Positions 1 to 59,707 of a stretch of 59,707 bases of DNA are shown here, piece after piece. Location of the stretch: IMG/VR virus record IMGVR_UViG_3300045988_124470, positions 1 to 59,707 of that record, one strand, 5' to 3'. Source of the DNA: a virus. The number at the start of each line of letters is the position of its first letter. Within the stretch, counting starts at the first letter, position 1. The notes below the pieces were generated by a model, which worked only from the letters and a program-made list of their open reading frames with translations, was not told the DNA's origin and searched no databases. The position numbers and the translations under genes are program-made.

Positions 1-51
1 TTTTCATTATATTAGATATAAAATCTTTTCCAGATTTATCTTTTACTTCAA
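1..51. repeat. Terminal direct repeat copy 1 (circular-assembly overlap)
   Basis: nt 1-51 (ttttcattat...ttttacttcaa) identical to 59657-59707. Confidence 0.95.
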
Positions 52-142
52 AGTAACAAAAACCACTACGTCCAAGTATTCTTGCTCTCTCAATGTCTTT
101 CTTGTGTTGCTGAATTTGATGTTCTAAAATAGGGCAAAACAT
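1..142 (-). CDS. Hypothetical protein, N-terminal part of an ORF that crosses the contig junction
   Basis: ATG at 142 (minus). The frame runs off position 1 and continues 59656->59493 on the circle, giving 101 aa in total (MFCPILEHQIQQHKKDIERARILG...). Confidence 0.5.
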   Translation of the reverse strand, partial: MFCPILEHQIQQHKKDIERARILGRSGFCYFEVKDKSGKDFISNIMK

Positions 143-184
143 AATCTTCCATATTGCGCAGAGCTTGCGCTCTGCTGGTTAAAC

Positions 185-469
185 TTATCTTTTATCTATC
201 ACTAAGTAATGGTCAGCTAAACACTTAACCCACTGTATTCTATATTTCTTTGAAGCACATCTAAATTCAATATCTCTTATCGCAGAAAGAATATCAGATA
301 CACTTTCATTGTAATACTTGGCGAGTATAGTCAACACATGATAGCTTTCTTGCGGTGTAAAGTGTAAAGAACTTCTATATCTCTTTGCTGTCTCATATAC
401 CCTCTTTGAGAATGATTCAACAGTCTCAAAATCTTCTTTTTTATAATTGAAAAGGTCTGTTGCTTTCAT
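185..469 (-). CDS. Hypothetical protein (94 aa)
   Basis: ORF track; first gene of the short leftward operon that crosses the junction; no recognisable motif. Confidence 0.6.
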   Translation of the reverse strand: MKATDLFNYKKEDFETVESFSKRVYETAKRYRSSLHFTPQESYHVLTILAKYYNESVSDILSAIRDIEFRCASKKYRIQWVKCLADHYLVIDKR

Positions 470-615
470 ATCTTATATGTTTTAATTGTTATGACTTCAT
501 TTCTGACGACGCAAAGATAGTATAATTTATAATATAAAATACTATTCGTGCGCTAATAAATCATAAAATAGAGCATTATTTATGATATATACTAATAAAT
601 AAGTATTTTTGTATC

Positions 616-867
616 ATGGAAGCAAAAGGAGTAATACACTTAGAAATTAAGGCTACCGGATTGCATAGGTATTTCGGTTCGCCATCGGCTATGTATGACA
701 ACTATACAAGCCGAGAATTAGGAATAGCTCGGCAGTCACTTCTGAACTACTGGCAAAAGACGGAATCACCTTACGAGAATGCTATCTGTATTATTAGGAA
801 GGGAGAGTTAGAACGAAAGAAAAAAATGGTACGAAATGAAAGAACTACAAACAACCATATCATTTAA
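616..867 (+). CDS. Small putative DNA-binding (HTH-like) protein
   Basis: 83 aa; segment SRELGIARQSLLNYWQK resembles a helix-turn-helix; overlaps the next + gene by 32 nt. Confidence 0.45.
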   Translation: MEAKGVIHLEIKATGLHRYFGSPSAMYDNYTSRELGIARQSLLNYWQKTESPYENAICIIRKGELERKKKMVRNERTTNNHII

Positions 868-1273
868 AAATGTCCAAGATGCTTTTTATGTATATTGTGA
901 TATTATAGAAAGGCATGAAAGAGGAGTTACAGGCTCATCAATTGCGAGCTTTTATATTGGATGTGTTATTCTGCAATCTTTCGCCTGTGAAATAGGATTA
1001 AAAGCCCTACTTGCATCAGAGAATAAAGTTGCTCATGGGCATTATTTAAACGATTTATTTAATGAATTGAGCACACAAAAGCAGGATATAATAAGACAAT
1101 GTACTGAATATGACAGATTATTTTTTTATGAATCGTTATCAGCAAACAAAGACCATTTTACAAAATGGAGGTATTATTATGAAGGAAATAGTCTTTCTGT
1201 TGATTATCAATTCACATCCAAACTATTTTATGCAATTAAAGCATGTTTAGATGAAATTAAGCCGGAGCACTAA
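836..1273 (+). CDS. All-alpha protein with HEPN-like pattern
   Basis: 145 aa. CEIGLKALL...HGHYLNDLFNEL...FTKWRYYYE matches the HEPN layout (E..lKAll...H.L..L...RY) by eye. The canonical R-x4-6-H motif is not obvious. Confidence 0.4.
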   Translation: MKELQTTISFKNVQDAFYVYCDIIERHERGVTGSSIASFYIGCVILQSFACEIGLKALLASENKVAHGHYLNDLFNELSTQKQDIIRQCTEYDRLFFYESLSANKDHFTKWRYYYEGNSLSVDYQFTSKLFYAIKACLDEIKPEH

Positions 1274-1593
1274 ACTCCGGCTTGTTGATTGATTAGCCCT
1301 TTGAATTTTAACCGATTTACGATTTCGGTGTAAAGATAGTCAATATCCTGCCTAAATTCCTTGTATTGCTGATAGATAAATGAAACATCAGCTATATTGT
1401 TTGAAATTACACAAGGCGATACATCCGGAAATACTTTTGCCAGTTCCACCCTGATACCACTTGGCAACCGGCTGCCCGCCAATACACTTGGGGCAAACAA
1501 GAATAAAACAATAAATAGGAATTTCTTTCTTTGCGTGACGCTTTCGATATTAGGTGCGCAGTTCATTTCAGAGAGAATCTCCTTGAACCACAC
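1270..1593 (-). CDS. Hypothetical protein (107 aa), last gene of leftward early operon
   Basis: ORF track; hydrophobic central segment (FLFIVLFLFAPSVLAG). Confidence 0.55.
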   Translation of the reverse strand: MWFKEILSEMNCAPNIESVTQRKKFLFIVLFLFAPSVLAGSRLPSGIRVELAKVFPDVSPCVISNNIADVSFIYQQYKEFRQDIDYLYTEIVNRLKFKGLINQQAGV

Positions 1594-1809
1594 ATAAATG
1601 TCTTGTATTAATCTTAAATCACATAATATAGGTACTGAAAGTTCTTGTTCCCGTTCCGAAAGTCTTGTTTTTGCTCTCTGATGGATTTAAGTTCCGATAT
1701 TGCTGAAAATTCTTTTGTCATAGCACGATTATTTTAAAAGTAAATAGTATATTTGCATCATAATCGTGTGAGGGAGGATTGAGTGGTCGTGCGCTTGGTT
1801 CTCCTCTTT

Positions 1810-2028
1810 CTATTTTACTTTAACCGTATGATTTTTCGCCCACATCATCGCATTATATAGAGATGTGGCGTACATCCTGACTTCTTCCCTGTTATTTAAA
1901 AAGTCAACCTCTAATGCAGCCCTGATGGATTCAGCGTAGAGGTCTTGGTCTAATATGTTATTCTCTTCCATTGTATTTAATTGATTATTCCAAATTTGTG
2001 ATACCATTTGTCTGCATGGGAGAACCAA
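1810..2028 (-). CDS. Hypothetical protein
   Basis: ORF track; the true start may be the internal Met at 1971 (MEENNILDQ...). Confidence 0.5.
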   Translation of the reverse strand: MVLPCRQMVSQIWNNQLNTMEENNILDQDLYAESIRAALEVDFLNNREEVRMYATSLYNAMMWAKNHTVKVK

Positions 2029-2061
2029 CCGATTAGGACTGGCTTCCCGAATAGGGTGAGT

Positions 2062-2340
2062 TTATAAAGTTTGCTCATGGCTTATTTCTTTTGCGTAACT
2101 TTTCAATTTATCAAGGAACTTACTATCGCCTGAATAATCCGCACCGATAGCCTTTTTGCTTTCAACAATCTGTTCCAAAAGGGGTATAGCTTTCTTTTTC
2201 ACTTCTTCTACTTCATTATAACCGCAGGCTTTATCAATTAACTGCTCCATAACTGATTTAGGCTTAGAAAGAGTTTCACTTAACTTTCCCAACCGCCAGT
2301 AACAGTAATCAATTGTGGCGATGTGTTCTAACTTATTCAT
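2062..2340 (-). CDS. Hypothetical protein (92 aa)
   Basis: ORF track; helical-looking, same-strand operon. Confidence 0.6.
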   Translation of the reverse strand: MNKLEHIATIDYCYWRLGKLSETLSKPKSVMEQLIDKACGYNEVEEVKKKAIPLLEQIVESKKAIGADYSGDSKFLDKLKSYAKEISHEQTL

Positions 2341-2457
2341 AGCTATTTACGTTTCAAATGCGACATTATTAAATCAAGTATTTCATAGAAGAAAACGGCA
2401 ATAATAATAGTCGTCCATGGATATTGGTTTATTAATTCGTAAAAATCTCTCATAGAT

Positions 2458-2898
2458 TTATTGCTTTATCAAGTCCGGGTTATCGTAAATGTTGCCTATC
2501 ACCTCACTCCTATAAGCGGACAACGGTTTATACTTGATTTTGTCAAGCTCATTTTTTATACAAGGATTAAGACAGACACCTTTGTTCGCAGTTATCGTGG
2601 CAACTCCAACATATTTGCCTTCTTCTTCATAGCAGTCATCATCGGTATAAATTTCAGCAACATAACTCATACGGACAATATCGCCCTCATATATTCTCGT
2701 TTTATTCTTGTCGTGTAACCCAGTGAACTGCCCCAACGTCTCTATCTGAATTGGTATCTCATGCGCTCCGTCAGTAATTACGTCGACGAGATTGCCACTC
2801 CATAATACTTTTGTATAATAACCATCCACCCATTCTCCTTGAAAAAACTCATTGTTTATCGCTTTCGCCCTGAATTTTATTTCACGCTTCATAATCAA
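2458..2898 (-). CDS. YopX family protein
   Basis: KFRAKA..., LGQFTGLHDKNKTRIYEGDIV, VIGNIYDNPDLI are the classic YopX (PF09643) signature blocks. Confidence 0.85.
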   Translation of the reverse strand: MIMKREIKFRAKAINNEFFQGEWVDGYYTKVLWSGNLVDVITDGAHEIPIQIETLGQFTGLHDKNKTRIYEGDIVRMSYVAEIYTDDDCYEEEGKYVGVATITANKGVCLNPCIKNELDKIKYKPLSAYRSEVIGNIYDNPDLIKQ

Positions 2899-3191
2899 TC
2901 CTTATTGGTGTTGTTTTTTAAATAATCATTAAACTCGGCTTCAATGCACTTGTTGATTCTATCAGCTTCCTCATACCTTTCTTCTTCAATCAGCCTATCC
3001 TTCAACCAGTAGAGTTGATTCATATAAACTAAATCTTCCCGTCTTGACACGCGGCGAGTGTATTCCTTAACCTCGTTTAGCTTATCTTCCATGCGCCTGT
3101 GCCATCTGCTTACCATAATGCAGATGAAGCATACTGAAAAAGTATTGACCGTAAAGAGGATGGCGTTAATTATCAGTTTTTCAGTTTCCAT
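2895..3191 (-). CDS. Membrane-anchored hypothetical protein
   Basis: N-terminal TM (LIINAILFTVNTFSVCFICIMV); 4-nt overlap with the downstream gene. Confidence 0.6.
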   Translation of the reverse strand: METEKLIINAILFTVNTFSVCFICIMVSRWHRRMEDKLNEVKEYTRRVSRREDLVYMNQLYWLKDRLIEEERYEEADRINKCIEAEFNDYLKNNTNKD

Positions 3192-3197
3192 AATCCA

Positions 3198-3380
3198 TTA
3201 TTGTTTATCTGTTAATGCTCCGTTTCTCTTATCATAATTCCTCATGCGGGGGCATTTCCCGTCACATCTCATGTTCACATGTACATTGTTTGCTATTCCT
3301 GATATGAAAGACTTCTTATAGCACTGCCCACTGTACGGGCTGTAATGTTTGCAACGTTCCCGGTATTCGTTTCTATTCAT
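3198..3380 (-). CDS. Small Cys-rich hypothetical protein
   Basis: 60 aa with 5 Cys (C..C...C..C pattern). Confidence 0.5.
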   Translation of the reverse strand: MNRNEYRERCKHYSPYSGQCYKKSFISGIANNVHVNMRCDGKCPRMRNYDKRNGALTDKQ

Positions 3381-3382
3381 GG

Positions 3383-3751
3383 TTATACAAGTTTTAATGC
3401 TTCAAAAATCCCGGCTTCCAGTGCTTCCTCATAGCTTTTATAATGCACTAAAGGCCTGTCGGATAATCCCACTAAATCATGGTTCGGTATTGTTAGTATA
3501 TCGTATATCCAATAATCCCCATGCATATAGGATACTTCAACGTGTAGCTTCCTGGTTTCACGTAGCCACTTCTGGGCGAGGGATTGGGGCGGGCGGTCAT
3601 CATAAAAGAAAATAGGGTCATCATGGTTAACACGTACACCAAATTTTTGAAGAAGATTACAGCAGAATTTAGAAATAGATTCTACTGGAATATCAAAGCC
3701 TTTTTCTTTCAACATTTCCGCCGTTTCTAATGTTACAAGTTCTTCGGTCAT
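3383..3751 (-). CDS. Hypothetical protein (start trimmed to Met at 3751)
   Basis: The ATG at 3751 forms an ATGA overlap with the stop of the upstream gene (3748). The longer track ORF (to 3820) would overlap by 73 nt. Confidence 0.6.
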   Translation of the reverse strand: MTEELVTLETAEMLKEKGFDIPVESISKFCCNLLQKFGVRVNHDDPIFFYDDRPPQSLAQKWLRETRKLHVEVSYMHGDYWIYDILTIPNHDLVGLSDRPLVHYKSYEEALEAGIFEALKLV

Positions 3752-4212
3752 GGTTTTATAAATATTACAATTAATAAAACAGCAGCCATGATGGAAGCAA
3801 TCAAAGCAAACCATTTCCATATTTTTACAGTAGCCTTCAAACCATATTGCTGCTTATTAAACTCACTCATTGCATAATTCAAAGCCTCGTCTTTCAATCC
3901 TTTAAACTTGTTATTCAAGAACTCGGTTATATCGTCTGCAATAGTATATTTCACCCTTTCCGATATGGATATTGGATAGCCCCTCTCGTCATAATTTATC
4001 TCATTCAGTAAATCATGATGGAAAAGATACGGCACACCATTCACTTCATAATACACCCTTATTCCACTCTCTTTGATGTATTTCAAAAACATCTCTTCGG
4101 AAAGTTCCTTTATCCTTACCTCATTCAGTTCGGACTTTTCTTTCAAACTATTAAAATATTCCTCGTCAACAATCACACAATTGTTTTCAAGTTTCATTAC
4201 ATGTGCTTTCAT
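3748..4212 (-). CDS. Hypothetical protein with C-terminal TM helix
   Basis: 154 aa; C-terminus WKWFALIASIMAAVLLIVIFI is hydrophobic. Confidence 0.6.
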   Translation of the reverse strand: MKAHVMKLENNCVIVDEEYFNSLKEKSELNEVRIKELSEEMFLKYIKESGIRVYYEVNGVPYLFHHDLLNEINYDERGYPISISERVKYTIADDITEFLNNKFKGLKDEALNYAMSEFNKQQYGLKATVKIWKWFALIASIMAAVLLIVIFIKP

Positions 4213-4592
4213 TTTTTTTCTTTAAAGTGTTCAATAAGTTCGTTTACGGTAGCTACATGACAGTAGCATGAGCATCTATTAAAATACCCTATCGTAAAAT
4301 CCCCTTTTTTATAATGGGGTGGAAAATCTTGGTCGAATATCCAATATTGGTTAGCACTTGTATCATCTCTTAATGCAGCGATAGCCAAGAAAAGTTCTTC
4401 GTTGGTTCCACAGTTATATGTACTACCAAGAACGTTTTTCTCAAAAATAGAATACATAAAACCATTTCTATCAGCAACAAGACCATCTCTTTTATCATTG
4501 TCATTATCAAGAGAGCGATAACCAATATTTTTTAGTTTTTCTTGAAGCTCTGTAGTATTCTTTCTTATAAAGCACGGTGTCGTAAATCCCAT
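4209..4592 (-). CDS. Hypothetical protein (127 aa)
   Basis: ORF track; 4-nt overlap coupling. Confidence 0.6.
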   Translation of the reverse strand: MGFTTPCFIRKNTTELQEKLKNIGYRSLDNDNDKRDGLVADRNGFMYSIFEKNVLGSTYNCGTNEELFLAIAALRDDTSANQYWIFDQDFPPHYKKGDFTIGYFNRCSCYCHVATVNELIEHFKEKK

Positions 4593-4594
4593 AA

Positions 4595-4999
4595 TTACTT
4601 CTCCTTTCCAATATATCCGTTTTCAATACACCAACACAGCATCTCGTAGGCTGCATCAATAAGCTCTTTGTCTTCTTTTAAAATCAATATAGAGCGTGAA
4701 TAAGGTTCCATATATAGACACGTATATGTGCCTGCAAGCTTTTGCAGGGTCAACACATACGTATCAATGAAGCATGGAAGCCTGTCGAGAATATCTTGTA
4801 AGGTGAAAGCTGGATATTCATGCTTCATATTCGGCTGACTTACAAAAAGGCAAGGCTCTTCCTCTATTTCATCTGTTCCATTGATAATAGAATCGGCGGT
4901 AGGCAAAAACTGCCAGTGCATACTTGCATCGCTCTTATCCAGGTCAAGCTCCTGCAAGTGATTCATCTGTTCGATTGATAATACTTGTTTTAAATTCAT
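4595..4999 (-). CDS. Hypothetical protein (134 aa)
   Basis: ORF track. Confidence 0.6.
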   Translation of the reverse strand: MNLKQVLSIEQMNHLQELDLDKSDASMHWQFLPTADSIINGTDEIEEEPCLFVSQPNMKHEYPAFTLQDILDRLPCFIDTYVLTLQKLAGTYTCLYMEPYSRSILILKEDKELIDAAYEMLCWCIENGYIGKEK

Positions 5000-5025
5000 T
5001 TCTTTTTATTTTTGATGTATTACTT

Positions 5026-5046
5026 ATAGGGGCACGAAGCCCCTAT
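5026..5046 (-). terminator. GC-rich hairpin after the DUF2829 gene
   Basis: ataggggc-acgaa-gcccctat, 8-bp stem 3 nt downstream of the stop at 5049; no clear U-run on the minus strand. Confidence 0.35.
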
Positions 5047-5048
5047 GG

Positions 5049-5765
5049 TTAGATAACTATCTCCCAGTCTTCTGCGAACACGTCACTGACAGACGGAACC
5101 CATGAATCAGCACGACCAGTATTCTCGTTGTAGATAAGACACTGGCTTGTGTAGTCAATGAATCCCTTTCCTTTCAGAATAAGGTCTTTTGCCGATTGAG
5201 GGAGCGATTGCATCTTAGGAATGATGTCACTTTCGATATGGGCTGGCACTTGCTTGAATACCATCAAACCTTTGCCGTTCCATCCTGCTCTGCGAATGGA
5301 AAGACCGAACTTTAACGCATGGATGGCTTCGCCGAAGTTATAACGTGTGTTACATTCTTTCTTTGCGCCATTAGCATATTCAATGCGATTGTGCAATGTT
5401 CCAAGGTAGCTTCCCATAGCTTCTCTTTGAAGATAGAGCAAGAAAGCAGGATAATCCTCCTTAACCACCTCACGGAACTTTTCTGAATCCACGAATACAG
5501 CGCATTTCTCAAACCGTTCCATGAGTTCTTTATCTTCAATTATCAAACGGTCAAGGAACGTATCAGCGCATTTATACGCTTCCTCAAACGGTTCGGCAGG
5601 CGACCAGCTTTCGTAACCGTCCTTGTACTTCACAAGATAACCTTTTTCATCGTTACCGTGCATCTTTTCGTCATTCTCATACGGATTTCGACCGCTTTTG
5701 TTGATAAACTCACCCAGTGTCATAGGCATTGCTTCAACTTCTTTTGTTCCAATATACTTTTTCAT
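5049..5765 (-). CDS. DUF2829 (Tad2-like) domain protein with N-terminal extension
   Basis: C-terminal ~100 aa: NFGEAIHALKFGLSIRRAGWNGKG...SWVPSVSDVFAEDWEIV matches the DUF2829 signature (fgeAl.alk.G..v.R.gWngkg ... DllaeDWei). Confidence 0.7.
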   Translation of the reverse strand: MKKYIGTKEVEAMPMTLGEFINKSGRNPYENDEKMHGNDEKGYLVKYKDGYESWSPAEPFEEAYKCADTFLDRLIIEDKELMERFEKCAVFVDSEKFREVVKEDYPAFLLYLQREAMGSYLGTLHNRIEYANGAKKECNTRYNFGEAIHALKFGLSIRRAGWNGKGLMVFKQVPAHIESDIIPKMQSLPQSAKDLILKGKGFIDYTSQCLIYNENTGRADSWVPSVSDVFAEDWEIVI

Positions 5766-5800
5766 AACTAATAGGGTTTTACAAAGCCGCCCAAAGGCTG

Positions 5801-6154
5801 TTATATTTTAGGTAATTCCACACCATACATATCGGCTAACTTCTGGAATTGTTTTTTCACAAACGGAGATTCTTCCAAAGCCTCTAATACTTCCGTTTTT
5901 AAACAGGCGTCCTCAACAAAAAACACGGTCTTACTTCCGGAACGATTATCATCCGGACTTGCAGTGAAAGAAAGGCACCCATACCCCTTGTAATAGAAAA
6001 AATTAAAGCCAGAAAAACCGAATAACTGAAAGTCTTCATCTATCTTGCTAAGTTCTTCTTCCTCTTGAGGAGAAAATTCTCCGGAAATAGCTTTAAAATA
6101 ATGTCCGGGACAACCATCAGTCCCGAAGTATGCTGTTCTTCTTTTCGTTTTCAT
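5801..6154 (-). CDS. Hypothetical protein (start trimmed to Met at 6154)
   Basis: ATGA overlap with the upstream stop (6151); 117 aa. Confidence 0.6.
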   Translation of the reverse strand: MKTKRRTAYFGTDGCPGHYFKAISGEFSPQEEEELSKIDEDFQLFGFSGFNFFYYKGYGCLSFTASPDDNRSGSKTVFFVEDACLKTEVLEALEESPFVKKQFQKLADMYGVELPKI

Positions 6155-6552
6155 AAAGTTCCTTTCTCTTTCATTCGTTGTAACACATCTTTGTTCGCCT
6201 CGAGGATTTGGTCGAAGGTTGGTATGGGCATCCATCCTAAGATTTTACTGCAACCAAAACGCCAATCATCTTCACCTAAATATACTGTCGTGTTAATTAT
6301 TATAGTACCATGATAATTGAAAATCACAATAACTTCTTTGTTTACTTCCGGCAACCGTTCCTCCACACTTATCCACGGAGATTGCTTTGACTGCCATTCG
6401 GCACCAGCTTTGAAAGCCCGTTCTGTAACATCAAGTACTGCATCGCGGGCGCCAGCATCATAATTATCTTCTTCAAAGTTTATCTCAAAATCGCTTGCTT
6501 CCAATATCTTTTGGAGATAGTCGTTAGCGGCTTCTTCTAATGTCTGTTTCAT
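6151..6552 (-). CDS. DUF551-like phage protein
   Basis: WISVEERLPEVNKEVIVI... resembles the DUF551 core (WisvedrlPe). Confidence 0.5.
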   Translation of the reverse strand: MKQTLEEAANDYLQKILEASDFEINFEEDNYDAGARDAVLDVTERAFKAGAEWQSKQSPWISVEERLPEVNKEVIVIFNYHGTIIINTTVYLGEDDWRFGCSKILGWMPIPTFDQILEANKDVLQRMKEKGTL

Positions 6553-6556
6553 ATCA

Positions 6557-6670
6557 CTTTCTTTTTGATTTAACCTTTATCGGATTACTTTTAGTCCCTG
6601 TACCAAACTTGCTAAGCGGTATCCTATGCAACCGTAGCCAGTACTTAAATGCGCCAATACTTTGTATCAT
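6557..6670 (-). CDS. Possible 37-aa basic micro-protein
   Basis: Hand translation: MIQSIGAFKYWLRLHRIPLSKFGTGTKSNPIKVKSKRK; fills an otherwise empty gap in the operon; below the track cutoff. Confidence 0.25.
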
Positions 6671-6671
6671 A

Positions 6672-6827
6672 TTAATTCTCCTTTACAATTCTACCATCAT
6701 CCAACAACGTGTATATATACCCTTTATAAGCCAAAGTGCAACACCATTGGCGGGCATACCTCAAGTATTGGTGCAGCTTATACCGATGCTGGTATTTCTG
6801 CATCTTTTTTCTTATTCTTCGTTTCAT
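6672..6827 (-). CDS. Possible 51-aa basic protein (internal Met of track ORF 6672..6968)
   Basis: MKRRIRKKMQKYQHRYKLH...; the full track ORF would overlap 6844..7032. Confidence 0.3.
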   Translation of the reverse strand: MKRRIRKKMQKYQHRYKLHQYLRYARQWCCTLAYKGYIYTLLDDGRIVKEN

Positions 6828-6843
6828 AATCAATGTGCTAATA

Positions 6844-7032
6844 TTAAATTTCCACTTTCGTATAATTACTAAAATCACAATACAAGTATTTACACCAGCC
6901 CCCGAAGCAATATTTATCATTGAGACACCCACATTGGGAAGTCCATTTGTTCTTTGCGATAACCTCATACATCGTGCCTTTATGGATAAAAAGGTCGCCG
7001 ACTTTTAAATTGGAAAGTTTAACTGCTTTCAT
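6844..7032 (-). CDS. Hypothetical protein (62 aa)
   Basis: ORF track; ATGA coupling with the upstream 54-aa ORF. Confidence 0.55.
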   Translation of the reverse strand: MKAVKLSNLKVGDLFIHKGTMYEVIAKNKWTSQCGCLNDKYCFGGWCKYLYCDFSNYTKVEI

Positions 7033-7193
7033 ACACGATTTACCTTCTTTGTTTTGAAAACCCCACCAAAATGCAGGTATTCTTTGCGCTTCTTGCGAAT
7101 AACGCTGTTAATAGAATCAATGTCTTCTTTTGCAAGTATATACAATAAAGCTCTATACTTACCTGCTATCTTTCCGGCTTTTAAACAAGACAT
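7029..7193 (-). CDS. Hypothetical 54-aa protein (not in the ORF track)
   Basis: Hand translation: MSCLKAGKIAGKYRALLYILAKEDIDSINSVIRKKRKEYLHFGGVFKTKKVNRV; its stop overlaps the ATG at 7032 (ATGA). Confidence 0.5.
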   Translation of the reverse strand: MSCLKAGKIAGKYRALLYILAKEDIDSINSVIRKKRKEYLHFGGVFKTKKVNRV

Positions 7194-7197
7194 ATCT

Positions 7198-7518
7198 TCA
7201 ACTATTTTTTTTTGTCAACAATGCAAGTCCTTCTCCCTTTTTTAGGCTATTAATGGTGTATTCAATACGGTCTTTGCCATCAATCTTCATGGAAGGATGA
7301 CAAAATCTCTCATTTAAAGCAGCGCTTTCTACCACATCCTCTTTATTGATTAGCTTGATAACATCTTTTATCGAATCGAACTCCCTGTTTTTTAAAACAT
7401 CTACACATTTTTCCAAATGAGGTGCCATCTTTACCTTAGCCTCTAACAATGTTATACCCAACACATAGGATATTTGTATATAATTTACTAACATGATTAT
7501 TCTTTCTATTAAAACCAC
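7198..7518 (-). CDS. Hypothetical protein
   Basis: ORF track; the start may be an internal Met. Confidence 0.55.
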   Translation of the reverse strand: MVLIERIIMLVNYIQISYVLGITLLEAKVKMAPHLEKCVDVLKNREFDSIKDVIKLINKEDVVESAALNERFCHPSMKIDGKDRIEYTINSLKKGEGLALLTKKNS

Positions 7519-7593
7519 TCCTCATCCTTTCCGACCTCTACCGAAAGCCAGTCCATGAGGAGAGTTATAAGGTTATAAATCAGTTTCATTTCA

Positions 7594-8226
7594 CTAAACT
7601 TTTATCGCATTGGCAATATTATCGGCATCCGAAAGTTTTCTTACCAGCGCATCAAATGCGGATGTGCATCGTTCTGTGTTCATATTGACCGTTTTCCCGA
7701 TTTTCAAACTGTCGGAAGCAAGGTTCATCATCCTTGCCACATTGGAAAGCTTCAGGTATTCCAACGTAAACCCGTTAAACCGTGCATCTTTCTTCCGAAG
7801 TTCTTTAATCCTTTCGTCGAACTGAATACAGGAGTAATCACACAATGTCCTTGTAAGTTCGAACCTTGCAATCTCTGCGGAATGGAATATGCCGTTATCG
7901 TCAAGAACCTGTTTGAACTGCCAGTACAACATATCCACGTGCTTGTTCACTTCTTCCGTGTACTTGTCGTTGCAGTCGGCGAAGAACTCGCTCCGATCTG
8001 AACCGATAACGCTGTTTACAGTACGCTCATATTCCTTTCTTGCCTTGTCGGCATCATTCAAATACCGTTTGAATGCCTGTCTGTAATAAGGCGTGCGTTT
8101 CATCGCATGCAGGCTCTCGATAACCTGCCCGCAACAGATGTCGTTCGTGAAGAGAATGTTGTAAGTGCAGAGTACCACAAGGCTCTCATACTTGCTGATT
8201 ATCTTGGTTGCTGTATCGGTAGTCAT
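7594..8226 (-). CDS. Hypothetical protein (210 aa)
   Basis: ORF track; helical-looking. Confidence 0.7.
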   Translation of the reverse strand: MTTDTATKIISKYESLVVLCTYNILFTNDICCGQVIESLHAMKRTPYYRQAFKRYLNDADKARKEYERTVNSVIGSDRSEFFADCNDKYTEEVNKHVDMLYWQFKQVLDDNGIFHSAEIARFELTRTLCDYSCIQFDERIKELRKKDARFNGFTLEYLKLSNVARMMNLASDSLKIGKTVNMNTERCTSAFDALVRKLSDADNIANAIKV

Positions 8227-8390
8227 TGCTTTGCGTATTCTGCCTTATCCATACTCTTGTTTCTGCTCTCTTTGGCAAGCTCGTCAATCATGCGCTGAAA
8301 CTTCTTTGCCACCAACGGGCAGTGTATGCGCATCGCATTATCACGCTGCTGCTCCAATAATTCGATTCTCCTTTCAAGTTCTGTGTCCAT
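8223..8390 (-). CDS. Hypothetical 55-aa helical protein (not in the ORF track)
   Basis: Hand translation: MDTELERRIELLEQQRDNAMRIHCPLVAKKFQRMIDELAKESRNKSMDKAEYAKQ; ATGA overlap with the start at 8226. Confidence 0.55.
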   Translation of the reverse strand: MDTELERRIELLEQQRDNAMRIHCPLVAKKFQRMIDELAKESRNKSMDKAEYAKQ

Positions 8391-8557
8391 AAGTCGTTAT
8401 TGTTTTTTCTTAAAATTCTCACATATCCTTCCGTACCTGTCACATGCGCATACCCTATGACCTTTAGCTTTACAGAGGCATGAGTTCCGATAAAGTCTTT
8501 GGCGTATGAGCATTGGCGGCAGTGGACGGGGGAGAGGGGTTCTTTTTTCTTTGCCAT
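8288..8557 (-). CDS. Uncertain ORF (89 aa)
   Basis: The start abuts the upstream stop. The C-terminal half overlaps 8223..8390 and looks non-protein-like, so only the N-terminal part is likely real. Confidence 0.3.
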   Translation of the reverse strand: MAKKKEPLSPVHCRQCSYAKDFIGTHASVKLKVIGYAHVTGTEGYVRILRKNNNDLWTQNLKGESNYWSSSVIMRCAYTARWWQRSFSA

Positions 8558-9259
8558 CTATCTTCGGCTTTTACCTTCAATTTTAACCACATTGAACATC
8601 TCCTTAACCCGGTCGGCAATATAATCCCCATACCGCCCGGAAAACTCCGTGTTCGGGTCAAGATTGGTAGTCATGTGGGTGTAGAAACAATATCTCTGCT
8701 CATAGCGCAGTTGCAAAACGGTCTGAATGGCATTGATGCCTGTACCGAAGTGCTTGGCATCCATTGGCTCCCTACCTACTTCGTCAATGGCAAGATTGTG
8801 CATACATGACCTGTCTGTGTATTGGTTTAACCCGGCAATTCCCTTCTCGGCAAACTGTAAGGCAATCTCGGCAGCGCTGGTAAATTGAAAGGTCAATCCG
8901 GCATCCGCACCACCAATACAATAGCGGGCAATTTTCGCCGCATAATTCTGTAACCCTTTCAGTAAAGTGGATTTGCCTACCCCGATAGAACCGTGTAATA
9001 ACAGTCCCTTATCTAAATCAAGTATTCCAGGCATTCCCCATATCCATTGATAAAGAGCTTTCAACAGTTGGCGGTTGCTGTCATCAATTGTAAAGGTCGG
9101 TGAAATGGATTTCATAGAAATTACAAGTTGGTTGCGCCAGTACATATCAGCCTGTTCCTTGCTCCATTGTTTCTGATTAGCTTTGTTTGCCGAAGACAAT
9201 TGATTTGATACCGGCGGAGCTTTTGTCTGGTTCAGTATCAGGTTTCCGATTCTTTCCAT
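8558..9259 (-). CDS. DnaC/IstB-like AAA+ ATPase (putative helicase loader)
   Basis: Walker A GSIGVGKST, Walker B LAIDEVG; sits directly after the replication-organiser-like gene. The start may be the Met at 9145. Confidence 0.65.
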   Translation of the reverse strand: MERIGNLILNQTKAPPVSNQLSSANKANQKQWSKEQADMYWRNQLVISMKSISPTFTIDDSNRQLLKALYQWIWGMPGILDLDKGLLLHGSIGVGKSTLLKGLQNYAAKIARYCIGGADAGLTFQFTSAAEIALQFAEKGIAGLNQYTDRSCMHNLAIDEVGREPMDAKHFGTGINAIQTVLQLRYEQRYCFYTHMTTNLDPNTEFSGRYGDYIADRVKEMFNVVKIEGKSRR

Positions 9260-9884
9260 AATTTTTTAGTTCAAATAATCCGGAATAGTTGTTTGCAATT
9301 GATTGCTCAACAATACATCTTGCTTTTTGGGGATTGTTGTCACTTAACTCTAATAGATGATTATAGCACATTTTTAGCGACTTGTCAGATTTATAGCTTT
9401 CCCTTCGCTCGCGCTTATATCCAAGCCATTCCCTAAATGCATCTTTAAAACCCTCATCAACAAAAGACAAATCAACTTCCTTGTTTTTGGGAATCGCTTT
9501 CTTATCTCCGTTAGGAGATTCTTTCTCTATATCATTTTCATTATCATTTTCATTAGGCTTGTTTTGGGTTGTTTGGGTTGAATTTAACCCACTGGGTTGT
9601 TTGGGTTGTTTCGATTTTGCGTTGCTATTCCCAATCGGAGCACCACCTTTACGCCCGTTGTTCCGGTTTCTCTCGACAATGCCATGATATTTAGTTTCGT
9701 CTATCTCAAATTGATTGATGAAGAAACCAAATGCCATTTCAATGTCCTCCTCTACCGTAACCTCCTCGCCAAGTTGATACTTGAAAATTGCACGGAATAA
9801 TCGTCCAAGCTGTTTGTCTGATAATCTTGATATAGGTTTGTAGAAAGACTTATATATTATAAAGCTATCTTTTGCCATTGTCAT
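9177..9884 (-). CDS. Putative replication initiation/organiser protein
   Basis: The N-terminus FIIYKSFYKPISRLSDKQLGRLFRAIFKYQLGEE is typical of phage replication proteins (DUF6291-like), followed by a low-complexity linker and a C-terminal domain; sits next to the DnaC-like gene. Confidence 0.4.
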   Translation of the reverse strand: MTMAKDSFIIYKSFYKPISRLSDKQLGRLFRAIFKYQLGEEVTVEEDIEMAFGFFINQFEIDETKYHGIVERNRNNGRKGGAPIGNSNAKSKQPKQPSGLNSTQTTQNKPNENDNENDIEKESPNGDKKAIPKNKEVDLSFVDEGFKDAFREWLGYKRERRESYKSDKSLKMCYNHLLELSDNNPQKARCIVEQSIANNYSGLFELKNYGKNRKPDTEPDKSSAGIKSIVFGKQS

Positions 9885-10234
9885 ACATCTTTCAAATAAT
9901 CGTTTACAACTTTTATAAACTCATCAAGTGACCGGACAACGACATATTTAGCGCCAATACTTTCAAACTCCTTCTGATATTCTTTCTGATGTTCAGATTG
10001 CCTGCCAGTCTTTATCTTCAATTCTATTCCACAAAATGGATAGAACTTGTTGGGGATAAGGAGAATTAAATCGGGGAATCCAGCCCGAACGCCCATTTGC
10101 TTGAATTTTGCGGCTTCAATGGCGTTGCGCTTTCCTCCGTTGGGAACACAAGCAAGCCGTTTCTTCCATTTAGGATATTTCAAGTCCCAATATTTAATTA
10201 TAGATTTTTGGAGATTATCTTCTAAATGTCTCAT
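9881..10234 (-). CDS. VRR-NUC domain nuclease
   Basis: GVRAGFPDLILLIP...GIELKIKTGRQSEHQKEYQKEFESIGAKYVVV matches the PD-(D/E)xK VRR-NUC pattern. Confidence 0.8.
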   Translation of the reverse strand: MRHLEDNLQKSIIKYWDLKYPKWKKRLACVPNGGKRNAIEAAKFKQMGVRAGFPDLILLIPNKFYPFCGIELKIKTGRQSEHQKEYQKEFESIGAKYVVVRSLDEFIKVVNDYLKDV

Positions 10235-10416
10235 ATATACTTTATTTTAAGTTCCACATCCACCGGTTTATCCCTCATCGTGGAGAAAGCATCAAGTATC
10301 CTCTCCTTAGTCAACTGGATAGGTCGGGTTATTATCTCACTTCTTATACGCTCTAACGGTATCTTCTTTCCATCATAGGTAATAAGAACCGCAGAGGTTA
10401 TTACGTAAGGCTTCAT
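10231..10416 (-). CDS. Hypothetical protein (61 aa)
   Basis: ORF track; 4-nt overlaps on both sides. Confidence 0.55.
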   Translation of the reverse strand: MKPYVITSAVLITYDGKKIPLERIRSEIITRPIQLTKERILDAFSTMRDKPVDVELKIKYI

Positions 10417-10577
10417 GTTTTGTAGGATTTCTTTGCCTGCCTTGCAATCTTCTTGTTCAGCTTGCTAAGAGCCTCATACTGTTTGTCGTCACCGCCGATA
10501 TTGTGGATGTCGTGTTTACGGTCTATCACAAGCTTATGAATGATTGCAAGTTCGGATTTGGTTATTGTAAGTTTCAT
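10413..10577 (-). CDS. Hypothetical 54-aa protein (not in the ORF track)
   Basis: Hand translation: MKLTITKSELAIIHKLVIDRKHDIHNIGGDDKQYEALSKLNKKIARQAKKSYKT; ATGA overlap with 10416. Confidence 0.5.
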   Translation of the reverse strand: MKLTITKSELAIIHKLVIDRKHDIHNIGGDDKQYEALSKLNKKIARQAKKSYKT

Positions 10578-10593
10578 GATAAGTTATATTTAG

Positions 10594-10737
10594 TGGGGAG
10601 CTCCGAATCGAACAGAGCACGTTGTTTTGCTGGATGGCAGATGATAATAAACTCATGAATAACTAATACTAATTGGCAATCAAAAAGAATAACCGTCCAA
10701 TACGTTCAACGCTACCATATTCCCCGTTTGCCCGCCA
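10594..10737 (-). ncRNA. tRNA-like element 1 (144 nt, oversized anticodon region)
   Basis: T-arm CUCUG-UUCGAUU-CGGAG. Acceptor UGGCGGG/CUCCCCA has 6 of 7 pairs (one C-C mismatch, one G-U). D-loop contains GG (GGGAAUAUGGUAG). A closing stem CGUUG/CAACG encloses ~83 nt. Confidence 0.4.
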
Positions 10738-10904
10738 TATCTTCACAGACCGGGCAGGCAGGTTAACAAATTGCTCCCGGATAGGCGGTCAAGCCACACC
10801 GGGATAGTTAACTGTTAGCTGATTTCACTTAACCCGAACCTTTCACGGGACTTCTGCGTGGGCAGAGGGCGTTTGGTTAATAATTATAACTATTAGGGAT
10901 ATAA

Positions 10905-11465
10905 TCATTCATCTCCCTCATCAGTATAACAAGGCATGAATAATCCTACGCTACTTATATTTTCTATCATGCTGTAAAATACAATAGGTTTGTTAGTACC
11001 TTTGAACATAGCGGTACACTTGTCGCTTTCATAAAGAGCCTTATTAAGCCGTTGAATAAGTTTCATATCAAAGCTAAACTGCGGCAATGGTACAGACTTC
11101 ATATTAAGCGCATTCTGCAATACTTTTTCTGCATCTGGAAATTTATCAAATTTAGAAAAGTAGAAGAATACCTTATCATCACCTTTACTGCATTCGATCC
11201 CATCTTCCGCAATCATAATATTGTCGTATTTCAACATATCCTTGTATAAGTCGGCATGAAGGAATTTCCCGTTAAGTGCTTCTACCTCGTGTTTTTCCAA
11301 TCCTGATATTTCGGATATTCTGTTTTTAACGAGAATAATGCCATCACTTGCGTATGCAAATCCATCTTTGAAATAGACGCATTGCATTTCTTTTCTCAGT
11401 TCATTTTTTGAGCAAGCCAAGTGCATCTGCACTTTCTTGTCGAAGTTGTTTTTCTGTTCGCTCAT
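10905..11465 (-). CDS. Hypothetical protein (186 aa)
   Basis: ORF track. VYFKDGFAYASDGIILV faintly recalls clamp-like proteins, but this is not supported further. Confidence 0.65.
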   Translation of the reverse strand: MSEQKNNFDKKVQMHLACSKNELRKEMQCVYFKDGFAYASDGIILVKNRISEISGLEKHEVEALNGKFLHADLYKDMLKYDNIMIAEDGIECSKGDDKVFFYFSKFDKFPDAEKVLQNALNMKSVPLPQFSFDMKLIQRLNKALYESDKCTAMFKGTNKPIVFYSMIENISSVGLFMPCYTDEGDE

Positions 11466-11560
11466 AGATTATTCCTCTTTCTTGTTTTCTATTAATCTCA
11501 TTTCCTGCTGTTTCCCTGTAATGAGTTTCACTTTAAGCCATGTGTTCATAATTTTCTATT

Positions 11561-11998
11561 TTAAATAAAAGTTTTGTTTCTGTCTATTTCAATCTCCATT
11601 AATTGCAATAACCTCTCTTCATCAGGGCTTGGCAGATAGACACCGCATTCGGCACTCGCCCAATTACGAAAACGTTCAATGCTCGTCGTCATTTCCGCTG
11701 TATCTAAATCAGTGGAACTACGTAAAACTTCCATTTCTCCCAAAAACTTATCATTAATCCTACGGGTGAATATTGCAGGATTTACTAACTTTTTGTAATA
11801 GTTCTGTTTTACGTATTCCAGCGTGTTCCCCGTCTCACAAGCGAAGAAGCCTAAAAGGGTGTGCAGGTATTTGTTCTGCTGCGTTGTCCTTTTAGGCTTC
11901 TTTTCCGTCAGTTCCACAATGCAACCCTTTGAGAATAGATGGTTACATCGTATTTTGAACTGCTCTTTGTGGAGTGGGTTGGATAGGTCGTATTGCAT
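11561..11998 (-). CDS. NinB/Orf-like recombination mediator
   Basis: KRTTQQNKYLHTLLG (R[ST]xxQNxxLH motif as in lambda NinB) and SSTDLDTAEMTTSIERFRNWASAECGV. Confidence 0.55.
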   Translation of the reverse strand: MQYDLSNPLHKEQFKIRCNHLFSKGCIVELTEKKPKRTTQQNKYLHTLLGFFACETGNTLEYVKQNYYKKLVNPAIFTRRINDKFLGEMEVLRSSTDLDTAEMTTSIERFRNWASAECGVYLPSPDEERLLQLMEIEIDRNKTFI

Positions 11999-12004
11999 AA
12001 TATT

Positions 12005-12304
12005 TTAGAATGGCAAATCATCTTGCGGGGATAATCCCGGAGCTTCCGCAACTTGTTCCGGCGTTGGACTGCTCTGAACAGGCCTATATTCCTTGAAATC
12101 TCCAAAAATATATTGCGTGCCCTCTTTGCGTTCTTCCTGTTTGGGGGCGCACGTAATAAAATGGGTGTGCCCAAACTGTGAAGGCTCCTTGCGTTCGATA
12201 ACCGCCACATTTAAATAAATTCTCTCTTTCCCGTCTTTGCAGACTACTTTCTTCATTTGCTCACGGGGAATGTCACTAAGACAAATGCTTCCTGTTAAAA
12301 TCAT
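12005..12304 (-). CDS. Putative ssDNA-binding protein (SSB-like acidic C-terminal tip)
   Basis: 99 aa ending in ...PQDDLPF, resembling the SSB C-terminal DDDIPF interaction tip; lies in the recombination module. Confidence 0.5.
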   Translation of the reverse strand: MILTGSICLSDIPREQMKKVVCKDGKERIYLNVAVIERKEPSQFGHTHFITCAPKQEERKEGTQYIFGDFKEYRPVQSSPTPEQVAEAPGLSPQDDLPF

Positions 12305-12308
12305 AATG

Positions 12309-13049
12309 CTATTCTATTGTTTCTTTAAGTAAATACTTGGTTAAATCTCTGTGCTCTACCCATTCAAGAAATAAGTAAAGCAGGTTATAATTATCTTGCT
12401 CCATGCCATCGTAGCGATAACATGTTATTGCAGGCTCATAACGTTTCAACGGAATACCTCTGACATCATATCCATGCTTCTCTTTATCATATCCTTCAAA
12501 TATGAACAAATCAAAATGAAATATATCTGCATTGAATAATTGGAGATAAAATTTCCATTGGCAAGAATTTATGTAATCGGCATCAGTGGGATGAGAATAT
12601 TTGGTTTTAATATCTCTTATTTCTATACCATCTATCATATCGGCACATCCTGTTATAATAGCATCTCCAAAATCCTTATATAACCGTATCTCATGGAAGG
12701 CATTCGGATATTCGCCTCGGTAAGCAAGTGCGGTTTTGCATTGCGGAATATCCATAATAACTTTATCGCCTTCTATATCAAATGACCTTCCGCAAGGTAC
12801 AGGTTCTTTTTGTTCTTTACTGTAATATAGAAAGGTGCGTTCCCCAGCGTCAACCTTTTCGCATTTCGGCGCACCCTCTTCTATAATTTTATGGAAAGCC
12901 TTCCCGATTTTCGTATAGAAATTTCCAGTGAAAACACCAGTTATACTGTCAATAACAGACTGCTCTGTTATCTCATAACTGGCGTAATCGCTTTGCTCTA
13001 TGTATTTTCGAAATGCTTCCAGTTGTGTTACCCTTATAAGTGGTTTCAT
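12309..13049 (-). CDS. PD-(D/E)xK (RecB/Cas4-like) exonuclease
   Basis: GCADMIDGIEIRDIKTK (D...D.K) and QWKFY (QxxxY) motifs. Confidence 0.65.
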   Translation of the reverse strand: MKPLIRVTQLEAFRKYIEQSDYASYEITEQSVIDSITGVFTGNFYTKIGKAFHKIIEEGAPKCEKVDAGERTFLYYSKEQKEPVPCGRSFDIEGDKVIMDIPQCKTALAYRGEYPNAFHEIRLYKDFGDAIITGCADMIDGIEIRDIKTKYSHPTDADYINSCQWKFYLQLFNADIFHFDLFIFEGYDKEKHGYDVRGIPLKRYEPAITCYRYDGMEQDNYNLLYLFLEWVEHRDLTKYLLKETIE

Positions 13050-13933
13050 GCTTTAATGAACATTTTTTTATCCTTGTCGAATGCGTATCCTTTTGTAGCA
13101 AGATTTTTTTGCATTTCAGAGAAGAACGGTAATTGCATGATTTTAGGTAGCGTCTTGGTCGCTTCCATTAATGCGATAATATCTTCGTCAGTCATTGCAG
13201 CCGCAAGTTGCTCTCGTATTGCCGCAAGTTGCTCATTAGCTTTTACTTGTGCTTCTCCTTTTCCTTGAATAGATATTTTGACTTTTGAAACGATGTCAGA
13301 CATGCAAGTATCAAATTGGGCTGTGCCATAATCTGGAATCGTAACAGTTTCAAGCCCGGCAACATTTTTCCCTACAAAATTATCTAACGGAGCAAAAGAT
13401 ATACAGCGTTTTCCATTTTGGATAAATACATATCCCACTTGGTCTGCAATTCTAACAAGAAGGTCTTTAGATTGTCCGGTACAATCCGGAGAGTGCTTTA
13501 TCACATCACCGTCTGCTGTTTCTTTATCATGGCAGATAAATATAATATCAGAACCATTTGAACGAAGGAAGTTGACGAACTCTTTAAAATCTTCGCCCAT
13601 CTGTCCGAAGCGTTTTAAAGAATTTGTTTTTAACTTATAGTTATTTTCAATGGCATACTGGCTCAAATAATCGTCAAGCATAGACTTGGCTGTATCAACC
13701 ACAATTGTTTTATAGTCTTTCATTGATTCACGCTCGCTGTCTATGTCTTTCCAGTTTTTAGCCATTATAGTATCGCAACGCTGCACTGCTCGGTCGGCGC
13801 CTCTGTCACAATCAATCAGTAAGGGGGTATCAGCTGTTGTAGCAACACTTGTCTTTCCACTTCCCGGTACTCCATAAAGTACAATAATAACAGGACGTTC
13901 AGGTAGAACGTCGTTCTTTTTTACGATTGGCAT
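13046..13933 (-). CDS. AAA_24/Sak4-like recombination ATPase
   Basis: Walker A LYGVPGSGKTS followed by PLLIDCDRG, typical of the phage AAA_24 family. Confidence 0.65.
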   Translation of the reverse strand: MPIVKKNDVLPERPVIIVLYGVPGSGKTSVATTADTPLLIDCDRGADRAVQRCDTIMAKNWKDIDSERESMKDYKTIVVDTAKSMLDDYLSQYAIENNYKLKTNSLKRFGQMGEDFKEFVNFLRSNGSDIIFICHDKETADGDVIKHSPDCTGQSKDLLVRIADQVGYVFIQNGKRCISFAPLDNFVGKNVAGLETVTIPDYGTAQFDTCMSDIVSKVKISIQGKGEAQVKANEQLAAIREQLAAAMTDEDIIALMEATKTLPKIMQLPFFSEMQKNLATKGYAFDKDKKMFIKA

Positions 13934-13952
13934 AATATAATAAATTTTAAAT

Positions 13953-14138
13953 TTAACAACGTCTTGATAATCCCTGACTAAGGCAGAGGTTTCTTCTTTC
14001 TTCTTCCAGGCTCTCTTCTGTATATCCCAATGAAATACGAGCGGAATATTGTTTCAGCCTTTTATTAGAGGCTTTTCTATCTTCGTTCAAGAGGTTTTCC
14101 TCTTTATTCTTTGAAGACTGTTTCACTTTATTTTCCAT
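13953..14138 (-). CDS. Hypothetical charged protein (61 aa)
   Basis: ORF track. Confidence 0.5.
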   Translation of the reverse strand: MENKVKQSSKNKEENLLNEDRKASNKRLKQYSARISLGYTEESLEEERRNLCLSQGLSRRC

Positions 14139-14251
14139 AAATAATTTTTTTAGACCGCCCGTACAAGGTTAAAGGGAAGCGGTGCGCACTTCGCTTCTCT
14201 CACGGCTTTTAGTACGGTAATAGCTCTGACCTTTTCTGCGGCTGAATTTGG

Positions 14252-14569
14252 TTAAGTAAAATAGTACATCTTGCTGTTCCCAACTCCCAACTTCTTCACT
14301 CTGATAGTTGTAATGAACGGAAAGTCTTTTTTGGAAATCTTGCTTAGGGCTTCTTTAATAGGAGTGGAGTTTGTAAAGAACTTGCATTCCGTACCTTCAT
14401 GTTTTATTTTTACTACATATCTGTCTGAACCATGCTGTGTTTTTACACCCGATTCAAAATCAAGTATTTCAATTTCACAGTTAAGAATATCGGTTATTGA
14501 AACCTGCGGAACTGGAAATATATGTCGGTCTGCATCAATTTCAATTCCTAATTCACTGAATCTTTTCAT
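14252..14569 (-). CDS. Hypothetical protein overlapping the RT stop (possible DGR accessory)
   Basis: Met at 14569 gives 105 aa (MKRFSELGIEIDADRHIFPV...); 17-nt overlap with the RT 3' end; not Avd-like (looks beta-rich). Confidence 0.55.
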   Translation of the reverse strand: MKRFSELGIEIDADRHIFPVPQVSITDILNCEIEILDFESGVKTQHGSDRYVVKIKHEGTECKFFTNSTPIKEALSKISKKDFPFITTIRVKKLGVGNSKMYYFT

Positions 14570-15539
14570 TCTTAATAATCTTTTTAATAAGGTGCTTAGA
14601 ATTACAATGCTTCGCCCAACCCAGCCATGAACAGATTGCCATTTTGTAATCATGCGGGGTTATATTCTTTTTGTTTAATGCAGATACTTTACGGCAAAAG
14701 TTTTTCTTTATGGATTTCCGCATCAATGTATGCGTATGAAAAAATACGTATCCCACGAAATCTATTCCCCTGCTATCTACCGGAAAAATCTGATAGTTGC
14801 CCTTTAATTGCAGGTGCAGTTTCTCATTAAGATATGAGTTGATTTCAAGAAGAATACTGTGTAACTCTTTCTTGCTGCTGGAAAGTATCACCATGTCATC
14901 GGCATATCTGTAATAATATGGCATTCGCTTTTCTTCCTTAATCCAATGGTCGAAATAAGAAAGATATAGATTCGCAAAGAATTGGGAAAGATAGTTACCG
15001 ATAGGAACACCAGGTGCTGAATCTATAATACCATCCAGAAGAGCAAGCACCTTTATGTCTTTTATTTTCTTACGTATGATACGTTTTAGTATGGAGTGGT
15101 CTATTGACGGATAATATTTGCAAATATCCATTTTCAGACAATATTTTGTTCCATCAGCATCTTTCAGGTCTTTCTTCAAATGTTTAACCACTCCATGAAT
15201 GCCTTTTCCTTTGATACAGGAATAAGTGTGTGAAATGAAAATCGGTGTCCATATATCTTCAAGGATGTTCATTATAGCGTGATGCACAACACGGTCACGA
15301 AATGGTAGCCTGTATATCTCACGCTCCTTTGGGTCATGTATAATGAAAGTCGTGTATTGAGAAGTGATATAGCTTCTTTCCGACAATTCTTTGTGCAAGG
15401 AAAGTATGTTGTTATCCAAATCTTTCTCAAACTGAATAACTCCATACGTTTTTCCTTTGCCCTTTTTAGCTTTAGAATAAGCAAGATAAAGATTATCTAT
15501 ATCATAGATGCGATGATATAAATTCCCAAAGCGTTTCAT
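14553..15539 (-). CDS. DGR-type reverse transcriptase
   Basis: RT motifs RDRVVHHAI, LKMDICKYYPSIDH, VPIGNYLSQFFANLYL (the DGR-typical SQ motif B), RYADDMVIL (YxDD), GIDFVGYVF. Confidence 0.9.
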   Translation of the reverse strand: MKRFGNLYHRIYDIDNLYLAYSKAKKGKGKTYGVIQFEKDLDNNILSLHKELSERSYITSQYTTFIIHDPKEREIYRLPFRDRVVHHAIMNILEDIWTPIFISHTYSCIKGKGIHGVVKHLKKDLKDADGTKYCLKMDICKYYPSIDHSILKRIIRKKIKDIKVLALLDGIIDSAPGVPIGNYLSQFFANLYLSYFDHWIKEEKRMPYYYRYADDMVILSSSKKELHSILLEINSYLNEKLHLQLKGNYQIFPVDSRGIDFVGYVFFHTHTLMRKSIKKNFCRKVSALNKKNITPHDYKMAICSWLGWAKHCNSKHLIKKIIKNEKIQ

Positions 15540-15634
15540 AGCCTTTGTTTTCTAATAAGAGTTTTCGGGTTAAACCTACCAACACCGTTTGAATTGTTGT
15601 TTTCCACCAAGAGGTGAGGTTTCTGCCCTTTGAG

Positions 15635-15721
15635 GTTTTACAACATAGGTGAGACCTGCTACCTGCATTCGCATACGCATTATCGTAATTCGAATCGTGG
15701 AAAGCGAAAGAGGAAGGAGAC
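15635..15721 (-). repeat. DGR template repeat (TR)
   Basis: The 74-nt core 15648-15721 matches both VRs except at adenines (coding strand). It has no ATG, contains three AAT codons, and lies 95 nt upstream of the RT. Confidence 0.9.
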
Positions 15722-15744
15722 AAGGGCAGACAACCTTTGTATGC

Positions 15745-16218
15745 TTATCCTATCTGGATGTCTTTCCAAATGTCAATAAATTGTTTTGCCGAATATTCCG
15801 CAAGTTCGCGTGTTTTATAATAAAGGCGAGACCAGCTACCCGCAACCGCACACGCATAACCGAAATACGAAGCGTAGAAAGCGAAAGAGGAAGGAGACAT
15901 AATGAAATAGGGATAATACTTGTTCTCATCCGAGTTATCCCAGTCTGCTTTCCAGCCTTCATTTAGAGCTTCCGTAATAACTTCCATTTTATATAACGCA
16001 ATGAAACGCTTGCGCATGTCTTTGGGCAAATCTGAAAAATCAGGGACATCTTTTCTTCCTGTTTCTTCCATTGCGTCTTCAAACGTTTTGATTCTATCCA
16101 TTACGTTTTGATTGGCAAATATTTCTTTGCCGTATAGATTTTCGAGCATCTGCTTTCCTTTATTGTCCGCTTCTCTCCAAGCCTTTAAAGCGTTCTTTTT
16201 ATATACATTTAAAGTCAT
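15745..16218 (-). CDS. DGR variable (target) protein 1, 157 aa
   Basis: Contains VR1 at about aa 107-132 (SPSSFAFYASYFGYACAVAGSWSRL); paralog of 16237..16713. Confidence 0.85.
   Translation of the reverse strand: MTLNVYKKNALKAWREADNKGKQMLENLYGKEIFANQNVMDRIKTFEDAMEETGRKDVPDFSDLPKDMRKRFIALYKMEVITEALNEGWKADWDNSDENKYYPYFIMSPSSFAFYASYFGYACAVAGSWSRLYYKTRELAEYSAKQFIDIWKDIQIG
15812..15898 (-). repeat. DGR variable repeat 1 (VR1)
   Basis: Core 15825-15898 vs TR: 12 mismatches, 11 at TR adenines and one C->T. Confidence 0.9.
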
Positions 16219-16236
16219 AATTGTAAGTTTATAGGG

Positions 16237-16713
16237 TTATAGAATAAATTGTTTCCACAAATCAATGAATTGCTTCCCGCAATAATTGGAAAGCTTTTCG
16301 CTTTTCAAACAAAGGCGAGACCCGCTACCCGCATACGCAGACGCAAAATCGTAATACGAACCGTGGAAAGCGAAAGAGGAAGGAGACCCATTAGGCTTGA
16401 ACCACGGATACCAGCGTTTCACGTTAGCATCGCATACATTAAGTTTCTGACCTTCATTTAGAGCTTCCGTAACGATAGCCAGCTTTTGGTAAGCAATATC
16501 GTGTTCCGTCAAGCCTAACTCCAATAGCTTTTTCTCATCGAGTGGTTCCCTTCCCAACTCGTGACAAGCATCAAGGTAGGTTTTCACTCTTTCTGTAACG
16601 TCTTGTGAAAAGAAATCCTTTCCAAAGGATTCTTCCAATACTGTTTTTAGTTCTTTTGAACCGCTCCGATATAGTTCACGGGCTTTTTGTTCACTTAATT
16701 GTAATGTTTTCAT
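16237..16713 (-). CDS. DGR variable (target) protein 2, 158 aa
   Basis: Contains VR2 at about aa 109-134 (SPSSFAFHGSYYDFASAYAGSGSRL); shares the TEALNEG motif and C-terminus (KQFIDLWK) with target 1. Confidence 0.85.
   Translation of the reverse strand: MKTLQLSEQKARELYRSGSKELKTVLEESFGKDFFSQDVTERVKTYLDACHELGREPLDEKKLLELGLTEHDIAYQKLAIVTEALNEGQKLNVCDANVKRWYPWFKPNGSPSSFAFHGSYYDFASAYAGSGSRLCLKSEKLSNYCGKQFIDLWKQFIL
16301..16387 (-). repeat. DGR variable repeat 2 (VR2)
   Basis: Core 16314-16387 vs TR: 9 mismatches, all at TR adenines. Confidence 0.9.
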
Positions 16714-16744
16714 ATAATTGTTATTAATGGGTTTTCAAATATGT

Positions 16745-16849
16745 TGCGACACCCGGATTCGAACCGGGACGAGTTGTCAAGCTCCATACATCTAAGGTTT
16801 GACCTTCCTATCATAGAGTGTATTACGTCTACCATTCCGCCATGTCGCA
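16745..16849 (-). ncRNA. tRNA-like element 2 (105 nt; class II/Leu-like frame with a 28-nt 'anticodon loop')
   Basis: Perfect 7-bp acceptor UGCGACA/UGUCGCA, D-arm GCG-GAAUGGUAGA-CGU, 17-nt variable arm, T-arm CCCGG-UUCGAAU-CCGGG. The anticodon stem AUACA/UGUAU encloses 28 nt. Confidence 0.55.
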
Positions 16850-17012
16850 GTGTTTCCCGACCAGCACGTGGACGGGGCTGTTTATATTAAAATGATTCTT
16901 AATTATTCACCCTCACGGGCTTTTGCTCCCCTGAGCCAATTCGATTGGCAACATCACGTTATTATCAGGGGATTTTCTTAATTTTGTGTCGCCAAACTAA
17001 AAATTAAGAAAT

Positions 17013-17492
17013 ATGGATTTATCAGAATTAATCAAATGCTACAATATGGAGCATAAGTCTTTGTTTACCGCTTTTGCGGTATCGTTCCCCGTCTTATTTA
17101 CTGTCTTGTATCTGTACATACCTGAGTTTGCCAACTTGGAGTTTTATGAGCAGGTTGTTTTCTCGGCCACTGCATCTATCTTTTGCGTGTATATATCGTA
17201 CCTTTTTACCGTTATTGTATATAGAGCGGGAAGGGAGCGGTACAGAAGAGGACATTTACCTTTGCTTATCTGCACCCTTGCCGCTTCCTTTTGGCTAATT
17301 GTCTTTCCTGACAATTATGGTCTTGGGTATAGATATGTGATATACATTTTTTCCGATGTGTACATCTATTTCTATGGAATCCTTGCACTCGGCGCTTCGG
17401 TTATCGGTATCTTTAGACTTTTTCCCCATCGAACCAAAAATCTCAAGGAACGAATAGAAAAGACTGAGGCCAAAGAAAACGATGACAAGTAG
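17013..17492 (+). CDS. Polytopic membrane protein (moron on the opposite strand)
   Basis: 159 aa with about 4 hydrophobic helices; the only + strand gene inside the leftward operon. Confidence 0.7.
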   Translation: MDLSELIKCYNMEHKSLFTAFAVSFPVLFTVLYLYIPEFANLEFYEQVVFSATASIFCVYISYLFTVIVYRAGRERYRRGHLPLLICTLAASFWLIVFPDNYGLGYRYVIYIFSDVYIYFYGILALGASVIGIFRLFPHRTKNLKERIEKTEAKENDDK

Positions 17493-17538
17493 CGCTCCGG
17501 AAGATAATATATTCTCCATTGTCGTTATAATTTAATTC

Positions 17539-17600
17539 GTTCCCGTGAGCGTTCCGATGGTAGCCTTACTACTCTCAAACATCTATTGAGAGCCACGGGA
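17539..17600. terminator. Nested hairpin between convergent genes (putative bidirectional terminator)
   Basis: Outer stem ttcccgtg/cacgggaa and inner stem ctctcaa/ttgagag (7-nt loop); a T-rich run follows on the + strand. Confidence 0.5.
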
Positions 17601-17605
17601 ATTAT

Positions 17606-17920
17606 TTATTTTAATTCTTGAATTTGTTTCATTATATTAGACACCTCATCTGCATTTACATAAGCAATTACATCATCTGTGATAGGGGTGTCATAACAAA
17701 GAACACCTTCTTTAAGGATTCCAACCTCATAGGTATCTATGCCGTTAGAATAGAACATATTTCCTTTTACAACACTTATTCCATAGCCATTATCAAACCT
17801 CATTACAGCGTGTTTGGCTTCCACCCACTCCTTGCGAATTGAGGCAGGAAGGTTACACGCCTCTTTGCTAACCGAATGTGGTTTAAACACCAAATCCTCA
17901 AATGTTTTTATTTTGCCCAT
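17606..17920 (-). CDS. Hypothetical protein (104 aa)
   Basis: ORF track. Confidence 0.65.
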   Translation of the reverse strand: MGKIKTFEDLVFKPHSVSKEACNLPASIRKEWVEAKHAVMRFDNGYGISVVKGNMFYSNGIDTYEVGILKEGVLCYDTPITDDVIAYVNADEVSNIMKQIQELK

Positions 17921-18327
17921 ATCATTTAATATTAAGTATAAGTGCTCCCTTCAACGCAACAATACGTGTTTGGCTTTTCAGCGTGCCCGAATTTTACGGG
18001 AAGGGAGTATATATATAGTATCAGCGATAATTACGCCCAAACATCATACTTTAACGGTCAACGGACGATTTTCCGTGCTGATACATGGACTACTATTGTA
18101 GTATGTTCATTAACTTAATCACGCTGCTGCCTTATGCTCGTATTCACCTCTCAATGAACAGTCTTCGCAATCGGTTGCTTACACGCTATACATCGCCTCG
18201 GCTATGTGTATAATAGATATACTGCTTATCAGCGCAGGCTAATTTTACGTGCCCTGAACACGACTTCATTTTTGAGGGTTAAGTCTCCCATCCCGAATGT
18301 TTGGCTCATCGGTTTCGCCTGTAATGC

Positions 18328-18442
18328 TCCCTCTGCACGATTCGAACGTGCGACCTTCACCACCGGAATACACAGACCGGAAATACTAAACTTTCACGAA
18401 CAATAACCGAGGCGACACTCTGCCTGGCTGAGATAAGAGGGA
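18328..18442 (-). ncRNA. tRNA-like element 3 (115 nt, oversized anticodon region)
   Basis: Perfect 7-bp acceptor UCCCUCU/AGAGGGA, D-arm CUC-AGCCAGGCA-GAG, T-arm GCACG-UUCGAAU-CGUGC, 5-nt variable loop. The stem UCGCC/GGUGA encloses 49 nt. Confidence 0.45.
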
Positions 18443-18454
18443 AGAAGAGTTGTT

Positions 18455-18667
18455 TTACACAACACGGTTTCTTTCTATAAATCTTTCAATACTTTTCAAA
18501 TCATACCAAATGGTACGGTTGTTATATTTAGAAAATGATATTTCGGCATTGTTCCTTAGTTTTTCCAAGAGTTTATCACTGCATCCCAAATATGCCATTG
18601 TTTCCTTAGCGGAAAGCCATATTTTTTGTACGGGTTCCACCTTTCCTATCTTTTTATGCCTTCCCAT
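18455..18667 (-). CDS. Excisionase/AlpA-like HTH DNA-binding protein
   Basis: WLSAKETMAYLGCSDKLLEKLRNNAEISFSKYNNRTIWYDLKSIERFI fits the HTH_17/excisionase pattern. Confidence 0.55.
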   Translation of the reverse strand: MGRHKKIGKVEPVQKIWLSAKETMAYLGCSDKLLEKLRNNAEISFSKYNNRTIWYDLKSIERFIERNRVV

Positions 18668-18670
18668 AAC

Positions 18671-18937
18671 TTACCAACTTAGACTGTCGTAATATTCTTT
18701 GTTACTTAAATAAGTCTTTACGATTTGAGTATCGCTACAACCTTCACCGAGAGAATCAACGATAACATTGTAGGCCATTTCTGTCATGTTGTATATGACT
18801 TCCTGATTATAATCTGATTTACCTGCAATTCCGAGAAGGAAGAAGAACCCGATAAACCCTATTGCAAATACGGTAATCTGTTTTGATATTTTATTCGCAT
18901 TCATAGTTTTATATTTACTGGCTGTTTCTTTGTTCAT
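18671..18937 (-). CDS. Membrane-anchored hypothetical protein
   Basis: TM segment ITVFAIGFIGFFFLLGIAG. Confidence 0.6.
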   Translation of the reverse strand: MNKETASKYKTMNANKISKQITVFAIGFIGFFFLLGIAGKSDYNQEVIYNMTEMAYNVIVDSLGEGCSDTQIVKTYLSNKEYYDSLSW

Positions 18938-19196
18938 TCATTTTAATTACCTGCTCCATAAGGCGGTTTGAATTATTTCTGACTGCTTTTTGGTATTCTT
19001 CTTCAACTTTGTTTCCCTCTTTTCTTAAACGCAATGAAAACACACGAAGCGAAATGCCAAGTACAAAGAGTATTGTTACAATCAATCCAAGCCAAAAATT
19101 GATAAGAAAGCATACATAAGGTATGATGATTATCAAGGATAACACACATATTACAACAATAAGAGCAGCTGTTACTGCCATTTTACTTCTGTCCAT
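18915..19196 (-). CDS. Small membrane protein (2 TM)
   Basis: AVTAALIVVICVLSLIIIIPYVCFLINFWLGLIVTILFVLGI. Confidence 0.6.
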   Translation of the reverse strand: MDRSKMAVTAALIVVICVLSLIIIIPYVCFLINFWLGLIVTILFVLGISLRVFSLRLRKEGNKVEEEYQKAVRNNSNRLMEQVIKMNEQRNSQ

Positions 19197-19476
19197 AATA
19201 GGTATATTGCTTTATCATTACTTCAATAGAATTCATGAGGTTGAACAAGACACCGATATGTTCAACTTTCATAACTCCTTCGGAATAAGACTGTAGAATT
19301 ATTTCTTTGCATTCTTTAATTGCTTGTTCCAACTCGCATTGTTTTTTTATACGTTGTGACCTTTTAAGCAAATCTTTAACTATATTGTTACACTTTTCAC
19401 TCCGATTTTGTCCCTCCTCGTCACATGGGTTTTCCTCATTGATGAAAAGATTGTGTATAGTGATATCCATAATCAT
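19183..19476 (-). CDS. Hypothetical protein (97 aa)
   Basis: ORF track; very AT-ric region. Confidence 0.55.
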   Translation of the reverse strand: MIMDITIHNLFINEENPCDEEGQNRSEKCNNIVKDLLKRSQRIKKQCELEQAIKECKEIILQSYSEGVMKVEHIGVLFNLMNSIEVMIKQYTYYGQK

Positions 19477-19745
19477 TCCTCCTTATTAAAGATTTGTTCC
19501 ATTGCAGGTTTAAGTTCGTTTATTATCTTCTCATTTGTAGATGATATGTAATTAATTATATCAAATATTTGGTTAGCATTTAAGTCTGCGATATTGATTG
19601 AATCTATCCTCCCGTCAACATACATGATTAAATCCAAATGTACATTTGATTTTCCTTTAATCGGTAATTTTAGTGATTCAATATCAGCTTGTTGTTTTAA
19701 CAACCTCGATAATCTACTTAATCTTCCAATTTCCTCTAAAGTCAT
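19473..19745 (-). CDS. Hypothetical protein, paralog of 19742..20119
   Basis: Shares the pattern EEIGRLSRLSRLL.../...VDGRIDSINIADLNANQIFDIINYI with its neighbour. Confidence 0.6.
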   Translation of the reverse strand: MTLEEIGRLSRLSRLLKQQADIESLKLPIKGKSNVHLDLIMYVDGRIDSINIADLNANQIFDIINYISSTNEKIINELKPAMEQIFNKEE

Positions 19746-20119
19746 AATTCTCCCTCCATTATATTATTATATTCATTATTTATATCGGCACACGCAGATT
19801 CAAGAGAATCGTGGTGAATATCTGCGTCGTATTTAAGTATATAGCCTTCACTATTTGAATATTGTATAAGTTTTTTTATGTTATTAATGTAGTTGGTATT
19901 ATTCGCTTCTAAGATGATGGAAACTATTTCAGAAGCTTGTTTTTTGTTAAGAATGATTTCATCAACTGATACTTTACGACTTCCGTCCATAAATGATATA
20001 CTTGCCAGAGTTTCTTCTGGGAAAGAACGTCCCAACATTATAACGTCTGATTTGTTTTTAATTTCCGTTTCAATTCGTGACAATATCCTTCTTAAATCTT
20101 TGATTTTTTCTATATCCAT
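19742..20119 (-). CDS. Hypothetical protein, paralog of 19473..19745
   Basis: EKIKDLRRILSRIE.../...MDGSRKVSVDEIILNKKQASEIVSIILEA. Confidence 0.6.
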   Translation of the reverse strand: MDIEKIKDLRRILSRIETEIKNKSDVIMLGRSFPEETLASISFMDGSRKVSVDEIILNKKQASEIVSIILEANNTNYINNIKKLIQYSNSEGYILKYDADIHHDSLESACADINNEYNNIMEGEL

Positions 20120-20132
20120 AATTCATTTCTCC

Positions 20133-20339
20133 TTAGCTTAACCTTGTTGCCTTATACTCATCAACCATCCCTCTTTCCGTAAGCTGGATTTCGATGCCTT
20201 CCCTTCTCAAATTATACTTGGCAGTTTTTGCTGTATTAAACTTGAAATCACGGGTCTTAACTATGATTTCACCACCTATGGGCAATCTCCGAAACGTTTC
20301 CGTTAACGTTTTTTTTGTCACAAAACTTGTTTTCTCCAT
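20133..20339 (-). CDS. First gene of the leftward early operon (Cro-position small protein)
   Basis: 68 aa; divergent from the repressor-like gene across a 164-bp AT-rich switch region. Confidence 0.55.
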   Translation of the reverse strand: MEKTSFVTKKTLTETFRRLPIGGEIIVKTRDFKFNTAKTAKYNLRREGIEIQLTERGMVDEYKATRLS

Positions 20340-20503
20340 ATCATTAAAATACTTTTACTAATTATTCTAAAATGGTTTGCTCAAAACGGTATTATCTATC
20401 GTTTGATGATGCAAATATAAGTAAATATATTACTTAGTACAATGGTTTAAATAAAAAATATAAGTAAAATAATTCTATTTAGAATAATTATAAATAATAA
20501 GTT
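20340..20503. promoter_or_regulatory. Divergent promoter/operator (genetic switch) region
   Basis: Direct repeats AATATAAGTAAA (20414-20425, 20457-20468) and AATGGTTT (20371-20378, 20441-20448); palindrome ATTCTA-tt-TAGAAT (20472-20485). Confidence 0.5.
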
Positions 20504-20806
20504 ATGGAAGATGTTGTAAAACAGCGAATTAGAGATGTTTTGGTAAAAATGAATAGTAATCCTACTCAACTGGCTAAGAAGTATTCAATGAATCAAAAAA
20601 CTCTGAATAATCAAATTAATTCGGATGTTCAGTTGTCTGCAAGTACTATACTACTTGTTTTATCAGAGTTTGATAAAGTTTCTGCCGAATGGTTGCTGCG
20701 CGGAGAAGGCGAGATGATAAAAGGCAGTTCCGTAGTCAAAGAGAAACCTGCTTCAAAAGAATTTGTGGTGTATGTGGATGAGAATGGGTTTTTAAAAATG
20801 AAATAA
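20504..20806 (+). CDS. Repressor-like HTH protein
   Basis: NPTQLAKKYSMNQKTLNNQIN (HTH) and VSAEWLLRGEGEM, as seen in Bacteroidales phage/ICE repressor-like proteins; sits at the lysogeny switch. Confidence 0.6.
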   Translation: MEDVVKQRIRDVLVKMNSNPTQLAKKYSMNQKTLNNQINSDVQLSASTILLVLSEFDKVSAEWLLRGEGEMIKGSSVVKEKPASKEFVVYVDENGFLKMK

Positions 20807-20810
20807 TTAT

Positions 20811-21575
20811 ATGGCTGAATATAGAATAGCACCCAAAAAGAGTACCGATTATCCTAAAGTGATAACAGCGGAAGAAAAAGACAAGGTATTGAAGTATCTT
20901 ATAGAAAATCAAGAAAGCGGAAAAATGGAAGTTATAGCAAAGTATTCCGATATTCCCAATCTTGTATGTAGCAAGGAGCAATTTAAATCCATTATAGATG
21001 AGTTGGTACAAGATTACGGACTTTCTCATTTCGGTTATAGCGATAAATATAAACTAAATAATGCCATATTGGACTTTTATTCAAGTGGTGGATTTAATGC
21101 TAAAGTAAATGTAAAACAGAATGATATTTTAAATAGAGAAAAAATGAAAGTTTTTATTGTACATGGACATGATGTCGCAGCAAAAGAGTCTGTAGCAAGA
21201 TTTATTGAAAAAATAGGTTGTGAAGCTATTATTTTATCTGAACAAGCGAATGGTGGAAATACAATTATAGAAAAAAACACTGATGTAGGTTATGCTATAG
21301 TTATATATACTCCATGTGATAAAGGTGGTGAAAATAAAGAAAATGTTCAGTTAGAGCCAAGGGCGAGGCAAAATGTAGTATTCGAGCATGGGTATCTAAT
21401 TGCTAAATTAGGCAGAAAGAATGTTTCTGTTTTAATGAGAGGAAGTGTTGTTCTTCCCAGTGATATATCTGGACTGGGTTATGAGCCATTAGATGATAAT
21501 GGATCTTGGAGAAGCAACGTAGCTAAAAACATGGAAGATGCTGGGTATAGCATAGATATGAATAAAATTAAATAG
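20811..21575 (+). CDS. TIR-like (COG4271/PF10137-type) nucleotide-binding protein with unknown N-terminal domain
   Basis: C-terminal domain KVFIVHGHD...ILSEQANGGNTIIEK...RARQNVVFEHGYLIAKLGRKNV...LPSDISGLGY matches the CAP12/PycTIR-type TIR-like signature. Confidence 0.7.
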   Translation: MAEYRIAPKKSTDYPKVITAEEKDKVLKYLIENQESGKMEVIAKYSDIPNLVCSKEQFKSIIDELVQDYGLSHFGYSDKYKLNNAILDFYSSGGFNAKVNVKQNDILNREKMKVFIVHGHDVAAKESVARFIEKIGCEAIILSEQANGGNTIIEKNTDVGYAIVIYTPCDKGGENKENVQLEPRARQNVVFEHGYLIAKLGRKNVSVLMRGSVVLPSDISGLGYEPLDDNGSWRSNVAKNMEDAGYSIDMNKIK

Positions 21576-21641
21576 ATGCGGTTCAGAAATTCATCTCCGA
21601 ATTAGGAAACAATAAAAATCATATAATTCCAAAAATATATC

Positions 21642-22007
21642 ATGGAAAATATTTTACTTGTTACTTCAATCATTATTATTGTGTTTGGAATATTGCAAAT
21701 TGTTTTATTCTTCAAAGTATGGGGAATGACCAATGATGTGAGAAAAATTAAAAATAAAACTGTTAATAGTTTTAATGAAGCTCATAAACAAATTATACTT
21801 GGGAATAAAGATAAGGCTTTTGAAATATATCAACGCTTATATGTTGAGGAATTAATTAAGATTTCTGAATTAAAGCTGGACTTTGAAGAAAATTACCCTA
21901 AGTTGGTTGAAAAATACAAATATGAATTGTCTAAGTTAGGAGAAGGATATAATATCGATTTTTCTGAATATGACGCAGTTAATAAGATACGGAAAGTTAC
22001 AGAATAA
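21642..22007 (+). CDS. N-terminally membrane-anchored hypothetical protein
   Basis: TM segment LLVTSIIIIVFGILQIVLFFKVW. Confidence 0.6.
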   Translation: MENILLVTSIIIIVFGILQIVLFFKVWGMTNDVRKIKNKTVNSFNEAHKQIILGNKDKAFEIYQRLYVEELIKISELKLDFEENYPKLVEKYKYELSKLGEGYNIDFSEYDAVNKIRKVTE

Positions 22008-22032
22008 AGATTATACAGCTAATAAACACATT

Positions 22033-22371
22033 ATGAAGAAAATCTTATTTTTTATAGCAATATCCTTGTTACTTGCAGGGTGCTCAAAAGACGATGATAC
22101 AGATGAAGCTAAATATTGTTGGAATTTTCAGATACGGGTTATGACTACTATATATAGTGGAACTGAAAAGACATCTTCCGTCGTCACAAATGAGACAATC
22201 TGTGATTTGACAGAAGCGGAAGCAAATGAAATGAAGGAGAAAATATATAATGTTAGCGAGGGAAGTAAAGGCGGGTATCGTGTAAAAATAGTTACAGAGG
22301 TTATTAACCTATCAAAGAAGAGGGATAATTCAAACGGAAATTCTCAATATGATAGGGGAGACTGGAGTTGA
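22033..22371 (+). CDS. Lipoprotein (start trimmed to Met at 22033)
   Basis: MKKILFFIAISLLLAGCSKDD: signal peptide plus lipobox LLAGC. Confidence 0.7.
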   Translation: MKKILFFIAISLLLAGCSKDDDTDEAKYCWNFQIRVMTTIYSGTEKTSSVVTNETICDLTEAEANEMKEKIYNVSEGSKGGYRVKIVTEVINLSKKRDNSNGNSQYDRGDWS

Positions 22372-22518
22372 AAGCTTGAGCTATTCGCCTGTCATTAAAT
22401 TTTCAAATAAACAGCAATTCTCGCCCGGTTTCTATATCTGTTGCCATAACATGAGAAAAGAGACCGCCTGACGGATAAGGCTGAGATTATCCAATGTCTA
22501 ACATTATAATTAACGCTT

Positions 22519-22599
22519 ATGGCAAGAATTACTGTAAGGGTCAAAACCACAACACGGGTTAAAATCCGTAGGACTGTAATTAAGGTTCGCAGAGGTTAA
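22519..22599 (+). CDS. Possible 26-aa highly basic micro-ORF
   Basis: Hand translation: MARITVRVKTTTRVKIRRTVIKVRRG; a terminator hairpin follows immediately. Confidence 0.2.
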   Translation: MARITVRVKTTTRVKIRRTVIKVRRG

Positions 22600-22605
22600 G
22601 ACCCA

Positions 22606-22634
22606 AAGGGGTGGCAGACAATCGCTGCCCCTTT
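22606..22634 (+). terminator. Hairpin terminator candidate
   Basis: aaagggg-tg-gcag acaatcg ctgc-ccc-ttt, followed by atttat. Confidence 0.45.
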
Positions 22635-22746
22635 ATTTATACCAGCTGAGAATTAGGTTGATTATACCTTGTCTGCCAATCCCGGTAATCTTTCTATGGT
22701 AGATAATATGACCGTTGTCGGCAACTTCTTGCTTTATATCAAATTG

Positions 22747-23286
22747 CTATTTAAAGTTATATTTAGACAATATATACTTTATATCTTCGTCAGATAAATG
22801 ATACCATTCTCCGCGTATATGCTTAATAGAAAAATAATCATGAAGTTCTTTCTCCACCAACTTATCACACACTTTGAATAAAGAGATTGTCGGTTTTTCA
22901 GACTGTAACGTACGTTCTCTTTTTTTAGGATGTATAGACTTCCCTATTTTTGTAAATCCCGTATTTTCATCTTTCATAAGATAAGTTTGGCATTTATTTT
23001 TTTTGTAAGAACGTACTTTCTGTAATTTCAAGGCTGTATTTGCGCTAATTACAGCATCACGTAACAACCAATAATATTTGTTCTCAATAGACAAATAGTC
23101 AAGCAATAATATAAGTTTTTCACTGAATTTATCGTTTTTTGAATTATAAGCTATAGCCAACAACTCATAAACATTAAAAGAACGTTCTCCTTCTTCATCT
23201 TTATAAACCAATAATGGTTCTTCACTTGTTCCGGCTACTCTAACTTCACCGAAAGCCTCATTCTTAAAAATCTGAATGTTGTTCAC
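22747..23286 (-). CDS. Bro-N-like / T5orf172 (GIY-YIG-like) domain protein
   Basis: N-terminus IQIFKNEAFGEVRV (Bro-N style). C-terminus YLMKDENTGFTKIGKS...EKELHDYF...RGEWYHL (T5orf172 pattern). Confidence 0.55.
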   Translation of the reverse strand: MNNIQIFKNEAFGEVRVAGTSEEPLLVYKDEEGERSFNVYELLAIAYNSKNDKFSEKLILLLDYLSIENKYYWLLRDAVISANTALKLQKVRSYKKNKCQTYLMKDENTGFTKIGKSIHPKKRERTLQSEKPTISLFKVCDKLVEKELHDYFSIKHIRGEWYHLSDEDIKYILSKYNFK

Positions 23287-23617
23287 AATAATGTCTTCAC
23301 GTCCGAGAAACGTTCCGTGCTCCTTTACACGGAGATAAAAAGGCGAAAGCTATGCAGGGGGTTGTGACCTACACAGCTTTCTATATCTTAATCCTCTGAT
23401 TAATTCTAATTTTCATAAGTACAACCCAATGCAGTGCAAATATAACAATAATTCTCAAAAGTTATGTTTAAGAGTTATGTTTTTCTATTAAAAGATAGGT
23501 GCAAATATGCCCCTCTTATGAACAATGAATAATTGATATTCAAGGAACCCGCCAGCCGTATTACTGGCGGGGTATCATAACGTGAACGTTGGTCGAAACC
23601 TCAACGTGCATTTTACA

Positions 23618-23821
23618 CTATCTGTTTATGCGGCAATTATTTCCTAATCTTTTCTTCATTTCGGTTATTGAACTATCCAAAGCGGCAATCATCCTCTCAT
23701 AGTCCTTATGTGATGCGGCTACATTATTCGCTATCACATTGCCAAGTTCCTCGATAGAGGCGCAAATATCGCCTACAAGTTGTTTGTTTTCTTCCATGAT
23801 ATTAATAGTTAAGTTAATCAC
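23618..23821 (-). CDS. Hypothetical protein (67 aa)
   Basis: ORF track. Confidence 0.5.
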   Translation of the reverse strand: MINLTINIMEENKQLVGDICASIEELGNVIANNVAASHKDYERMIAALDSSITEMKKRLGNNCRINR

Positions 23822-24128
23822 CTACGTAATGAGAACCGAAACGCCCTTTGCTGTTATTGGTATAGTAAGCAGATGCCGGGATTGACAAATCATCATAAGA
23901 ACTTCTTCCGGCAGGCTTGTATCTTTTTGCTTCTTCTCTCAATCTATCAGCGAATGCCTTGTTGTCAGCAGCCTTATAGTCTACGATATTAGCTATATCT
24001 TCTTTGACACGTACCGAGAACTTCGCCATTTTCCAGGATTTTTTTAGGCTTTCAGACCAGGTGTATTTGCCCGTCTTGTAGAAGTTGTGAGCCCTTTTCA
24101 TTATCTCTGATAAATTGTAGTGTTTCAT
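23814..24128 (-). CDS. Hypothetical protein (104 aa)
   Basis: ORF track. Confidence 0.55.
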   Translation of the reverse strand: MKHYNLSEIMKRAHNFYKTGKYTWSESLKKSWKMAKFSVRVKEDIANIVDYKAADNKAFADRLREEAKRYKPAGRSSYDDLSIPASAYYTNNSKGRFGSHYVGD

Positions 24129-24296
24129 ATCTTATAGCTTTTTGTTTAACTTTGATGAAACAAATGTAAGTAGTTTATATTACATTGCAAAACAAAATGA
24201 TAAATAAAATACTTTCACTTAACAATATTTTGTAAGTACTTCGTTTTACGAATTCAATTTTAATGTATATTTGTACAGTATTAAAGATATTGAGAC

Positions 24297-24563
24297 ATGA
24301 ATAGAATAAAGGAAATATTAAAAGAGCAAGGTGTTACTATAAATGAACTTGCTGATAAATTAGGAATAAGTAGGGTAACATTATCTACCCAAATAAATGG
24401 TACTGCAAACATAGTATCTTACGAAAAGATAGCCACCGCCCTAAACGTTCCTATGTGGCAGCTATTTGCTTCACCGGAAGAAATAGCCAAGCAGGCAAAG
24501 AACGACTTATGCCCGCATTGTGGGATGCCAATATCTATTAAAACAATGATAGAGAAGGTATAA
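24297..24563 (+). CDS. XRE/Cro-type HTH transcriptional regulator
   Basis: GVTINELADKLGISRVTLSTQING...; a perfect -7 box TAtaTTTG lies upstream (24271-24278). Confidence 0.75.
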   Translation: MNRIKEILKEQGVTINELADKLGISRVTLSTQINGTANIVSYEKIATALNVPMWQLFASPEEIAKQAKNDLCPHCGMPISIKTMIEKV

Positions 24564-24725
24564 ATATTATTTATAATCAGTCTAAATTACAAAGAAATCA
24601 GTTTCATATTTTGGTTACATCCTTATTTCTGCTTTACTTTGTAGCCGAAAGATTGTATTATGAAGTATAATGCTAAAATTATGCTGTAACCGTAATGTTA
24701 TTAACAATGCTCATAGCGTTGTTAG

Positions 24726-24977
24726 ATGGCGTTATGTTTAAAATATGTCGTTCGTTCTTATAGTATCATAGTATCAAAGAGTATGGGAAGTGTTATAGAA
24801 AACAAGAAAGTTAAAGTTATTACAAAAAATCGCCAAGTAAAAACTAAAGGCGATAGATTAGGGTGGACTTTAAGAAGCGAAGTTAAGCATGTTCCTTTAC
24901 GTGAAATCGCTGGTAGAGGAAAAATTGTTAATGAAACATGCTGTTTTATTTCGACCACTGCAAAAATGATTATGTAA
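24726..24977 (+). CDS. Uncertain ORF (83 aa)
   Basis: ORF track; abuts the next gene (TAAATG); composition is unconvincing at the N-terminus. Confidence 0.3.
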   Translation: MALCLKYVVRSYSIIVSKSMGSVIENKKVKVITKNRQVKTKGDRLGWTLRSEVKHVPLREIAGRGKIVNETCCFISTTAKMIM

Positions 24978-25541
24978 ATGTTCGATAGAATCCAACCATT
25001 TGAATTAAAATATATACAGAAAGCGTCTCCTAAAGAAGGGGACGCTTTTGATTTTTCATTGATATATAAATTTTATACTGATAGGACAAAGGAATATCAG
25101 AGATTAAAATATATAATCCGAGCAGAAGCTTATGAAGATGTTTTTGCAATAAAATTCTATGCTGCGAGAGATAGGAGATTAGATAATAAATATAATAGAA
25201 TTATCAAGGCTCATGGTTATAAGGGAGCAATGGGGATATTTATTACCTGTGCTTCAGTAATTCCTATGATTATCGAAAAATATCCTAATGCTTCTTTTGC
25301 TGTAAATGGAGCAGAAAGTATGGATATGGAAAGTGATAAAGTGGAAAGCAGATCAAACAACCAAAGATTCAGAATATATAAAAAAATAGCTTTAAACTTA
25401 TTCGGAAGGAAAAAGTTCGAACACATCGAATATGAAAACGTAAGCTCTTATATTCTTGTGAATAGAAATAGCTGCCAAGATGTTCAAGAGAAGGCGGAAT
25501 ATATTAAGGAAATGTTTTTTAGCAGAGGATTTGAAGAGTAG
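24978..25541 (+). CDS. Hypothetical protein (187 aa), moron next to attP
   Basis: ORF track; no recognisable motif. Confidence 0.65.
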   Translation: MFDRIQPFELKYIQKASPKEGDAFDFSLIYKFYTDRTKEYQRLKYIIRAEAYEDVFAIKFYAARDRRLDNKYNRIIKAHGYKGAMGIFITCASVIPMIIEKYPNASFAVNGAESMDMESDKVESRSNNQRFRIYKKIALNLFGRKKFEHIEYENVSSYILVNRNSCQDVQEKAEYIKEMFFSRGFEE

Positions 25542-25656
25542 AGTTAGGGCGTTGTTGAATAGGGCTGAATGCAAATTTTATTATGTAAATTGTATGCAAA
25601 TGATTTTTGTATGTAGTATAAATATTTGATATACAGTCTTGTGTGTGTGATAAAAT

Positions 25657-25705
25657 ACAGCTTCCCAAGCTGAGGGTCGCGGGTTCGAATCCCGTTTTCC
25701 GCTCC
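25657..25705 (+). other. attP core: 3' portion of a tRNA-Gly(CCC) gene (not a complete tRNA)
   Basis: The anticodon arm cagc-TTCCCAA-gctg, T-arm gcggg-ttcgaat-cccgt and acceptor 3' strand tttccgc are present. There is no matching 5' acceptor or D-arm upstream. The integrase gene lies 168 nt downstream. Confidence 0.7.
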
Positions 25706-25712
25706 TTTGAAA

Positions 25713-25751
25713 ATCAGGTAGTTATGTGTAAATTAACTACCTGATTTTTTT
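25713..25751 (+). terminator. Rho-independent terminator following the tRNA fragment
   Basis: 11-bp stem atcaggtagtt/aactacctgat followed by tttttt. Confidence 0.8.
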
Positions 25752-25872
25752 ATATATGCTGAATAACATACCCCTTTTAAACCCTTTTAGACCCTTTTAA
25801 TCCTACCTTTGTATGCAAATTCTATGCAAATTTCGGATTTGCATAAGTACAACTCATAACTGATATAATTGT

Positions 25873-27081
25873 ATGGCAACGGTTAAATTCTACCTTGATA
25901 AAAGAAGGCAAAAAAAAGATGGCACTTATCCAATAAAGTTGAATGTATTTCACAACAAACAAATAATGATAGCTACGCAGCTAAGTGCTTCAGAGAAAGA
26001 ATGGGCTGGTAACGAATATTCTACAAAGGCACAAAACTATAAACCAAGAAACGTAGTTGCCCGTGGAATAATAAACAAGGCGGAAACAGTAATATTGACG
26101 TTGGAACAACAAGGGAAGCTAAAGTCAACAACGGACACATCGTTAAAGAAGATGATAGAAGATGCTATATGCAATAAGATTGAAAGCCACAAAACGTTTC
26201 TCTATTACCTTGATGAATTTATGTCCAAGAAAACCAACCAGGGTACTAAAACCATATACACAACCACAAGAAACAAGATTGAAGAATACGATAGCCATTG
26301 TACATTTGAAAGCATGGATAAGTCATGGCTGGAACACTTTGAAGCATGGATGGCAAAAACCATGAAGGTTAACGCCTATGCTATTCATCTACGGAATATA
26401 CGCACTGTATTCAACTATGCCATTGATGAGGAATACACGACATTGTATCCGTTCAGAAGATTTTCAATTAAAAAAGAGGAGACAAGAAAACGTTCTCTGA
26501 CTGTAGAGCAGTTAGCTACATTACGAGATTACCCATGTGAGGAATATCAGATAAGATATAGAGATATATTCATGCTCATGTTTTATCTTATAGGGGTAAA
26601 TGCAGCCGATTTGTTTAACGCAAAACATTCCGCATTGGTAAATGGTCGTTTTGAATATAAGAGGGCTAAGACGGGGAAATTATACAGCATAAAAGTGGAA
26701 CCGGAAGCGCAGGCTATAATTGAGAAATACAAAGGGAAGGATTATCTTCTTAATATAATGGACGAATACGGAAATTACAAGGATTTCCTACATCGTATGG
26801 GAATAGGATTAAAACAGATTGGAGAGACAGAGAGGAAAGGATTGGGCGGAAAAAAGAGTAGAAATCCTCTATTCCCTGATTTGTCCTCGTACTGGGCAAG
26901 ACACACATGGGCTACGGTAGCGGCAGAACTCGATATTCCCAAAGAGGTAATCGCCCATGCACTCGGGCATAGCTGGGCGAACAGTACAACGACCGACATC
27001 TATATCCGATTTGATACTAAAAAAGTAGATGAAGCCAATCGTAAGGTTATTGATTATGTGAATATTATAAAAAAGCAATAA
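25873..27081 (+). CDS. int: Tyrosine recombinase / phage integrase
   Basis: 402 aa; C-terminal catalytic region YWARHTWATVAAELDIP..VIAHALGHS...TDIY (R..H..R/H..Y); adjacent to the tRNA-derived attP. Confidence 0.9.
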   Translation: MATVKFYLDKRRQKKDGTYPIKLNVFHNKQIMIATQLSASEKEWAGNEYSTKAQNYKPRNVVARGIINKAETVILTLEQQGKLKSTTDTSLKKMIEDAICNKIESHKTFLYYLDEFMSKKTNQGTKTIYTTTRNKIEEYDSHCTFESMDKSWLEHFEAWMAKTMKVNAYAIHLRNIRTVFNYAIDEEYTTLYPFRRFSIKKEETRKRSLTVEQLATLRDYPCEEYQIRYRDIFMLMFYLIGVNAADLFNAKHSALVNGRFEYKRAKTGKLYSIKVEPEAQAIIEKYKGKDYLLNIMDEYGNYKDFLHRMGIGLKQIGETERKGLGGKKSRNPLFPDLSSYWARHTWATVAAELDIPKEVIAHALGHSWANSTTTDIYIRFDTKKVDEANRKVIDYVNIIKKQ

Positions 27082-27109
27082 AAGAATAGGAAGAGAAATA
27101 CACCCCTCC

Positions 27110-27313
27110 CTATTCTTCTACAAAATCAATCCTATAATTCAATGCTTGCGCTATCTTGGAAAGGAGGTCTATTCCCGTACTGTACTTTCCAAGCTCTATC
27201 CGCGCTATATTGCCGGGAGCAATGCCGGTTAACTCGGAGAGCTGCGCTTGCGATATTCCTTTTTGCTTGCGGATTTCCGCTATCCGCTTGCCTATTCGTT
27301 CTCTGTCATTCAT
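27110..27313 (-). CDS. XRE-type HTH transcriptional regulator
   Basis: IAEIRKQKGISQAQLSELTGIAPGNIARIELGK. Confidence 0.8.
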   Translation of the reverse strand: MNDRERIGKRIAEIRKQKGISQAQLSELTGIAPGNIARIELGKYSTGIDLLSKIAQALNYRIDFVEE

Positions 27314-27317
27314 GGGG

Positions 27318-27524
27318 CTATCTGATTACTGCATCCTCTATTCTCGCAGGATACAGTCTACCTAATTCATCCTTGACATTATTTCTTTCCAAATCAATAG
27401 TCAACCCTTCAAGATTGATGCCGGCTTCTTCTGCCAATTCCTTTACGTGTTCTTCATCACGGGCGATTGCGTGATAAAGGATAGTACTGTAATGTTCTTC
27501 GTCGTAGATATTATAGCTATTCAA
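27318..27524 (-). CDS. Small acidic hypothetical protein, co-oriented with the HTH gene
   Basis: 68 aa; 4-nt gap to the downstream HTH gene. Confidence 0.55.
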   Translation of the reverse strand: MNSYNIYDEEHYSTILYHAIARDEEHVKELAEEAGINLEGLTIDLERNNVKDELGRLYPARIEDAVIR

Positions 27525-27618
27525 ATATTTGAATGATTATTTTGTGTGTTATAAAACACAGTTGCAAATGAAATGCTTAAGAAGTTAAATGCATGTTATA
27601 ATTGCAATATATTTTTAT

Positions 27619-27651
27619 TATCTTTGCAAAAGCATGTCAAGTGGCATGCTT
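27619..27651 (+). promoter_or_regulatory. Late promoter/leader-hairpin module copy D (upstream of terS)
   Basis: -7 box TAtcTTTG (27619-27626); hairpin aagcatg-TCAAGTGG-catgctt (27630-27651); ATG 20 nt downstream. Confidence 0.6.
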
Positions 27652-27670
27652 CCCATACTGACGAAAAGAC

Positions 27671-28219
27671 ATGAAAAAACTTACAATCAAACAAGAGAAT
27701 TTTTGCAACTACTACATCGAAAGCGGTAATACTTCCGATGCCTATCGTCGTGCCTATTCGTGCGAGAAGATGAAAGATAAACAAGTGTGGGAAGAATCTT
27801 GTAAGTTGTTGTCCAACCCAAAGGTAGCCCAAAGGGTCAAAGAGTTGCAGGAGGAACAAAAAAACAAATCGGATATAACTAAAGAACGCATTCTGCAAGA
27901 ATTGTCCGGTATAGCTTTCTCATCCATTGCCAGCATGCACAACACATGGATAGAGCGTAAAGAATTTGATGAACTCTCTGACAAAGAGAAATCGGCAATA
28001 AAAAGTATATCTACCAAAATATTGAAAAAAAATATTGGAACAAGTGACGCCCCGGAAATTGTAGATGTCGAATATGTGAAGATAGAACTTTATGACAAGA
28101 TAAAGGCTATTGAGCGTATATGTAAAATGCTTGGGTTTGATGAACCTACCGAAATAGAGATGAATACCAGCAAACCCATAAGCGTTGAGGAAGCAAAAAA
28201 ACTGATAGAAAAGTTATGA
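27671..28219 (+). CDS. terS: Terminase small subunit
   Basis: LTIKQENFCNYYIESGNTSDAYRRAY is the Terminase_2-type N-terminus; overlaps terL by 4 nt. Confidence 0.8.
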   Translation: MKKLTIKQENFCNYYIESGNTSDAYRRAYSCEKMKDKQVWEESCKLLSNPKVAQRVKELQEEQKNKSDITKERILQELSGIAFSSIASMHNTWIERKEFDELSDKEKSAIKSISTKILKKNIGTSDAPEIVDVEYVKIELYDKIKAIERICKMLGFDEPTEIEMNTSKPISVEEAKKLIEKL

Positions 28220-30096
28220 TGGATGGTGTACGGTATCTACAAGCATTCTGCATGTCTGGTGTCCTTAACTATACAAAATTGCTTTTCAAAAGCAAAACGG
28301 GACGCAGGTTTGTGGTGAGCAGGCATCACAAACGTATATGCAATGCACTGGATGATGTCATTTCCGGAAAAATCCGAAAGCTGATAATCAATATTGCACC
28401 ACGTTATGGGAAGACGGAGCTGGCTGTAAAAAACTTCATATCTTACGGGCTGGCGCTCAATCCTTCTTCCAAATTCATCCACCTTTCATACTCTGACGAT
28501 TTAGCCCATGATAATTCAGAAGAGATAAGGGACATCGTTAAATCGGAAGAGTATCAGCGGCTATTTCCGTATGTTCAGATAAAGCGAGGTACGGATAGTA
28601 AGAAGAAATGGAACACCACTGCTGGCGGTGGTGTATATGCCGTATCAACAGGCGGGCAGATAACGGGGTTTGGTGCCGGAGAGGTAGACGATATAGATGA
28701 TAAGGAAATAGGGGCGGAAATAGACAGCATATCAAAAGAAGCAAGATTTGCCGGTGCTATTGTGATAGATGACCCAATCAAACCGGAAGACGCTCTATCT
28801 GACGTAAAGAGGGAGAAAATCAACCAGCGGTTTGAAACGACCATACGTAACCGTGTAAACAGCAGGAACACACCTATTATTATCATCATGCAACGGCTGC
28901 ATGAAAACGACTTGTGCGGTTATCTTATGAAGACAGAACCCGGCGAATGGACTGTCCTCTCACTGCCTGCCATAGAGAATGAAGCGGATGGGAAGGAAGT
29001 ACCTCTATGGGATTTCAAGCATACGCTGGATGAATTGCACCACCTTAATAAAATAAACCCTTTTACCTTTGAGACGCAATACATGCAAAATCCCACCCCG
29101 ATGGTGGGACTTATGTATGGCGTATTCAAAACTTATAAGGAAATACCATACACCAACCGGGCTATCCGGAAGAACTACACCGATACCGCTGATACAGGCA
29201 TCGACAAGCTATGTTCCATAGATTATATAGATACAGAAATCGGCAACTTCATTTTAAATGTTCTATATACGGATGCTCCTATGGAAGTTACGGAGCCGAA
29301 AGTCGCAACCATGCTTGCCAAGGACGGAATAACCGTGGCTAATATCGAAAGCAATAACGGCGGGCGTGGCTTTGCCCGAAATGTGGAGAAGCAATCACGT
29401 ATCATTGGAAATGATGAAACAGAAATAAAATGGTTCCACCAATCCGGAAATAAAGAGGTGAGAATTTTCACCCGCTCTGCCGAAGTGATGAACCTCACAT
29501 ATATGCCTGAAGGCTGGGAAACTCTTTTCCCGGAATTTCATGCGGAGATAAAGTCTTTCAGGAAGTTCGGGAAGAATGCACATGATGACGGTGCGGATGC
29601 TCTTACCGGAACTGTTGAAAAGCGTGGGGAATTTGAATATGACAGTTATGATGACGGTGCGGCAGTTCTCTCCGGTATTCCGATTGTAGAAATACATCCA
29701 CTGCTTAATGGAAGATTCGTCCATGCTAAAGCGTACATAGTGGATGGGGCGGTATATGTGGACGACGCATACATAGGAGAGCCGCTTCCTATCGAAGCGG
29801 TTAAGACATTTGTATCAGGTGCAGATGTGAATATTGAGGTTTCGCAGGCGATGCTTCATTATGTACGCGATTATAGAGCAGAAATAGGAGATGTCTGGGC
29901 AAGGCAGGAGAATGCAGGGAAAATAGCTTATATTGAAGCTTTTCGAGGATTAGTCCGAGGATTTAAATTTAAGAGAGACAATAAGATGTCATTGTTTATG
30001 CGTAATCTAATGGATTACGATGGCAAGGACGTATATGAAGCAATGTATGTATTGTGCTGTATAGCGGATAGGATAAAAAGAAAATTAAAAAAGTAA
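28216..30096 (+). CDS. terL: Terminase large subunit
   Basis: Walker A APRYGKTE, Walker B IVIDDP, nuclease-domain motifs DTADTG / HDDGADALT; 626 aa with a ~130-aa C-terminal extension. Confidence 0.85.
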   Translation: MMDGVRYLQAFCMSGVLNYTKLLFKSKTGRRFVVSRHHKRICNALDDVISGKIRKLIINIAPRYGKTELAVKNFISYGLALNPSSKFIHLSYSDDLAHDNSEEIRDIVKSEEYQRLFPYVQIKRGTDSKKKWNTTAGGGVYAVSTGGQITGFGAGEVDDIDDKEIGAEIDSISKEARFAGAIVIDDPIKPEDALSDVKREKINQRFETTIRNRVNSRNTPIIIIMQRLHENDLCGYLMKTEPGEWTVLSLPAIENEADGKEVPLWDFKHTLDELHHLNKINPFTFETQYMQNPTPMVGLMYGVFKTYKEIPYTNRAIRKNYTDTADTGIDKLCSIDYIDTEIGNFILNVLYTDAPMEVTEPKVATMLAKDGITVANIESNNGGRGFARNVEKQSRIIGNDETEIKWFHQSGNKEVRIFTRSAEVMNLTYMPEGWETLFPEFHAEIKSFRKFGKNAHDDGADALTGTVEKRGEFEYDSYDDGAAVLSGIPIVEIHPLLNGRFVHAKAYIVDGAVYVDDAYIGEPLPIEAVKTFVSGADVNIEVSQAMLHYVRDYRAEIGDVWARQENAGKIAYIEAFRGLVRGFKFKRDNKMSLFMRNLMDYDGKDVYEAMYVLCCIADRIKRKLKK

Positions 30097-30115
30097 TCGA
30101 AAAAAGATTGTTTGC

Positions 30116-30187
30116 TATTTGGAATTAGTCTAAATAATATGTATATTTGCACCCGTAGGGTCACTACAAGCGTGTGAAGTTGCACGC
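30116..30187 (+). promoter_or_regulatory. Late promoter/leader-hairpin module copy A (upstream of portal)
   Basis: -33 TTTG (30118-30121), -7 TAtaTTTG (30142-30149), hairpin gcgtg-TGAAGTTG-cacgc (30170-30187). The 35-nt promoter core is near-identical to 44153-44187. Confidence 0.65.
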
Positions 30188-30261
30188 AACCGTATAAATG
30201 GACTAAAACACTAAATATATGGGAGTGGCCGCATTCATTTGCTGTCACTCCTGCTTTGTAT

Positions 30262-31626
30262 ATGGGCATATTTACTAAAATTTGGAAGCCGAAAAATAGA
30301 AAATCTATTCCGATGTATGACAGTGTAAATCGGGTAGAAAAGGATGCAGCAGGAAACTACTGGTTTTTATCTGATTTATTTGGTGCTCGTTCCAGATGGA
30401 AAGTATATTATGACATGACTAATAATTCAGATAAAGCTGAGGCGCTTATTTCTTGCACTCCTTTTTTTACTGTAGTTGATAAAATCGGTTCCATGATGTC
30501 CCGTGGTGTTCCTTACGTTGTTGATAAAGACGGGAATGAAAAAAGAACTTATGCTGATATACGAAATATTCTCCACAATCCCAATCCGTTGCAAACATTT
30601 TCTTCGTTTGTAAAGCAGGCTGAGATATGCCTTAAAGTTTTCGGATATTGTCCTATTGTTCTTGTGAGGGCTACAGAAAAAAGCGTTCCCAAAGCGATGT
30701 GGATAGTTCCCCCTGAAATATTCCATATAGAGGGAACGGGTAAGGTGTTTCGTCAGTATGAATTGAAGGATATTGTATCGAGTACATATATTGACTGCAA
30801 CGGACGGCGGATGGAATTGGAAGATTATGAATACATAATAGTATATGACAGCAATATCCTTGTTGAGAGCGGCAGGAGTGCAGATGTTAAATTCGAGTCT
30901 GTTTCAGACAGTTTGTCGCAGCCTATATCCAACTGGATAGCTTCCATGTCGGCAAGCTATACATTACTTGTAAACGGCGGCCCTAAAGGCGTACTCTATA
31001 ACGACTACACAGACCAAATGGGTAATGTTGCTCTTTCTTCAGAAGATGAAAAGGAGATAAAAGACAGTTTTAAACGCAATTACGGATTGGTGAACAAGGA
31101 ATACCCCATTTTGGTGACACGTTATAAATTAGGATGGCTTCCCCTTGATTTTGATGCCGATAAATTAAAGCTTCATGAAGAAGATAAAAGATGTACGGAT
31201 AAGATTGCCAATGCAATGGGAATAAATGCCAACCTGTTCACAGATGCCAAATATGATAATCTTGAAAGCGCCGGAAAAAAGGCTTATCAAGATGTGATTA
31301 TTCCAGATAGCCGAAAGATAGCAGAATGTCTTTCAAAAGCTATATGCCCAGAGGGTGTTTTTATTAAGATTGATTTTGCAGACGTTGAATGTCTTCAAAC
31401 TAACAAAGAGGCAGAAGCAAATACATTGGTTAAAGTGGCCGATGCCATGCAAAGGTTATTGGACAAGTCTTTGATAACGCATGATGAAGCCCGTGTAGAA
31501 ATCGCAAGATATATAGACATTGACCCGGATAATCCCAAGGGAGATTTTGACAACAATACAGCAAACAGCGTATCTTCTGAGAACAACATCAATAATAGCA
31601 AAGAGAATGGAAAAAAAGATGAATAA
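30262..31626 (+). CDS. Portal protein (ATG at 30262; the track start 30256 is TTG)
   Basis: About 454 aa, immediately after terL and before the prohead protease. Confidence 0.7.
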   Translation: MGIFTKIWKPKNRKSIPMYDSVNRVEKDAAGNYWFLSDLFGARSRWKVYYDMTNNSDKAEALISCTPFFTVVDKIGSMMSRGVPYVVDKDGNEKRTYADIRNILHNPNPLQTFSSFVKQAEICLKVFGYCPIVLVRATEKSVPKAMWIVPPEIFHIEGTGKVFRQYELKDIVSSTYIDCNGRRMELEDYEYIIVYDSNILVESGRSADVKFESVSDSLSQPISNWIASMSASYTLLVNGGPKGVLYNDYTDQMGNVALSSEDEKEIKDSFKRNYGLVNKEYPILVTRYKLGWLPLDFDADKLKLHEEDKRCTDKIANAMGINANLFTDAKYDNLESAGKKAYQDVIIPDSRKIAECLSKAICPEGVFIKIDFADVECLQTNKEAEANTLVKVADAMQRLLDKSLITHDEARVEIARYIDIDPDNPKGDFDNNTANSVSSENNINNSKENGKKDE

Positions 31627-32365
31627 ATACAAAGATAAAATGGGGATGCAATATAAATTATTCTCCATTAACTCAAAAGATGTCCAATATAGCCCCGAAA
31701 GCCGGACTATCAGCGGGTATGCTGCGATATTCGGAAATAAGGACAAGGCTCACGATATTTTATTGAAGGGTTGCTTCTCAAAAAGCATTAATGAAAGAGG
31801 CCCACAAAGCCAAGCAAACGACAAAATTATACTTCTTTGGATGCACGATCTGTCAGAGCCTTTGGGATTTATTACTGAATTAAAGGAAGATGATAGAGGG
31901 CTTTATTTTGAGGCGCGCATTGATGAGATTGAACTTGGAGATAGAGCCATAAAGCAACTTGAATCAGGCACGCTTAATCAATTCTCTATTGGCTATGAGT
32001 ATGTATGGGAAAAATGTGAATGGGATTATGAAAAAGAGGCTTTGATTGTTAGAGAGGTTAAGCTATATGAAATATCAGTAGTGTCAATTGGTTGCAATGG
32101 AGAAACCGAGTATCTGGGGTTAAAGTCAATTGAAGACTATGAAAATTCTTATAAGGATTTAAGCAGTGAAATTTCCTCGTTATGCAAAAATATGAGCATG
32201 TCTAAGCAACTGCGTTTGCAAAAAATTATAGCCAAAGCAATGTCACTTGCATCTTTTAGGCCGGACAGTGTTATACCAGTTCCACCCAAAGAGAAGGAAG
32301 CCGGCAGTAATGGCAAAACGGAAGAAAAATCATTATGTAATTTATTAAAACTAAAATCGGTATGA
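31619..32365 (+). CDS. HK97-family prohead protease (start trimmed to Met at 31619)
   Basis: ISGYAAIFGNKDKAHDILLKGCF...LLWMHD...PLG...EDDRGLYFEA...FSIGY...LYEISVVSIG matches the S78/U35 protease pattern. Confidence 0.8.
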   Translation: MNKYKDKMGMQYKLFSINSKDVQYSPESRTISGYAAIFGNKDKAHDILLKGCFSKSINERGPQSQANDKIILLWMHDLSEPLGFITELKEDDRGLYFEARIDEIELGDRAIKQLESGTLNQFSIGYEYVWEKCEWDYEKEALIVREVKLYEISVVSIGCNGETEYLGLKSIEDYENSYKDLSSEISSLCKNMSMSKQLRLQKIIAKAMSLASFRPDSVIPVPPKEKEAGSNGKTEEKSLCNLLKLKSV

Positions 32366-33705
32366 AATTAGGATTTTTAGAACTTATGGACACATCCGGT
32401 CTGTCTGAAGAAAACAAAAAGTTTTTTGAATCTTTGGACGAAAAAATGGGAGAAGCTTTTGAAAAACAAGTGAAAGGCTATCTTTCGGATGAAGTTAAAC
32501 TGGAAGATTTGCGCAAATCCATAAAGGATGCCGCTGATTCCATAAACGACATCAAGGAAAAGGATTTTGCCGGCATTGACAAAAAGACTTTTGAGGAGAA
32601 GGTTAATGAACTGGAGAATGCCATTTTACGTGTAAAGGCTTCTACTGAAGTGGGTAAAAACGGAGAGGTAAAGATTAAATCCGTTTATGAGCAGCTACAC
32701 GAACAGCTCAAGGAGTATATTACCGCAGACAAGAAAGGTATTATGTCCCTCGATTTGAAATCGGCTTGCCAGGCGGCTCCTGGCAATAAGTTGGGATTAA
32801 ATCTTGTGTTGGAAAAGAAAGATGCCGCGACTATTACTTCCGGGTCTCTTGCTCCGCATTACGGGATTGAGGTTGACCCAAATTTATCAGTCAATCCGAG
32901 AGCGCAGACTGTCATTCGGAAATATGCAAATGTATCGAGCACCAACAATCGGGCTTTGGTTTATGCGGAATACACAAGCAAGGATGGGGATGCTGCATGG
33001 GTTCCTGAAGGTGGATTAAAGCCCCTTATGGATGCGACATTGACGGAAAAAACGGTGACGGCCGCCAAAGTTGCAATTGCCGCCAAGTTTACAGAAGAAA
33101 CCTTGTCCGACTTCCCAAGTTTCGTCAATGAAGTTGAAACGGAAATGATAAACAAACTTGGTATAAAAGAAGAACAGGGTATTTTGTCAGGCAATGGTTC
33201 CAGTGGGGAAATAAAAGGAGTTGCTTCAGATATGCCGGCATTTTCTCTTTCCACTTTCTACGTTGAAAGACCGAACATGTTTGATGCTCTTGTGGCAGCT
33301 TATTCGCAAATTGTATCTACCAGCGAAATGGCATATCGTCCCAACCTTGTATTGATGAACCCATTGGATTATGCGGCTATGCAGTTAGCTAAGGATGCTA
33401 ATGGGCAGTATCTGCGCCCGTTCCGTTATGGAGATGAGCTTATTCAAGGATTACGTGTCGAAACGACTACGGCGATAGAACAAGGTGATTTTATCATGGG
33501 AGATTTCTCATATTTGAATATTCGCGACTTGTGGGCGTTGTCTATTACTATGGGATGGGAAAATGACGATTTCCGCAAAAACATTGTTACTGTAATCGCA
33601 GAGAAGAGATTAATGTGTTATATCAAATCGCAGTATAAAACAGCGTTTGTAAAGGACACATTTGCTACTGTAATAGAAGGTATCACTCAAGGAGTAGGAG
33701 GATAA
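32362..33705 (+). CDS. Major capsid protein (HK97-like, with N-terminal coiled-coil delta/scaffold region)
   Basis: 447 aa following the protease; LVLMNPLDYAAMQLAKDANGQYL is typical of HK97-fold capsids. Confidence 0.8.
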   Translation: MKLGFLELMDTSGLSEENKKFFESLDEKMGEAFEKQVKGYLSDEVKLEDLRKSIKDAADSINDIKEKDFAGIDKKTFEEKVNELENAILRVKASTEVGKNGEVKIKSVYEQLHEQLKEYITADKKGIMSLDLKSACQAAPGNKLGLNLVLEKKDAATITSGSLAPHYGIEVDPNLSVNPRAQTVIRKYANVSSTNNRALVYAEYTSKDGDAAWVPEGGLKPLMDATLTEKTVTAAKVAIAAKFTEETLSDFPSFVNEVETEMINKLGIKEEQGILSGNGSSGEIKGVASDMPAFSLSTFYVERPNMFDALVAAYSQIVSTSEMAYRPNLVLMNPLDYAAMQLAKDANGQYLRPFRYGDELIQGLRVETTTAIEQGDFIMGDFSYLNIRDLWALSITMGWENDDFRKNIVTVIAEKRLMCYIKSQYKTAFVKDTFATVIEGITQGVGG

Positions 33706-33708
33706 AAA

Positions 33709-33939
33709 ATGGCAAAAGAATATAGAATTAATTTGACGAAACGCTATAAAGTAACATTTATCAAAGATGGTGTGAAATATAAGTCCGGTGATGAAGTGTC
33801 AGTCGGTATGGCGCTTGCAAGCAAATTTTATGCGGAAGGTAAAATTGAAGCGACAAACGAACTGATTAACGACGCCAAAATGTTGGGTTGCGAGGAGCTG
33901 TTTACCAAACGTAAATCTGCAAGAAAAGATACGGTATGA
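33709..33939 (+). CDS. Small head-associated hypothetical protein
   Basis: 76 aa directly after the capsid gene. Confidence 0.5.
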   Translation: MAKEYRINLTKRYKVTFIKDGVKYKSGDEVSVGMALASKFYAEGKIEATNELINDAKMLGCEELFTKRKSARKDTV

Positions 33940-34430
33940 TAATTGACTACAAATCTTTCACTGGGTTGCTGAGTGTCGGGATAAATCCTGACACTGGCGC
34001 TCCCTCTATAACAAGAGATGCGGAGTTGGATAAAATAGAATCATATATTTCTGTATATGAACAGGAATATCTAATTCTTATACTTGGTGAGGATATGTGC
34101 AAGGCGTTTACCGATTATCTTAATTCAAAAGACGATAGCGTTGATAATAAATGGGATAGACTGTTTGCTCTTTTATCAGAAAAATACAGCCCTATTGCTT
34201 GCTATATATTTTTCAAGTATATAGCGGACGGAAATTACAGTGTTACAAATGTAGGAACGGTAACCTCTGCTGATGGAGATACTGTTTCTCCACAAGTTTT
34301 GCAAATTAGGGCATGGAATGATATGGTAAATATGAACAAACGTGTTTATCAACTTTTACAAGGCAAGGAATATGCCGGTATATGTTTCAACCCATGTATG
34401 CTGCGTAAAATAAATTGTATGGGGATATGA
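33936..34430 (+). CDS. Hypothetical protein (head-tail joining region, by position only)
   Basis: ORF track; 4-nt overlap coupling. Confidence 0.6.
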   Translation: MIIDYKSFTGLLSVGINPDTGAPSITRDAELDKIESYISVYEQEYLILILGEDMCKAFTDYLNSKDDSVDNKWDRLFALLSEKYSPIACYIFFKYIADGNYSVTNVGTVTSADGDTVSPQVLQIRAWNDMVNMNKRVYQLLQGKEYAGICFNPCMLRKINCMGI

Positions 34431-34948
34431 AATCAGTAAATGATATATTTGCGGACATTGTAAAAAAGGTATCAAAAAGATACGGAAGCAATGTGTCGTT
34501 TTTATTCGGAGACTGGGCTTACATAAGCAATCAACTAACTTTATGGGGCAAAAGTCCTAAGACAAGCAAATTGAAGTTTCCTATAATATGTCTTTACTCT
34601 CCATTTACGGAAGATAGAAGTTCTGCCCAAACAGAGGTTGGATTGGAGTTTATTATCATGGTGAACACTTTGAAAGAATATTCAAACGAAGACCGGCAAA
34701 AGACTTCCTTTGAACAGGTCTTGCGACCTATATATCGCCTTTTCTTGGACGAAATCAAGAAAGATATAAATATTGTTTGTCATTACGATAATGTGGTTCC
34801 ACACTCCTATATTGAAAATTACCGATATGGCAGGGTTGGTGTTATAGGTGAAGACGGCAAACCTTTCAGCGATTTTATTGATGCTATTGAAATGAAGAAT
34901 GTAAATTTAACCATTAAAGAAGTAAAATGTTATGGCAACAGATTATAG
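34415..34948 (+). CDS. Hypothetical protein (head-tail joining region, by position only)
   Basis: ORF track. Confidence 0.6.
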   Translation: MYGDMKSVNDIFADIVKKVSKRYGSNVSFLFGDWAYISNQLTLWGKSPKTSKLKFPIICLYSPFTEDRSSAQTEVGLEFIIMVNTLKEYSNEDRQKTSFEQVLRPIYRLFLDEIKKDINIVCHYDNVVPHSYIENYRYGRVGVIGEDGKPFSDFIDAIEMKNVNLTIKEVKCYGNRL

Positions 34949-35768
34949 AAAATGTCCGGGTGTTGCAACTTTTAATACAGGTAGCTCCGTATGCGTGCTT
35001 GACCCCGGTAAAATAAAAGCTATCATATTGACTATTCACGGTCATAAGATACCTACAGAGAAAACAGCAGAAGCCTTTGAGAAGGCTTGTCATGCAGACC
35101 GTCCCGGAAGAATATTCCCTATTAAAACAATTGTGGAATATGCTCCTTCCGGTGGAGAAGCGCAAACTTCTGCTACAGGATACGGCCCTACAAAAGTCAC
35201 AGGCTATTCTGCAAAAAATGATGTATGGACTTTACAGGATTACGATGCCAGTTTGAAAGCAAATATAATGGCTGCAAAGAATGTGGCATTTGATGCTTAT
35301 TTTGTTGACGAAAACAATGTTGTTTACGGAATGAATGACGGCACCGAAGATTTGGCAGGTATTCCCTTGTCAGGCGTTTATCCTGGTGGGCAAGATTGGG
35401 ATTCCTCCGGCACAGAAGCCAATCTAACTATTGCAACCATGTTCAAGGATTACGAGAAATATGTCAAAAATGAGGATGTGAGAGCCTATGATTTTGATGT
35501 TGTTGATGCATTGAAAGGATTGGTTTATGTCGATTTGGTATTAACGGAATCAAATAAGTATAAATTGATTGAGCACTTCGGGAAGCTGGATATTACGGAG
35601 TACTACGGTGAGTTGCTGGCAAAAAATGCAGAAGAAGTATTGATTGGAGCAACAAGTGCTTCTTATGCTGACGGAGTTATTACTACTGTTGGAGAAGGTT
35701 CTATTACTCTTGCATCTCCCTCTGTATTGCAAGAATCCGGAATTACAGGTATCGAGGCTTGGGTATGA
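34932..35768 (+). CDS. Major tail protein candidate (by position)
   Basis: 278 aa between the connector genes and the tape measure; a strong hairpin terminator lies shortly downstream. Confidence 0.45.
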   Translation: MATDYRKCPGVATFNTGSSVCVLDPGKIKAIILTIHGHKIPTEKTAEAFEKACHADRPGRIFPIKTIVEYAPSGGEAQTSATGYGPTKVTGYSAKNDVWTLQDYDASLKANIMAAKNVAFDAYFVDENNVVYGMNDGTEDLAGIPLSGVYPGGQDWDSSGTEANLTIATMFKDYEKYVKNEDVRAYDFDVVDALKGLVYVDLVLTESNKYKLIEHFGKLDITEYYGELLAKNAEEVLIGATSASYADGVITTVGEGSITLASPSVLQESGITGIEAWV

Positions 35769-35959
35769 TAGTAGAAGGTGTAACGTTCAATGAAGACAGG
35801 GTAAAGAAAATGAAGAAGAGGGACTTCATAGATGCCCATAAGAACGTATTTTTTCTTGACCGCCCGCCCGAAGAAAGGGAGAAGACCCTTTCGTCCATCT
35901 ATGACGATATAACATCCTCTAATGCACCCAAGCAAAAGAAGGATGATTATATATTGTAA
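35759..35959 (+). CDS. Hypothetical protein (66 aa)
   Basis: ORF track. Confidence 0.5.
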   Translation: MGMIVEGVTFNEDRVKKMKKRDFIDAHKNVFFLDRPPEEREKTLSSIYDDITSSNAPKQKKDDYIL

Positions 35960-35976
35960 CTGTGTTGTGCATTCAA

Positions 35977-36000
35977 TTAGGGGCGTTTATTCGCCCCTAA
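35977..36000 (+). terminator. Hairpin terminator candidate
   Basis: 9-bp stem ttaggggcg/cgcccctaa, loop tttatt. Confidence 0.55.
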
Positions 36001-36012
36001 ATTATATCTGTT

Positions 36013-36537
36013 ATGGCGAATATTATTGAAGCAGAAGAAAATATCAGGCGTTTTGTTACAGGGTTCGAGCCGATGATACGAGATGTTATGGTAAAAAATA
36101 AAGAGGAAGTTTCGCAATACATCGTAGAGCAATTATGGTCTGGTATTAATGGCAATGATAAGCCATTACGCCCCACTTACCTCAATGACCCGTATTTCAA
36201 CACCAAAGAAGCAGGACATTGGTACAAGAATGCCAAAGGCTATGCAGCTTTCAAGCAAAGGGTAGCCCCGCTTATGTATTCTTCATTAATAAATGCTCCG
36301 GTAAGTTCTAAGGGAACCCCAAATCTTGTGATAACAGGAGATTTTCACAATTCTATTACAGCTGTACCAACAGATAAGGGATTAAGGATTGAAAGTGTAG
36401 GAATAAGTTTTAGCAATGATATAGAAAAGAAATACGGTCAGGCAATTTACAAGGTCGGTTCTTATGCAAGAAAGGTTTTTATAGAAAAGTATATAAAGCA
36501 AGGTATTGCAGAGTATTTCAGAAAATTCGGTTTATAA
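36013..36537 (+). CDS. Hypothetical structural-module protein (174 aa)
   Basis: ORF track. Confidence 0.65.
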   Translation: MANIIEAEENIRRFVTGFEPMIRDVMVKNKEEVSQYIVEQLWSGINGNDKPLRPTYLNDPYFNTKEAGHWYKNAKGYAAFKQRVAPLMYSSLINAPVSSKGTPNLVITGDFHNSITAVPTDKGLRIESVGISFSNDIEKKYGQAIYKVGSYARKVFIEKYIKQGIAEYFRKFGL

Positions 36538-36719
36538 TGGGCTGTGCGTGTGAAAACAAAAAGAGAATGGCAGATATAGCTAAGATGCGTTCGCTTGCAA
36601 GAAAAGCCGCAAAGATGGAGGGGAAAGTATATATCCTTTATGAGAAAGACGGGGTTTTCAATTTTTGCCCGAGAGGCGAAACGTTCAACGGGAAACTGAT
36701 TGAATATGTTTGGTTCTAA
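36537..36719 (+). CDS. Hypothetical protein (60 aa)
   Basis: ORF track; the start overlaps the upstream stop. Confidence 0.5.
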   Translation: MGCACENKKRMADIAKMRSLARKAAKMEGKVYILYEKDGVFNFCPRGETFNGKLIEYVWF

Positions 36720-36737
36720 TTTAGAGAAAATATATCT

Positions 36738-36992
36738 TTGCTGAAAAATATTCTTATTATGGCACAAGAAAGTAAATACGCATACGATGAGGATAGTGTA
36801 AAGGCTATCGTTCATTGGGCTTTAACGGCTCAATTACCCACTCAAATAGAGTTGAGCGAATCGGAGAATATATTAGATGTTCAAAAGTACATACAGGCGA
36901 ATATACACGATATAAACCAGCATTTTCCAGATCCGTTTTACAATCCGGCGATTGACAGGCTGTATAGATTGAAAGAGTTTATGGAGAAATGA
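36738..36992 (+). CDS. Hypothetical protein (84 aa)
   Basis: ORF track. Confidence 0.55.
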   Translation: MLKNILIMAQESKYAYDEDSVKAIVHWALTAQLPTQIELSESENILDVQKYIQANIHDINQHFPDPFYNPAIDRLYRLKEFMEK

Positions 36993-36996
36993 ATAA

Positions 36997-37026
36997 AAGC
37001 CCTAAGCGGGATGGTTTAGGGCTTTA
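36997..37026. terminator. Bidirectional rho-independent terminator
   Basis: 10-bp stem aaagccctaa/ttagggcttt flanked by A/T runs, between convergent genes. Confidence 0.75.
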
Positions 37027-37299
37027 TTTTTTACCATAGTGATACCTCATAGAGAGCACATAAACTGTGATTATTTCATCATTAACTGAATAGATAATGC
37101 GATGCTCCGAATTTATGCGCCGAGACCATTTGCCGGACAAGTCATATTTCAGAGATTCTGGTTTGCCTATTCCGGTATAAGGGTGTTTGGCTATATCTTC
37201 AAGCAGTGACAATATTTTATTTATTATAGCCTTATTACCGCTTAGTACAAAATATTGGTATTCTTCTTTTGCTTGTGCGGAAAGTGTTATTTTGTACAT
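37024..37299 (-). CDS. yoeB: YoeB/Txe-family type II toxin (mRNA interferase)
   Basis: HPYTGIGKPESLKYDLSGKWSRRINSEHRIIYSV...RYHY is the YoeB signature. Confidence 0.9.
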   Translation of the reverse strand: MYKITLSAQAKEEYQYFVLSGNKAIINKILSLLEDIAKHPYTGIGKPESLKYDLSGKWSRRINSEHRIIYSVNDEIITVYVLSMRYHYGKK

Positions 37300-37577
37300 A
37301 TAGCCCGATTTAAAAAGTCCGACATACTTTCTCCCTCATGTTGAGAAACGTAATTCCCATTCTTAATATCTTCTTCCCCTTTTCTGATAGCTTCCATCGT
37401 TGCCGGAGATTTCATTATATATTCAGTTTCTTTAATGGAGTTGTATTCATCTAAAGATATGACGACAACGCTTTCATTGCCGGCACGGTGCACCAGCAAC
37501 GGCTCACTGTCATTTATCACACCATCAAGATAGTGCTTAAGGTTATTCCTTAGCTCTGAATAGTTAGCTGTTCTCAT
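37287..37577 (-). CDS. yefM: YefM/Phd-family antitoxin
   Basis: MRTANYSELRNNLKHYLDGVINDSEPLLVHR...VVVISLDEYNSIKETEYI; overlaps yoeB by 13 nt. Confidence 0.9.
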   Translation of the reverse strand: MRTANYSELRNNLKHYLDGVINDSEPLLVHRAGNESVVVISLDEYNSIKETEYIMKSPATMEAIRKGEEDIKNGNYVSQHEGESMSDFLNRAICTK

Positions 37578-37597
37578 AATCTACTTGTATCTATTGT

Positions 37598-37630
37598 TTA
37601 GTACAAATATAGGTACTTATTTTTGTACTT
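37598..37630. promoter_or_regulatory. Putative yefM-yoeB operator (GTAC-core repeats)
   Basis: Inverted repeat AGTACAAA(37600-07)/TTTGTACT(37622-29) with a third GTAC at 37613-16; the cores are spaced 12 bp apart. Confidence 0.5.
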
Positions 37631-37656
37631 GCAAGAGATTGCAAATATAGGAATGT

Positions 37657-37714
37657 AATTTAGACAAATTCTAAATAATTTTATATCTTTGCATTATCAT
37701 GTAATGTTGCATGA
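37657..37714 (+). promoter_or_regulatory. Late promoter/leader-hairpin module copy C (upstream of tape measure)
   Basis: -33-like TTTA (37659-62), -7 TAtcTTTG (37684-91), hairpin tcatg-TAATGTTG-catga (37697-37714); ATG 19 nt downstream. Confidence 0.6.
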
Positions 37715-37732
37715 CACCCAATATTAGGACTT

Positions 37733-40700
37733 ATGGCAAACGAATTTGTAATTACCGACGTAGTAAGGAAAGAAGCCTTCGACCAATTAGACAAGCTTAT
37801 CCTTAAGTACAATGAGGCAAAAGGTACTTATGTAGCATTTACTAAAGAGCTGGCGAAATCATACAGTATTCCGGTTTCTAATTATGACGACTTGACTAAT
37901 AAGGCGAGATTATTTGAAGAAACTCAAAAAAAGCTAATCACAACAGAGAAGGAACTTAACAACATTCAAAATGAATATAAGACGCTCTTAAGAAATATTG
38001 CAGAGGAAACTAAGAAAGCAACCAAAGAAGCTTTAGAGCAAGCAAGAGCTAACAATTTGAATGCGCAGGCAGAATTAAAAGCTGCCAAAGCTGAAACCGA
38101 GAGGTTGAAGCAACAAAAAATGCTCAATCAAGAAAAGAGGAAGCTTAAAATTACCACGCAGGAAGCTATCGCTTTGACGAATAAAGAAGTTCATTCTATT
38201 AATGAGGCAAAAGAACAAAATAAACTACTTCGTATTGCGGTTTCCCAAGTTACCGATGCGGAAGATAAAGATAATAAAATACGCCAACAACTTAACAATC
38301 AGATAGTCAAGAATACAGAATATATAAGAAGAAATTCCGATTCATATACTAAACAAAAGATGGCTATTGGGGCGTATAGGAACGAGATAAAAGCTGCAAT
38401 AGTTGAATTACAAAACGGAAATAACGCATTTAAAAATTTAGGAATTGTCGCAAAAGGATATGGAAATATTTTAAGATCAAATGTCGCAGGCGGAATCAAT
38501 GAAATTAGAGTTGGCGTTGGTTCTATGATAAAAGGGATGATTGGAGCGCAAGCTGTTATTGGTGGGTTTCAAAAGTTAATAGGCTTATTTAAATCAGGCG
38601 TGCAATCTATTATTGATTTTGAAGCAGCAAATAGTAAATTGGCGGCAATTTTGGGAACCACATCTAAAGATATAAAAGATTTAACGGCCGACGCTCAACG
38701 ATTAGGCGCAGCAACCAAATATACAGCAGCACAGGCTACTGATTTACAAATAGAATTGGCTAAATTGGGATTCTCCAAAACTGAAATCTTACAATCAACA
38801 GAATATGTTTTAAAATTCGCCCAAGCAACCGGTTCTGAATTGCCGGAAGCAGCTGCTCTTGCTGGTGCTTCCCTTAGAATGTTTAATGCTGACACCTCAG
38901 AAACAGAAAGGTATGTATCAGCGATGGCAGTTGCTACAACCAAAAGTGCATTATCGTTTTCTTATTTGCAGACAGCAATGCCAATTGTAGGCCCGGTGGC
39001 AAAGGCTTTTAATTTTCAGATAGAAGACACTTTGGCATTATTAGGGAAGTTGGCCGACTCTGGATTTGATGCGTCTATGGCTGCAACAGCTTTAAGGAAT
39101 ATATTTCTTAATCTCGCTGATAGTAATGGTAAATTGGCGAAATCTTTAGGTGGTTCAGTTAAAACGTTGCCTGAACTGGTAGAAGGATTAAAGAAGTTGA
39201 AAGAGCAAGGTGTAGATTTGAATACTACACTTGAATTGACGGACAAAAGAAGTGTTGCCCAATTCAACACATTGCTTACCAATATTGATGCGCTTATTCC
39301 TTTAAGAGAGCAGATAACCGGGGTAAATAAGGAATTGGGTGATATGGCTGATGAAATGGGTAACAATGTACAAGGGGCAATACTCGGATTGTCTTCCGCA
39401 TGGGAAGCTTTTATGCTCTCTTTTATGGGTTCTGCGGGGCCGGCTAAGGATGTGATAGATTTCTTTACAAGAGGTATTAGAAATATCGCCAACCAATTAA
39501 AAGACGCCAATCAACTGCAAGATGATTATAACAACAGAGCTGTTGCTATGGCTCAAAATGAAATGGCTAAATCAGGTATTCTTGAAAAGAACATCAATAA
39601 CATGCAAAACTTGTACCAAGAATATATCAACTCTGGTATAACAGCTGACGAAGCCGCAAAAAAGGCAAAAGAAGAATATATTGAAACCTTGAAATCAAGA
39701 CTTGAATTTGAAAACACTGACTATCAATTAGCTATTACCAAACGCAATAAATTGGAAGACGAATTAAAAAATAGAGGATTTTTCACTATTCTAACTTCAT
39801 GGAAAAGAACAAACAGCGTTATCAAAGATGAGATTGATATTGCGACTAAAGCCGCCGCTGGGAAAAAAGCAATATCATCTATTACAGAATCATTGATAAA
39901 TCAACTTAATAAAATTGATTTAATGGGGAGTGATATATCTACAACCGGAAAGAGTGGAGTGCTAACAGATAAAGAAAAGAAAGCGTTAGAGAAAGCTGCT
40001 AAAGAACGGCTTCGCATCCGTGAAGCCTTACAACAATCTGAACTGGATTTAATGGATGAAGGGTTGGAGAAAGAACTTGCTAAAATATCATTAGATTATA
40101 GTAAGCGGATAGCGGCAATCAAAGGCAATTCTAAAGAAGAGCAAAAAACAAGAGAGAACCTCGCAGAAGCAATGCAAAAAGCATTAGAAGAGAAACAGAT
40201 TTCTTACGGCCTTAACAGGGAGAAATCTCAAATTGAAACAAAATTAGACATTGTAAAAAAAGGAAGCGAAGAAGAATATAGATTAAGATTAAAATTACTT
40301 GATAACGAAAGGGAACAAGCCATAAATGCAGCCGTAAGAAATGGAGAAGATGTTTTTCTTGTCGATGAAAAATACAAAAGAAAACAATTAGATTTAGAAG
40401 AAAAATATGCTGCTGAAAAGAACAAGAAAATACAAGAATCTTATTCTTCTCAATCCGTGATAATAAACGCTGAAATGTCTAAGGAGTTGGATGGAGTTGC
40501 TATGCAATACTCTCAAGGATTGATGCAAAAAGAAGCTTATGAAAGAAAGAAACAGGAGATAACAGAAAAATACGCCATCAAACAAGCACGATTGGCAGTT
40601 GATTTAGCCAAAGAGCAACTAAACACGCCCGGTCTATCGGAAGAGGATAGGTTAAAATTGAAGGAAAAGATAGCGGAAGCGGAAATAGCTCTCGCGGAAA

Positions 40701-41584
40701 AGGTCAGGGATGCAGAAGAAAATGCCGTTAATAAATCCGCTGAAGTAACTAAAAAGAAAATGGATAAAATAGCAGAGACCATTCAGGCCATATCTGATTT
40801 GTTAGGTGGATTTGCTGATTTGGGAACTGCCATTTTTGAAAGAAAAATAGAAGAAATAGAAGCTGAACAAGATGCAAACGACGAAGCTTATGATAGAGAA
40901 ATTGAAAGAATAGAAAAGCTTGAGGAGAACGGAGCCATTTCTACGGAAGAGGCGGAAGCCCGTAAACGTGCGGCAGAAGATAAAACAAAACAAAAAGAAG
41001 AAGAAATTGCGAAAAAGAAAGCTGCGTTACAAGAAAAGCAGGCAAAATTTGATAAAGCCAATAATATAATACAAACAATAATGGCTACATCTTTAGCCAT
41101 TATGAAAGCATGGACTAATCCGTTTACAGCTCCTGGCATAATCCCATTGATAATCGCACAAGGAGCAATCAGTCTTGCAACTATCATAGCCCAGCCTATC
41201 CCCAAATACGCTAAAGGAACAAAAGACCATCCGGGCGGTTTAGCCATTGTCGGCGACGGTGGCAAGAAAGAAGGCATTGTAACTGATAACGGTCTTTTTA
41301 TCACCCCCGACAAGCCGACATTGGTAGACCTTCCAGCACATGCGCAGGTGATACCTGATTTGTCATATATCTATGACCGCAGAGGTCTTGCGTCTGATTA
41401 CGGACTATTGGAGCAAAGACTAAAGAATATGAGAGAAGAAGGGGTTGTAGTCAATGTAAGCAACGATTACAGCCGACTTGAAAAGAAGATGGAAAGCAAT
41501 ACCAAACAATTGCAAAGTATCGGAAGAATGATGAAAAAAGCCAATCAACGTGCGGATTATAATTGGATTTCAAATAGAGTATAA
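37733..41584 (+). CDS. Tail tape measure protein
   Basis: 1283 aa with long coiled-coil stretches, Gly/Ala-rich hydrophobic segments and a TMP-core-like region (AATKYTAAQATDLQIELAKLGFS). Confidence 0.9.
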   Translation: MANEFVITDVVRKEAFDQLDKLILKYNEAKGTYVAFTKELAKSYSIPVSNYDDLTNKARLFEETQKKLITTEKELNNIQNEYKTLLRNIAEETKKATKEALEQARANNLNAQAELKAAKAETERLKQQKMLNQEKRKLKITTQEAIALTNKEVHSINEAKEQNKLLRIAVSQVTDAEDKDNKIRQQLNNQIVKNTEYIRRNSDSYTKQKMAIGAYRNEIKAAIVELQNGNNAFKNLGIVAKGYGNILRSNVAGGINEIRVGVGSMIKGMIGAQAVIGGFQKLIGLFKSGVQSIIDFEAANSKLAAILGTTSKDIKDLTADAQRLGAATKYTAAQATDLQIELAKLGFSKTEILQSTEYVLKFAQATGSELPEAAALAGASLRMFNADTSETERYVSAMAVATTKSALSFSYLQTAMPIVGPVAKAFNFQIEDTLALLGKLADSGFDASMAATALRNIFLNLADSNGKLAKSLGGSVKTLPELVEGLKKLKEQGVDLNTTLELTDKRSVAQFNTLLTNIDALIPLREQITGVNKELGDMADEMGNNVQGAILGLSSAWEAFMLSFMGSAGPAKDVIDFFTRGIRNIANQLKDANQLQDDYNNRAVAMAQNEMAKSGILEKNINNMQNLYQEYINSGITADEAAKKAKEEYIETLKSRLEFENTDYQLAITKRNKLEDELKNRGFFTILTSWKRTNSVIKDEIDIATKAAAGKKAISSITESLINQLNKIDLMGSDISTTGKSGVLTDKEKKALEKAAKERLRIREALQQSELDLMDEGLEKELAKISLDYSKRIAAIKGNSKEEQKTRENLAEAMQKALEEKQISYGLNREKSQIETKLDIVKKGSEEEYRLRLKLLDNEREQAINAAVRNGEDVFLVDEKYKRKQLDLEEKYAAEKNKKIQESYSSQSVIINAEMSKELDGVAMQYSQGLMQKEAYERKKQEITEKYAIKQARLAVDLAKEQLNTPGLSEEDRLKLKEKIAEAEIALAEKVRDAEENAVNKSAEVTKKKMDKIAETIQAISDLLGGFADLGTAIFERKIEEIEAEQDANDEAYDREIERIEKLEENGAISTEEAEARKRAAEDKTKQKEEEIAKKKAALQEKQAKFDKANNIIQTIMATSLAIMKAWTNPFTAPGIIPLIIAQGAISLATIIAQPIPKYAKGTKDHPGGLAIVGDGGKKEGIVTDNGLFITPDKPTLVDLPAHAQVIPDLSYIYDRRGLASDYGLLEQRLKNMREEGVVVNVSNDYSRLEKKMESNTKQLQSIGRMMKKANQRADYNWISNRV

Positions 41585-41587
41585 GAT

Positions 41588-42166
41588 ATGATATATAATG
41601 ACTTGGATAAAATATGCCTTTCCCGTTTTATAGACATATTCTTGGGAAACATTGATAAAGTGGTGCAAGGTGGTAAATATAGTACTAAAGAGAAGATTTT
41701 AGCCGCCGAGAAACTGTGTAACGAATATCTGTCAATAGTCGGCGGAAAATCTACAATTTCCTTGATAAGCCGGAGAAACGAAATTCTTAAAATTCAAATT
41801 CGATTAAACTGCCTTGCTGTATGCGAAGGGCTGATTTTATCAGGTGATTGGAGTGATGTTGTAGATGTTATGTCTACTTTAGGCTATAAGTTCAAAGAGG
41901 ACGAACACGATAAGATAAGAAACCGGATAAGCAGCGTTTCCGCCTCTGATAAATATCGCCTTGTAAAATTAGCTGAAACATCTTCCGATATGGGAAAAAC
42001 AAAAATGGATAGGGAATACTTTACCAAAGAACGTGTTTCGTTGATGTCTTATGTAAAAATGCACATTGACGAGAGTACGTTTTCTGCTAAAGAATATGCC
42101 TATATGGTTAGGCGTATGTGTGATGATATAGATGCTATGATACGTTCAACTTCAAAAAAGAAATAA
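41588..42166 (+). CDS. Hypothetical tail-module protein (192 aa)
   Basis: Directly follows the TMP. Confidence 0.6.
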   Translation: MIYNDLDKICLSRFIDIFLGNIDKVVQGGKYSTKEKILAAEKLCNEYLSIVGGKSTISLISRRNEILKIQIRLNCLAVCEGLILSGDWSDVVDVMSTLGYKFKEDEHDKIRNRISSVSASDKYRLVKLAETSSDMGKTKMDREYFTKERVSLMSYVKMHIDESTFSAKEYAYMVRRMCDDIDAMIRSTSKKK

Positions 42167-42168
42167 GT

Positions 42169-44136
42169 ATGTATTACAGATGTGAGTTATTGGTAAACGG
42201 AATAGCGTATGATGCCACGAATGAGCTTGTAAATTGGGCTGATGTGGAAATGTCGTTCAAAAGAGGAGACTATGACGGGGTAGTCCGCAGTTTTTCCACA
42301 AAATTTGAGTTTGCTAACGGGGCTTTTTCATTGTTGCTGAAAGAATATCTGGAGCAGTATTTAAATTCTTCCGCCACAATAGTGTTCTATATACGTAATA
42401 ACTCATGGCTTCTCAACGAAAAGTTCAGATGTGCGCTTGACTTCTCTACATTCACATATAGCAATACGACGTGCGAAATAAATGCCGTTGATAACAGCCT
42501 CGCAAGCTTGATTAAGTCCAAGAAAGGTACGCAGTATGAATATCCGGTTAGTGAATTGAAAGATAGTACCCCTCTTTACTATGATAGGTTGGAAATGACA
42601 AGCCATATAGAATGGCTTATACCCAGCCAAAGCGACAGTAGTGATATTGTCTATGAGTTTACGGCAAGTAACGGGAAAGATTTTTATATGGTTCCGCTTT
42701 ATATAAAAACTTCAGAAATAGCTACAAAAAACATAATAGAAGTTTATGATGTGGAATATGAGAAGATAACAGAAAAAGAGAATGAACTCAGTGTAAAAAA
42801 TAAATTTCCTTATTTCTTTGATAATATATCCGCAAGGCCGCTGACTGTTTCCATTAAGTGTAAATTTGATATAGCGCATCGATTGTTCGTATCAGAATTG
42901 GTATTACATAAAATAGATAAAAGCGGAAATCACACAAATGTATACAATCTCTCTCTTCCTGATAGAAACCCGACTGTACATACTGTTGATATAGACAAGA
43001 CGGTTACATTGGAACCGGGAGAAAAATTATCCTTATTTTTCCATGCGGTAAAAACGACTACCGGCGGGAATGTAACCGTGACCTTATCCAACATGACTAT
43101 TCCAATGACGATAGAATTTATTGCAAGGGATAAGCCGATAGATGTGGATGTAATTAAGCCTGTTACTTTATTAAACAGATTGCTTCGGTCTATAAACAAC
43201 GATAAGGAGGGTGTCATAGGAGAAATAGCTGTGCCCGATAATCCCAATTTATATATCGGTATAAATAACGCATTGATTGTTCCGGCAGAAAGTATAAGAG
43301 GGTTGGAAAAAGCAAAGGTATATACCTCATACACGAAATTTGCAAATTGGATGAGTGCCGTTTTCGGGTTTGTGCCTGTAATCGGTGAGAACAAGGTTAC
43401 ATTTGTGCCTCGTGATACCCTATTTCAAGACAGGGAAGTTAAAGATTTAGGGGATGCTGTTACAGACTTTTCATATAATGTAGATTCATCAATGGTTTAT
43501 TCAAGGGTAAAAGTCGGATATGACAAGCAGGATTATGACAGCGTAAATGGGCGTGATGAGTTTCATTTTACAAATGAATACACTACGGGAGTTACACTGA
43601 CTGATAATGTTTTTGAGATGATAAGCCCTTACCGTGCAGATGCATACGGAATTGAGTTCCTTGCTGCAAAACAGGGAGAAAAGACTACCGATAGCGACAG
43701 TGATAACGACGTGTTCTTTGTAGGAGCTTTACTTAGCGATTCAAAGTACAAGCTTATTCGGTGGAACGTTTCAGGGGTTATATCGCCTTCCACTATGTTT
43801 AACGTTATGTATGCGCCTTTCTATATGATTGATGCCAATAAAGTTTTTTTAGCTGCATTTGCCCAGACACTCAATTTCGCTTCATCTGACGGGAATAGCG
43901 ATGTCTCGTTCAATGGGGAGAGCGTGAAAGACGATTTTGTATTAGGCAGCAGATTATTCTCGGTGGGTGAATTGTCCGTTGAAACTGGCGATTTGGAAAC
44001 TCCTTCCGACTTATCCGGCTATATTCGGGTAGAGAAGAACGGGCATATTTATAAAGGTTATGTAAAAAGTGCAAGCTATAACTACGGCAGACCGGAAGCG
44101 GTAAAATATATTTTGATAGTAAAGGATGTGAATTGA
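42169..44136 (+). CDS. Tail tip/baseplate structural protein (by position)
   Basis: 655 aa downstream of the TMP. Confidence 0.5.
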   Translation: MYYRCELLVNGIAYDATNELVNWADVEMSFKRGDYDGVVRSFSTKFEFANGAFSLLLKEYLEQYLNSSATIVFYIRNNSWLLNEKFRCALDFSTFTYSNTTCEINAVDNSLASLIKSKKGTQYEYPVSELKDSTPLYYDRLEMTSHIEWLIPSQSDSSDIVYEFTASNGKDFYMVPLYIKTSEIATKNIIEVYDVEYEKITEKENELSVKNKFPYFFDNISARPLTVSIKCKFDIAHRLFVSELVLHKIDKSGNHTNVYNLSLPDRNPTVHTVDIDKTVTLEPGEKLSLFFHAVKTTTGGNVTVTLSNMTIPMTIEFIARDKPIDVDVIKPVTLLNRLLRSINNDKEGVIGEIAVPDNPNLYIGINNALIVPAESIRGLEKAKVYTSYTKFANWMSAVFGFVPVIGENKVTFVPRDTLFQDREVKDLGDAVTDFSYNVDSSMVYSRVKVGYDKQDYDSVNGRDEFHFTNEYTTGVTLTDNVFEMISPYRADAYGIEFLAAKQGEKTTDSDSDNDVFFVGALLSDSKYKLIRWNVSGVISPSTMFNVMYAPFYMIDANKVFLAAFAQTLNFASSDGNSDVSFNGESVKDDFVLGSRLFSVGELSVETGDLETPSDLSGYIRVEKNGHIYKGYVKSASYNYGRPEAVKYILIVKDVN

Positions 44137-44152
44137 TTATTTTCAAAATAAT

Positions 44153-44211
44153 TATTTGGAATTAGTCTAAATAGTACGTATATTTGCGCAAGATGTGTGA
44201 AGTTACACGTC
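44153..44211 (+). promoter_or_regulatory. Late promoter/leader-hairpin module copy B
   Basis: -33 TTTG (44155-58), -7 TAtaTTTG (44179-86), hairpin gatgtg-TGAAGTTA-cacgtc (44192-44211). The leader gacgaaaagacATG is identical to the terS leader. Confidence 0.65.
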
Positions 44212-44233
44212 ACTGTAAAAAGGACGAAAAGAC

Positions 44234-45112
44234 ATGGTAAAAGTTGGTGATGTTTGCCCTCTTTTTTTCTCACCTATAAAATATGAGTTTGGGCTTGATA
44301 TGGACTATATTCAGAAGTTTCACTCTTCTGACAAAATCCATATACAGGTATTTGCTAATGCTTCAGAGGAAGTATCAGCGAGCCTAAACGACCTTGCAAC
44401 AGGCAATTCCACATCAATACCACTTTCTACATATAATCACAATGGTAACGTAGTGATGTATTACACCATTCTCCGAGACTTGGAAGATGCCATATATACA
44501 GTAACAATCAATGGAAGTACCTCAGAACCTTTTATTGTATGTTCCTCTGACACTCTATTAGAGGAAACAGTACTTATTCGTTATTCTCATAAAAGCAACA
44601 ATTCCTCTTTTGATAATATATTCTGGATTGATGATATTCAGCAGATATTTAATTTTCGTGTAGAAGCTGGTTTTAAGCCGAACGGATATTCGCCTCAGAT
44701 AGATAACGAGCAATACCGTAATCAAATGCAGGAAATAGAAGAATTATATGCAGTGCCCTATGATGTGTATAATCTTACGATAGGGAATTCGAGCGGTGTT
44801 CCTTATTGGTTCGCAAAACACATAAACCGTATCCTATGCCTTTCTATGGTGGAAATTGATGGAACAAGATATGTCCGTTCGGAAAGTTCTGTGCCTGAAA
44901 TGACGCAAGTTATTGAAGATAGCCAATTGTTCCAAATAAGCATGGCTCTTGAATTACAGAATAACGACATTGCGGGTATCGGCGGCTCTCCTGAAGCGGG
45001 TTCTTCCGCCTCTTTCCCTGCATTTCTGATAGACCATGCCAAAGATGGGGAAGTATTGCAATACGATAAAGGAAAGGCGGCATTCACTAATACAGATAAG
45101 CTTGGGGTATGA
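44234..45112 (+). CDS. Tail/baseplate structural protein (by position)
   Basis: 292 aa; 4-nt overlap with the next gene. Confidence 0.5.
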   Translation: MVKVGDVCPLFFSPIKYEFGLDMDYIQKFHSSDKIHIQVFANASEEVSASLNDLATGNSTSIPLSTYNHNGNVVMYYTILRDLEDAIYTVTINGSTSEPFIVCSSDTLLEETVLIRYSHKSNNSSFDNIFWIDDIQQIFNFRVEAGFKPNGYSPQIDNEQYRNQMQEIEELYAVPYDVYNLTIGNSSGVPYWFAKHINRILCLSMVEIDGTRYVRSESSVPEMTQVIEDSQLFQISMALELQNNDIAGIGGSPEAGSSASFPAFLIDHAKDGEVLQYDKGKAAFTNTDKLGV

Positions 45113-47385
45113 AAAAAAGACTTAGTAAAATATTGTGGTTTGGTGACGCACTTGATGAAAACCATCAGGCGATACCCCCTGCTTTATCTCCGAGTGACGA
45201 AGAGCATCTGCAAGGGTTAAATCTTGGGGAAATATATATCTGTGTTGCAGATGCCGACCCTGCATTGTTTATCAGAACTTCTGCCGACCGGATTGTCTAC
45301 TTTAAGGCTCTTGATATAGAGGCTCTATCAAAGTTCTTTATAAGAAAGGACAGGCCGGACGAAGCAGGATTTTTAATAAAGTTCTTAGGTGGATTATTTT
45401 CTGACTACATCCAATCAATGAACTTTTCTTCCGGTGCGCTCGGTGAGGGGTTTGTCATCAAAGTAGACAGCAAGACGGGTAAATCCTACATTGAAGTGGA
45501 CGAACTCTTTGTCCGCATAAAAGCCATGTTCTCCGAATTGGAGATAAAGAAGCTTTCCTATGCAGGCGGAAACTACATGTTCACCGCTGCCGGAATGAAA
45601 TGCGGCAAAGTTGAGGAACACGAGGATTTTTGGCGTTGCTATTTGTTGGTTGACGATGGTGAAACGGCTATTGAAAACCCGTTCAATGAAGGCGACCAGG
45701 TACGGTTTCAAGACTTCAATATCAAGCCGGGTGTCTACGAGAATGTATCCAACCGTTACTATTGGCGCCTATGCGTAGGTGTCGGCGAGGATTATATAGA
45801 CCTTAGCAAAACGGACTGTGACGCCAACAGTGACACACCGCAAGAAGGCGACAGTCTTGTACAGCTCGGCAACCGCACAGACAAGAAGCGTCAGAATGCA
45901 ATAACATTGTCTGTGTATGGTGATGATGCGCCAAGTATCCATCAATACGCCGGAATAGATTCCTATTCAATGGCGGGCAAGGAAGTGACGGTTATCAGTC
46001 CGCAAGGTAACAAGTTCATGGGTGACTTTATTTTGAAGACCGGCATAAATATTATGACCCAGTTCAAGATATTGGAAGACCTTATTTATTCGGAAATCTC
46101 CAAAGTGCTTGACGAAATACAGGCAGAGGATAACTACCTGTACAACTCGGCATTCGCATCCAATACGAACGGTTGGGAAGCGAAGAACGACATTCACTTT
46201 TTCACCGTAAACGGAAAATTCTTATTGGTGAATGGGGAGTTCTATTCCCGTAAGGATGCTATGGCGGCAGTAGTACGATATGGAGACAGAAACGTGCTTC
46301 GTATCCTTTCTTCCGGAATAAAACAGTTAAATGCTGATTTAGCCAATAAGCCGACCTATGAGGAAGGAGAAGAACCGAAGAAGTTCTTTATCTCTTTCCG
46401 GTATAAGGTAGTTACAGCCGGAACACTTACGATAGGCTTTCCCGGTCAGAACCTGCATTTCACCGAACAACTCGAACCGGGTGAAGAATATACAATGAAG
46501 GAGTATTCCGGCACATGGGACGGAACTGGTGATTTTGAGTTGAAGTTTACAGGGGACATATACATACATTCGTTGGCGTTGACCCACAACGCCTATGAGG
46601 ACTTGTACACAAAGTTAAGTTCAGAGATAGAGCAGACCGCAGAAAGCATTAGACTGGAAGTGAAGGAGCTTTCGGAGAGCAATAATCAAAAGTTCTCACA
46701 AATAGAACAGCGGGCTGATAGCATTGCATTATCTGTTGAAGAAATTGGAGACAGCGTAAAGGAGTTAGGTATTAAGATTGACGGAATAAATGATGAAATT
46801 TCATTATTCGTTAAAAAGGACGACATCATTAATTCTATAAACGTCAGTGATGAAGGAATAGTTATAAACGCCAATAAAATCAATTTAGAAGCGTACACTC
46901 CCAAAGATGGGGTTATCGCTGCTATAAATTTCGGAGATGAAGGAATTAAGATTAATGCAGAAAAAATAGATATATCCGGAGCTGTTACATTTGACTCCTT
47001 GAATAGCACCTTACAAAACACTATTAATGAGAAGGTTTCATCGTCCTCTCTTGGCGGACTTGCATACGAAGATGCAGTTGAAGCATCTCAATTAGGAAGT
47101 ACTATCATTGTTGGCGGGTATTTAAACTCTAATTTCATAAAGGTAGACACTTTAGAAGCCGGGTTAACTGATGGGAGAGGTAGGGTGAAAATAGATTATG
47201 AAGGATTTCGTATAAACACGGATTTAGGTGCTGCAATTGAAATGGGAACTGAAACGGTATCCAATACTTATGGTGGGTATATAATAATAAGAGAGTTCGT
47301 AAGACTTACCTCTCCTTATTGCAAGCTATCAGCAGACGGTTTGGTTTTCTACAACTCTGATGGTTCTGTAGATAGATATTATTAA
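45109..47385 (+). CDS. Tail fibre / host-specificity protein
   Basis: 758 aa with a coiled-coil region and repeated beta-helix-like units (DEGIVINANKINLEA / DEGIKINAEKIDISGA). Confidence 0.55.
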   Translation: MKKRLSKILWFGDALDENHQAIPPALSPSDEEHLQGLNLGEIYICVADADPALFIRTSADRIVYFKALDIEALSKFFIRKDRPDEAGFLIKFLGGLFSDYIQSMNFSSGALGEGFVIKVDSKTGKSYIEVDELFVRIKAMFSELEIKKLSYAGGNYMFTAAGMKCGKVEEHEDFWRCYLLVDDGETAIENPFNEGDQVRFQDFNIKPGVYENVSNRYYWRLCVGVGEDYIDLSKTDCDANSDTPQEGDSLVQLGNRTDKKRQNAITLSVYGDDAPSIHQYAGIDSYSMAGKEVTVISPQGNKFMGDFILKTGINIMTQFKILEDLIYSEISKVLDEIQAEDNYLYNSAFASNTNGWEAKNDIHFFTVNGKFLLVNGEFYSRKDAMAAVVRYGDRNVLRILSSGIKQLNADLANKPTYEEGEEPKKFFISFRYKVVTAGTLTIGFPGQNLHFTEQLEPGEEYTMKEYSGTWDGTGDFELKFTGDIYIHSLALTHNAYEDLYTKLSSEIEQTAESIRLEVKELSESNNQKFSQIEQRADSIALSVEEIGDSVKELGIKIDGINDEISLFVKKDDIINSINVSDEGIVINANKINLEAYTPKDGVIAAINFGDEGIKINAEKIDISGAVTFDSLNSTLQNTINEKVSSSSLGGLAYEDAVEASQLGSTIIVGGYLNSNFIKVDTLEAGLTDGRGRVKIDYEGFRINTDLGAAIEMGTETVSNTYGGYIIIREFVRLTSPYCKLSADGLVFYNSDGSVDRYY

Positions 47386-47405
47386 ACACTTTAACTTTAC
47401 AATAT

Positions 47406-47711
47406 ATGAAAGTCAATTTTAATCAACCCTTCAAAAATTACAAAGGAGAAGTTATTATAGAAGATAATGGTACTCCGCAATTAATTAAAAATGTAGTTTC
47501 CGCATTGTTATTTAGCGGGAAATGGCTTGAAAAAAAAGCAAATGCTAAGCCGGAAGAAAAGGTTATGGCATACGATTTAAGTATACGTATTTATAAAGCT
47601 ACAGACGAAATGGAATTAAACATCGAAGAAGCAGCAATGATTAAAGAGGCAGTTGCATCTCTTAATCCCGGCGGCTATGTACAAGTAATTAATTTAATTG
47701 AGGGGAAATAA
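47406..47711 (+). CDS. Hypothetical protein (101 aa)
   Basis: ORF track. Confidence 0.6.
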   Translation: MKVNFNQPFKNYKGEVIIEDNGTPQLIKNVVSALLFSGKWLEKKANAKPEEKVMAYDLSIRIYKATDEMELNIEEAAMIKEAVASLNPGGYVQVINLIEGK

Positions 47712-47980
47712 TGGAAATTACAAATGTTAATAAAAAAGGAACAACAAGAGTTTCTGATGACATACGTATCAAATACAACATGTCTGTAGATAAATCTGAA
47801 AAAGTTAGTGCTATGACAGCCAATATAGTAAAGGGAGATACTATTGTGGGGTTCTACAATGTTTCCGCCAATGGTGTTTTAGGGCTTTCTTTTAGAGAGA
47901 ATAATGAATTGACAGCAGAAGAAATGAAACAGATATTTGACAATGCAATCAATGACTCTGTCGAAATACTAAATAAATAA
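47711..47980 (+). CDS. Hypothetical protein (89 aa)
   Basis: ORF track. Confidence 0.6.
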   Translation: MEITNVNKKGTTRVSDDIRIKYNMSVDKSEKVSAMTANIVKGDTIVGFYNVSANGVLGLSFRENNELTAEEMKQIFDNAINDSVEILNK

Positions 47981-47988
47981 TTTGCGTT

Positions 47989-50199
47989 ATGGCTTGGACT
48001 GAACAGGATTTACGAGAAATAGAAGATGAATTAAAAAAAGATTCACAAGGCGTTGGTGATGTACCAGAAGCGGAAAGTTTGGACGGTATCACATCATTAC
48101 CTGCATATCAAGAGAAAGATGGAGAGGAGATTATTGTACGTGCTCCACTTGAATTATTAGCCGCTCCTGCTTTGGAAGCTGCTGATAAGGCAAACGAAGC
48201 CGCCGATAAAGCAGAAAGTAATGCCACCGCAGCACAGACAGCCGCAAATACCGCCAATGAGAAAGCAGAACAGGCGGCACAAGCTGCATCCGATGCCACC
48301 GCAGCTAAAGAAGAAGCGGAAGCAGCTACTCAATCCGCAAACAACGCCGCCTCAAATGCTGAAGAAAAAGCAGAAGCCGCTAATACAGCCGCACAAGATG
48401 CCGAAAAGGTTGCCAACAATCCGACCTATATAGGAACAGACCATTATGTCTATGTGTATAACAAAGAAACAGATAGCTTCGACAAGACGGGTATTTATTG
48501 CAAGGGCGAACCGGGAAGTTCTTTCCGTGTTGCCGGAGAATACGCCACCCTTGAAGCCTTGAAATCCGCCGTTCCCGACGGTTCGGCAGTTGACGGGTTC
48601 ATGGCCGTAGGTACTGAAGCTCCTTACGATTACTACGCATGGGTAAACGGGGAGTGGGTTAATCAAGGGAAGATAGCGGGCGGCGGTTCGGGGAACGTGG
48701 TAGTTATTCCTGCTGCTGCGATGAGCCTAAGCGACCAAGCAACATCCGATGAGATATTTAATGCCTTTGGTGGAAAGCAGAATTTAATAGATATAATAAA
48801 AAAAGTAAAAGATGAAGATTGCGTTGTCATAGCGAAAACCGATGATAACCCTAATGCCGTGTTGCAACAAACATTCTCGGTAGTAAATGCGACTTATGTT
48901 AATGACAATAACCTGATACTTGGCTTGGCTTCTTGGAGTGTAGATGTCACTTCGCAAATGATAATCCAAGTGATTGATGGTATTGCATCCTATAATGAAA
49001 TATCTACACCACTTATGACCGAAGCCCCCTCTGACGGCAACACTTACGGTCGTAAAAATAAAGATTGGGTGGAAGTTCCCGAAAAGTCAGATGTGCTCAC
49101 TAAAGACAATGAGACGGAATATACGCCTACGCAAGCCTACCATCCTGCCACCAAAAAATATGCGGATGCTTCCAGTCTGTATAAAGTGTACGATTTAGAC
49201 CTCAATGTTATTGACCGGACAGGAGTACTCCTTTTATGGGAAGCCGAGAAAGATGAATATAACGCAACTGTTTACAGAGGCATTATGATGGGTAGCCTTT
49301 GTACTATTCCTTTGAACGGCATTACTCAAACAGGAACTATACCTTTGGTTTCAATGTTCGCTTCTTTCAGAAAAAGTGACGAAAATAATGAAATTGATTT
49401 CATATATGCCAAAGGCTCCTCCGGCATCCGTGTGGCACCCGCAACTGTTATTTATAACAACAAGGATTACACTGCTCTGCAAATTGAGGTTAGCGGTGAA
49501 GCTGATATTAAGAATTTCGTAGGTTATTTTGACCGTCCTCCTTTGCTTACATGGGTTCCTTATCTTGAAGAAACCGGAAGCGGTGAAGTTATCCTCAACG
49601 AAGAAATCAACAATAACATCGATGTTTCTGCTGCTAAGGAGCTTGTAGGTTCTTCCGATGTTCTTACCAAGACCAATACTTCTGCTTATACTCCGACTAA
49701 GGATTATCAGCCTTCAACAAAGAAGTATGTTGATACTGCTATCTATGGAAAAATAATTAATGCGGATAGTGGAACTATTTCCAATGATTTAGTTGCCAAT
49801 GGTACAAATTTAACGGGTATAGATGCAGAAGAGAGAGTTATGAGGTATTTTGGTAATCTTGCTAATTTTAGAAGTGTGGTTCAGGATATAGTAGAAAATC
49901 ATACAAGATATTTTATTCATAATGGCAATGATTGCAGAGAATTAGGTTGCTTAAATGTTTGGAAAAATACGGGAAACACTGAACATGAATTACATTTTAT
50001 ATTAACAGGATTTGGTGATGGAAATTTACATACAAAAAGGTATTCAATAAGAATCACTGAGAATACTGATGATGCAAAGTTTATAATAGTAAATATCGTT
50101 AGTTCCGATAATCTCAAGACTGTTACTAAGAAGTCAACAGAGGAGTATGCAGCCATTACTAATAAGGATGCCAATACAGCATATTGTGTAACCGATTAA
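47989..50199 (+). CDS. Tail fibre protein
   Basis: 736 aa. Ala-rich coiled coil (AADKANEAADKAESNATAAQTAANTANEKAEQAAQAAS...). Duplicated fibre motif SDVLTK.N...YTPT..Y.P.TKKY.D at about aa 366 and 558. Confidence 0.65.
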   Translation: MAWTEQDLREIEDELKKDSQGVGDVPEAESLDGITSLPAYQEKDGEEIIVRAPLELLAAPALEAADKANEAADKAESNATAAQTAANTANEKAEQAAQAASDATAAKEEAEAATQSANNAASNAEEKAEAANTAAQDAEKVANNPTYIGTDHYVYVYNKETDSFDKTGIYCKGEPGSSFRVAGEYATLEALKSAVPDGSAVDGFMAVGTEAPYDYYAWVNGEWVNQGKIAGGGSGNVVVIPAAAMSLSDQATSDEIFNAFGGKQNLIDIIKKVKDEDCVVIAKTDDNPNAVLQQTFSVVNATYVNDNNLILGLASWSVDVTSQMIIQVIDGIASYNEISTPLMTEAPSDGNTYGRKNKDWVEVPEKSDVLTKDNETEYTPTQAYHPATKKYADASSLYKVYDLDLNVIDRTGVLLLWEAEKDEYNATVYRGIMMGSLCTIPLNGITQTGTIPLVSMFASFRKSDENNEIDFIYAKGSSGIRVAPATVIYNNKDYTALQIEVSGEADIKNFVGYFDRPPLLTWVPYLEETGSGEVILNEEINNNIDVSAAKELVGSSDVLTKTNTSAYTPTKDYQPSTKKYVDTAIYGKIINADSGTISNDLVANGTNLTGIDAEERVMRYFGNLANFRSVVQDIVENHTRYFIHNGNDCRELGCLNVWKNTGNTEHELHFILTGFGDGNLHTKRYSIRITENTDDAKFIIVNIVSSDNLKTVTKKSTEEYAAITNKDANTAYCVTD

Positions 50200-50209
50200 A
50201 ACAACAATT

Positions 50210-50647
50210 ATGAGTAACGAAAATAGTAATCTTAGAGTTGGTTCGGCTGGGGCTGGGCTGTTTGTGGGTAGTACTGAAATCTTGGGTGGTGGAGTAGCAA
50301 ATTTACTAAAGGAGATTACCATTGCATCTGATTATGAAAATCAAGCCTATGCAAGTAGGATTTTGATTGCCAACTTTAGTGATAATGATGGAATAACTCT
50401 TGAAAGAGAAGGCTCTCCGACTATCATTCCTGCACGCCACATAGAATGGTATAGTTTAAATGCAGAAGTAATGGACTATAATGTTTATAATGACGGTGAT
50501 ATAAACGTTAGATGTTTATCGGCTCATGTTGACAATGGGGCTGGTAATCCCCAAATTGTATTTGAAGATGTAACAGTTGAAAATGGATTTAATTGTATAA
50601 ACTGGACAAAGTATTTCACAGTGCTATTAATATTTAATGCTATTTGA
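50210..50647 (+). CDS. Hypothetical protein (145 aa)
   Basis: ORF track. Confidence 0.6.
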   Translation: MSNENSNLRVGSAGAGLFVGSTEILGGGVANLLKEITIASDYENQAYASRILIANFSDNDGITLEREGSPTIIPARHIEWYSLNAEVMDYNVYNDGDINVRCLSAHVDNGAGNPQIVFEDVTVENGFNCINWTKYFTVLLIFNAI

Positions 50648-51089
50648 TATGAAAACAATCTACTTAGACAACTGGCTCGCCAAAATGATTTTGTTTGGTA
50701 ACTACACAACGATAATGTTCTTCGGCTTTATCTTATCCATTCTGAAAGAGATAACCGCCGAAACAGAACGCCATGAGCGTACACATCAGAAACAGTTCTT
50801 CGAGTGCATGGAGATAGCGGCTATTCCGTCCGCATTATTATCATTCTATGTCAGCGCATGGTGGTTGCTCCTTATCCCGCTATTCTATTACATTCTGTAT
50901 TTGGCAGAATGGTTTGTGAGCTTCGTGTACCACTTGTTTACGGATGATAAGATAGATGGCGGCAAGGTAAACAATAACGCTTACCGTGCAAGTGCGTTTG
51001 AGATGGAAGCCAAACTCAACCAAGACAATCCGAACTATCTGAAAGAGCGGAAGTGGGGAGCGTGGTTCCACTATTACGGCAAGATATAA
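50637..51089 (+). CDS. Membrane protein with an HExxH motif
   Basis: About 3 TM helices plus HERTH (HExxH) after the first TM. Confidence 0.55.
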   Translation: MLFDMKTIYLDNWLAKMILFGNYTTIMFFGFILSILKEITAETERHERTHQKQFFECMEIAAIPSALLSFYVSAWWLLLIPLFYYILYLAEWFVSFVYHLFTDDKIDGGKVNNNAYRASAFEMEAKLNQDNPNYLKERKWGAWFHYYGKI

Positions 51090-51355
51090 AACCCGTCCTA
51101 TTCTCACGAATAAGGCGGGGACTGGCAGACTTTCAATCAACAATAAGCATATATATGTATGAGTAGAAACATTGTAAAATCTGCCCTATAAACAAACAAC
51201 GTGAAAAAACCTTATCTATGTTATCACAACAATGCAAGGAATCAATCTAAACGTTTATCATTACCAGATAATGCTTATTGTCGGGTTATCGTTTATTGAA
51301 CATTTATAAAACGCATCACAAAGATAAGAATAATTGTAATACAAACAATGGAAAG

Positions 51356-51814
51356 ATGAAAGGCAACATTATTACACAAAGCATACCTGGGGGATTTTCG
51401 GTAATAGCGAGTAGCTTTATTATGCAGTCATTGGAACACATGATACCGTGGCTGATAGTGACATTTTCAGTCGTAGTGTGTGACTTGGCATTTGGAGTGA
51501 GGAAAAGCCTGTTGATGGGCGAGGAAGTGCGCTTTTCCAGTGCTATCCGCAGGACTATGGGTAAGATGGTGACTTACTTCGCTTTTGTATGTATGGTGGT
51601 GATGATAAACATCGCTTCCGGAAGCAAGTGGAATATTGATGTGTATTCATGCCTGTTTGTCTGCTTTATAGAGTTCTGCTCTATTATAAGTAACATTCTA
51701 AAGCCCAAAGGATATAATTTCAACTTACTAAAAGCATTAGGACTATTCGGTAAAAAAGTACTCGATGTTGAGAAAGAAGATATGAGTGAAATAATAACTA
51801 AAGATAAGGAGTAA
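51356..51814 (+). CDS. Holin (phage_holin_4-like; start trimmed to Met at 51356)
   Basis: Multiple TM helices; VVCDLAFGVRKS...FIEFCSIISNILKPKG fits the holin-4 pattern (D..tG ... E..Si.eN....G); lies upstream of the endolysin. Confidence 0.65.
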   Translation: MKGNIITQSIPGGFSVIASSFIMQSLEHMIPWLIVTFSVVVCDLAFGVRKSLLMGEEVRFSSAIRRTMGKMVTYFAFVCMVVMINIASGSKWNIDVYSCLFVCFIEFCSIISNILKPKGYNFNLLKALGLFGKKVLDVEKEDMSEIITKDKE

Positions 51815-51818
51815 CAAA

Positions 51819-51998
51819 ATGAAAAAGAAATTGATTATCGCAGCGATTGTTATCGCTATCATAGTGGGAGTTATGCTTTACATGCACTACACTCCGTTTT
51901 GGGTAAACTTGACTACTGTTGTGTCATTCGGTGTTGGTGCGGTTGTCGGTTGGGTGGCTCGTGTGGTTTATGACAAATACTTTAGAAAGGAGAAATAA
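51819..51998 (+). CDS. 59-aa two-TM protein between holin and endolysin (not in the ORF track)
   Basis: Hand translation: MKKKLIIAAIVIAIIVGVMLYMHYTPFWVNLTTVVSFGVGAVVGWVARVVYDKYFRKEK. Confidence 0.55.
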   Translation: MKKKLIIAAIVIAIIVGVMLYMHYTPFWVNLTTVVSFGVGAVVGWVARVVYDKYFRKEK

Positions 51999-51999
51999 T

Positions 52000-52404
52000 A
52001 TGAGATACTTTACAATTGCAGAACTGATTAAAAGCGAAACGGCTGATAAGAAAGCTATAGATAACAGACTGCCGAAAGAGTTGCTCCCCAATGCACAAGC
52101 GTTGGTTGACAATGTTCTCGACCCGTTAAGAGAGGCTTACGGCAAGCCTATCACAGTAACAAGCGGATACCGTTGTCCTGCTTTGAATAAGGCGGTAGGC
52201 GGCTCTAAAACAAGCGACCACATGAATGGATGTGCTGCTGATATTGTCGGTACTCCGAATACCCCGAAAGAGAACAAAAGGCTGTTCAATCTTATACAAG
52301 AATTGAAGCTTCCCTTCGACCAGGTCATTGATGAGAAAAACTTCTCATGGGTACACGTCAGCCACCGAAGGGAAGGCAACAGGAACCAAGTATTGAAACT
52401 CTAA
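52000..52404 (+). CDS. Endolysin, peptidase M15 (LAS-type metallopeptidase)
   Basis: SGYRCPALNKAVGGSKTSDHMNGCAADI ... WVHVS (H..D..H zinc-ligand pattern); start trimmed to the Met at 52000. Confidence 0.85.
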   Translation: MRYFTIAELIKSETADKKAIDNRLPKELLPNAQALVDNVLDPLREAYGKPITVTSGYRCPALNKAVGGSKTSDHMNGCAADIVGTPNTPKENKRLFNLIQELKLPFDQVIDEKNFSWVHVSHRREGNRNQVLKL

Positions 52405-52416
52405 AAAGTAAACATC

Positions 52417-52707
52417 ATGGCAGCAGAAATTTTATCATTTGAAAAGAACGAAAGCGAGAACGCGTATTACGCAACATTTGCCAGCGACGGCAATCCCGTT
52501 ACCATACAGATAAAGAATAAGGGCGGCTTAGTTACCGCATTTGCGGGAATCGATGATTTGGAGCCTGTTCCTCTTTACCCCAATGCATCCCAGAATAGCG
52601 GTGCTCCTAATGTAATTTTTCGCATCGTAGGGATAGCAAATGGTATAAACATTACAATCAGAAGTGCTACCGAAGTATTGGAAGCCAAAATGATTAAAGA
52701 GGGATAG
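52417..52707 (+). CDS. Hypothetical protein (96 aa)
   Basis: ORF track. Confidence 0.6.
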   Translation: MAAEILSFEKNESENAYYATFASDGNPVTIQIKNKGGLVTAFAGIDDLEPVPLYPNASQNSGAPNVIFRIVGIANGINITIRSATEVLEAKMIKEG

Positions 52708-52710
52708 CCT

Positions 52711-54096
52711 ATGGACCCAATCACTATCCCCAACATCAGCATCCCGACAATCAGTATTCCTACTATTGGGATACCGTCTGTCGGTTTTCCGTCCGCTTCG
52801 GGTGGTGGCGGTCTTTCATGGCCTGCTGGTATGAAAGAGCACATCAAGGCTATCTATGACCCTGCTTCGCAGGGTATGACTAACTATGATGTGATAGAGG
52901 CCTATGTGGAGAACTTTACAACGTGGAATTATCTTAGTAGTAGAGGAAGCGCAACTGTTACTACAAATAAAATTATCATCACAAAATCATTCAGTAATAC
53001 ACAAAATATTATTGAAGATAATAAATCACCGTATGATGATATTAAAATCTATGTTACAGGAATTAGTGAAGATAATCCTTTAACGATTAATCAATATGTA
53101 GATAATAAATGGGTTAGATTACATACTTATACAACTGATGGCATTTATATTGTAAAAAATAGAAACTTGTATGTTGGATTTGGAACTTATATAACTGATG
53201 ATTGTAACATCACTATAACCCAACTCCCTACATCAATCCTAAAAGACCTTAGCGGCAACGGCAACCACGCCTATTTGTATGGTGGTAAGGGTAAGCTGAA
53301 TAGTGGTATGGGGCTTTATAAGGTTGATTTTACATCATGGAGAAAAAGTTCAGTTCAAACAGAGGTAAAACCTGATGTTGTTAAAGTTACTCCTAATACA
53401 TCTGATTATCTATTTATTCAATATGCCAATTCAGTCGAAATCCCTTCATATAAGATAAAAGTAATAGGATTAGGAGATAATGTTCTTAAGTATCAATATG
53501 CAACTGAAAATGGTAGAAAGGAGATTAATATTGTAGAGGGTGAAAATGAATTACCTACATCTATTAAGGTTAGTAATGATTATCAAATTGGTTATAGATT
53601 AACTCCAGGCACAAGTGTTTTTACCATTACCCAAATCCCCGACTACCCCGACCAGCTCTGCTACGACGGTGGTATGTGTGCGGTCGCTTATGAATTCCCT
53701 ATATTAACGGATTATACTATTATTGCTGATAGAACTTGGTTTGATATTCGTGACATATCTTGTTTTATAGGAAAAAGAAACGGAAGCGGAGATAATTTAG
53801 GGGCATTTGAGTTTGAATTTAGAGCCAATAAGACTTTTAGTTTTGGTGGAGATAATAATATAATATTTGCAGATAATAACATTGTATATCAAACAAAGAA
53901 CTCATATAATGGTGCCGAAATTAAATCGGGTTCATTAGATGATACTGATGTTCTGATTATTGGAGCTGCTCAAAGAAATGTTAATGATAAAGCACAAGAC
54001 CCATATATCGGCTGCCATGGCAAAATCATCATCGCCGACCGTAGCTTTACCGAAGATGAAATTACTTGGTTAAAGGATAATTGGGAAAAGATATGA
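52711..54096 (+). CDS. Hypothetical protein (461 aa) with N-terminal IPxIS repeats
   Basis: N-terminus ITIPNISIPTISIPTIGIPSVGFPS followed by a GGGG linker. Confidence 0.65.
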   Translation: MDPITIPNISIPTISIPTIGIPSVGFPSASGGGGLSWPAGMKEHIKAIYDPASQGMTNYDVIEAYVENFTTWNYLSSRGSATVTTNKIIITKSFSNTQNIIEDNKSPYDDIKIYVTGISEDNPLTINQYVDNKWVRLHTYTTDGIYIVKNRNLYVGFGTYITDDCNITITQLPTSILKDLSGNGNHAYLYGGKGKLNSGMGLYKVDFTSWRKSSVQTEVKPDVVKVTPNTSDYLFIQYANSVEIPSYKIKVIGLGDNVLKYQYATENGRKEINIVEGENELPTSIKVSNDYQIGYRLTPGTSVFTITQIPDYPDQLCYDGGMCAVAYEFPILTDYTIIADRTWFDIRDISCFIGKRNGSGDNLGAFEFEFRANKTFSFGGDNNIIFADNNIVYQTKNSYNGAEIKSGSLDDTDVLIIGAAQRNVNDKAQDPYIGCHGKIIIADRSFTEDEITWLKDNWEKI

Positions 54097-54557
54097 AAAG
54101 ACTATTGTATGTAATATTGCTTGCTCTGGCGGTGTGTTCTTGTAGAACGAGGACTGTTTATATGCCGGTTGAGACAAAGGTTTTTGACAGCATAATCTAC
54201 CATGACACTACATTTCAAGAGAAGCTGATACCGTACAAGGACAGCGTGTCTGTAGTCGATACAACATCATTCCTTCGTAATCCGTATGCTTATAGCTATG
54301 CTTCATGGAGTAACGGTACATTGAACCATTCATTGGGCATCTACCCTCATGCAACGGTAACAGTCAAGATACCGTACTTCATCGAAAGGATAAGAAGGAT
54401 TGAAGTGCCAAAGCCTTATCCCGTAGAAAAAGAGTTGTCATGGTGGGAAAAGTTTAAAATCAATTACGGCGGCGCCAGTCTTTCGATAAATCTAACCTGT
54501 ATTTTGTTCGTGATAGCTTGGCTCGCCATAAAGATAAGAAAGAAATTAACGATGTAG
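54093..54557 (+). CDS. Lipoprotein with C-terminal TM helix (unimolecular-spanin-like architecture)
   Basis: MKRLLYVILLALAVCSC (lipobox) and C-terminal LTCILFVIAWLAIKIRKK; the ATG at 54093 forms an ATGA overlap with the upstream stop. Confidence 0.5.
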   Translation: MKRLLYVILLALAVCSCRTRTVYMPVETKVFDSIIYHDTTFQEKLIPYKDSVSVVDTTSFLRNPYAYSYASWSNGTLNHSLGIYPHATVTVKIPYFIERIRRIEVPKPYPVEKELSWWEKFKINYGGASLSINLTCILFVIAWLAIKIRKKLTM

Positions 54558-54584
54558 AAGTCGGCTTATCGCTGGCGCTCTTTC

Positions 54585-54612
54585 GGGGGCTTAGAGTAAA
54601 AAGAAAGCCCCC
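54585..54612 (+). terminator. Hairpin terminator candidate
   Basis: 8-bp stem gggggctt/aagccccc; no clear T-run. Confidence 0.4.
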
Positions 54613-54649
54613 AACGTTTCACGTTAATATTGCCACATAAAAACATGAT

Positions 54650-54707
54650 AAGCATAAGACAATGCACGTTGGAGGCTTTAATATCTTCAACGCATTGTCT
54701 TATGCTT
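54650..54707. promoter_or_regulatory. Long imperfect inverted repeat (16 + 7 bp stem)
   Basis: aagcataagacaatgc(54650-65)..gttggag..cttcaac..gcattgtcttatgctt(54692-707). Confidence 0.5.
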
Positions 54708-54769
54708 TGTTCATTGAATCTCATGTTCTATGTGGCAGGGCAAAGATAAATATAAAATTTAGAAAAACT

Positions 54770-55063
54770 ATGTGTAAGTCAGAAATCTTTGCCGAAACAA
54801 TCAATCTCGTCTCGCAGGAGACGGAAATTCCAGTCAATCGAATACTATCCTCGGATAAGGATACGGAGACCGTAGACGCCCGCTATCTGCTTGTCCGGCT
54901 GTTGGTTGAAAGGGGCATGTATCCGTCTCAAATAGCCTTACAAATCCATAAGACCAAGCGTGCGATAAACTACATGATTTCCAATTTCCAGGAGCGTATG
55001 GAAGGTGGGAAAATGTTGAGAATATATTGGGAAAATATAAAGAAATCGTTGGGAAACAACTGA
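54770..55063 (+). CDS. DnaA-domain-IV-like HTH protein (start trimmed to Met at 54770)
   Basis: ILSSDKDTETVDARYLLVRLLVERGMYPSQIALQIHKTKRAINYMISNF resembles the Bac_DnaA_C HTH pattern. Confidence 0.5.
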   Translation: MCKSEIFAETINLVSQETEIPVNRILSSDKDTETVDARYLLVRLLVERGMYPSQIALQIHKTKRAINYMISNFQERMEGGKMLRIYWENIKKSLGNN

Positions 55064-55086
55064 TTTCATGGCAGATTACGTATTTA

Positions 55087-55116
55087 TACTTTTGTGATGC
55101 GGTTGATTTTGACCGT
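55087..55116 (+). promoter_or_regulatory. Late promoter/leader-hairpin module copy E
   Basis: -7 TActTTTG (55087-94), hairpin gcggt-TGATTTTG-accgt (55099-55116); ATG 21 nt downstream. Confidence 0.5.
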
Positions 55117-55136
55117 AATACAAAATATAAATCTCT

Positions 55137-56126
55137 ATGGAAAGAACGTATGTCTTCAATCAAGACGGGAACAACGGAAATGGTGGCGGAAGCAAATTCG
55201 ACATCATGGCTATGTTGCCCAACTTGATGGGAAGCAAGGGTGTAGACCCCGGACTTCTCGCTTTACTTAACCAGGGACGTGGCAGCCAAGACCAATGGGG
55301 CGGCTCGTGGTGGTTCATCTGGATTATCCTGCTATGGTTCTGTTGGGGCGGTAACGGCTTCGGTAACCGCTTTGGCAATGGCGGCGGTCTGCCTGCCGAG
55401 CTTAACGGTGATGTGGGTCGTGAATACCTGATGTCAGCCATTCAGGGTAACGGTAACGCCATCAATCAGATTGCCTCTTCTTTGAACTGCTCTACCCAGC
55501 AGTTGCAAAGCGCCTTGTGTAACATTCAAGGACTTATCGCCAATGTGGGCAATCAGGTGGGCATGTCTACCCAGCAAATCATCAACGCATTCCAGTCCGG
55601 CAATCAGGCTGTTCTCACACAATTGGCAGATTGCTGCTGCAAGACGCAGAACGCCATTACCACAATGGGCTATGAGAACCAGCTTGCCATGTGTAACCAA
55701 ACCAATACTTTGGTTAACACGGCTAACCAGAACACTTTGTCATTGCGTGACGGTGCAACCGCCAATACTCAGGCTATCATCGCCAAGTTGGATGCCATGC
55801 AGAACCAGGCACTGCAAGACAAGATTGCTTCTCTGACTGCGGAAAAAGCCACTTTGACCGCTGAAATCTCTCAACGTAACCAAAACGCCACTATCCTGAA
55901 TGCGGTAGGACAACAGATTGCTCCTTTGGCGGCAGGCTTGCAGGCATTGCAAAGCGACGTTGACGGCATCAAATGTAAGTTGCCTAACACAGTTCCGGTA
56001 CAATATCCGAACATTGTCGGCGTAAACCTTGACACTTACCGCGCTGCCGCCTTTGGCGCTTATGCCGGTGATGCTGCATACGGTCGTAGCGGTTATGGAT
56101 GTGGTTGCAACAACTACTGGGGTTAA
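55137..56126 (+). CDS. Gly/Gln/Asn-rich membrane protein of unknown function
   Basis: 329 aa. Trp-rich TM segment WWFIWIILLWFCW flanked by GNG repeats, a long Q/N-rich helical region, and C-terminus GYGCGCNNYWG. Confidence 0.7.
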   Translation: MERTYVFNQDGNNGNGGGSKFDIMAMLPNLMGSKGVDPGLLALLNQGRGSQDQWGGSWWFIWIILLWFCWGGNGFGNRFGNGGGLPAELNGDVGREYLMSAIQGNGNAINQIASSLNCSTQQLQSALCNIQGLIANVGNQVGMSTQQIINAFQSGNQAVLTQLADCCCKTQNAITTMGYENQLAMCNQTNTLVNTANQNTLSLRDGATANTQAIIAKLDAMQNQALQDKIASLTAEKATLTAEISQRNQNATILNAVGQQIAPLAAGLQALQSDVDGIKCKLPNTVPVQYPNIVGVNLDTYRAAAFGAYAGDAAYGRSGYGCGCNNYWG

Positions 56127-56149
56127 TTCCGGTAAGAAAGGGGGTAATT

Positions 56150-56566
56150 ATGTGGCCTAACTTTTTTACAGGATTTCCTTTCCAGTTCCCGTCACTTGGC
56201 AGAGTGAACTACAATACTCTTCCTACGGTGGCTGTAACGGTCGGTACGGAGAACGTCATTTTGGAACTTCCTAATCATGCGTTCCGTAACAGGAACTATG
56301 TCGGTGGTTTCTATGTAAGTCTCCGTCAGGCAATACCTGCCGGCACGACTGCTACACTCCCGATACTGATAGGGACTAACGGGGATACAAGACCGTTGCT
56401 GGCTTACAACAATGAGCCGGTGACTGTCGGCAACCTTGCCGGAACGGGTATCTACGAAATCCACTATAACAAGTACACCAATGAGCTGTTTCTTGTCAAC
56501 GGTGGGTATCGTCCGACAACCACGTCAGCGGCGACAGCAGAAGCAACCGCTCAAAAGAGCAAGTAG
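56150..56566 (+). CDS. Hypothetical protein (start trimmed to Met at 56150)
   Basis: 138 aa; followed by a strong hairpin. Confidence 0.65.
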   Translation: MWPNFFTGFPFQFPSLGRVNYNTLPTVAVTVGTENVILELPNHAFRNRNYVGGFYVSLRQAIPAGTTATLPILIGTNGDTRPLLAYNNEPVTVGNLAGTGIYEIHYNKYTNELFLVNGGYRPTTTSAATAEATAQKSK

Positions 56567-56573
56567 TTAACCT

Positions 56574-56604
56574 GACCCCGGGACATATTTTGTCGTCCGG
56601 GGTC
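56574..56604 (+). terminator. Hairpin terminator candidate
   Basis: 8-bp GC-rich stem gaccccgg/ccggggtc. Confidence 0.5.
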
Positions 56605-56622
56605 TATTAAAACCAAATCATT

Positions 56623-57165
56623 ATGTTTCAATCACTTCGTACCAATAACCAGTTATATATACTTCATAAGGATGCCAATCCGTATATCGAATACGGCCCG
56701 GTAGTCAGCGTTTCAGCTCCCAAACCGAAATACCCTATGGCTACTCCTATGGGGCAAATGCCTCAAATGGAAATGGTTGTGGATATTGTGGTCTGCATCA
56801 ACGGACAAAACACCACATTTCAAAACCTTCCTGCCGGCATGGATATAGCCGATTTCGGGCAGAACGGCAATATTGTGGTATCATGCTCTCGTGATGCGAT
56901 GAATAACGAAGTCGCTTCTATGAAGCAGAAAAGCATAGACATCATCAACAGTATGGACTTTCATAACTCTGTCATTGCGGGATGTGACAAGATGCTGACG
57001 CTCTTAAACCCTGAATTTGCAGAGAAACAGCGTCAGGAGCAGGAAATATCCTCTCTGAAAGGGCAAATGGCAGAAATGAACAAGAACATGGCAGACCTTA
57101 TGGATTTGAATAAACGACTTATGGAGCAGCTCGGAGTGGCTGAAACATCTAAAACAAAAAAATAA
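56623..57165 (+). CDS. Hypothetical protein (180 aa) with C-terminal coiled coil
   Basis: ORF track. Confidence 0.65.
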   Translation: MFQSLRTNNQLYILHKDANPYIEYGPVVSVSAPKPKYPMATPMGQMPQMEMVVDIVVCINGQNTTFQNLPAGMDIADFGQNGNIVVSCSRDAMNNEVASMKQKSIDIINSMDFHNSVIAGCDKMLTLLNPEFAEKQRQEQEISSLKGQMAEMNKNMADLMDLNKRLMEQLGVAETSKTKK

Positions 57166-57166
57166 T

Positions 57167-57499
57167 ATGGGAATGTGGGAAATATTGGAAGAAGGACGCG
57201 GTGAATATGACCGTGACTTCGGTATGAAAAGCGGTAATCCTATGGAAGAAGCCTACAAAGAGGGTTTCCGTCATGGTTACGAGAAAGCCATGCGTGAGAT
57301 GCAGGGCGGCGAAATAAGTTATCGTAATAGCGGTGGCTCACGCGGCGGAAGTTATAGCGGTGGTTCGGACATGAGCGAACGCCGTATGCCGGGTTACTTC
57401 CCGGAATATCCGATTTACAGCGAACGCCGCAGCGCACAGCCTTATGGCGAAGATATGAGCGAACGTAGACGCAGACGTGCCAACGGGGAGTTCATGTAA
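57167..57499 (+). CDS. Hypothetical Gly/Ser/Arg-rich protein (110 aa)
   Basis: ORF track; internal repeat DMSERR x2. Confidence 0.6.
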   Translation: MGMWEILEEGRGEYDRDFGMKSGNPMEEAYKEGFRHGYEKAMREMQGGEISYRNSGGSRGGSYSGGSDMSERRMPGYFPEYPIYSERRSAQPYGEDMSERRRRRANGEFM

Positions 57500-57502
57500 T
57501 GG

Positions 57503-57522
57503 AGAGGGGAGTAATCCCCTCT
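57503..57522 (+). terminator. Hairpin terminator candidate
   Basis: 8-bp stem agagggga/tcccctct, loop gtaa, followed by ttt. Confidence 0.55.
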
Positions 57523-57550
57523 TTTGCCAATCACTTAAAATCAGAAAAAT

Positions 57551-57970
57551 ATGAAACAAAGATTAGATACATACGACAGGATACCGCCGGCAATGGCTGA
57601 TTATCTTAGCCAGTATGGTTGGCATTTCAGCAAAAAAATGTGCTTATGGGCTGTTTCCCGCATGAAAGTGGAAAATAAAGCTACGGGTAAAGAGGAAAAA
57701 CTGGAGCCAATCAGTAAAGAGCAGGTGGAAGAACTGCTAAAGAAATATGGCGTAAAACTGGAAAAGGACGCAGGGTATGATTGCGTTTACGTGGCCAACA
57801 TGGCGAAGTCGGATTACTACAAGAGTTCAATAGTGGACGAAGCTCATCTTGCCTTGTTTATCAAGGATTACATAGATGACGTGGACGCTTATAATGGAAT
57901 GCCTTTCACTCGGTTCTACGCCGACTGTATAGGTTCAGGCAATCCTATCATGTGGGAAGAGATGATGTAA
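57551..57970 (+). CDS. Hypothetical protein (139 aa)
   Basis: ORF track. Confidence 0.65.
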   Translation: MKQRLDTYDRIPPAMADYLSQYGWHFSKKMCLWAVSRMKVENKATGKEEKLEPISKEQVEELLKKYGVKLEKDAGYDCVYVANMAKSDYYKSSIVDEAHLALFIKDYIDDVDAYNGMPFTRFYADCIGSGNPIMWEEMM

Positions 57971-57973
57971 TCT

Positions 57974-58396
57974 ATGATAGTGCAGGAGTTTTACATACCG
58001 GACTATGATTGGGAAGTGAGGGTATATTACGCAGTGGACTGCTATTATACCGACCGCATCATCGCCGACCTTCAACGGGTAGGATGCAGGGGATTGGATT
58101 TGGTGAATGCCTATAAGAACATGCGCGCATGTAATCTGAACACAGGCATCACCTATTCCAATATCCGGAACAGAGAGACCGTAATGGTTATTGCTCTTAC
58201 TTCTTCGCCGGAAGAGTTTCAGAACTCTTTCGACCATGAAAAGGGGCATCTATGCCGGCATATCTCACGTGCATTTGGCATCGACCCGTACGGGGAAGAG
58301 GCGCAGTATCTTAGTGGGTATGTGGGGCAGAAGATGTTTCCGGTAGCAAAGAAATTTTTGTGTGAACATTGCAGACGTAGCTTATGTGGGAAATAG
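57974..58396 (+). CDS. Small protein with an HExxH zinc-metallopeptidase-like motif
   Basis: FDHEKGHLCRHI (HExxH); 140 aa. Confidence 0.55.
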   Translation: MIVQEFYIPDYDWEVRVYYAVDCYYTDRIIADLQRVGCRGLDLVNAYKNMRACNLNTGITYSNIRNRETVMVIALTSSPEEFQNSFDHEKGHLCRHISRAFGIDPYGEEAQYLSGYVGQKMFPVAKKFLCEHCRRSLCGK

Positions 58397-58563
58397 TACA
58401 AGCCATCTTATCAGGCAAATCACGGGAAGAAGTATATAGCATGCTTTCTCCCGAACAGAAGGAAACGCTGAATAGTCTCGCCGCGGCAAACGGCATAAAT
58501 CGTAAACAACGTAGAAAACTTGAACGTGATGCGAAAAAGGGATTACATAGACGAACTACTTGA
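58384..58563 (+). CDS. Hypothetical 59-aa protein (not in the ORF track)
   Basis: Hand translation: MWEIVQAILSGKSREEVYSMLSPEQKETLNSLAAANGINRKQRRKLERDAKKGLHRRTT. Confidence 0.4.
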   Translation: MWEIVQAILSGKSREEVYSMLSPEQKETLNSLAAANGINRKQRRKLERDAKKGLHRRTT

Positions 58564-58733
58564 ATTGGCGGACAATGTCCTTTACATGGACTATTGCCGC
58601 CTTTTCCGGGTTATCCAATGGAACGTTTAGAACGCTTTGAACGGGTTCTCCATTGGGTAATACCGCTTGCTGTTTTGGCAAGGGTTATATCGTTGTGTTT
58701 TTGATACGCTGCAACCTCTTTCGTTTATTGAGT

Positions 58734-59150
58734 TTACAAGCTAATATTTTCTACTTCATTCAGTTTTCTGCCACACATCGGGCAAAAGTTAATTGCTATT
58801 TCATCATTAAAAGAAGAATCACACGAATATGCGTCATAATCAACATGAAGCGTTCTACCATAGATTGTTAAATCGCAGGTTTCACCAAAATCTACCGGTT
58901 TAACTCTTTCTTTATATCCATATTTTAAACGTCCTTTTCTTGAACGACCTAAGCACCCCCATTCTTTTATCAATTCACCTTTACAGAATTTACACCCGTT
59001 ATTATCTGTTGTATGGTGTTTTTCTGCCCAAGTAACACCAGAACCAAACATGTTTATCATGTCGGTTCTATCAAATCCCTCTAAGCCATTCAAATCATCT
59101 ATGATAGAATTAGCTGCCAATTCTATTTCTTTACCTCTATCCATAATCAT
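58734..59150 (-). CDS. Cys-rich (zinc-ribbon-like) hypothetical protein
   Basis: CKFC ... CPMCGRKL pairs; 138 aa. Confidence 0.6.
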   Translation of the reverse strand: MIMDRGKEIELAANSIIDDLNGLEGFDRTDMINMFGSGVTWAEKHHTTDNNGCKFCKGELIKEWGCLGRSRKGRLKYGYKERVKPVDFGETCDLTIYGRTLHVDYDAYSCDSSFNDEIAINFCPMCGRKLNEVENISL

Positions 59151-59156
59151 TCAATT

Positions 59157-59450
59157 CTATAAGTTCTCTAACATACATTGTCCGCATTGATGAAAAAAAT
59201 CATTTTCTCTCAACTTTGAAGCAATTTCATAAGCTATATCATACGCCAGCTCATCTAAATCCTCGCCCAAGTAATATATCTCGTCTTGCAGGGAGGCGAA
59301 ATCTTCGTCCTGTTCAATTTGTTTTTTGAAGTAATCAAATCCCACTTTTTCATCTTCAAAGAAATCAGCCCATATCCAACTATCTTTGCTAATGTCATCA
59401 AATTGACGTTTGAGAGATTGGTATGCTGATTTTAGAAACTCTTCGTTCAT
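59157..59450 (-). CDS. Highly acidic hypothetical protein
   Basis: 97 aa with 25 D/E versus 9 K/R by hand count. Confidence 0.6.
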   Translation of the reverse strand: MNEEFLKSAYQSLKRQFDDISKDSWIWADFFEDEKVGFDYFKKQIEQDEDFASLQDEIYYLGEDLDELAYDIAYEIASKLRENDFFHQCGQCMLENL

Positions 59451-59492
59451 AATCGTGTATATTGTGGTAGCTCGAAGGCTACCGGATTAAAC

Positions 59493-59707
59493 TTAAAAAC
59501 AATCAATATTAGTTATTATAGGGCAGTCCAACTCTACATCTGTGTCATATTGCTCTTTAACATCATTATATGATGTGCCCCAATATCCGTTAACAGTCTT
59601 ATATACTTTGCTGCTACTTAATGCTCTTTTCTTACGATGATACTCACCGCAGTCCATTTTCATTATATTAGATATAAAATCTTTTCCAGATTTATCTTTT
59701 ACTTCAA
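59493..59707 (-). CDS. C-terminal part of the junction-spanning ORF (continues from 142..1)
   Basis: Stop at 59493-59495; ...MKMDCGEYHRKKRALSSSKVYKTVNGYWGTSYNDVKEQYDTDVELDCPIITNIDCF. Confidence 0.5.
   Translation of the reverse strand, partial: EVKDKSGKDFISNIMKMDCGEYHRKKRALSSSKVYKTVNGYWGTSYNDVKEQYDTDVELDCPIITNIDCF
59657..59707. repeat. Terminal direct repeat copy 2 (circular-assembly overlap)
   Basis: Identical to nt 1-51. Confidence 0.95.

Follow-up and report, generated by a model that had tools for sequence, protein, structure and literature searches.

An Avd-less phage diversity-generating retroelement with two tandem targets and a small open reading frame coupled to its reverse transcriptase

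The locus at 14252-16713 of the window, as the whole 59,707-nucleotide stretch of viral DNA analysed here is called, is with high confidence a functional diversity-generating retroelement (DGR) of a Bacteroidota-phage lineage. The host phage is a temperate gut Bacteroidota phage, and the element is of a known kind, in an Avd-less variant lineage. Its anatomy, the type of its reverse transcriptase (RT), the adenine specificity, the hypervariation of the variable repeats (VRs) at population level, the transfer of non-A variants of the template repeat (TR) and the linkage of a small open reading frame (dORF) to the RT were established. Much less firmly, it is put forward as a possibility that retrohoming in this widespread lineage is Avd-less and relies on an RT-coupled or RT-fused OB-fold-like protein, and that in this phage it diversifies tandem, small, early-expressed intracellular proteins, not a virion receptor-binding protein; such targets might be hypervariable proteins that bind host factors or defence proteins. 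DGRs are very common in gut Bacteroidota phages and, to our knowledge, are the only natural targeted protein hypermutation system in prokaryotes and their viruses.

The following features were assigned to the cassette.

14252-14569, minus strand: dORF, 105 aa, pI 8.6; shares its first 17 nt, from the ATG on, with the 3' end of the RT ORF; candidate accessory factor
14553-15539, minus strand: DGR reverse transcriptase, 328 aa, with YADD and an IGxxxSQ motif; the ORF holds YYYRYADDMVIL and GVPIGNYLSQFFANLYL
15545-15621, minus strand: structured TR-RT spacer RNA, Rfam RF03020 (RT-17), 41.5 bits against a gathering score of 40.4
15635-15721, minus strand: TR; mutagenic adenines 15668-15699, IMH*-like 3' part 15635-15667
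15745-16218, minus strand: target gene 1, 157 aa, TR-proximal ORF; paralogue of target 2 (~40% identity)
15812-15898, minus strand: VR1 (87 nt); hypervariable part 15845-15876, IMH-like 3' part 15812-15844, VR-only hairpin 15826-15843
16237-16713, minus strand: target gene 2, 158 aa, TR-distal ORF; VR2 internal, followed by ~28 codons
16301-16387, minus strand: VR2 (87 nt); hypervariable part 16334-16365, IMH-like 3' part 16301-16333, VR-only hairpin 16315-16332

An earlier note on this DNA had described by hand a 74-nt core in three copies (TR 15648-15721, VR1 15825-15898, VR2 16314-16387). All coordinates and counts were reproduced, and an independent repeat search of the window returned the same three-copy family. 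In a computed ungapped alignment of the core, the check which that note had named, 20 of 21 mismatches fell at TR adenines: 11 of 12 in VR1 (Fisher exact p = 3.7e-9) and 9 of 9 in VR2 (Fisher exact p = 4.5e-8). Twelve of the 15 core adenines were substituted in at least one VR, again as claimed, and the sole non-A mismatch was the reported C>T change in VR1, at 15699. This exception can most simply be read as a trace of past mutagenesis at a site where the ancestral TR had an adenine: the TRs of 21 of 23 related phages have A at 15699, and that of the window has C. Judging from the alignment, ordinary divergence cannot produce such a restriction of differences to adenines.

The layout of the adenines was examined at codon level. 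Codon positions 1 or 2 hold 14 of the 15 core adenines, and mutation at A in the AAY, GAT and TAY codons of the TR never leads to a stop codon. The 5' 22 nt of the TR (15700-15721) contain zero adenines. The TR is no expressed gene in its own right; the VRs lie in the 3' part of the target coding sequences, at codons ~108-136 of 157 or 158.

The RT was searched against profile and structure databases. It matched Pfam RVT_1 (1.5e-17) and PHROG 1423 (2.9e-132). The top PDB match was 8ub7_A (E 1.4e-55, residues 2-317), a chain identified by sequence as BPP-1 brt (100% identity); the runners-up were retron-type and group II RTs at ~1e-16. GVPIGNYLSQ of the RT was aligned to GIPIGSLTSQ of Brt, and YADD is present. 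Profile match and motifs (IGxxxSQ, YADD), with Brt as nearest solved relative, thus point to an RT of DGR type, in line with the earlier assignment. NCBIfam returned group II, Drt3a and retron models only, all far below their cut-offs.

The cassette limits as first named proved too narrow: the cassette also includes the dORF and the structured RT-17 spacer RNA. In 8 relatives RT-17 occupies the corresponding place, with scores of 41.5-50.7 bits. The spacer is laid out as hairpin P1 (CACC-UCUU-GGUG), an A-rich linker and then stem P2, which encloses a conserved (G/A)GUA...GAA with a variable inner hairpin. In P1, 4 of 5 pairs had compensatory changes; in the P2 outer stem, pairing was maintained despite changes on both sides. 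P2 was checked by a motif-anchored script, the MAFFT alignment being one column out of register between subfamilies. The global fold of TR plus spacer RNA was not exceptional (z +0.56); the structure is supported by covariation, not by energy.

In the proposed mechanism, TR and downstream RT-17 spacer would be transcribed, and the RT, probably with the 105-aa dORF product, would copy TR RNA into cDNA, misincorporating opposite template adenines. The cDNA would replace the homologous segment in either of the two tandem paralogous targets. With the ancestral TR, 12 adenines would be randomised in 8 codons (AAC, GAT, AAT, TAC, GAT, AAT, TAT, AAT), for which the calculated repertoire per target is ~1.7e7 DNA variants and ~1.3e7 protein variants, with zero stop codons. 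The window TR has 11 such adenines, because one A became C.

For the target genes, the earlier note had held that one TR with two adjacent targets is uncommon. This has to be revised: two-target DGRs amount to ~15% (PMC5758913), and relatives of the cassette have two or three targets. Target 2 was modelled (AF2) as a small, largely helical protein with pLDDT 81, the VR segment being below 50, and matched PHROG 11581, annotated as function unknown. The targets had no match in Pfam or NCBIfam, and 30 diverse members of their family were likewise without a Pfam match. PDB searches by sequence and by Foldseek gave no match, and BFVD gave uncharacterised viral proteins only. A C-type lectin fold was not matched by the target model in Foldseek PDB and Pfam, with the VR segment at pLDDT <50. 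The family comprises >7,400 homologue clusters, or 4,559 clusters at 50% identity. An N-terminal signal peptide or hydrophobic segment was not evident, and the targets are encoded in the early/recombination-replication module of the phage, on the opposite strand to the structural module. We infer that they are ligand-binding proteins and that the VR-encoded segment is the binding surface.

Alternatively, the targets could bind receptors as tail-associated parts of the virion, their genes lying away from the tail module, and the DGR would then serve host-range switching as in BPP-1. This reading draws on Bacteroides phage Versailles (ON453897), whose TR matches the VR of a tail protein and also the VR of a small-protein homologue of the targets. 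The homologue is annotated 'tail protein', and the VR segment of the targets is similar, over 26 columns only, to the C-terminal end (G[FS]RLC) of the VR in the Versailles tail protein. The label, however, is an automated HHpred/PHROG transfer. In the window, as in Versailles and two further contexts, these genes have neighbours that serve recombination, replication or other parts of DNA metabolism, and they lie on the opposite strand to the structural module. None of the best 150 family representatives was tail-fibre sized, and the longer ones were mostly matched as tandem pairs. Virion targets were judged unlikely, though a serious alternative to the small intracellular early proteins proposed here.

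The DGR had also been called complete, which stands only in the sense of Avd-less lineages: no Avd gene was found in the cassette. There is no ORF between target and TR, and the flanking small ORFs gave no Pfam, NCBIfam or PDB sequence match. Avd is a basic four-helix bundle of ~128 aa and is essential in the BPP-1 model system. The dORF product was modelled as beta-rich, unlike the helical bundle of Avd. As ~26% of catalogued DGRs are without Avd, the protein is not strictly defining; many of these must work differently according to Wu et al. (2018, PMC5758913), who put forward no substitute for the present lineage.

Of 77 genome loci with an RT of this lineage, spread across Bacteroidota, 76 had the dORF, whichever target family was present. 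It adjoins the RT in essentially all viral loci compared, and also in unrelated genomic contexts; its start overlaps the RT stop in most loci, and the Hankyphage RT ends in a dORF domain fused in frame. It matched PHROG 19665 (annotated function unknown), and no domain was recognisable in Pfam, NCBIfam and PDB sequence searches. The AF2 model (pLDDT 88; E32-44, E47-57, E60-66, H69-77, E85-93, E100-104) has an OB-like beta1-3/alpha/beta4-5 topology. Foldseek matches in the PDB were weak (E at least 0.13, TM 0.3-0.4); many of the top-ranked ones were OB folds, among them Teb1 OB-A, SSB, RPA, HIN and aaRS anticodon-binding domains. An OB-like fold is thus a candidate assignment for this model. 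Identity of the dORF with the CH1 gene was ruled out by size and charge (160-169 aa and pI 4.7 for CH1, against 105 aa and pI 8.6). We regard the dORF product as a candidate accessory factor with a putative biochemical role in place of Avd.

The dORF might instead be a passenger phage gene, with the cassette working unaided by any accessory protein, like those that Wu et al. (2018) class as 'Architecture A'. A recognised accessory gene is missing from 29% of catalogued DGRs, which agrees with such a reading, as does the lack of a recognised domain in the dORF. A passenger would hardly be expected to stay with the RT in 76 of 77 loci alongside differing target families and flanking genes, to overlap the RT stop as a rule and to form an in-frame RT domain in Hankyphage. 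The passenger reading was thus rated improbable, and the accessory factor was retained as the preferred reading.

For analysis of activity, a main comparison set of 23 near-identical phages (RT at least 97% identical) was used. These had 23 unique VR1 and 23 unique VR2 alleles (read from metagenome assemblies, in which a VR sequence may be a population consensus) against just 8 TR variants. VRs were mismatched to the TR at 376 of 542 TR-A sites (69%) and at 10 of 1,942 non-A sites (0.5%). Of the 12 hypervariable adenine sites, 10 showed all four bases and the remaining two showed three; nucleotide diversity over 1.4 kb peaked in VR1 and VR2 only. Rare non-A TR variants were common to the TR and both VRs of one genome, namely T at repeat position 9 in L001 and T at repeat position 12 in L008 and in L012, which shows TR-to-VR transfer into both targets. 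Since each genome has unique VRs and mismatch stands at 69% versus 0.5%, the phage lineage is, as read from these alleles, demonstrably active on both targets.

In a second group (RT ~82% identical), 64% of TR-A sites were mismatched versus 1.4% of non-A sites, and in more distant cassettes mismatches were almost exclusively at TR-A. The order target(s)-TR-RT-dORF was kept down to ~60% RT identity and in different flanking contexts. One related contig (L036) has a single TR-like repeat, fused to target 2; this may be an assembly collapse of the repeats.

At the 3' boundary, the 13 nt beyond the core were alignable with non-A differences, as had been noted. Three sites counted among the A-mismatches (15664, 15657, 15650) and one just outside the core (15646) have A in the TR and G/G/G/T in the VRs. 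All four differences were fixed or nearly fixed across the 46 VR alleles of the 23 related phages and would be IMH/IMH*-like boundary marks rather than fresh mutagenesis. Two of the four are synonymous, so that protein-level selection is no explanation for the fixed TR-A/VR-G sites. The four bases create a short GC-rich 5-bp hairpin plus T-run in the VRs that is absent from the TR; the hairpin is thermodynamically not exceptional. The TR-A/VR-G pattern at the 3' end recurs in distant cassettes. A BPP-1-like GC-rich cruciform was not found downstream of the VRs, and DNA folding of the VR 3' flanks was no better than that of shuffles (z +0.28 and -1.16). The distinction between VR and TR at the 3' end (IMH/IMH* type, VR-only hairpin) would set directionality, with the hairpin in a putative role.

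The cassette of this particular genome could be a relic, its pattern recording past activity of the lineage with homing since ceased. The analysis covers assembled sequences and sees activity at lineage level; at 15699 an adenine of the window TR has been lost (A>C) and the VR1 base there is still mismatched, and L036 has its one TR-like repeat fused to target 2. Against this, the cassette has kept its RT, dORF, spacer RNA and TR intact, as well as the boundary region of each VR; its RT and dORF share 97-100% identity with their counterparts in relatives, every one of which has different VRs; and L036 may reflect repeats collapsed in assembly. A relic was considered very improbable, and the locus is taken as a functional DGR. 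A reading outside the DGRs, with an RT of retron, group II intron or defence type beside ordinary paralogous repeats diverging by point mutation or gene conversion, has the NCBIfam matches in its favour, all of which score far under cut-offs while the best solved relative is BPP-1 Brt, and is effectively refuted by adenine specificity beyond ordinary divergence, the Brt match and the 23-phage comparison.

A CUA tRNA-like gene was observed near the cassette. Amber recoding was rejected as the reason for it: TAG read as sense lengthened ORFs less than TGA or TAA. A second ARAGORN 'intron tRNA' (18326-18442) was unsupported by the Rfam tRNA model. A search for a near-identical annotated phage, by megablast of 13-18 kb against INPHARED, gave short matches over the tRNA-like region only.

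The DGR mechanism is known almost wholly from the Avd-dependent BPP-1 element. In the 105-aa dORF product, the locus and its relatives offer a concrete candidate for an Avd substitute: it is encoded at 76 of 77 loci, and Hankyphage, which is common worldwide, has it joined to its RT. With this candidate and a defined RT-17 spacer RNA, Avd-independent retrohoming becomes directly testable. The targets belong to a very large, wholly unannotated family and are not tail fibres. If they act intracellularly, phage DGR diversification has a use beyond host-range switching; if they are indeed intracellular binders of host or defence proteins, they would constitute a diversified counter-defence or take-over repertoire on the phage side. 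Engineered in vivo diversification in Bacteroides may also benefit from cassettes as compact as this one (~2.5 kb, two targets).

Five known systems were compared. The BPP-1 DGR (mtd-avd-TR-brt) shares an RT homologous over its full length (both 328 aa, E 1.4e-55), a TR upstream of the RT, a structured spacer RNA, adenine-specific TR/VR differences and a 3' boundary with fixed VR/TR differences. Here, in contrast, avd is missing between target and TR, and a beta-rich 105-aa ORF overlaps the RT stop. There are two targets instead of one, 157-158-aa early-region proteins instead of a tail fibre, with an internal VR followed by ~28 codons and only 11-12 mutable adenines. The spacer is Rfam RT-17, whereas that of BPP-1 is RT-10 (Weinberg et al.), and no long GC-rich cruciform lies downstream of the VR.

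Hankyphage (Bacteroides phage p00, BK010646; PMC6199706) is likewise a temperate Bacteroides phage, and the p00 record is without an annotated Avd homologue. Homology to the window cassette extends to the RT (32% identity) and to the dORF domain (39% identity, E 2e-19). Unlike the separate dORF of the window, this domain ends a 434-aa RT in frame; the single target exceeds 2,000 aa, and its VR domain is a C-type lectin (Benler et al. 2018, PMC6199706). Hankyphage is Mu-like and transposable, whereas the window phage is integrase-bearing and siphovirus-like.

Among annotated phage records, the closest RTs (49-57% identity) were those of crAss-like phages (for example cr52_1 and crAssphage LMMB; PMC7290462), which are also from the human gut with Bacteroidota hosts. 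A dORF homologue was, however, not found in their genomes by tblastn, and the published target of LMMB is a tail-collar fibre protein (PMC7290462). In Versailles, the target-family homologue (hhalign probability 99.6%) directly follows NinB in the recombination module, and its VR matches the Versailles TR with A-site mismatches. Its RT (45% identical) and TR adjoin a tail-protein target ~44 kb off, the small protein being a remote second target, and there was no dORF match. The Avd-less lineages of Wu et al. (2018, PMC5758913; Lineage 3, Architecture A; CH1) differ in the larger, acidic product of their CH1 gene, and share with the present cassette the absence of Avd, the occurrence in Bacteroides and relatives and the order target(s)-TR-RT.

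The element at 14252-16713 is a diversity-generating retroelement (DGR) by all testable criteria bar Avd, the accessory protein of the BPP-1 DGR. ORFs and repeats bore out the minus-strand order proposed in the earlier note, that is target 2, target 1, template repeat (TR), 95-nt spacer and reverse transcriptase (RT). The features are:

16237-16713, minus strand: target 2, 158 aa, first in the minus-strand order of 14252-16713
16314-16387, minus strand: core of the variable repeat of target 2 (VR2), 74 nt
15745-16218, minus strand: target 1, 157 aa, second in that order
15825-15898, minus strand: core of the variable repeat of target 1 (VR1), 74 nt
15635-15721, minus strand: TR, 87-nt repeat, after target 1
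95 nt, minus strand: spacer between TR and RT ORF
14553-15539, minus strand: RT ORF, 328 aa, with YADD and GVPIGNYLSQFFANLYL
14252-14569, minus strand: RT-coupled ORF (dORF), 105 aa, pI 8.6, PHROG 19665 ("unknown")

When the 74-nt cores were compared without gaps, VR1 differed from TR at 12 positions (11 at TR adenines; Fisher p 3.7e-9 for adenine enrichment) and VR2 at 9 (9/9 at TR adenines; p 4.5e-8). This exactly reproduced the counts reported before, with 20/21 mismatches at TR adenines and a sole exception, C>T at 15699. Substitutions were found at 12 of the 15 core adenines, and codon positions 1 or 2 hold 14 of the 15. No adenine occurs in the 5'-most 22 nt of the repeat, which are invariant. 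The same three-copy family was recovered by an independent repeat search.

IMG/VR was scanned with the window RT, which yielded at least 594 related loci, of which 80 were kept; among the matches listed, 23 loci had an RT 97-100% identical to that of the window. Activity was compared across 23 genomes (22 near-identical loci with all three repeats, and the window). Just 8 TR variants were present, and each VR1 and VR2 allele was private to one genome (23/23). TR-adenine sites differed from the genome's own TR in 376/542 cases (69%) versus 10/1,942 (0.5%) for non-adenine sites. All four bases were seen at 10 of 12 hypervariable adenine positions and three bases at the other 2. Nucleotide diversity over 1.4 kb was near zero, except for two peaks coinciding with the VRs. 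Rare non-adenine TR variants, T at repeat position 9 (locus L001) and T at position 12 (loci L008 and L012), were found in TR and both VRs of the same genome, as predicted by TR-to-VR copying; these shared variants show that both targets are served by one TR. Position 15699 is A in 21/23 TRs; the window TR thus appears to have changed from A to C, with VR1 retaining the older mutagenised base. In a second group with RT of ~82% identity, 64% of TR-adenine sites and 1.4% of other sites were mismatched, and in cassettes with 60-70% RT identity mismatches were nearly all at TR adenines.

Compared with window positions 15648-15721, the TR of near-identical phages (L001-L021, L055) had 7 variable sites, and 5 of these are adenines (repeat positions 23, 27, 41, 42, 72). 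Several variant bases were identical to the one that a VR from that genome carries. Occasional gene conversion from VR to TR, or self-homing, may therefore be eroding the TR adenines slowly. A close relative, L036, lacked target 1 and both VRs and had a single TR-like repeat, which is joined to the 5' portion of target 2 (~1767-2221), reflecting either a VR2-TR recombination deletion or assembly collapse of repeats. Three tandem paralogous targets were located upstream of the RT in L051, L052 and L058, each with a VR matching TR with mismatches at adenine sites.

At the 3' end of the repeat, where the TR has adenine at 15664, 15657, 15650 and 15646, the VRs have G, G (rarely T), G and T, constant in essentially all 46 VR alleles. 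Two of the four differences are synonymous (GCA/GCG, CTA/CTT), so protein-level selection does not explain these. The VR bases form GCGGG-N8-CTCGC followed by a T-run; by terminator scan, this short, energetically ordinary hairpin was detected in both VRs and not in TR. The A-versus-G pattern also occurred in distant cassettes. We read the boundary differences as the probable IMH/IMH* distinction (3' boundary in VR vs TR) of this lineage, with a putative role for the hairpin.

The RT matched Pfam RVT_1 and PHROG 1423. Its top solved relative was chain A of PDB 8ub7 (E 1.4e-55 over residues 2-317, equal length), whose sequence is 100% identical to Bordetella phage BPP-1 brt; next, at ~1e-16, came retron-type and group II RTs. 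Sequence comparison thus upheld the assignment to the DGR type. NCBIfam search gave far sub-threshold matches only (group II, Drt3a and retron models). The nearest annotated RTs (49-57% identity) belong to crAss-like phages, which, unlike the window, have no dORF.

The TR-RT spacer (15545-15621, minus strand) matched Rfam RT-17 (RF03020) above gathering score directly 3' of a TR, as did the equivalent spacer in 8 relatives. Among 26 diverse spacers, hairpin P1 had compensatory changes in 4/5 pairs; the P2 outer stem encloses a conserved (G/A)GUA...GAA, and its pairing survives changes on both sides. Weinberg et al. 2017 tied RT-10 alone to a DGR and speculated upon other RT motifs.

The DGR had earlier been called complete, which held except for Avd: the small ORFs flanking the cassette had no Avd-like match (Pfam, NCBIfam), and the window cassette has no ORF between target and TR. 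The dORF starts 17 nt ahead of the RT stop and lies behind the RT in practically all viral loci, those with other targets among them. Its position is kept in unrelated contexts: in a Salinivirgaceae MAG beside DNA methylases, and in a Dysgonomonas genome where the locus includes a Mu Gam-like gene. Among 80 species-representative genomes whose RT belongs to this lineage (54-72% identity), almost all of them labelled Bacteroidota, a dORF homologue was present in 76/77 loci with enough flank, usually overlapping the RT end, and the small-target family in 41/75 only; no locus had the target family without dORF. In the AF2 model (pLDDT 88), strands and helix follow one another as in an OB fold (beta1-3/alpha/beta4-5), and OB folds were many of the best-ranked Foldseek matches, none significant. 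Identity with CH1 of Wu et al. was rejected (160-169 aa, pI 4.7 vs 105 aa, pI 8.6). In Hankyphage, the annotated 434-aa RT (L086 2023-3327; p00, BK010646.1, 38743-40047) consists of the RT domain and, in frame, a domain with 39% identity to dORF (E 2e-19), whereas dORF is separate in the window; judged by sequence, this RT is a gene-fusion link between both. Benler et al. 2018 (PMC6199706) mention only "a small ORF" near the Hankyphage RT with Avd-like pI and mass. A literature search of limited coverage found no paper linking a DGR to an OB-fold cofactor.

The phage is siphovirus-like, and it is probably temperate, because a tyrosine-type integrase is present (25873-27081, plus strand; PHROG 1, E 3e-28). 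From ~25.8 kb onwards the plus strand encodes integrase, large terminase, portal, major head protein, tape measure and tail proteins; the DGR lies within a minus-strand early module (AAA_24, NinB, DnaC-like loader, O-like initiator). In species-representative genomes, the RT lineage occurred in Bacteroidales, Flavobacteriales, Sphingobacteriales and Chitinophagales, with no RT >72% identical.

A tRNA-like gene (16743-16849, minus strand) is located 30 nt upstream of target 2 (Rfam tRNA model, 41.7 bits), with a conserved ~21-nt anticodon-loop insertion and a long variable arm. It was missed by default ARAGORN; with introns allowed, 21 nt were removed and the anticodon was CTA (amber suppressor). 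Relatives gave anticodons tag and atg with 19-nt inserts, which makes the anticodon ambiguous. Close relatives conserve this element, and substitutions in its anticodon stem preserve pairing (A-U to G-U, G-C); the window has no sign of TAG recoding. An ARAGORN-only "tRNA-Arg(ccg)" (18326-18442, minus strand; 42-nt anticodon-loop insertion) may be a false positive, since the Rfam tRNA model had no match there; most close relatives have a similar call with a 34-nt insertion.

The targets had no match in Pfam, NCBIfam or PDB searches. Their family comprises 4,559 clusters at 50% identity, mostly stand-alone proteins of 150-165 aa; longer members among the best matches mostly align as two tandem copies, and the 50%-identity representatives include ~250-305-aa proteins matching the family profile in this way. 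The target model is helical with a low-confidence VR segment; it had no fold match among solved structures and matched only uncharacterised phage proteins in BFVD.

Bacteroides phage Versailles, which is in culture, encodes a target homologue directly after NinB. This homologue contains a remote VR for the Versailles TR, next to which lies a tail-protein target; the segment in common ends in G[FS]RLC, as classical DGR VRs do. As both the window targets and this homologue have VRs, the family is a recurrent DGR target, and the location of its genes suggests an early, intracellular rather than virion role. The homologue (WAK79127.1, 193 aa) is labelled "tail protein" though it follows NinB; the Versailles TR matches a VR of the neighbouring tail protein and is 87% identical to a segment of WAK79127.1, with mismatches mostly at TR adenines (L084 5001-5582 and L085 2900-3350; ON453897.1 10181-10762 and about 53600-54050). 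The Versailles DGR thus seems to act on a second target at a distance from it; no DGR is mentioned in the paper that named this phage.

Avd-less lineages (Wu et al. 2018, PMC5758913) and uncharacterised VR domains are already documented, as are two-target cassettes in about 15% of DGRs, so that one TR with two targets is not as uncommon as first supposed. What extends this known picture is a near-universal RT-linked small protein (fused in Hankyphage), DGR spacers assigned to RT-17, and the diversification of small proteins from the early region.

Follow-up and report, generated by a model that had tools for sequence, protein, structure and literature searches.

The window analysed here, the whole stretch of 59,707 nucleotides from IMG/VR virus record IMGVR_UViG_3300045988_124470, carries five plus-strand hairpins (D, A, C, B and E) ahead of terS, the portal gene, the tape measure gene, gene 44234 and gene 55137. 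A first-pass annotation had placed each of them downstream of a −7 box of the form TAnnTTTG, and direct reading confirmed both the coordinates of the hairpins and a box upstream of every one. At copy D the −7 box TATCTTTG (27619–27626, read directly) is followed by the hairpin aagcatg-TCAAGTGG-catgctt (27630–27651), whose lowest-energy structure has a stem of 9 bp capped by an AAGU tetraloop, and by a leader box GACGAAAAGAC (27660–27670) that abuts the terS ATG at 27671. The GACGAAAAGAC box is also found before gene 44234 and before terS of L001, L074 and L075; ahead of the L164:6950 gene it takes the variant form GAACGAAAAGAC. Copy C has the −7 box TATCTTTG (37684–37691) upstream of the tape measure gene and the hairpin tcatg-TAATGTTG-catga (37697–37714), which is not the minimum-energy structure when folded alone. 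Copy E combines the −7 box TACTTTTG (55087–55094) with a hairpin at 55099–55116 that can be extended by one pair to tgcggt-TGATTTTG-accgta (55098–55117), which ends 19 nt before the ATG at 55137.

The promoters of copies A and B are closely alike. Copy A (30118–30149) has a −33 TTTG at 30118–30121, a 20-nt spacer containing TCTAAATAAT and the −7 box TATATTTG at 30142–30149; copy B (44155–44186) has its −33 TTTG at 44155–44158, a 20-nt spacer and the same −7 box, TATATTTG, at 44179–44186. The 35-nt cores (30116–30150 on the A side) agree at 33 positions, in line with the near identity described earlier. The spacer element TCTAAATAAT is common to A, B and C, and the promoters of D, C, E and a sixth copy, F, have no similarity to those of A or B. 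Hairpin A, gcgtg-TGAAGTTG-cacgc (30170–30187), is followed by AACC, and between it and the ATG at 30262 lies a second hairpin, GGAGTGGC...GTCACTCC, with a T-rich tail TGCTTTGTAT (30222–30261). Hairpin B, gatgtg-TGAAGTTA-cacgtc (44192–44211), includes one G·U pair and is followed by the leader box GGACGAAAAGAC (44222–44233), which abuts the ATG at 44234; B and D have the leader GACGAAAAGACATG in common, as had been noted.

The spacing of these parts had been described as nearly constant. The hairpin does begin 3, 5, 5 and 4 nt after the −7 box in D, C, B and E, with A (20 nt) as the exception, and it ends 19, 18, 22 and 20 nt before the ATG in the same four copies. In copy A the corresponding distance is 74 nt to ATG 30262, which is a more likely portal start than the one previously assumed. 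A constant distance to the start codon is a property of this phage family only; at copy A and in most other families a terminator-like hairpin separates the element from the gene.

Copy F, newly found on the minus strand, has the hairpin tccgtg-TAAAGGAG-cacgga (23333–23314) upstream of a T5orf172/MUG113 gene (22747–23286), with a leader box GGACGTGAAGAC (23293–23304) 3′ of the hairpin that resembles the leader of B and D. Immediately upstream of the hairpin is a terminator-like hairpin with a T run (23337–23380), preceded by an 11-codon mini-ORF (23416–23381) and, ahead of that, by a promoter TATATTTG (23444–23437), all on the minus strand. The leader folds at −37.6 kcal/mol (z −3.7), and homologues of copy F were found in L203, L073 and L164:6950. 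The gene behind copy F is nonstructural and lies in the early or lysogeny region. The proposal that the hairpin is specific to late genes thus does not hold strictly, as copy F precedes the T5orf172/MUG113 gene and at least one late-region promoter (36733) has no hairpin; the lysogeny promoter cited in its support (24266–24273) does lack one.

Conservation and covariation of the hairpin

Hairpins with a stem of at least 5 bp and an 8-nt loop are common in the window, with 549 on the plus strand and 488 on the minus strand, or about one per 115 nt, and so pairing by itself proves nothing. We searched both strands with a covariance model, R2, built solely from phage families outside the window. 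The top five matches were A (30.7 bits, E 5e-5), C (20.7 bits, E 0.015), F (20.2 bits, E 0.02), E (20.1 bits, E 0.02) and B (19.5 bits, E 0.03), while the next unrelated match scored 14.4 bits and copy D was marginal at 13.5 bits (E about 1). Four of the five fall within 25 nt downstream of a −7 box, a space that makes up 1.5% of the window. The hairpin observation is confirmed, and is larger than first reported.

Other phage families, at least five of them, also have the exact core GTGTGAAGTTGCAC beside −7 boxes, and scanning for it provides an unbiased test of pairing. An unanchored scan returned 118 rows, 84 of them loci already returned by a TTTG-anchored scan; these 84 comprise 25 distinct contexts, 22 of which were judged to be promoter-associated, and the remaining 34 rows looked random. 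Both flanking positions are paired in all 22 promoter-associated contexts, compared with 15/120 and 4/34 chance core matches (about 12%). Copies with the UGAWGUUG core always lie within about 25 nt of a −7 box, several of them starting 9–20 nt after it, and the promoters concerned are of host type and drive terminase, portal, tape measure, tail and other genes.

Across 44 distinct copies the loop is conserved as UGAWGUUG, or as the variant UGAAGGAG; its closing pair is U·G or U-A, and the stem of 5–7 bp is free in sequence but retains its pairing. Of the 220 cells for the five stem pairs 218 are paired, and a single position can show as many as six pair types, although the copies were chosen for pairing and this count is not independent. 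Similarly, loop positions 1 and 8 pair in every copy, a pair that the selection pattern imposed and that therefore carries no independent weight; between positions 2 and 7 a pair forms in 35 of the 44, and with both pairs formed the true loop may be 4–6 nt. The 3′ flank is usually AAC, often with a (G)GAC box 11–13 nt beyond it.

Orthologous sites provide the compensatory changes needed to bear out the covariation claimed by the first-pass annotation. In copy A gcgtg/cacgc becomes gcgta/tacgc, in copy D gcatg/catgc becomes gcgta/tacgc, and in copy C tcatg/catga becomes ccatg/catgg, with some orthologues (ccatg/catga) losing the outer pair. The copy D orthologues ahead of terS in L001, L074 and L075 have canonical loops, compensatory stems and the same leader. 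Copy B is kept in all 80 loci L083–L162, where one pair may be U·G, U-A or C-G, and the L193 orthologue of the gene behind it has a different stem and the loop TGAAGGAG; the hairpin of copy E is also retained in relatives. Relatives that had kept the promoters and lost the pairing would have spoken against the hairpin, and what was found is that every site is retained and pairing is kept. Overall, a repeated module of promoter and structured leader is well supported.

These data make it very hard to credit that the hairpin has no function of its own and is a chance short palindrome within a duplicated or spreading promoter cassette. Such palindromes are frequent, the A and B promoters are almost identical, and the B cassette has been moved and inverted in L002. 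This idea is nevertheless contradicted by compensatory changes at several positions and sites, by the flanking pairs in 22 of 22 contexts, by the dissimilar promoters of D, C, E and F and by the persistence of the core where protein identity is only 30–48% and the remaining leader cannot be aligned.

Whether the element is read as DNA or as RNA is a separate question. It could be an operator over the start site, bound by a repressor or an activator, or the −7-like loop could act as a sigma-dependent promoter-proximal pause element, as in loading of lambda Q. Consistent with this are the proximity of UGAWGUUG-core copies to the −7 box, the match of loop TGAAGTTG to TAnnTTTG at T1, T6, T7 and G8, the spacer TCTAAATAAT shared by A, B and C at the place where lambda has its Q-binding element, and an order of promoter then terminator that is the layout of lambda pR′-tR′. 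We nonetheless regard a DNA-level element as improbable. The half-sites vary within one genome yet stay complementary, which suggests a folded strand rather than a protein reading the duplex; in DNA the G·T pairs would be mismatched, as would their A·C counterparts on the opposite strand, and the antisense strand of the hairpins scores much lower. In the loop a G usually replaces the A of TAnnTTTG, which is the analogue of the essential −11 A; the F and L193 copies have no nearby promoter, and a hairpin of 18–22 nt is longer than the nontemplate strand of a transcription bubble.

Every match in relatives, the inverted L002 cassette included, points the same way as the gene that follows it, the only exceptions being three weak palindromic echoes on the antisense strand. 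Together the G·U stem pairs, the U·G closing pair, the strand specificity and the covariation point to an RNA hairpin. Its sequence marks the element as a small structured RNA at the 5′ end of phage transcripts or close to it, with the 5′-terminal position predicted from the spacing to the −7 box. In D, B and E the sequence on either side has no structure, leaving a single hairpin of 18–22 nt, and individual hairpins are only modestly stable. Conservation across distant phages is strongest in the loop and inner stem: the 14-nt core is exact in phages with 30–48% protein identity, the outer pairs covary and the rest of the leader is unalignable. This argues for a conserved reader, possibly host-encoded, and comparison of the sequences suggests that whatever reads the hairpin is probably conserved across phages.

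Terminators in the leaders

Outside the family of the window the usual order is promoter, hairpin, intrinsic terminator and gene, a layout seen in L163, L177, L181, L186, L236, L238, L241, L248, L264, L268, L269 and L276. A stable hairpin with a T run lies within 130 nt before the gene at 14 of 33 distinct hairpin promoters, one of these calls (L002) being weak and inside an ORF, compared with a terminator-like element at 20 of 135 control promoters with −33 and −7 boxes; the enrichment counts partly homologous contexts. The intrinsic terminator is clear in 13 contexts outside the window. In copy A and most other families the hairpin and gene are about 75–110 nt apart with a terminator-type hairpin between them. 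The copy A leader folds at −40.2 kcal/mol (z −3.5) and its terminator-like hairpin (30222–30251) is conserved in L001, but the terminator call is weak owing to a short T run. Within the window it is the only leader with a terminator-like hairpin ahead of the gene, and no terminator was found between hairpin and gene at D, C, B or E. A simple attenuator with alternative folds looks unlikely, as no complementarity between hairpin and terminator was seen in the leaders inspected by eye.

Our preferred reading, held tentatively and by analogy with lambda nut or pR′-tR′, is that the hairpin is a recognition signal in the nascent leader that lets RNA polymerase pass terminators. The hairpin would be recognised as it emerges from RNA polymerase by a trans-acting reader, either a protein, possibly a host-encoded partner, or the polymerase itself. 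Polymerase from that promoter would then resist the intrinsic terminator 3′ of the hairpin, in most families, and also the internal terminators of long structural operons. The underlying logic would be a strong promoter and short leader followed by a terminator, with a signal that licenses read-through, and D, C, B and E would serve as loading sites at the starts of operons. The list of roles in the first-pass annotation (activator or antiterminator site, stability or translation element) already included such a site, without choosing between them. If the reader were a host factor, the silence of late genes in a lysogen would remain to be explained.

A scan of about 75 ORFs of the window against Pfam and PHROG gave no N-, Q-, AlpA-, NusG- or sigma-like protein, and in other families no shared small gene adjoins the element. 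The DnaA-IV-like protein (54662–55063) suggested earlier as a binding partner finds no support, having no Pfam or PHROG match. The layout of the window also contains features that speak against read-through. Four of the six copies (D, C, B and E) end 18–22 nt from the start codon without a terminator, which fits a role in translation or stability at least as well, and at copy F the terminator is upstream of the hairpin, not downstream.

The main rival to terminator read-through is accordingly a 5′-terminal hairpin that stabilises the mRNA, controls translation or both, an explanation that we consider possible but on balance unlikely. Initiation in the Bacteroides phylum does not use Shine-Dalgarno pairing. 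A hairpin at the 5′ end could shield late mRNAs from 5′-end-dependent decay, or a protein bound to the loop could tune initiation about 20 nt downstream. The D, C, B and E hairpins do lie at or a few nt from the predicted start and 18–22 nt before the ATG, the UGAAGGAG-loop copies (F, L193, L203, L073 and L164) lie 9–25 nt before start codons with no recognisable promoter, and a (G)GAC/ACGAAAAGAC box is conserved between hairpin and ATG. However, a hairpin 75–110 nt from the gene with a terminator-type hairpin in between, as in copy A and most other families, cannot affect initiation there. A pure stabiliser would not need a conserved loop, yet the loop and inner stem are what distant phages share; several copies begin 9–19 nt after the −7 box, where a single-stranded 5′ end would weaken protection; and the hairpins are only modestly stable, C not even being the minimum-energy fold.

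The same units of promoter, hairpin, 20–60 nt and strong terminator could alternatively be genes for short trans-acting phage RNAs of about 60–110 nt with the hairpin as their 5′ module, which might for example sequester a host RNA-binding protein as a decoy or sponge; the copies in mRNA leaders would then be derived forms. We find this highly doubtful. Such units occur in many families, stand in tandem at L238 (12921 and 13265) and L264, and have an invariant core that would fit a conserved host target, but the sequence linking hairpin to terminator differs from family to family and offers no seed, the units are always directly upstream of a co-oriented structural gene, and four window copies have no terminator at all.

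Comparison with known systems

Rfam gave no match at the six sites, either at the gathering threshold or at E up to 10 across the whole window, models of about 20 nt being hard to detect; no paper and no known antiterminator protein was found to match. Like the lambda N/nut site, the element is a short hairpin whose loop is sequence-specific, placed in the nascent transcript just past a promoter and ahead of terminators; another short single-stranded box lies close by, and a genome has several copies, one for each operon. Lambda boxB differs in being a 15-nt hairpin with a 5-bp stem and a GNRA-like pentaloop, where the loop here is UGAWGUUG or UGAAGGAG (8 nt, or 4–6 nt). It also varies with its N protein, whereas the core here is near invariant across distant phages, and nut sites are early, whereas these hairpins head late structural operons. 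A boxA (CGCTCTTA / GCTCTTTAACAA) was rejected, as neither GCTCTT[TA] nor CTCTTTAA occurs in the six leaders. No arginine-rich protein of the N type was matched by Pfam or PHROG among the approximately 75 ORFs, a class too divergent to be excluded in this way; small basic ORFs are present, such as 20133–20339 on the minus strand (pI 10).

Lambda pR′-tR′ resembles the layout usual outside the family of the window in having a strong host-type promoter with an intrinsic terminator within about 100 nt, directly upstream of structural genes. The conserved spacer TCTAAATAAT of the A, B and C promoters and the −7-like loop also recall pR′, both only suggestively. Lambda Q and AlpA read DNA and a sigma-dependent pause, however, while the element here is an RNA hairpin; there are several promoters per late region, most window copies lack a leader terminator, and no Q or AlpA homologue was found among the window ORFs scanned.

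HK022 put makes RNA polymerase resistant to terminators without a phage protein, its target being the conserved host polymerase. It resembles the present element as a cis-acting RNA just past phage promoters, but is about 70 nt long with two stem-loops, compared with one hairpin of 18–22 nt, and there is no sequence similarity. Known 5′ stabilisers, such as the E. coli ompA leader and that of Bacillus phage SP82, likewise have a hairpin at or near the 5′ end, as predicted for D, C, B and E. They act through structure alone, whereas here the sequence of the loop and closing pairs is conserved across families, and not all copies are 5′-terminal.

Mimicry of an rRNA leader (boxB-boxA-boxC) was rejected, as no plausible copy of the hairpin turned up in the 109 Bacteroidales 16S upstream regions with a length of 300 nt or more. 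The L515 16S upstream region fits a loose pattern with the loop TTAAGAAA, which was judged to be chance. Pairing of the element with 16S rRNA was also rejected.

In Bacteroides, UpxY, a specialised NusG paralogue, acts with opsX to aid read-through of long operons; opsX includes a pause hairpin in the nascent RNA, with a short conserved box downstream of it, and its definition comes from capsule operons rather than from phages (Saba et al. 2024, PMC11685472). The RfaH-ops and UpxY-opsX systems share with ours an invariant leader element across many operons, and there the reader is host-encoded. Using the consensus sequences of PMC11685472, both ops (GGCGGTAG / GGCGGTAGnnTG) and the opsX hairpin (YGCGNAGCR) are absent from the six leaders, and an ops element was rejected. 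No NusG paralogue was found in the window by Pfam or PHROG, and no NusG-like gene adjoins the element.

The motif occurs both in this phage of gut Bacteroides and in several Bacteroidota phage families unrelated to it, and the hairpin is probably a previously undescribed signal controlling the transcription of late genes.

Gene content of the phage

The window is that of a temperate siphovirus whose host is a human-gut Bacteroidales. More than 150 closely related contigs are found in IMG/VR, and three human-faecal GenBank records contain portals that are 81%, 65% and 43% identical to the window portal. The plus strand carries the integrase (25873–27081), terS (27671–28219), terL (28216–30096), the portal (30256–31626 as an ORF from TTG), the prohead protease (31520–32365), the capsid (32362–33705), the tape measure (37733–41584), tail genes after 41584 and the holin (51278–51814), and the early replication and recombination operon runs on the minus strand from about 20339 down to 185. 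On sequence grounds the most likely start of the portal is the ATG at 30262, which lies two codons into the TTG ORF and is also present in L001, a related locus.

Several other features accompany these genes. An Rfam RT-17 RNA (15545–15621, minus strand; 41.5 bits, barely over the gathering score) immediately precedes the gene for a 328-aa reverse transcriptase (RVT_1; 14553–15539, minus strand), and together they look like a retron or other RT-associated defence module carried by the phage. A protein with a CAP12/Pycsar-type TIR effector domain is encoded at 20811–21575 (plus strand) and a Tad2-like (anti-Thoeris) protein, which also has a crAss001_48 domain, at 5049–5765 (minus strand), so that the phage has defence as well as counter-defence cargo. 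Approximately 180 nt upstream of the integrase there is a weak match to a tmRNA 3′ end (25678–25695, plus strand; model positions 346–363, E-value 0.5) and many related IMG/VR contigs end nearby; the surrounding region, 25526–25707, may be an attachment site for integration into ssrA. Three ATGCAAAT copies, two direct and one inverted, follow the integrase-upstream −7 box at 25814–25843 and look like an operator. A strong terminator with a 13-bp stem and T run (25019–25049, plus strand) falls just inside the predicted ORF 24978–25541, making this ORF call or its start doubtful. At 1748–1830 (plus strand) a GA-rich hairpin (GAGGGAGGA...TCTCCTCTT) with a T-rich tail comes after a consensus promoter, TATATTTG; this unit reads antisense to the early genes at the distal end, and its product may be a small antisense RNA. 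Divergent from the terS promoter lies a gene for a 67-aa HTH_3 (Cro/CI-type) protein (27110–27313, minus strand), overlapped by a plus-strand ORF (27142–27474) that looks spurious. Its homologue in L163, a more distant phage locus, is 81% identical and adjoins the tail/tape-measure region, and the protein is possibly a late-promoter regulator or an antitoxin. The heptamer TGCAAAT is not enriched window-wide, and the idea that it marks operators for a repressor close to the late promoters was rejected.

Leader hairpins in the window

The first-pass annotation had described five plus-strand hairpins with 8-nt loops, each following a −7 box (TAnnTTTG, which with a −33 TTTG forms the Bacteroidota promoter consensus), and all five hairpins and boxes were found at the positions reported: D (27630–27651) before terS, A (30170–30187) before the portal, C (37697–37714) before the tape measure, and B (44192–44211) and E (55099–55116, extendable by one pair to 55098–55117) before two further genes. 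Hairpins D, C, B and E begin 3–5 nt past the box as described and end 18–22 nt short of the ATG, close to the distances originally given. Hairpin A lies 20 nt after its −7 box and, taking ATG 30262 as the portal start, 74 nt before the start codon. The promoter cores of A and B are near-identical (33/35), again as reported. The first transcribed bases of promoter A at 30150–30156 (TTTG-CACCCG) resemble those of Bacteroidales rrn promoters L439–L444 (TTTG-CAYCCGCTTTCG), and from this likeness the phage promoter may copy the start region of a strong promoter.

In the window, 8-nt-loop hairpins with stems of 5 bp or more turn up roughly every 115 nt, so that pairing alone is weak evidence; the single hairpin folds are only modestly stable, and C differs from its minimum-energy fold. 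Using a 16-mer consensus we found a sixth copy, F, at 23333..23314 on the minus strand (tccgtg-TAAAGGAG-cacgga), upstream of a T5orf172/MUG113-domain gene and with a leader like those of B and D. Upstream of F, 23381–23444 (minus strand) contains a consensus promoter (TATATTTG), then a mini-ORF of 11 codons (MKIRINQRIKI) and a strong hairpin resembling a terminator, and may be a leader-peptide attenuator. A hairpin with a variant loop, ctggaag-TGAAGGAG-ctttcgg, lies at 46654–46675 (plus strand) inside a 758-aa tail gene (45109–47385); relatives have similar hairpins (ggaag-TAAAGGAG-ctttc), and it could be an internal copy of the element or have arisen by chance.

Covariance search and conservation

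The covariance search proposed in the first-pass annotation was run, with filters disabled, using R2, a model trained solely on copies from other phage families, and covered the window on both strands. The best five matches were A (30.7 bits, E-value 5e-5), C (20.7 bits, 0.015), F (20.2 bits, 0.021), E (20.1 bits, 0.021) and B (19.5 bits, 0.031), followed in sixth place by an unrelated match (14.4 bits, 0.6); D ranked eighth (13.5 bits, about 1). Four of the best five fall in the 25-nt zones that follow −7 boxes, which together make up 1.5% of the sequence. The marginal score of D is due to its unusual loop, TCAAGTGG. As terS in the related loci L001, L074 and L075 is preceded by a hairpin of canonical form (gcgta-TGATGTTG-tacgt) and by the GACGAAAAGACATG leader seen at D, we count D as a diverged member.

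Every site is retained in relatives, and the stems change while pairing is kept, which bears out the covariation first noticed within the window. The window stem at A, gcgtg/cacgc, is gcgta/tacgc in relatives, and that at D, gcatg/catgc, is likewise gcgta/tacgc; at C, tcatg/catga becomes ccatg/catgg, with a minority of ccatg/catga in which the outer pair is lost, and a U·G pair at site B is U-A or C-G in relatives. Stems upstream of the portal in more distant phages are tccgtg/cacgga (L163) and atggtg/caccat (L164, L166). In relatives the element is co-oriented with the downstream gene, save for three weak palindromic antisense echoes. In L002, a related locus, a B-type cassette of promoter, hairpin, leader and gene homologue is inverted beside the tape-measure promoter, hairpin included; that duplication of such cassettes is by itself the whole explanation is very improbable. 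The slot taken by this cassette in L002 is filled in the window by a YefM antitoxin and YoeB toxin pair (37024–37577, minus strand), between the tail-chaperone genes and promoter C, with its own promoters at 37649 and 37611 and a bidirectional terminator at 36996–37025.

Among 44 distinct copies the five stem pairs are formed in 218/220 cells, a count that is not unbiased as the copies were picked partly for pairing; up to six pair types occur per position, and the covariation score exceeds all 500 shuffles and all slid controls. Because of this selection we added an unbiased check, searching for the exact 14-nt core GTGTGAAGTTGCAC with the two outer stem positions unconstrained. In IMG/VR, 84 of the 118 rows returned were loci already returned by a TTTG-anchored scan, and 22 of the 25 distinct contexts among them were judged promoter-associated. 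Both outer positions are paired in all 22 (gc/gc, tt/aa, tc/ga, ac/gt, ta/ta and others), against 4/34 rows for chance matches in the same scan and 15/120 for the core matches listed from bacterial genomes, which were almost only chance matches and served as a background control.

Anatomy and distribution of the element

The stem is 5–7 bp long and the loop is UGAWGUUG, or the variant UGAAGGAG, which stands in its place at one orthologous position (upstream of the B-type gene in the related locus L193), so that both loops represent one element. Loop positions 1 and 8 are always paired (U·G, U-A or C-G), although the selection pattern, T/C at position 1 and G/A at position 8, nearly forces this pair, which therefore carries no independent weight. 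In 35 of the 44 copies positions 2 and 7 are paired too, with G·U replaced by C-G in D and A-U in C. Since these positions mostly pair, the true loop may be AWGU, and the predicted folds of D and B show a loop of this type. AAC is the usual 3′ flank, and a (G)GAC box lies 11–13 nt past the stem in D, A, C, B, F and many relatives.

The G·U pairs, a far lower antisense score and strict co-orientation with genes indicate that the element is a folded transcript; a duplex DNA site does not fit. A role in DNA, as an operator or a sigma-dependent pause, is accordingly unlikely: the loop does resemble a −7 box, as a pause site might, but covariation and G·U pairs are hard to square with either. This is a real, conserved, structured leader element, for which any function is a proposal from sequence. 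The original description is confirmed, and extended in that there are six copies instead of five, the phylogenetic range is wider, boxes flank the element and it is associated with terminators.

The core is present in at least five other phage groups. One of these (L177, L248, L238, L236 and L269) comprises distant relatives of a marine Flavobacteriia phage; protein identity is 30–48%, yet the exact 14-mer is kept between two conserved genes, with outer pairs that covary and a remaining leader that diverges. Two to four copies are usual per related genome. The motif is absent from Nonlabens phage P12024L, the closest cultured relative of this group, and the extended core was found in no cultured phage of the collection searched. 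Overall the element spans several phage families in two classes of Bacteroidota.

Terminators and a proposed mechanism

In other families the layout is nearly always a −7 box, the hairpin, 20–60 nt, a strong intrinsic terminator and then a structural gene, which from its N-terminal sequence, or in L163, L164 and L166 from homology to the window portal, looks like a prohead protease, scaffold-like protein or portal. A fold-based detector placed a terminator within 130 nt in 14 of 33 distinct hairpin promoters (one of them, in L002, a weak call inside an ORF) and in 20 of 135 control promoters, an enrichment that is indicative only as the contexts are partly homologous; a stricter detector requiring perfect stems and a −33 box found none. 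Copy A has a weaker version of the layout, with a stable hairpin and short T-rich tail (30222–30251) just before the portal ATG and further terminators in its operon at 35977–36000 and 36996–37025. No terminator precedes the gene at D, C, B or E, and at F the terminator is upstream of the hairpin. A simple alternative-fold attenuator is unlikely, as hairpin and terminator have no consistent complementarity in the leaders inspected.

Going by predicted transcription starts, most copies are located in the initial few tens of nucleotides of transcripts made from host-type promoters (F and other copies without a recognisable promoter are exceptions), and copies far from their gene have a terminator in between; together these point to control of elongation. 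We tentatively favor antitermination, in which a reader would recognize the hairpin in nascent RNA, after which the polymerase would run through the leader terminator as well as later ones. The main rival, a 5′ stabiliser or translation element, is possible if somewhat doubtful: it agrees with D, C, B, E and the copies that have no recognisable promoter, but leaves unexplained both the conserved loop and the copies parted from their gene by a terminator.

For antitermination the reader would probably be conserved, and perhaps host-encoded, because the core is near-invariant across distant phages. A phage-encoded binding protein had been suggested, but the approximately 75 window ORFs gave no N, Q, AlpA, NusG, sigma or RNA-binding domain, a scan limited by early genes that mostly belong to no recognisable family. 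The window and the other motif-bearing families have no common protein apart from structural ones, and there is no conserved small gene upstream of the promoter–hairpin unit. The UGAWGUUG loop and AAC are common to several unrelated Bacteroidota phage families, and a bolder version, rather unlikely in our estimate, is that the element is a processive antitermination signal of a new type, placed at late promoters and read phylum-wide by a conserved host component, the RNA polymerase or an elongation factor, so as to make the polymerase terminator-resistant. Mimicry of host rRNA-operon leaders was rejected, as 109 Bacteroidales rrn leaders contained no plausible copy and one loose match was judged to be chance. 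The ideas that the loop pairs with 16S rRNA or mimics its decoding site were also rejected: neither the loop complement nor a similar decoding-site sequence (CAACTTCA, UGAAGUCG) occurs in 42 full-length Bacteroidales 16S sequences. No intergenic loop complement that could act as a kissing partner was found in the phage, and we consider a trans-acting short RNA quite improbable.

Relation to known systems and significance

No Rfam family was found at any site, either at the gathering threshold or at E-values up to 10, and a full-text literature search that included the core sequence found no description of the element. The logic of a signal followed by terminator read-through would be the same as in lambda nut/boxB and pR′–tR′, but the element has neither the boxB pentaloop nor boxA of nut, boxA being absent from the leaders. 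Also absent are the non-template hairpins of ops and opsX, compared using their published consensus sequences (PMC11685472). It differs from put, which is a two-stem RNA. By analogy the element would act like a nut- or ops-type signal, yet it is outside those families. RfaH is a host protein, which accounts for the invariance of ops, and the same reason can be offered for the near-invariant core; if the phylum-wide host-read signal is correct, the element would be a phage counterpart of ops/RfaH.

Few viruses in the human gut are more abundant than temperate Bacteroides phages; to our knowledge neither an antiterminator nor a late activator has been reported from them, and late-gene control in Bacteroidota phages is essentially undescribed. 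A compact leader signal across families makes the timing of structural genes testable and gives a concrete handle on late-gene control, with the hairpin usable as bait for a reader, as a reporter target and as a search model for late promoters in gut viromes. In Bacteroides engineering the strongest expression parts in use are phage promoters, and a leader element that altered read-through or the fate of the mRNA would make a useful part or else act as a hidden variable. Should the reader prove to be a host factor, the element would reveal a new elongation-control pathway in these bacteria, beside that of UpxY/opsX.
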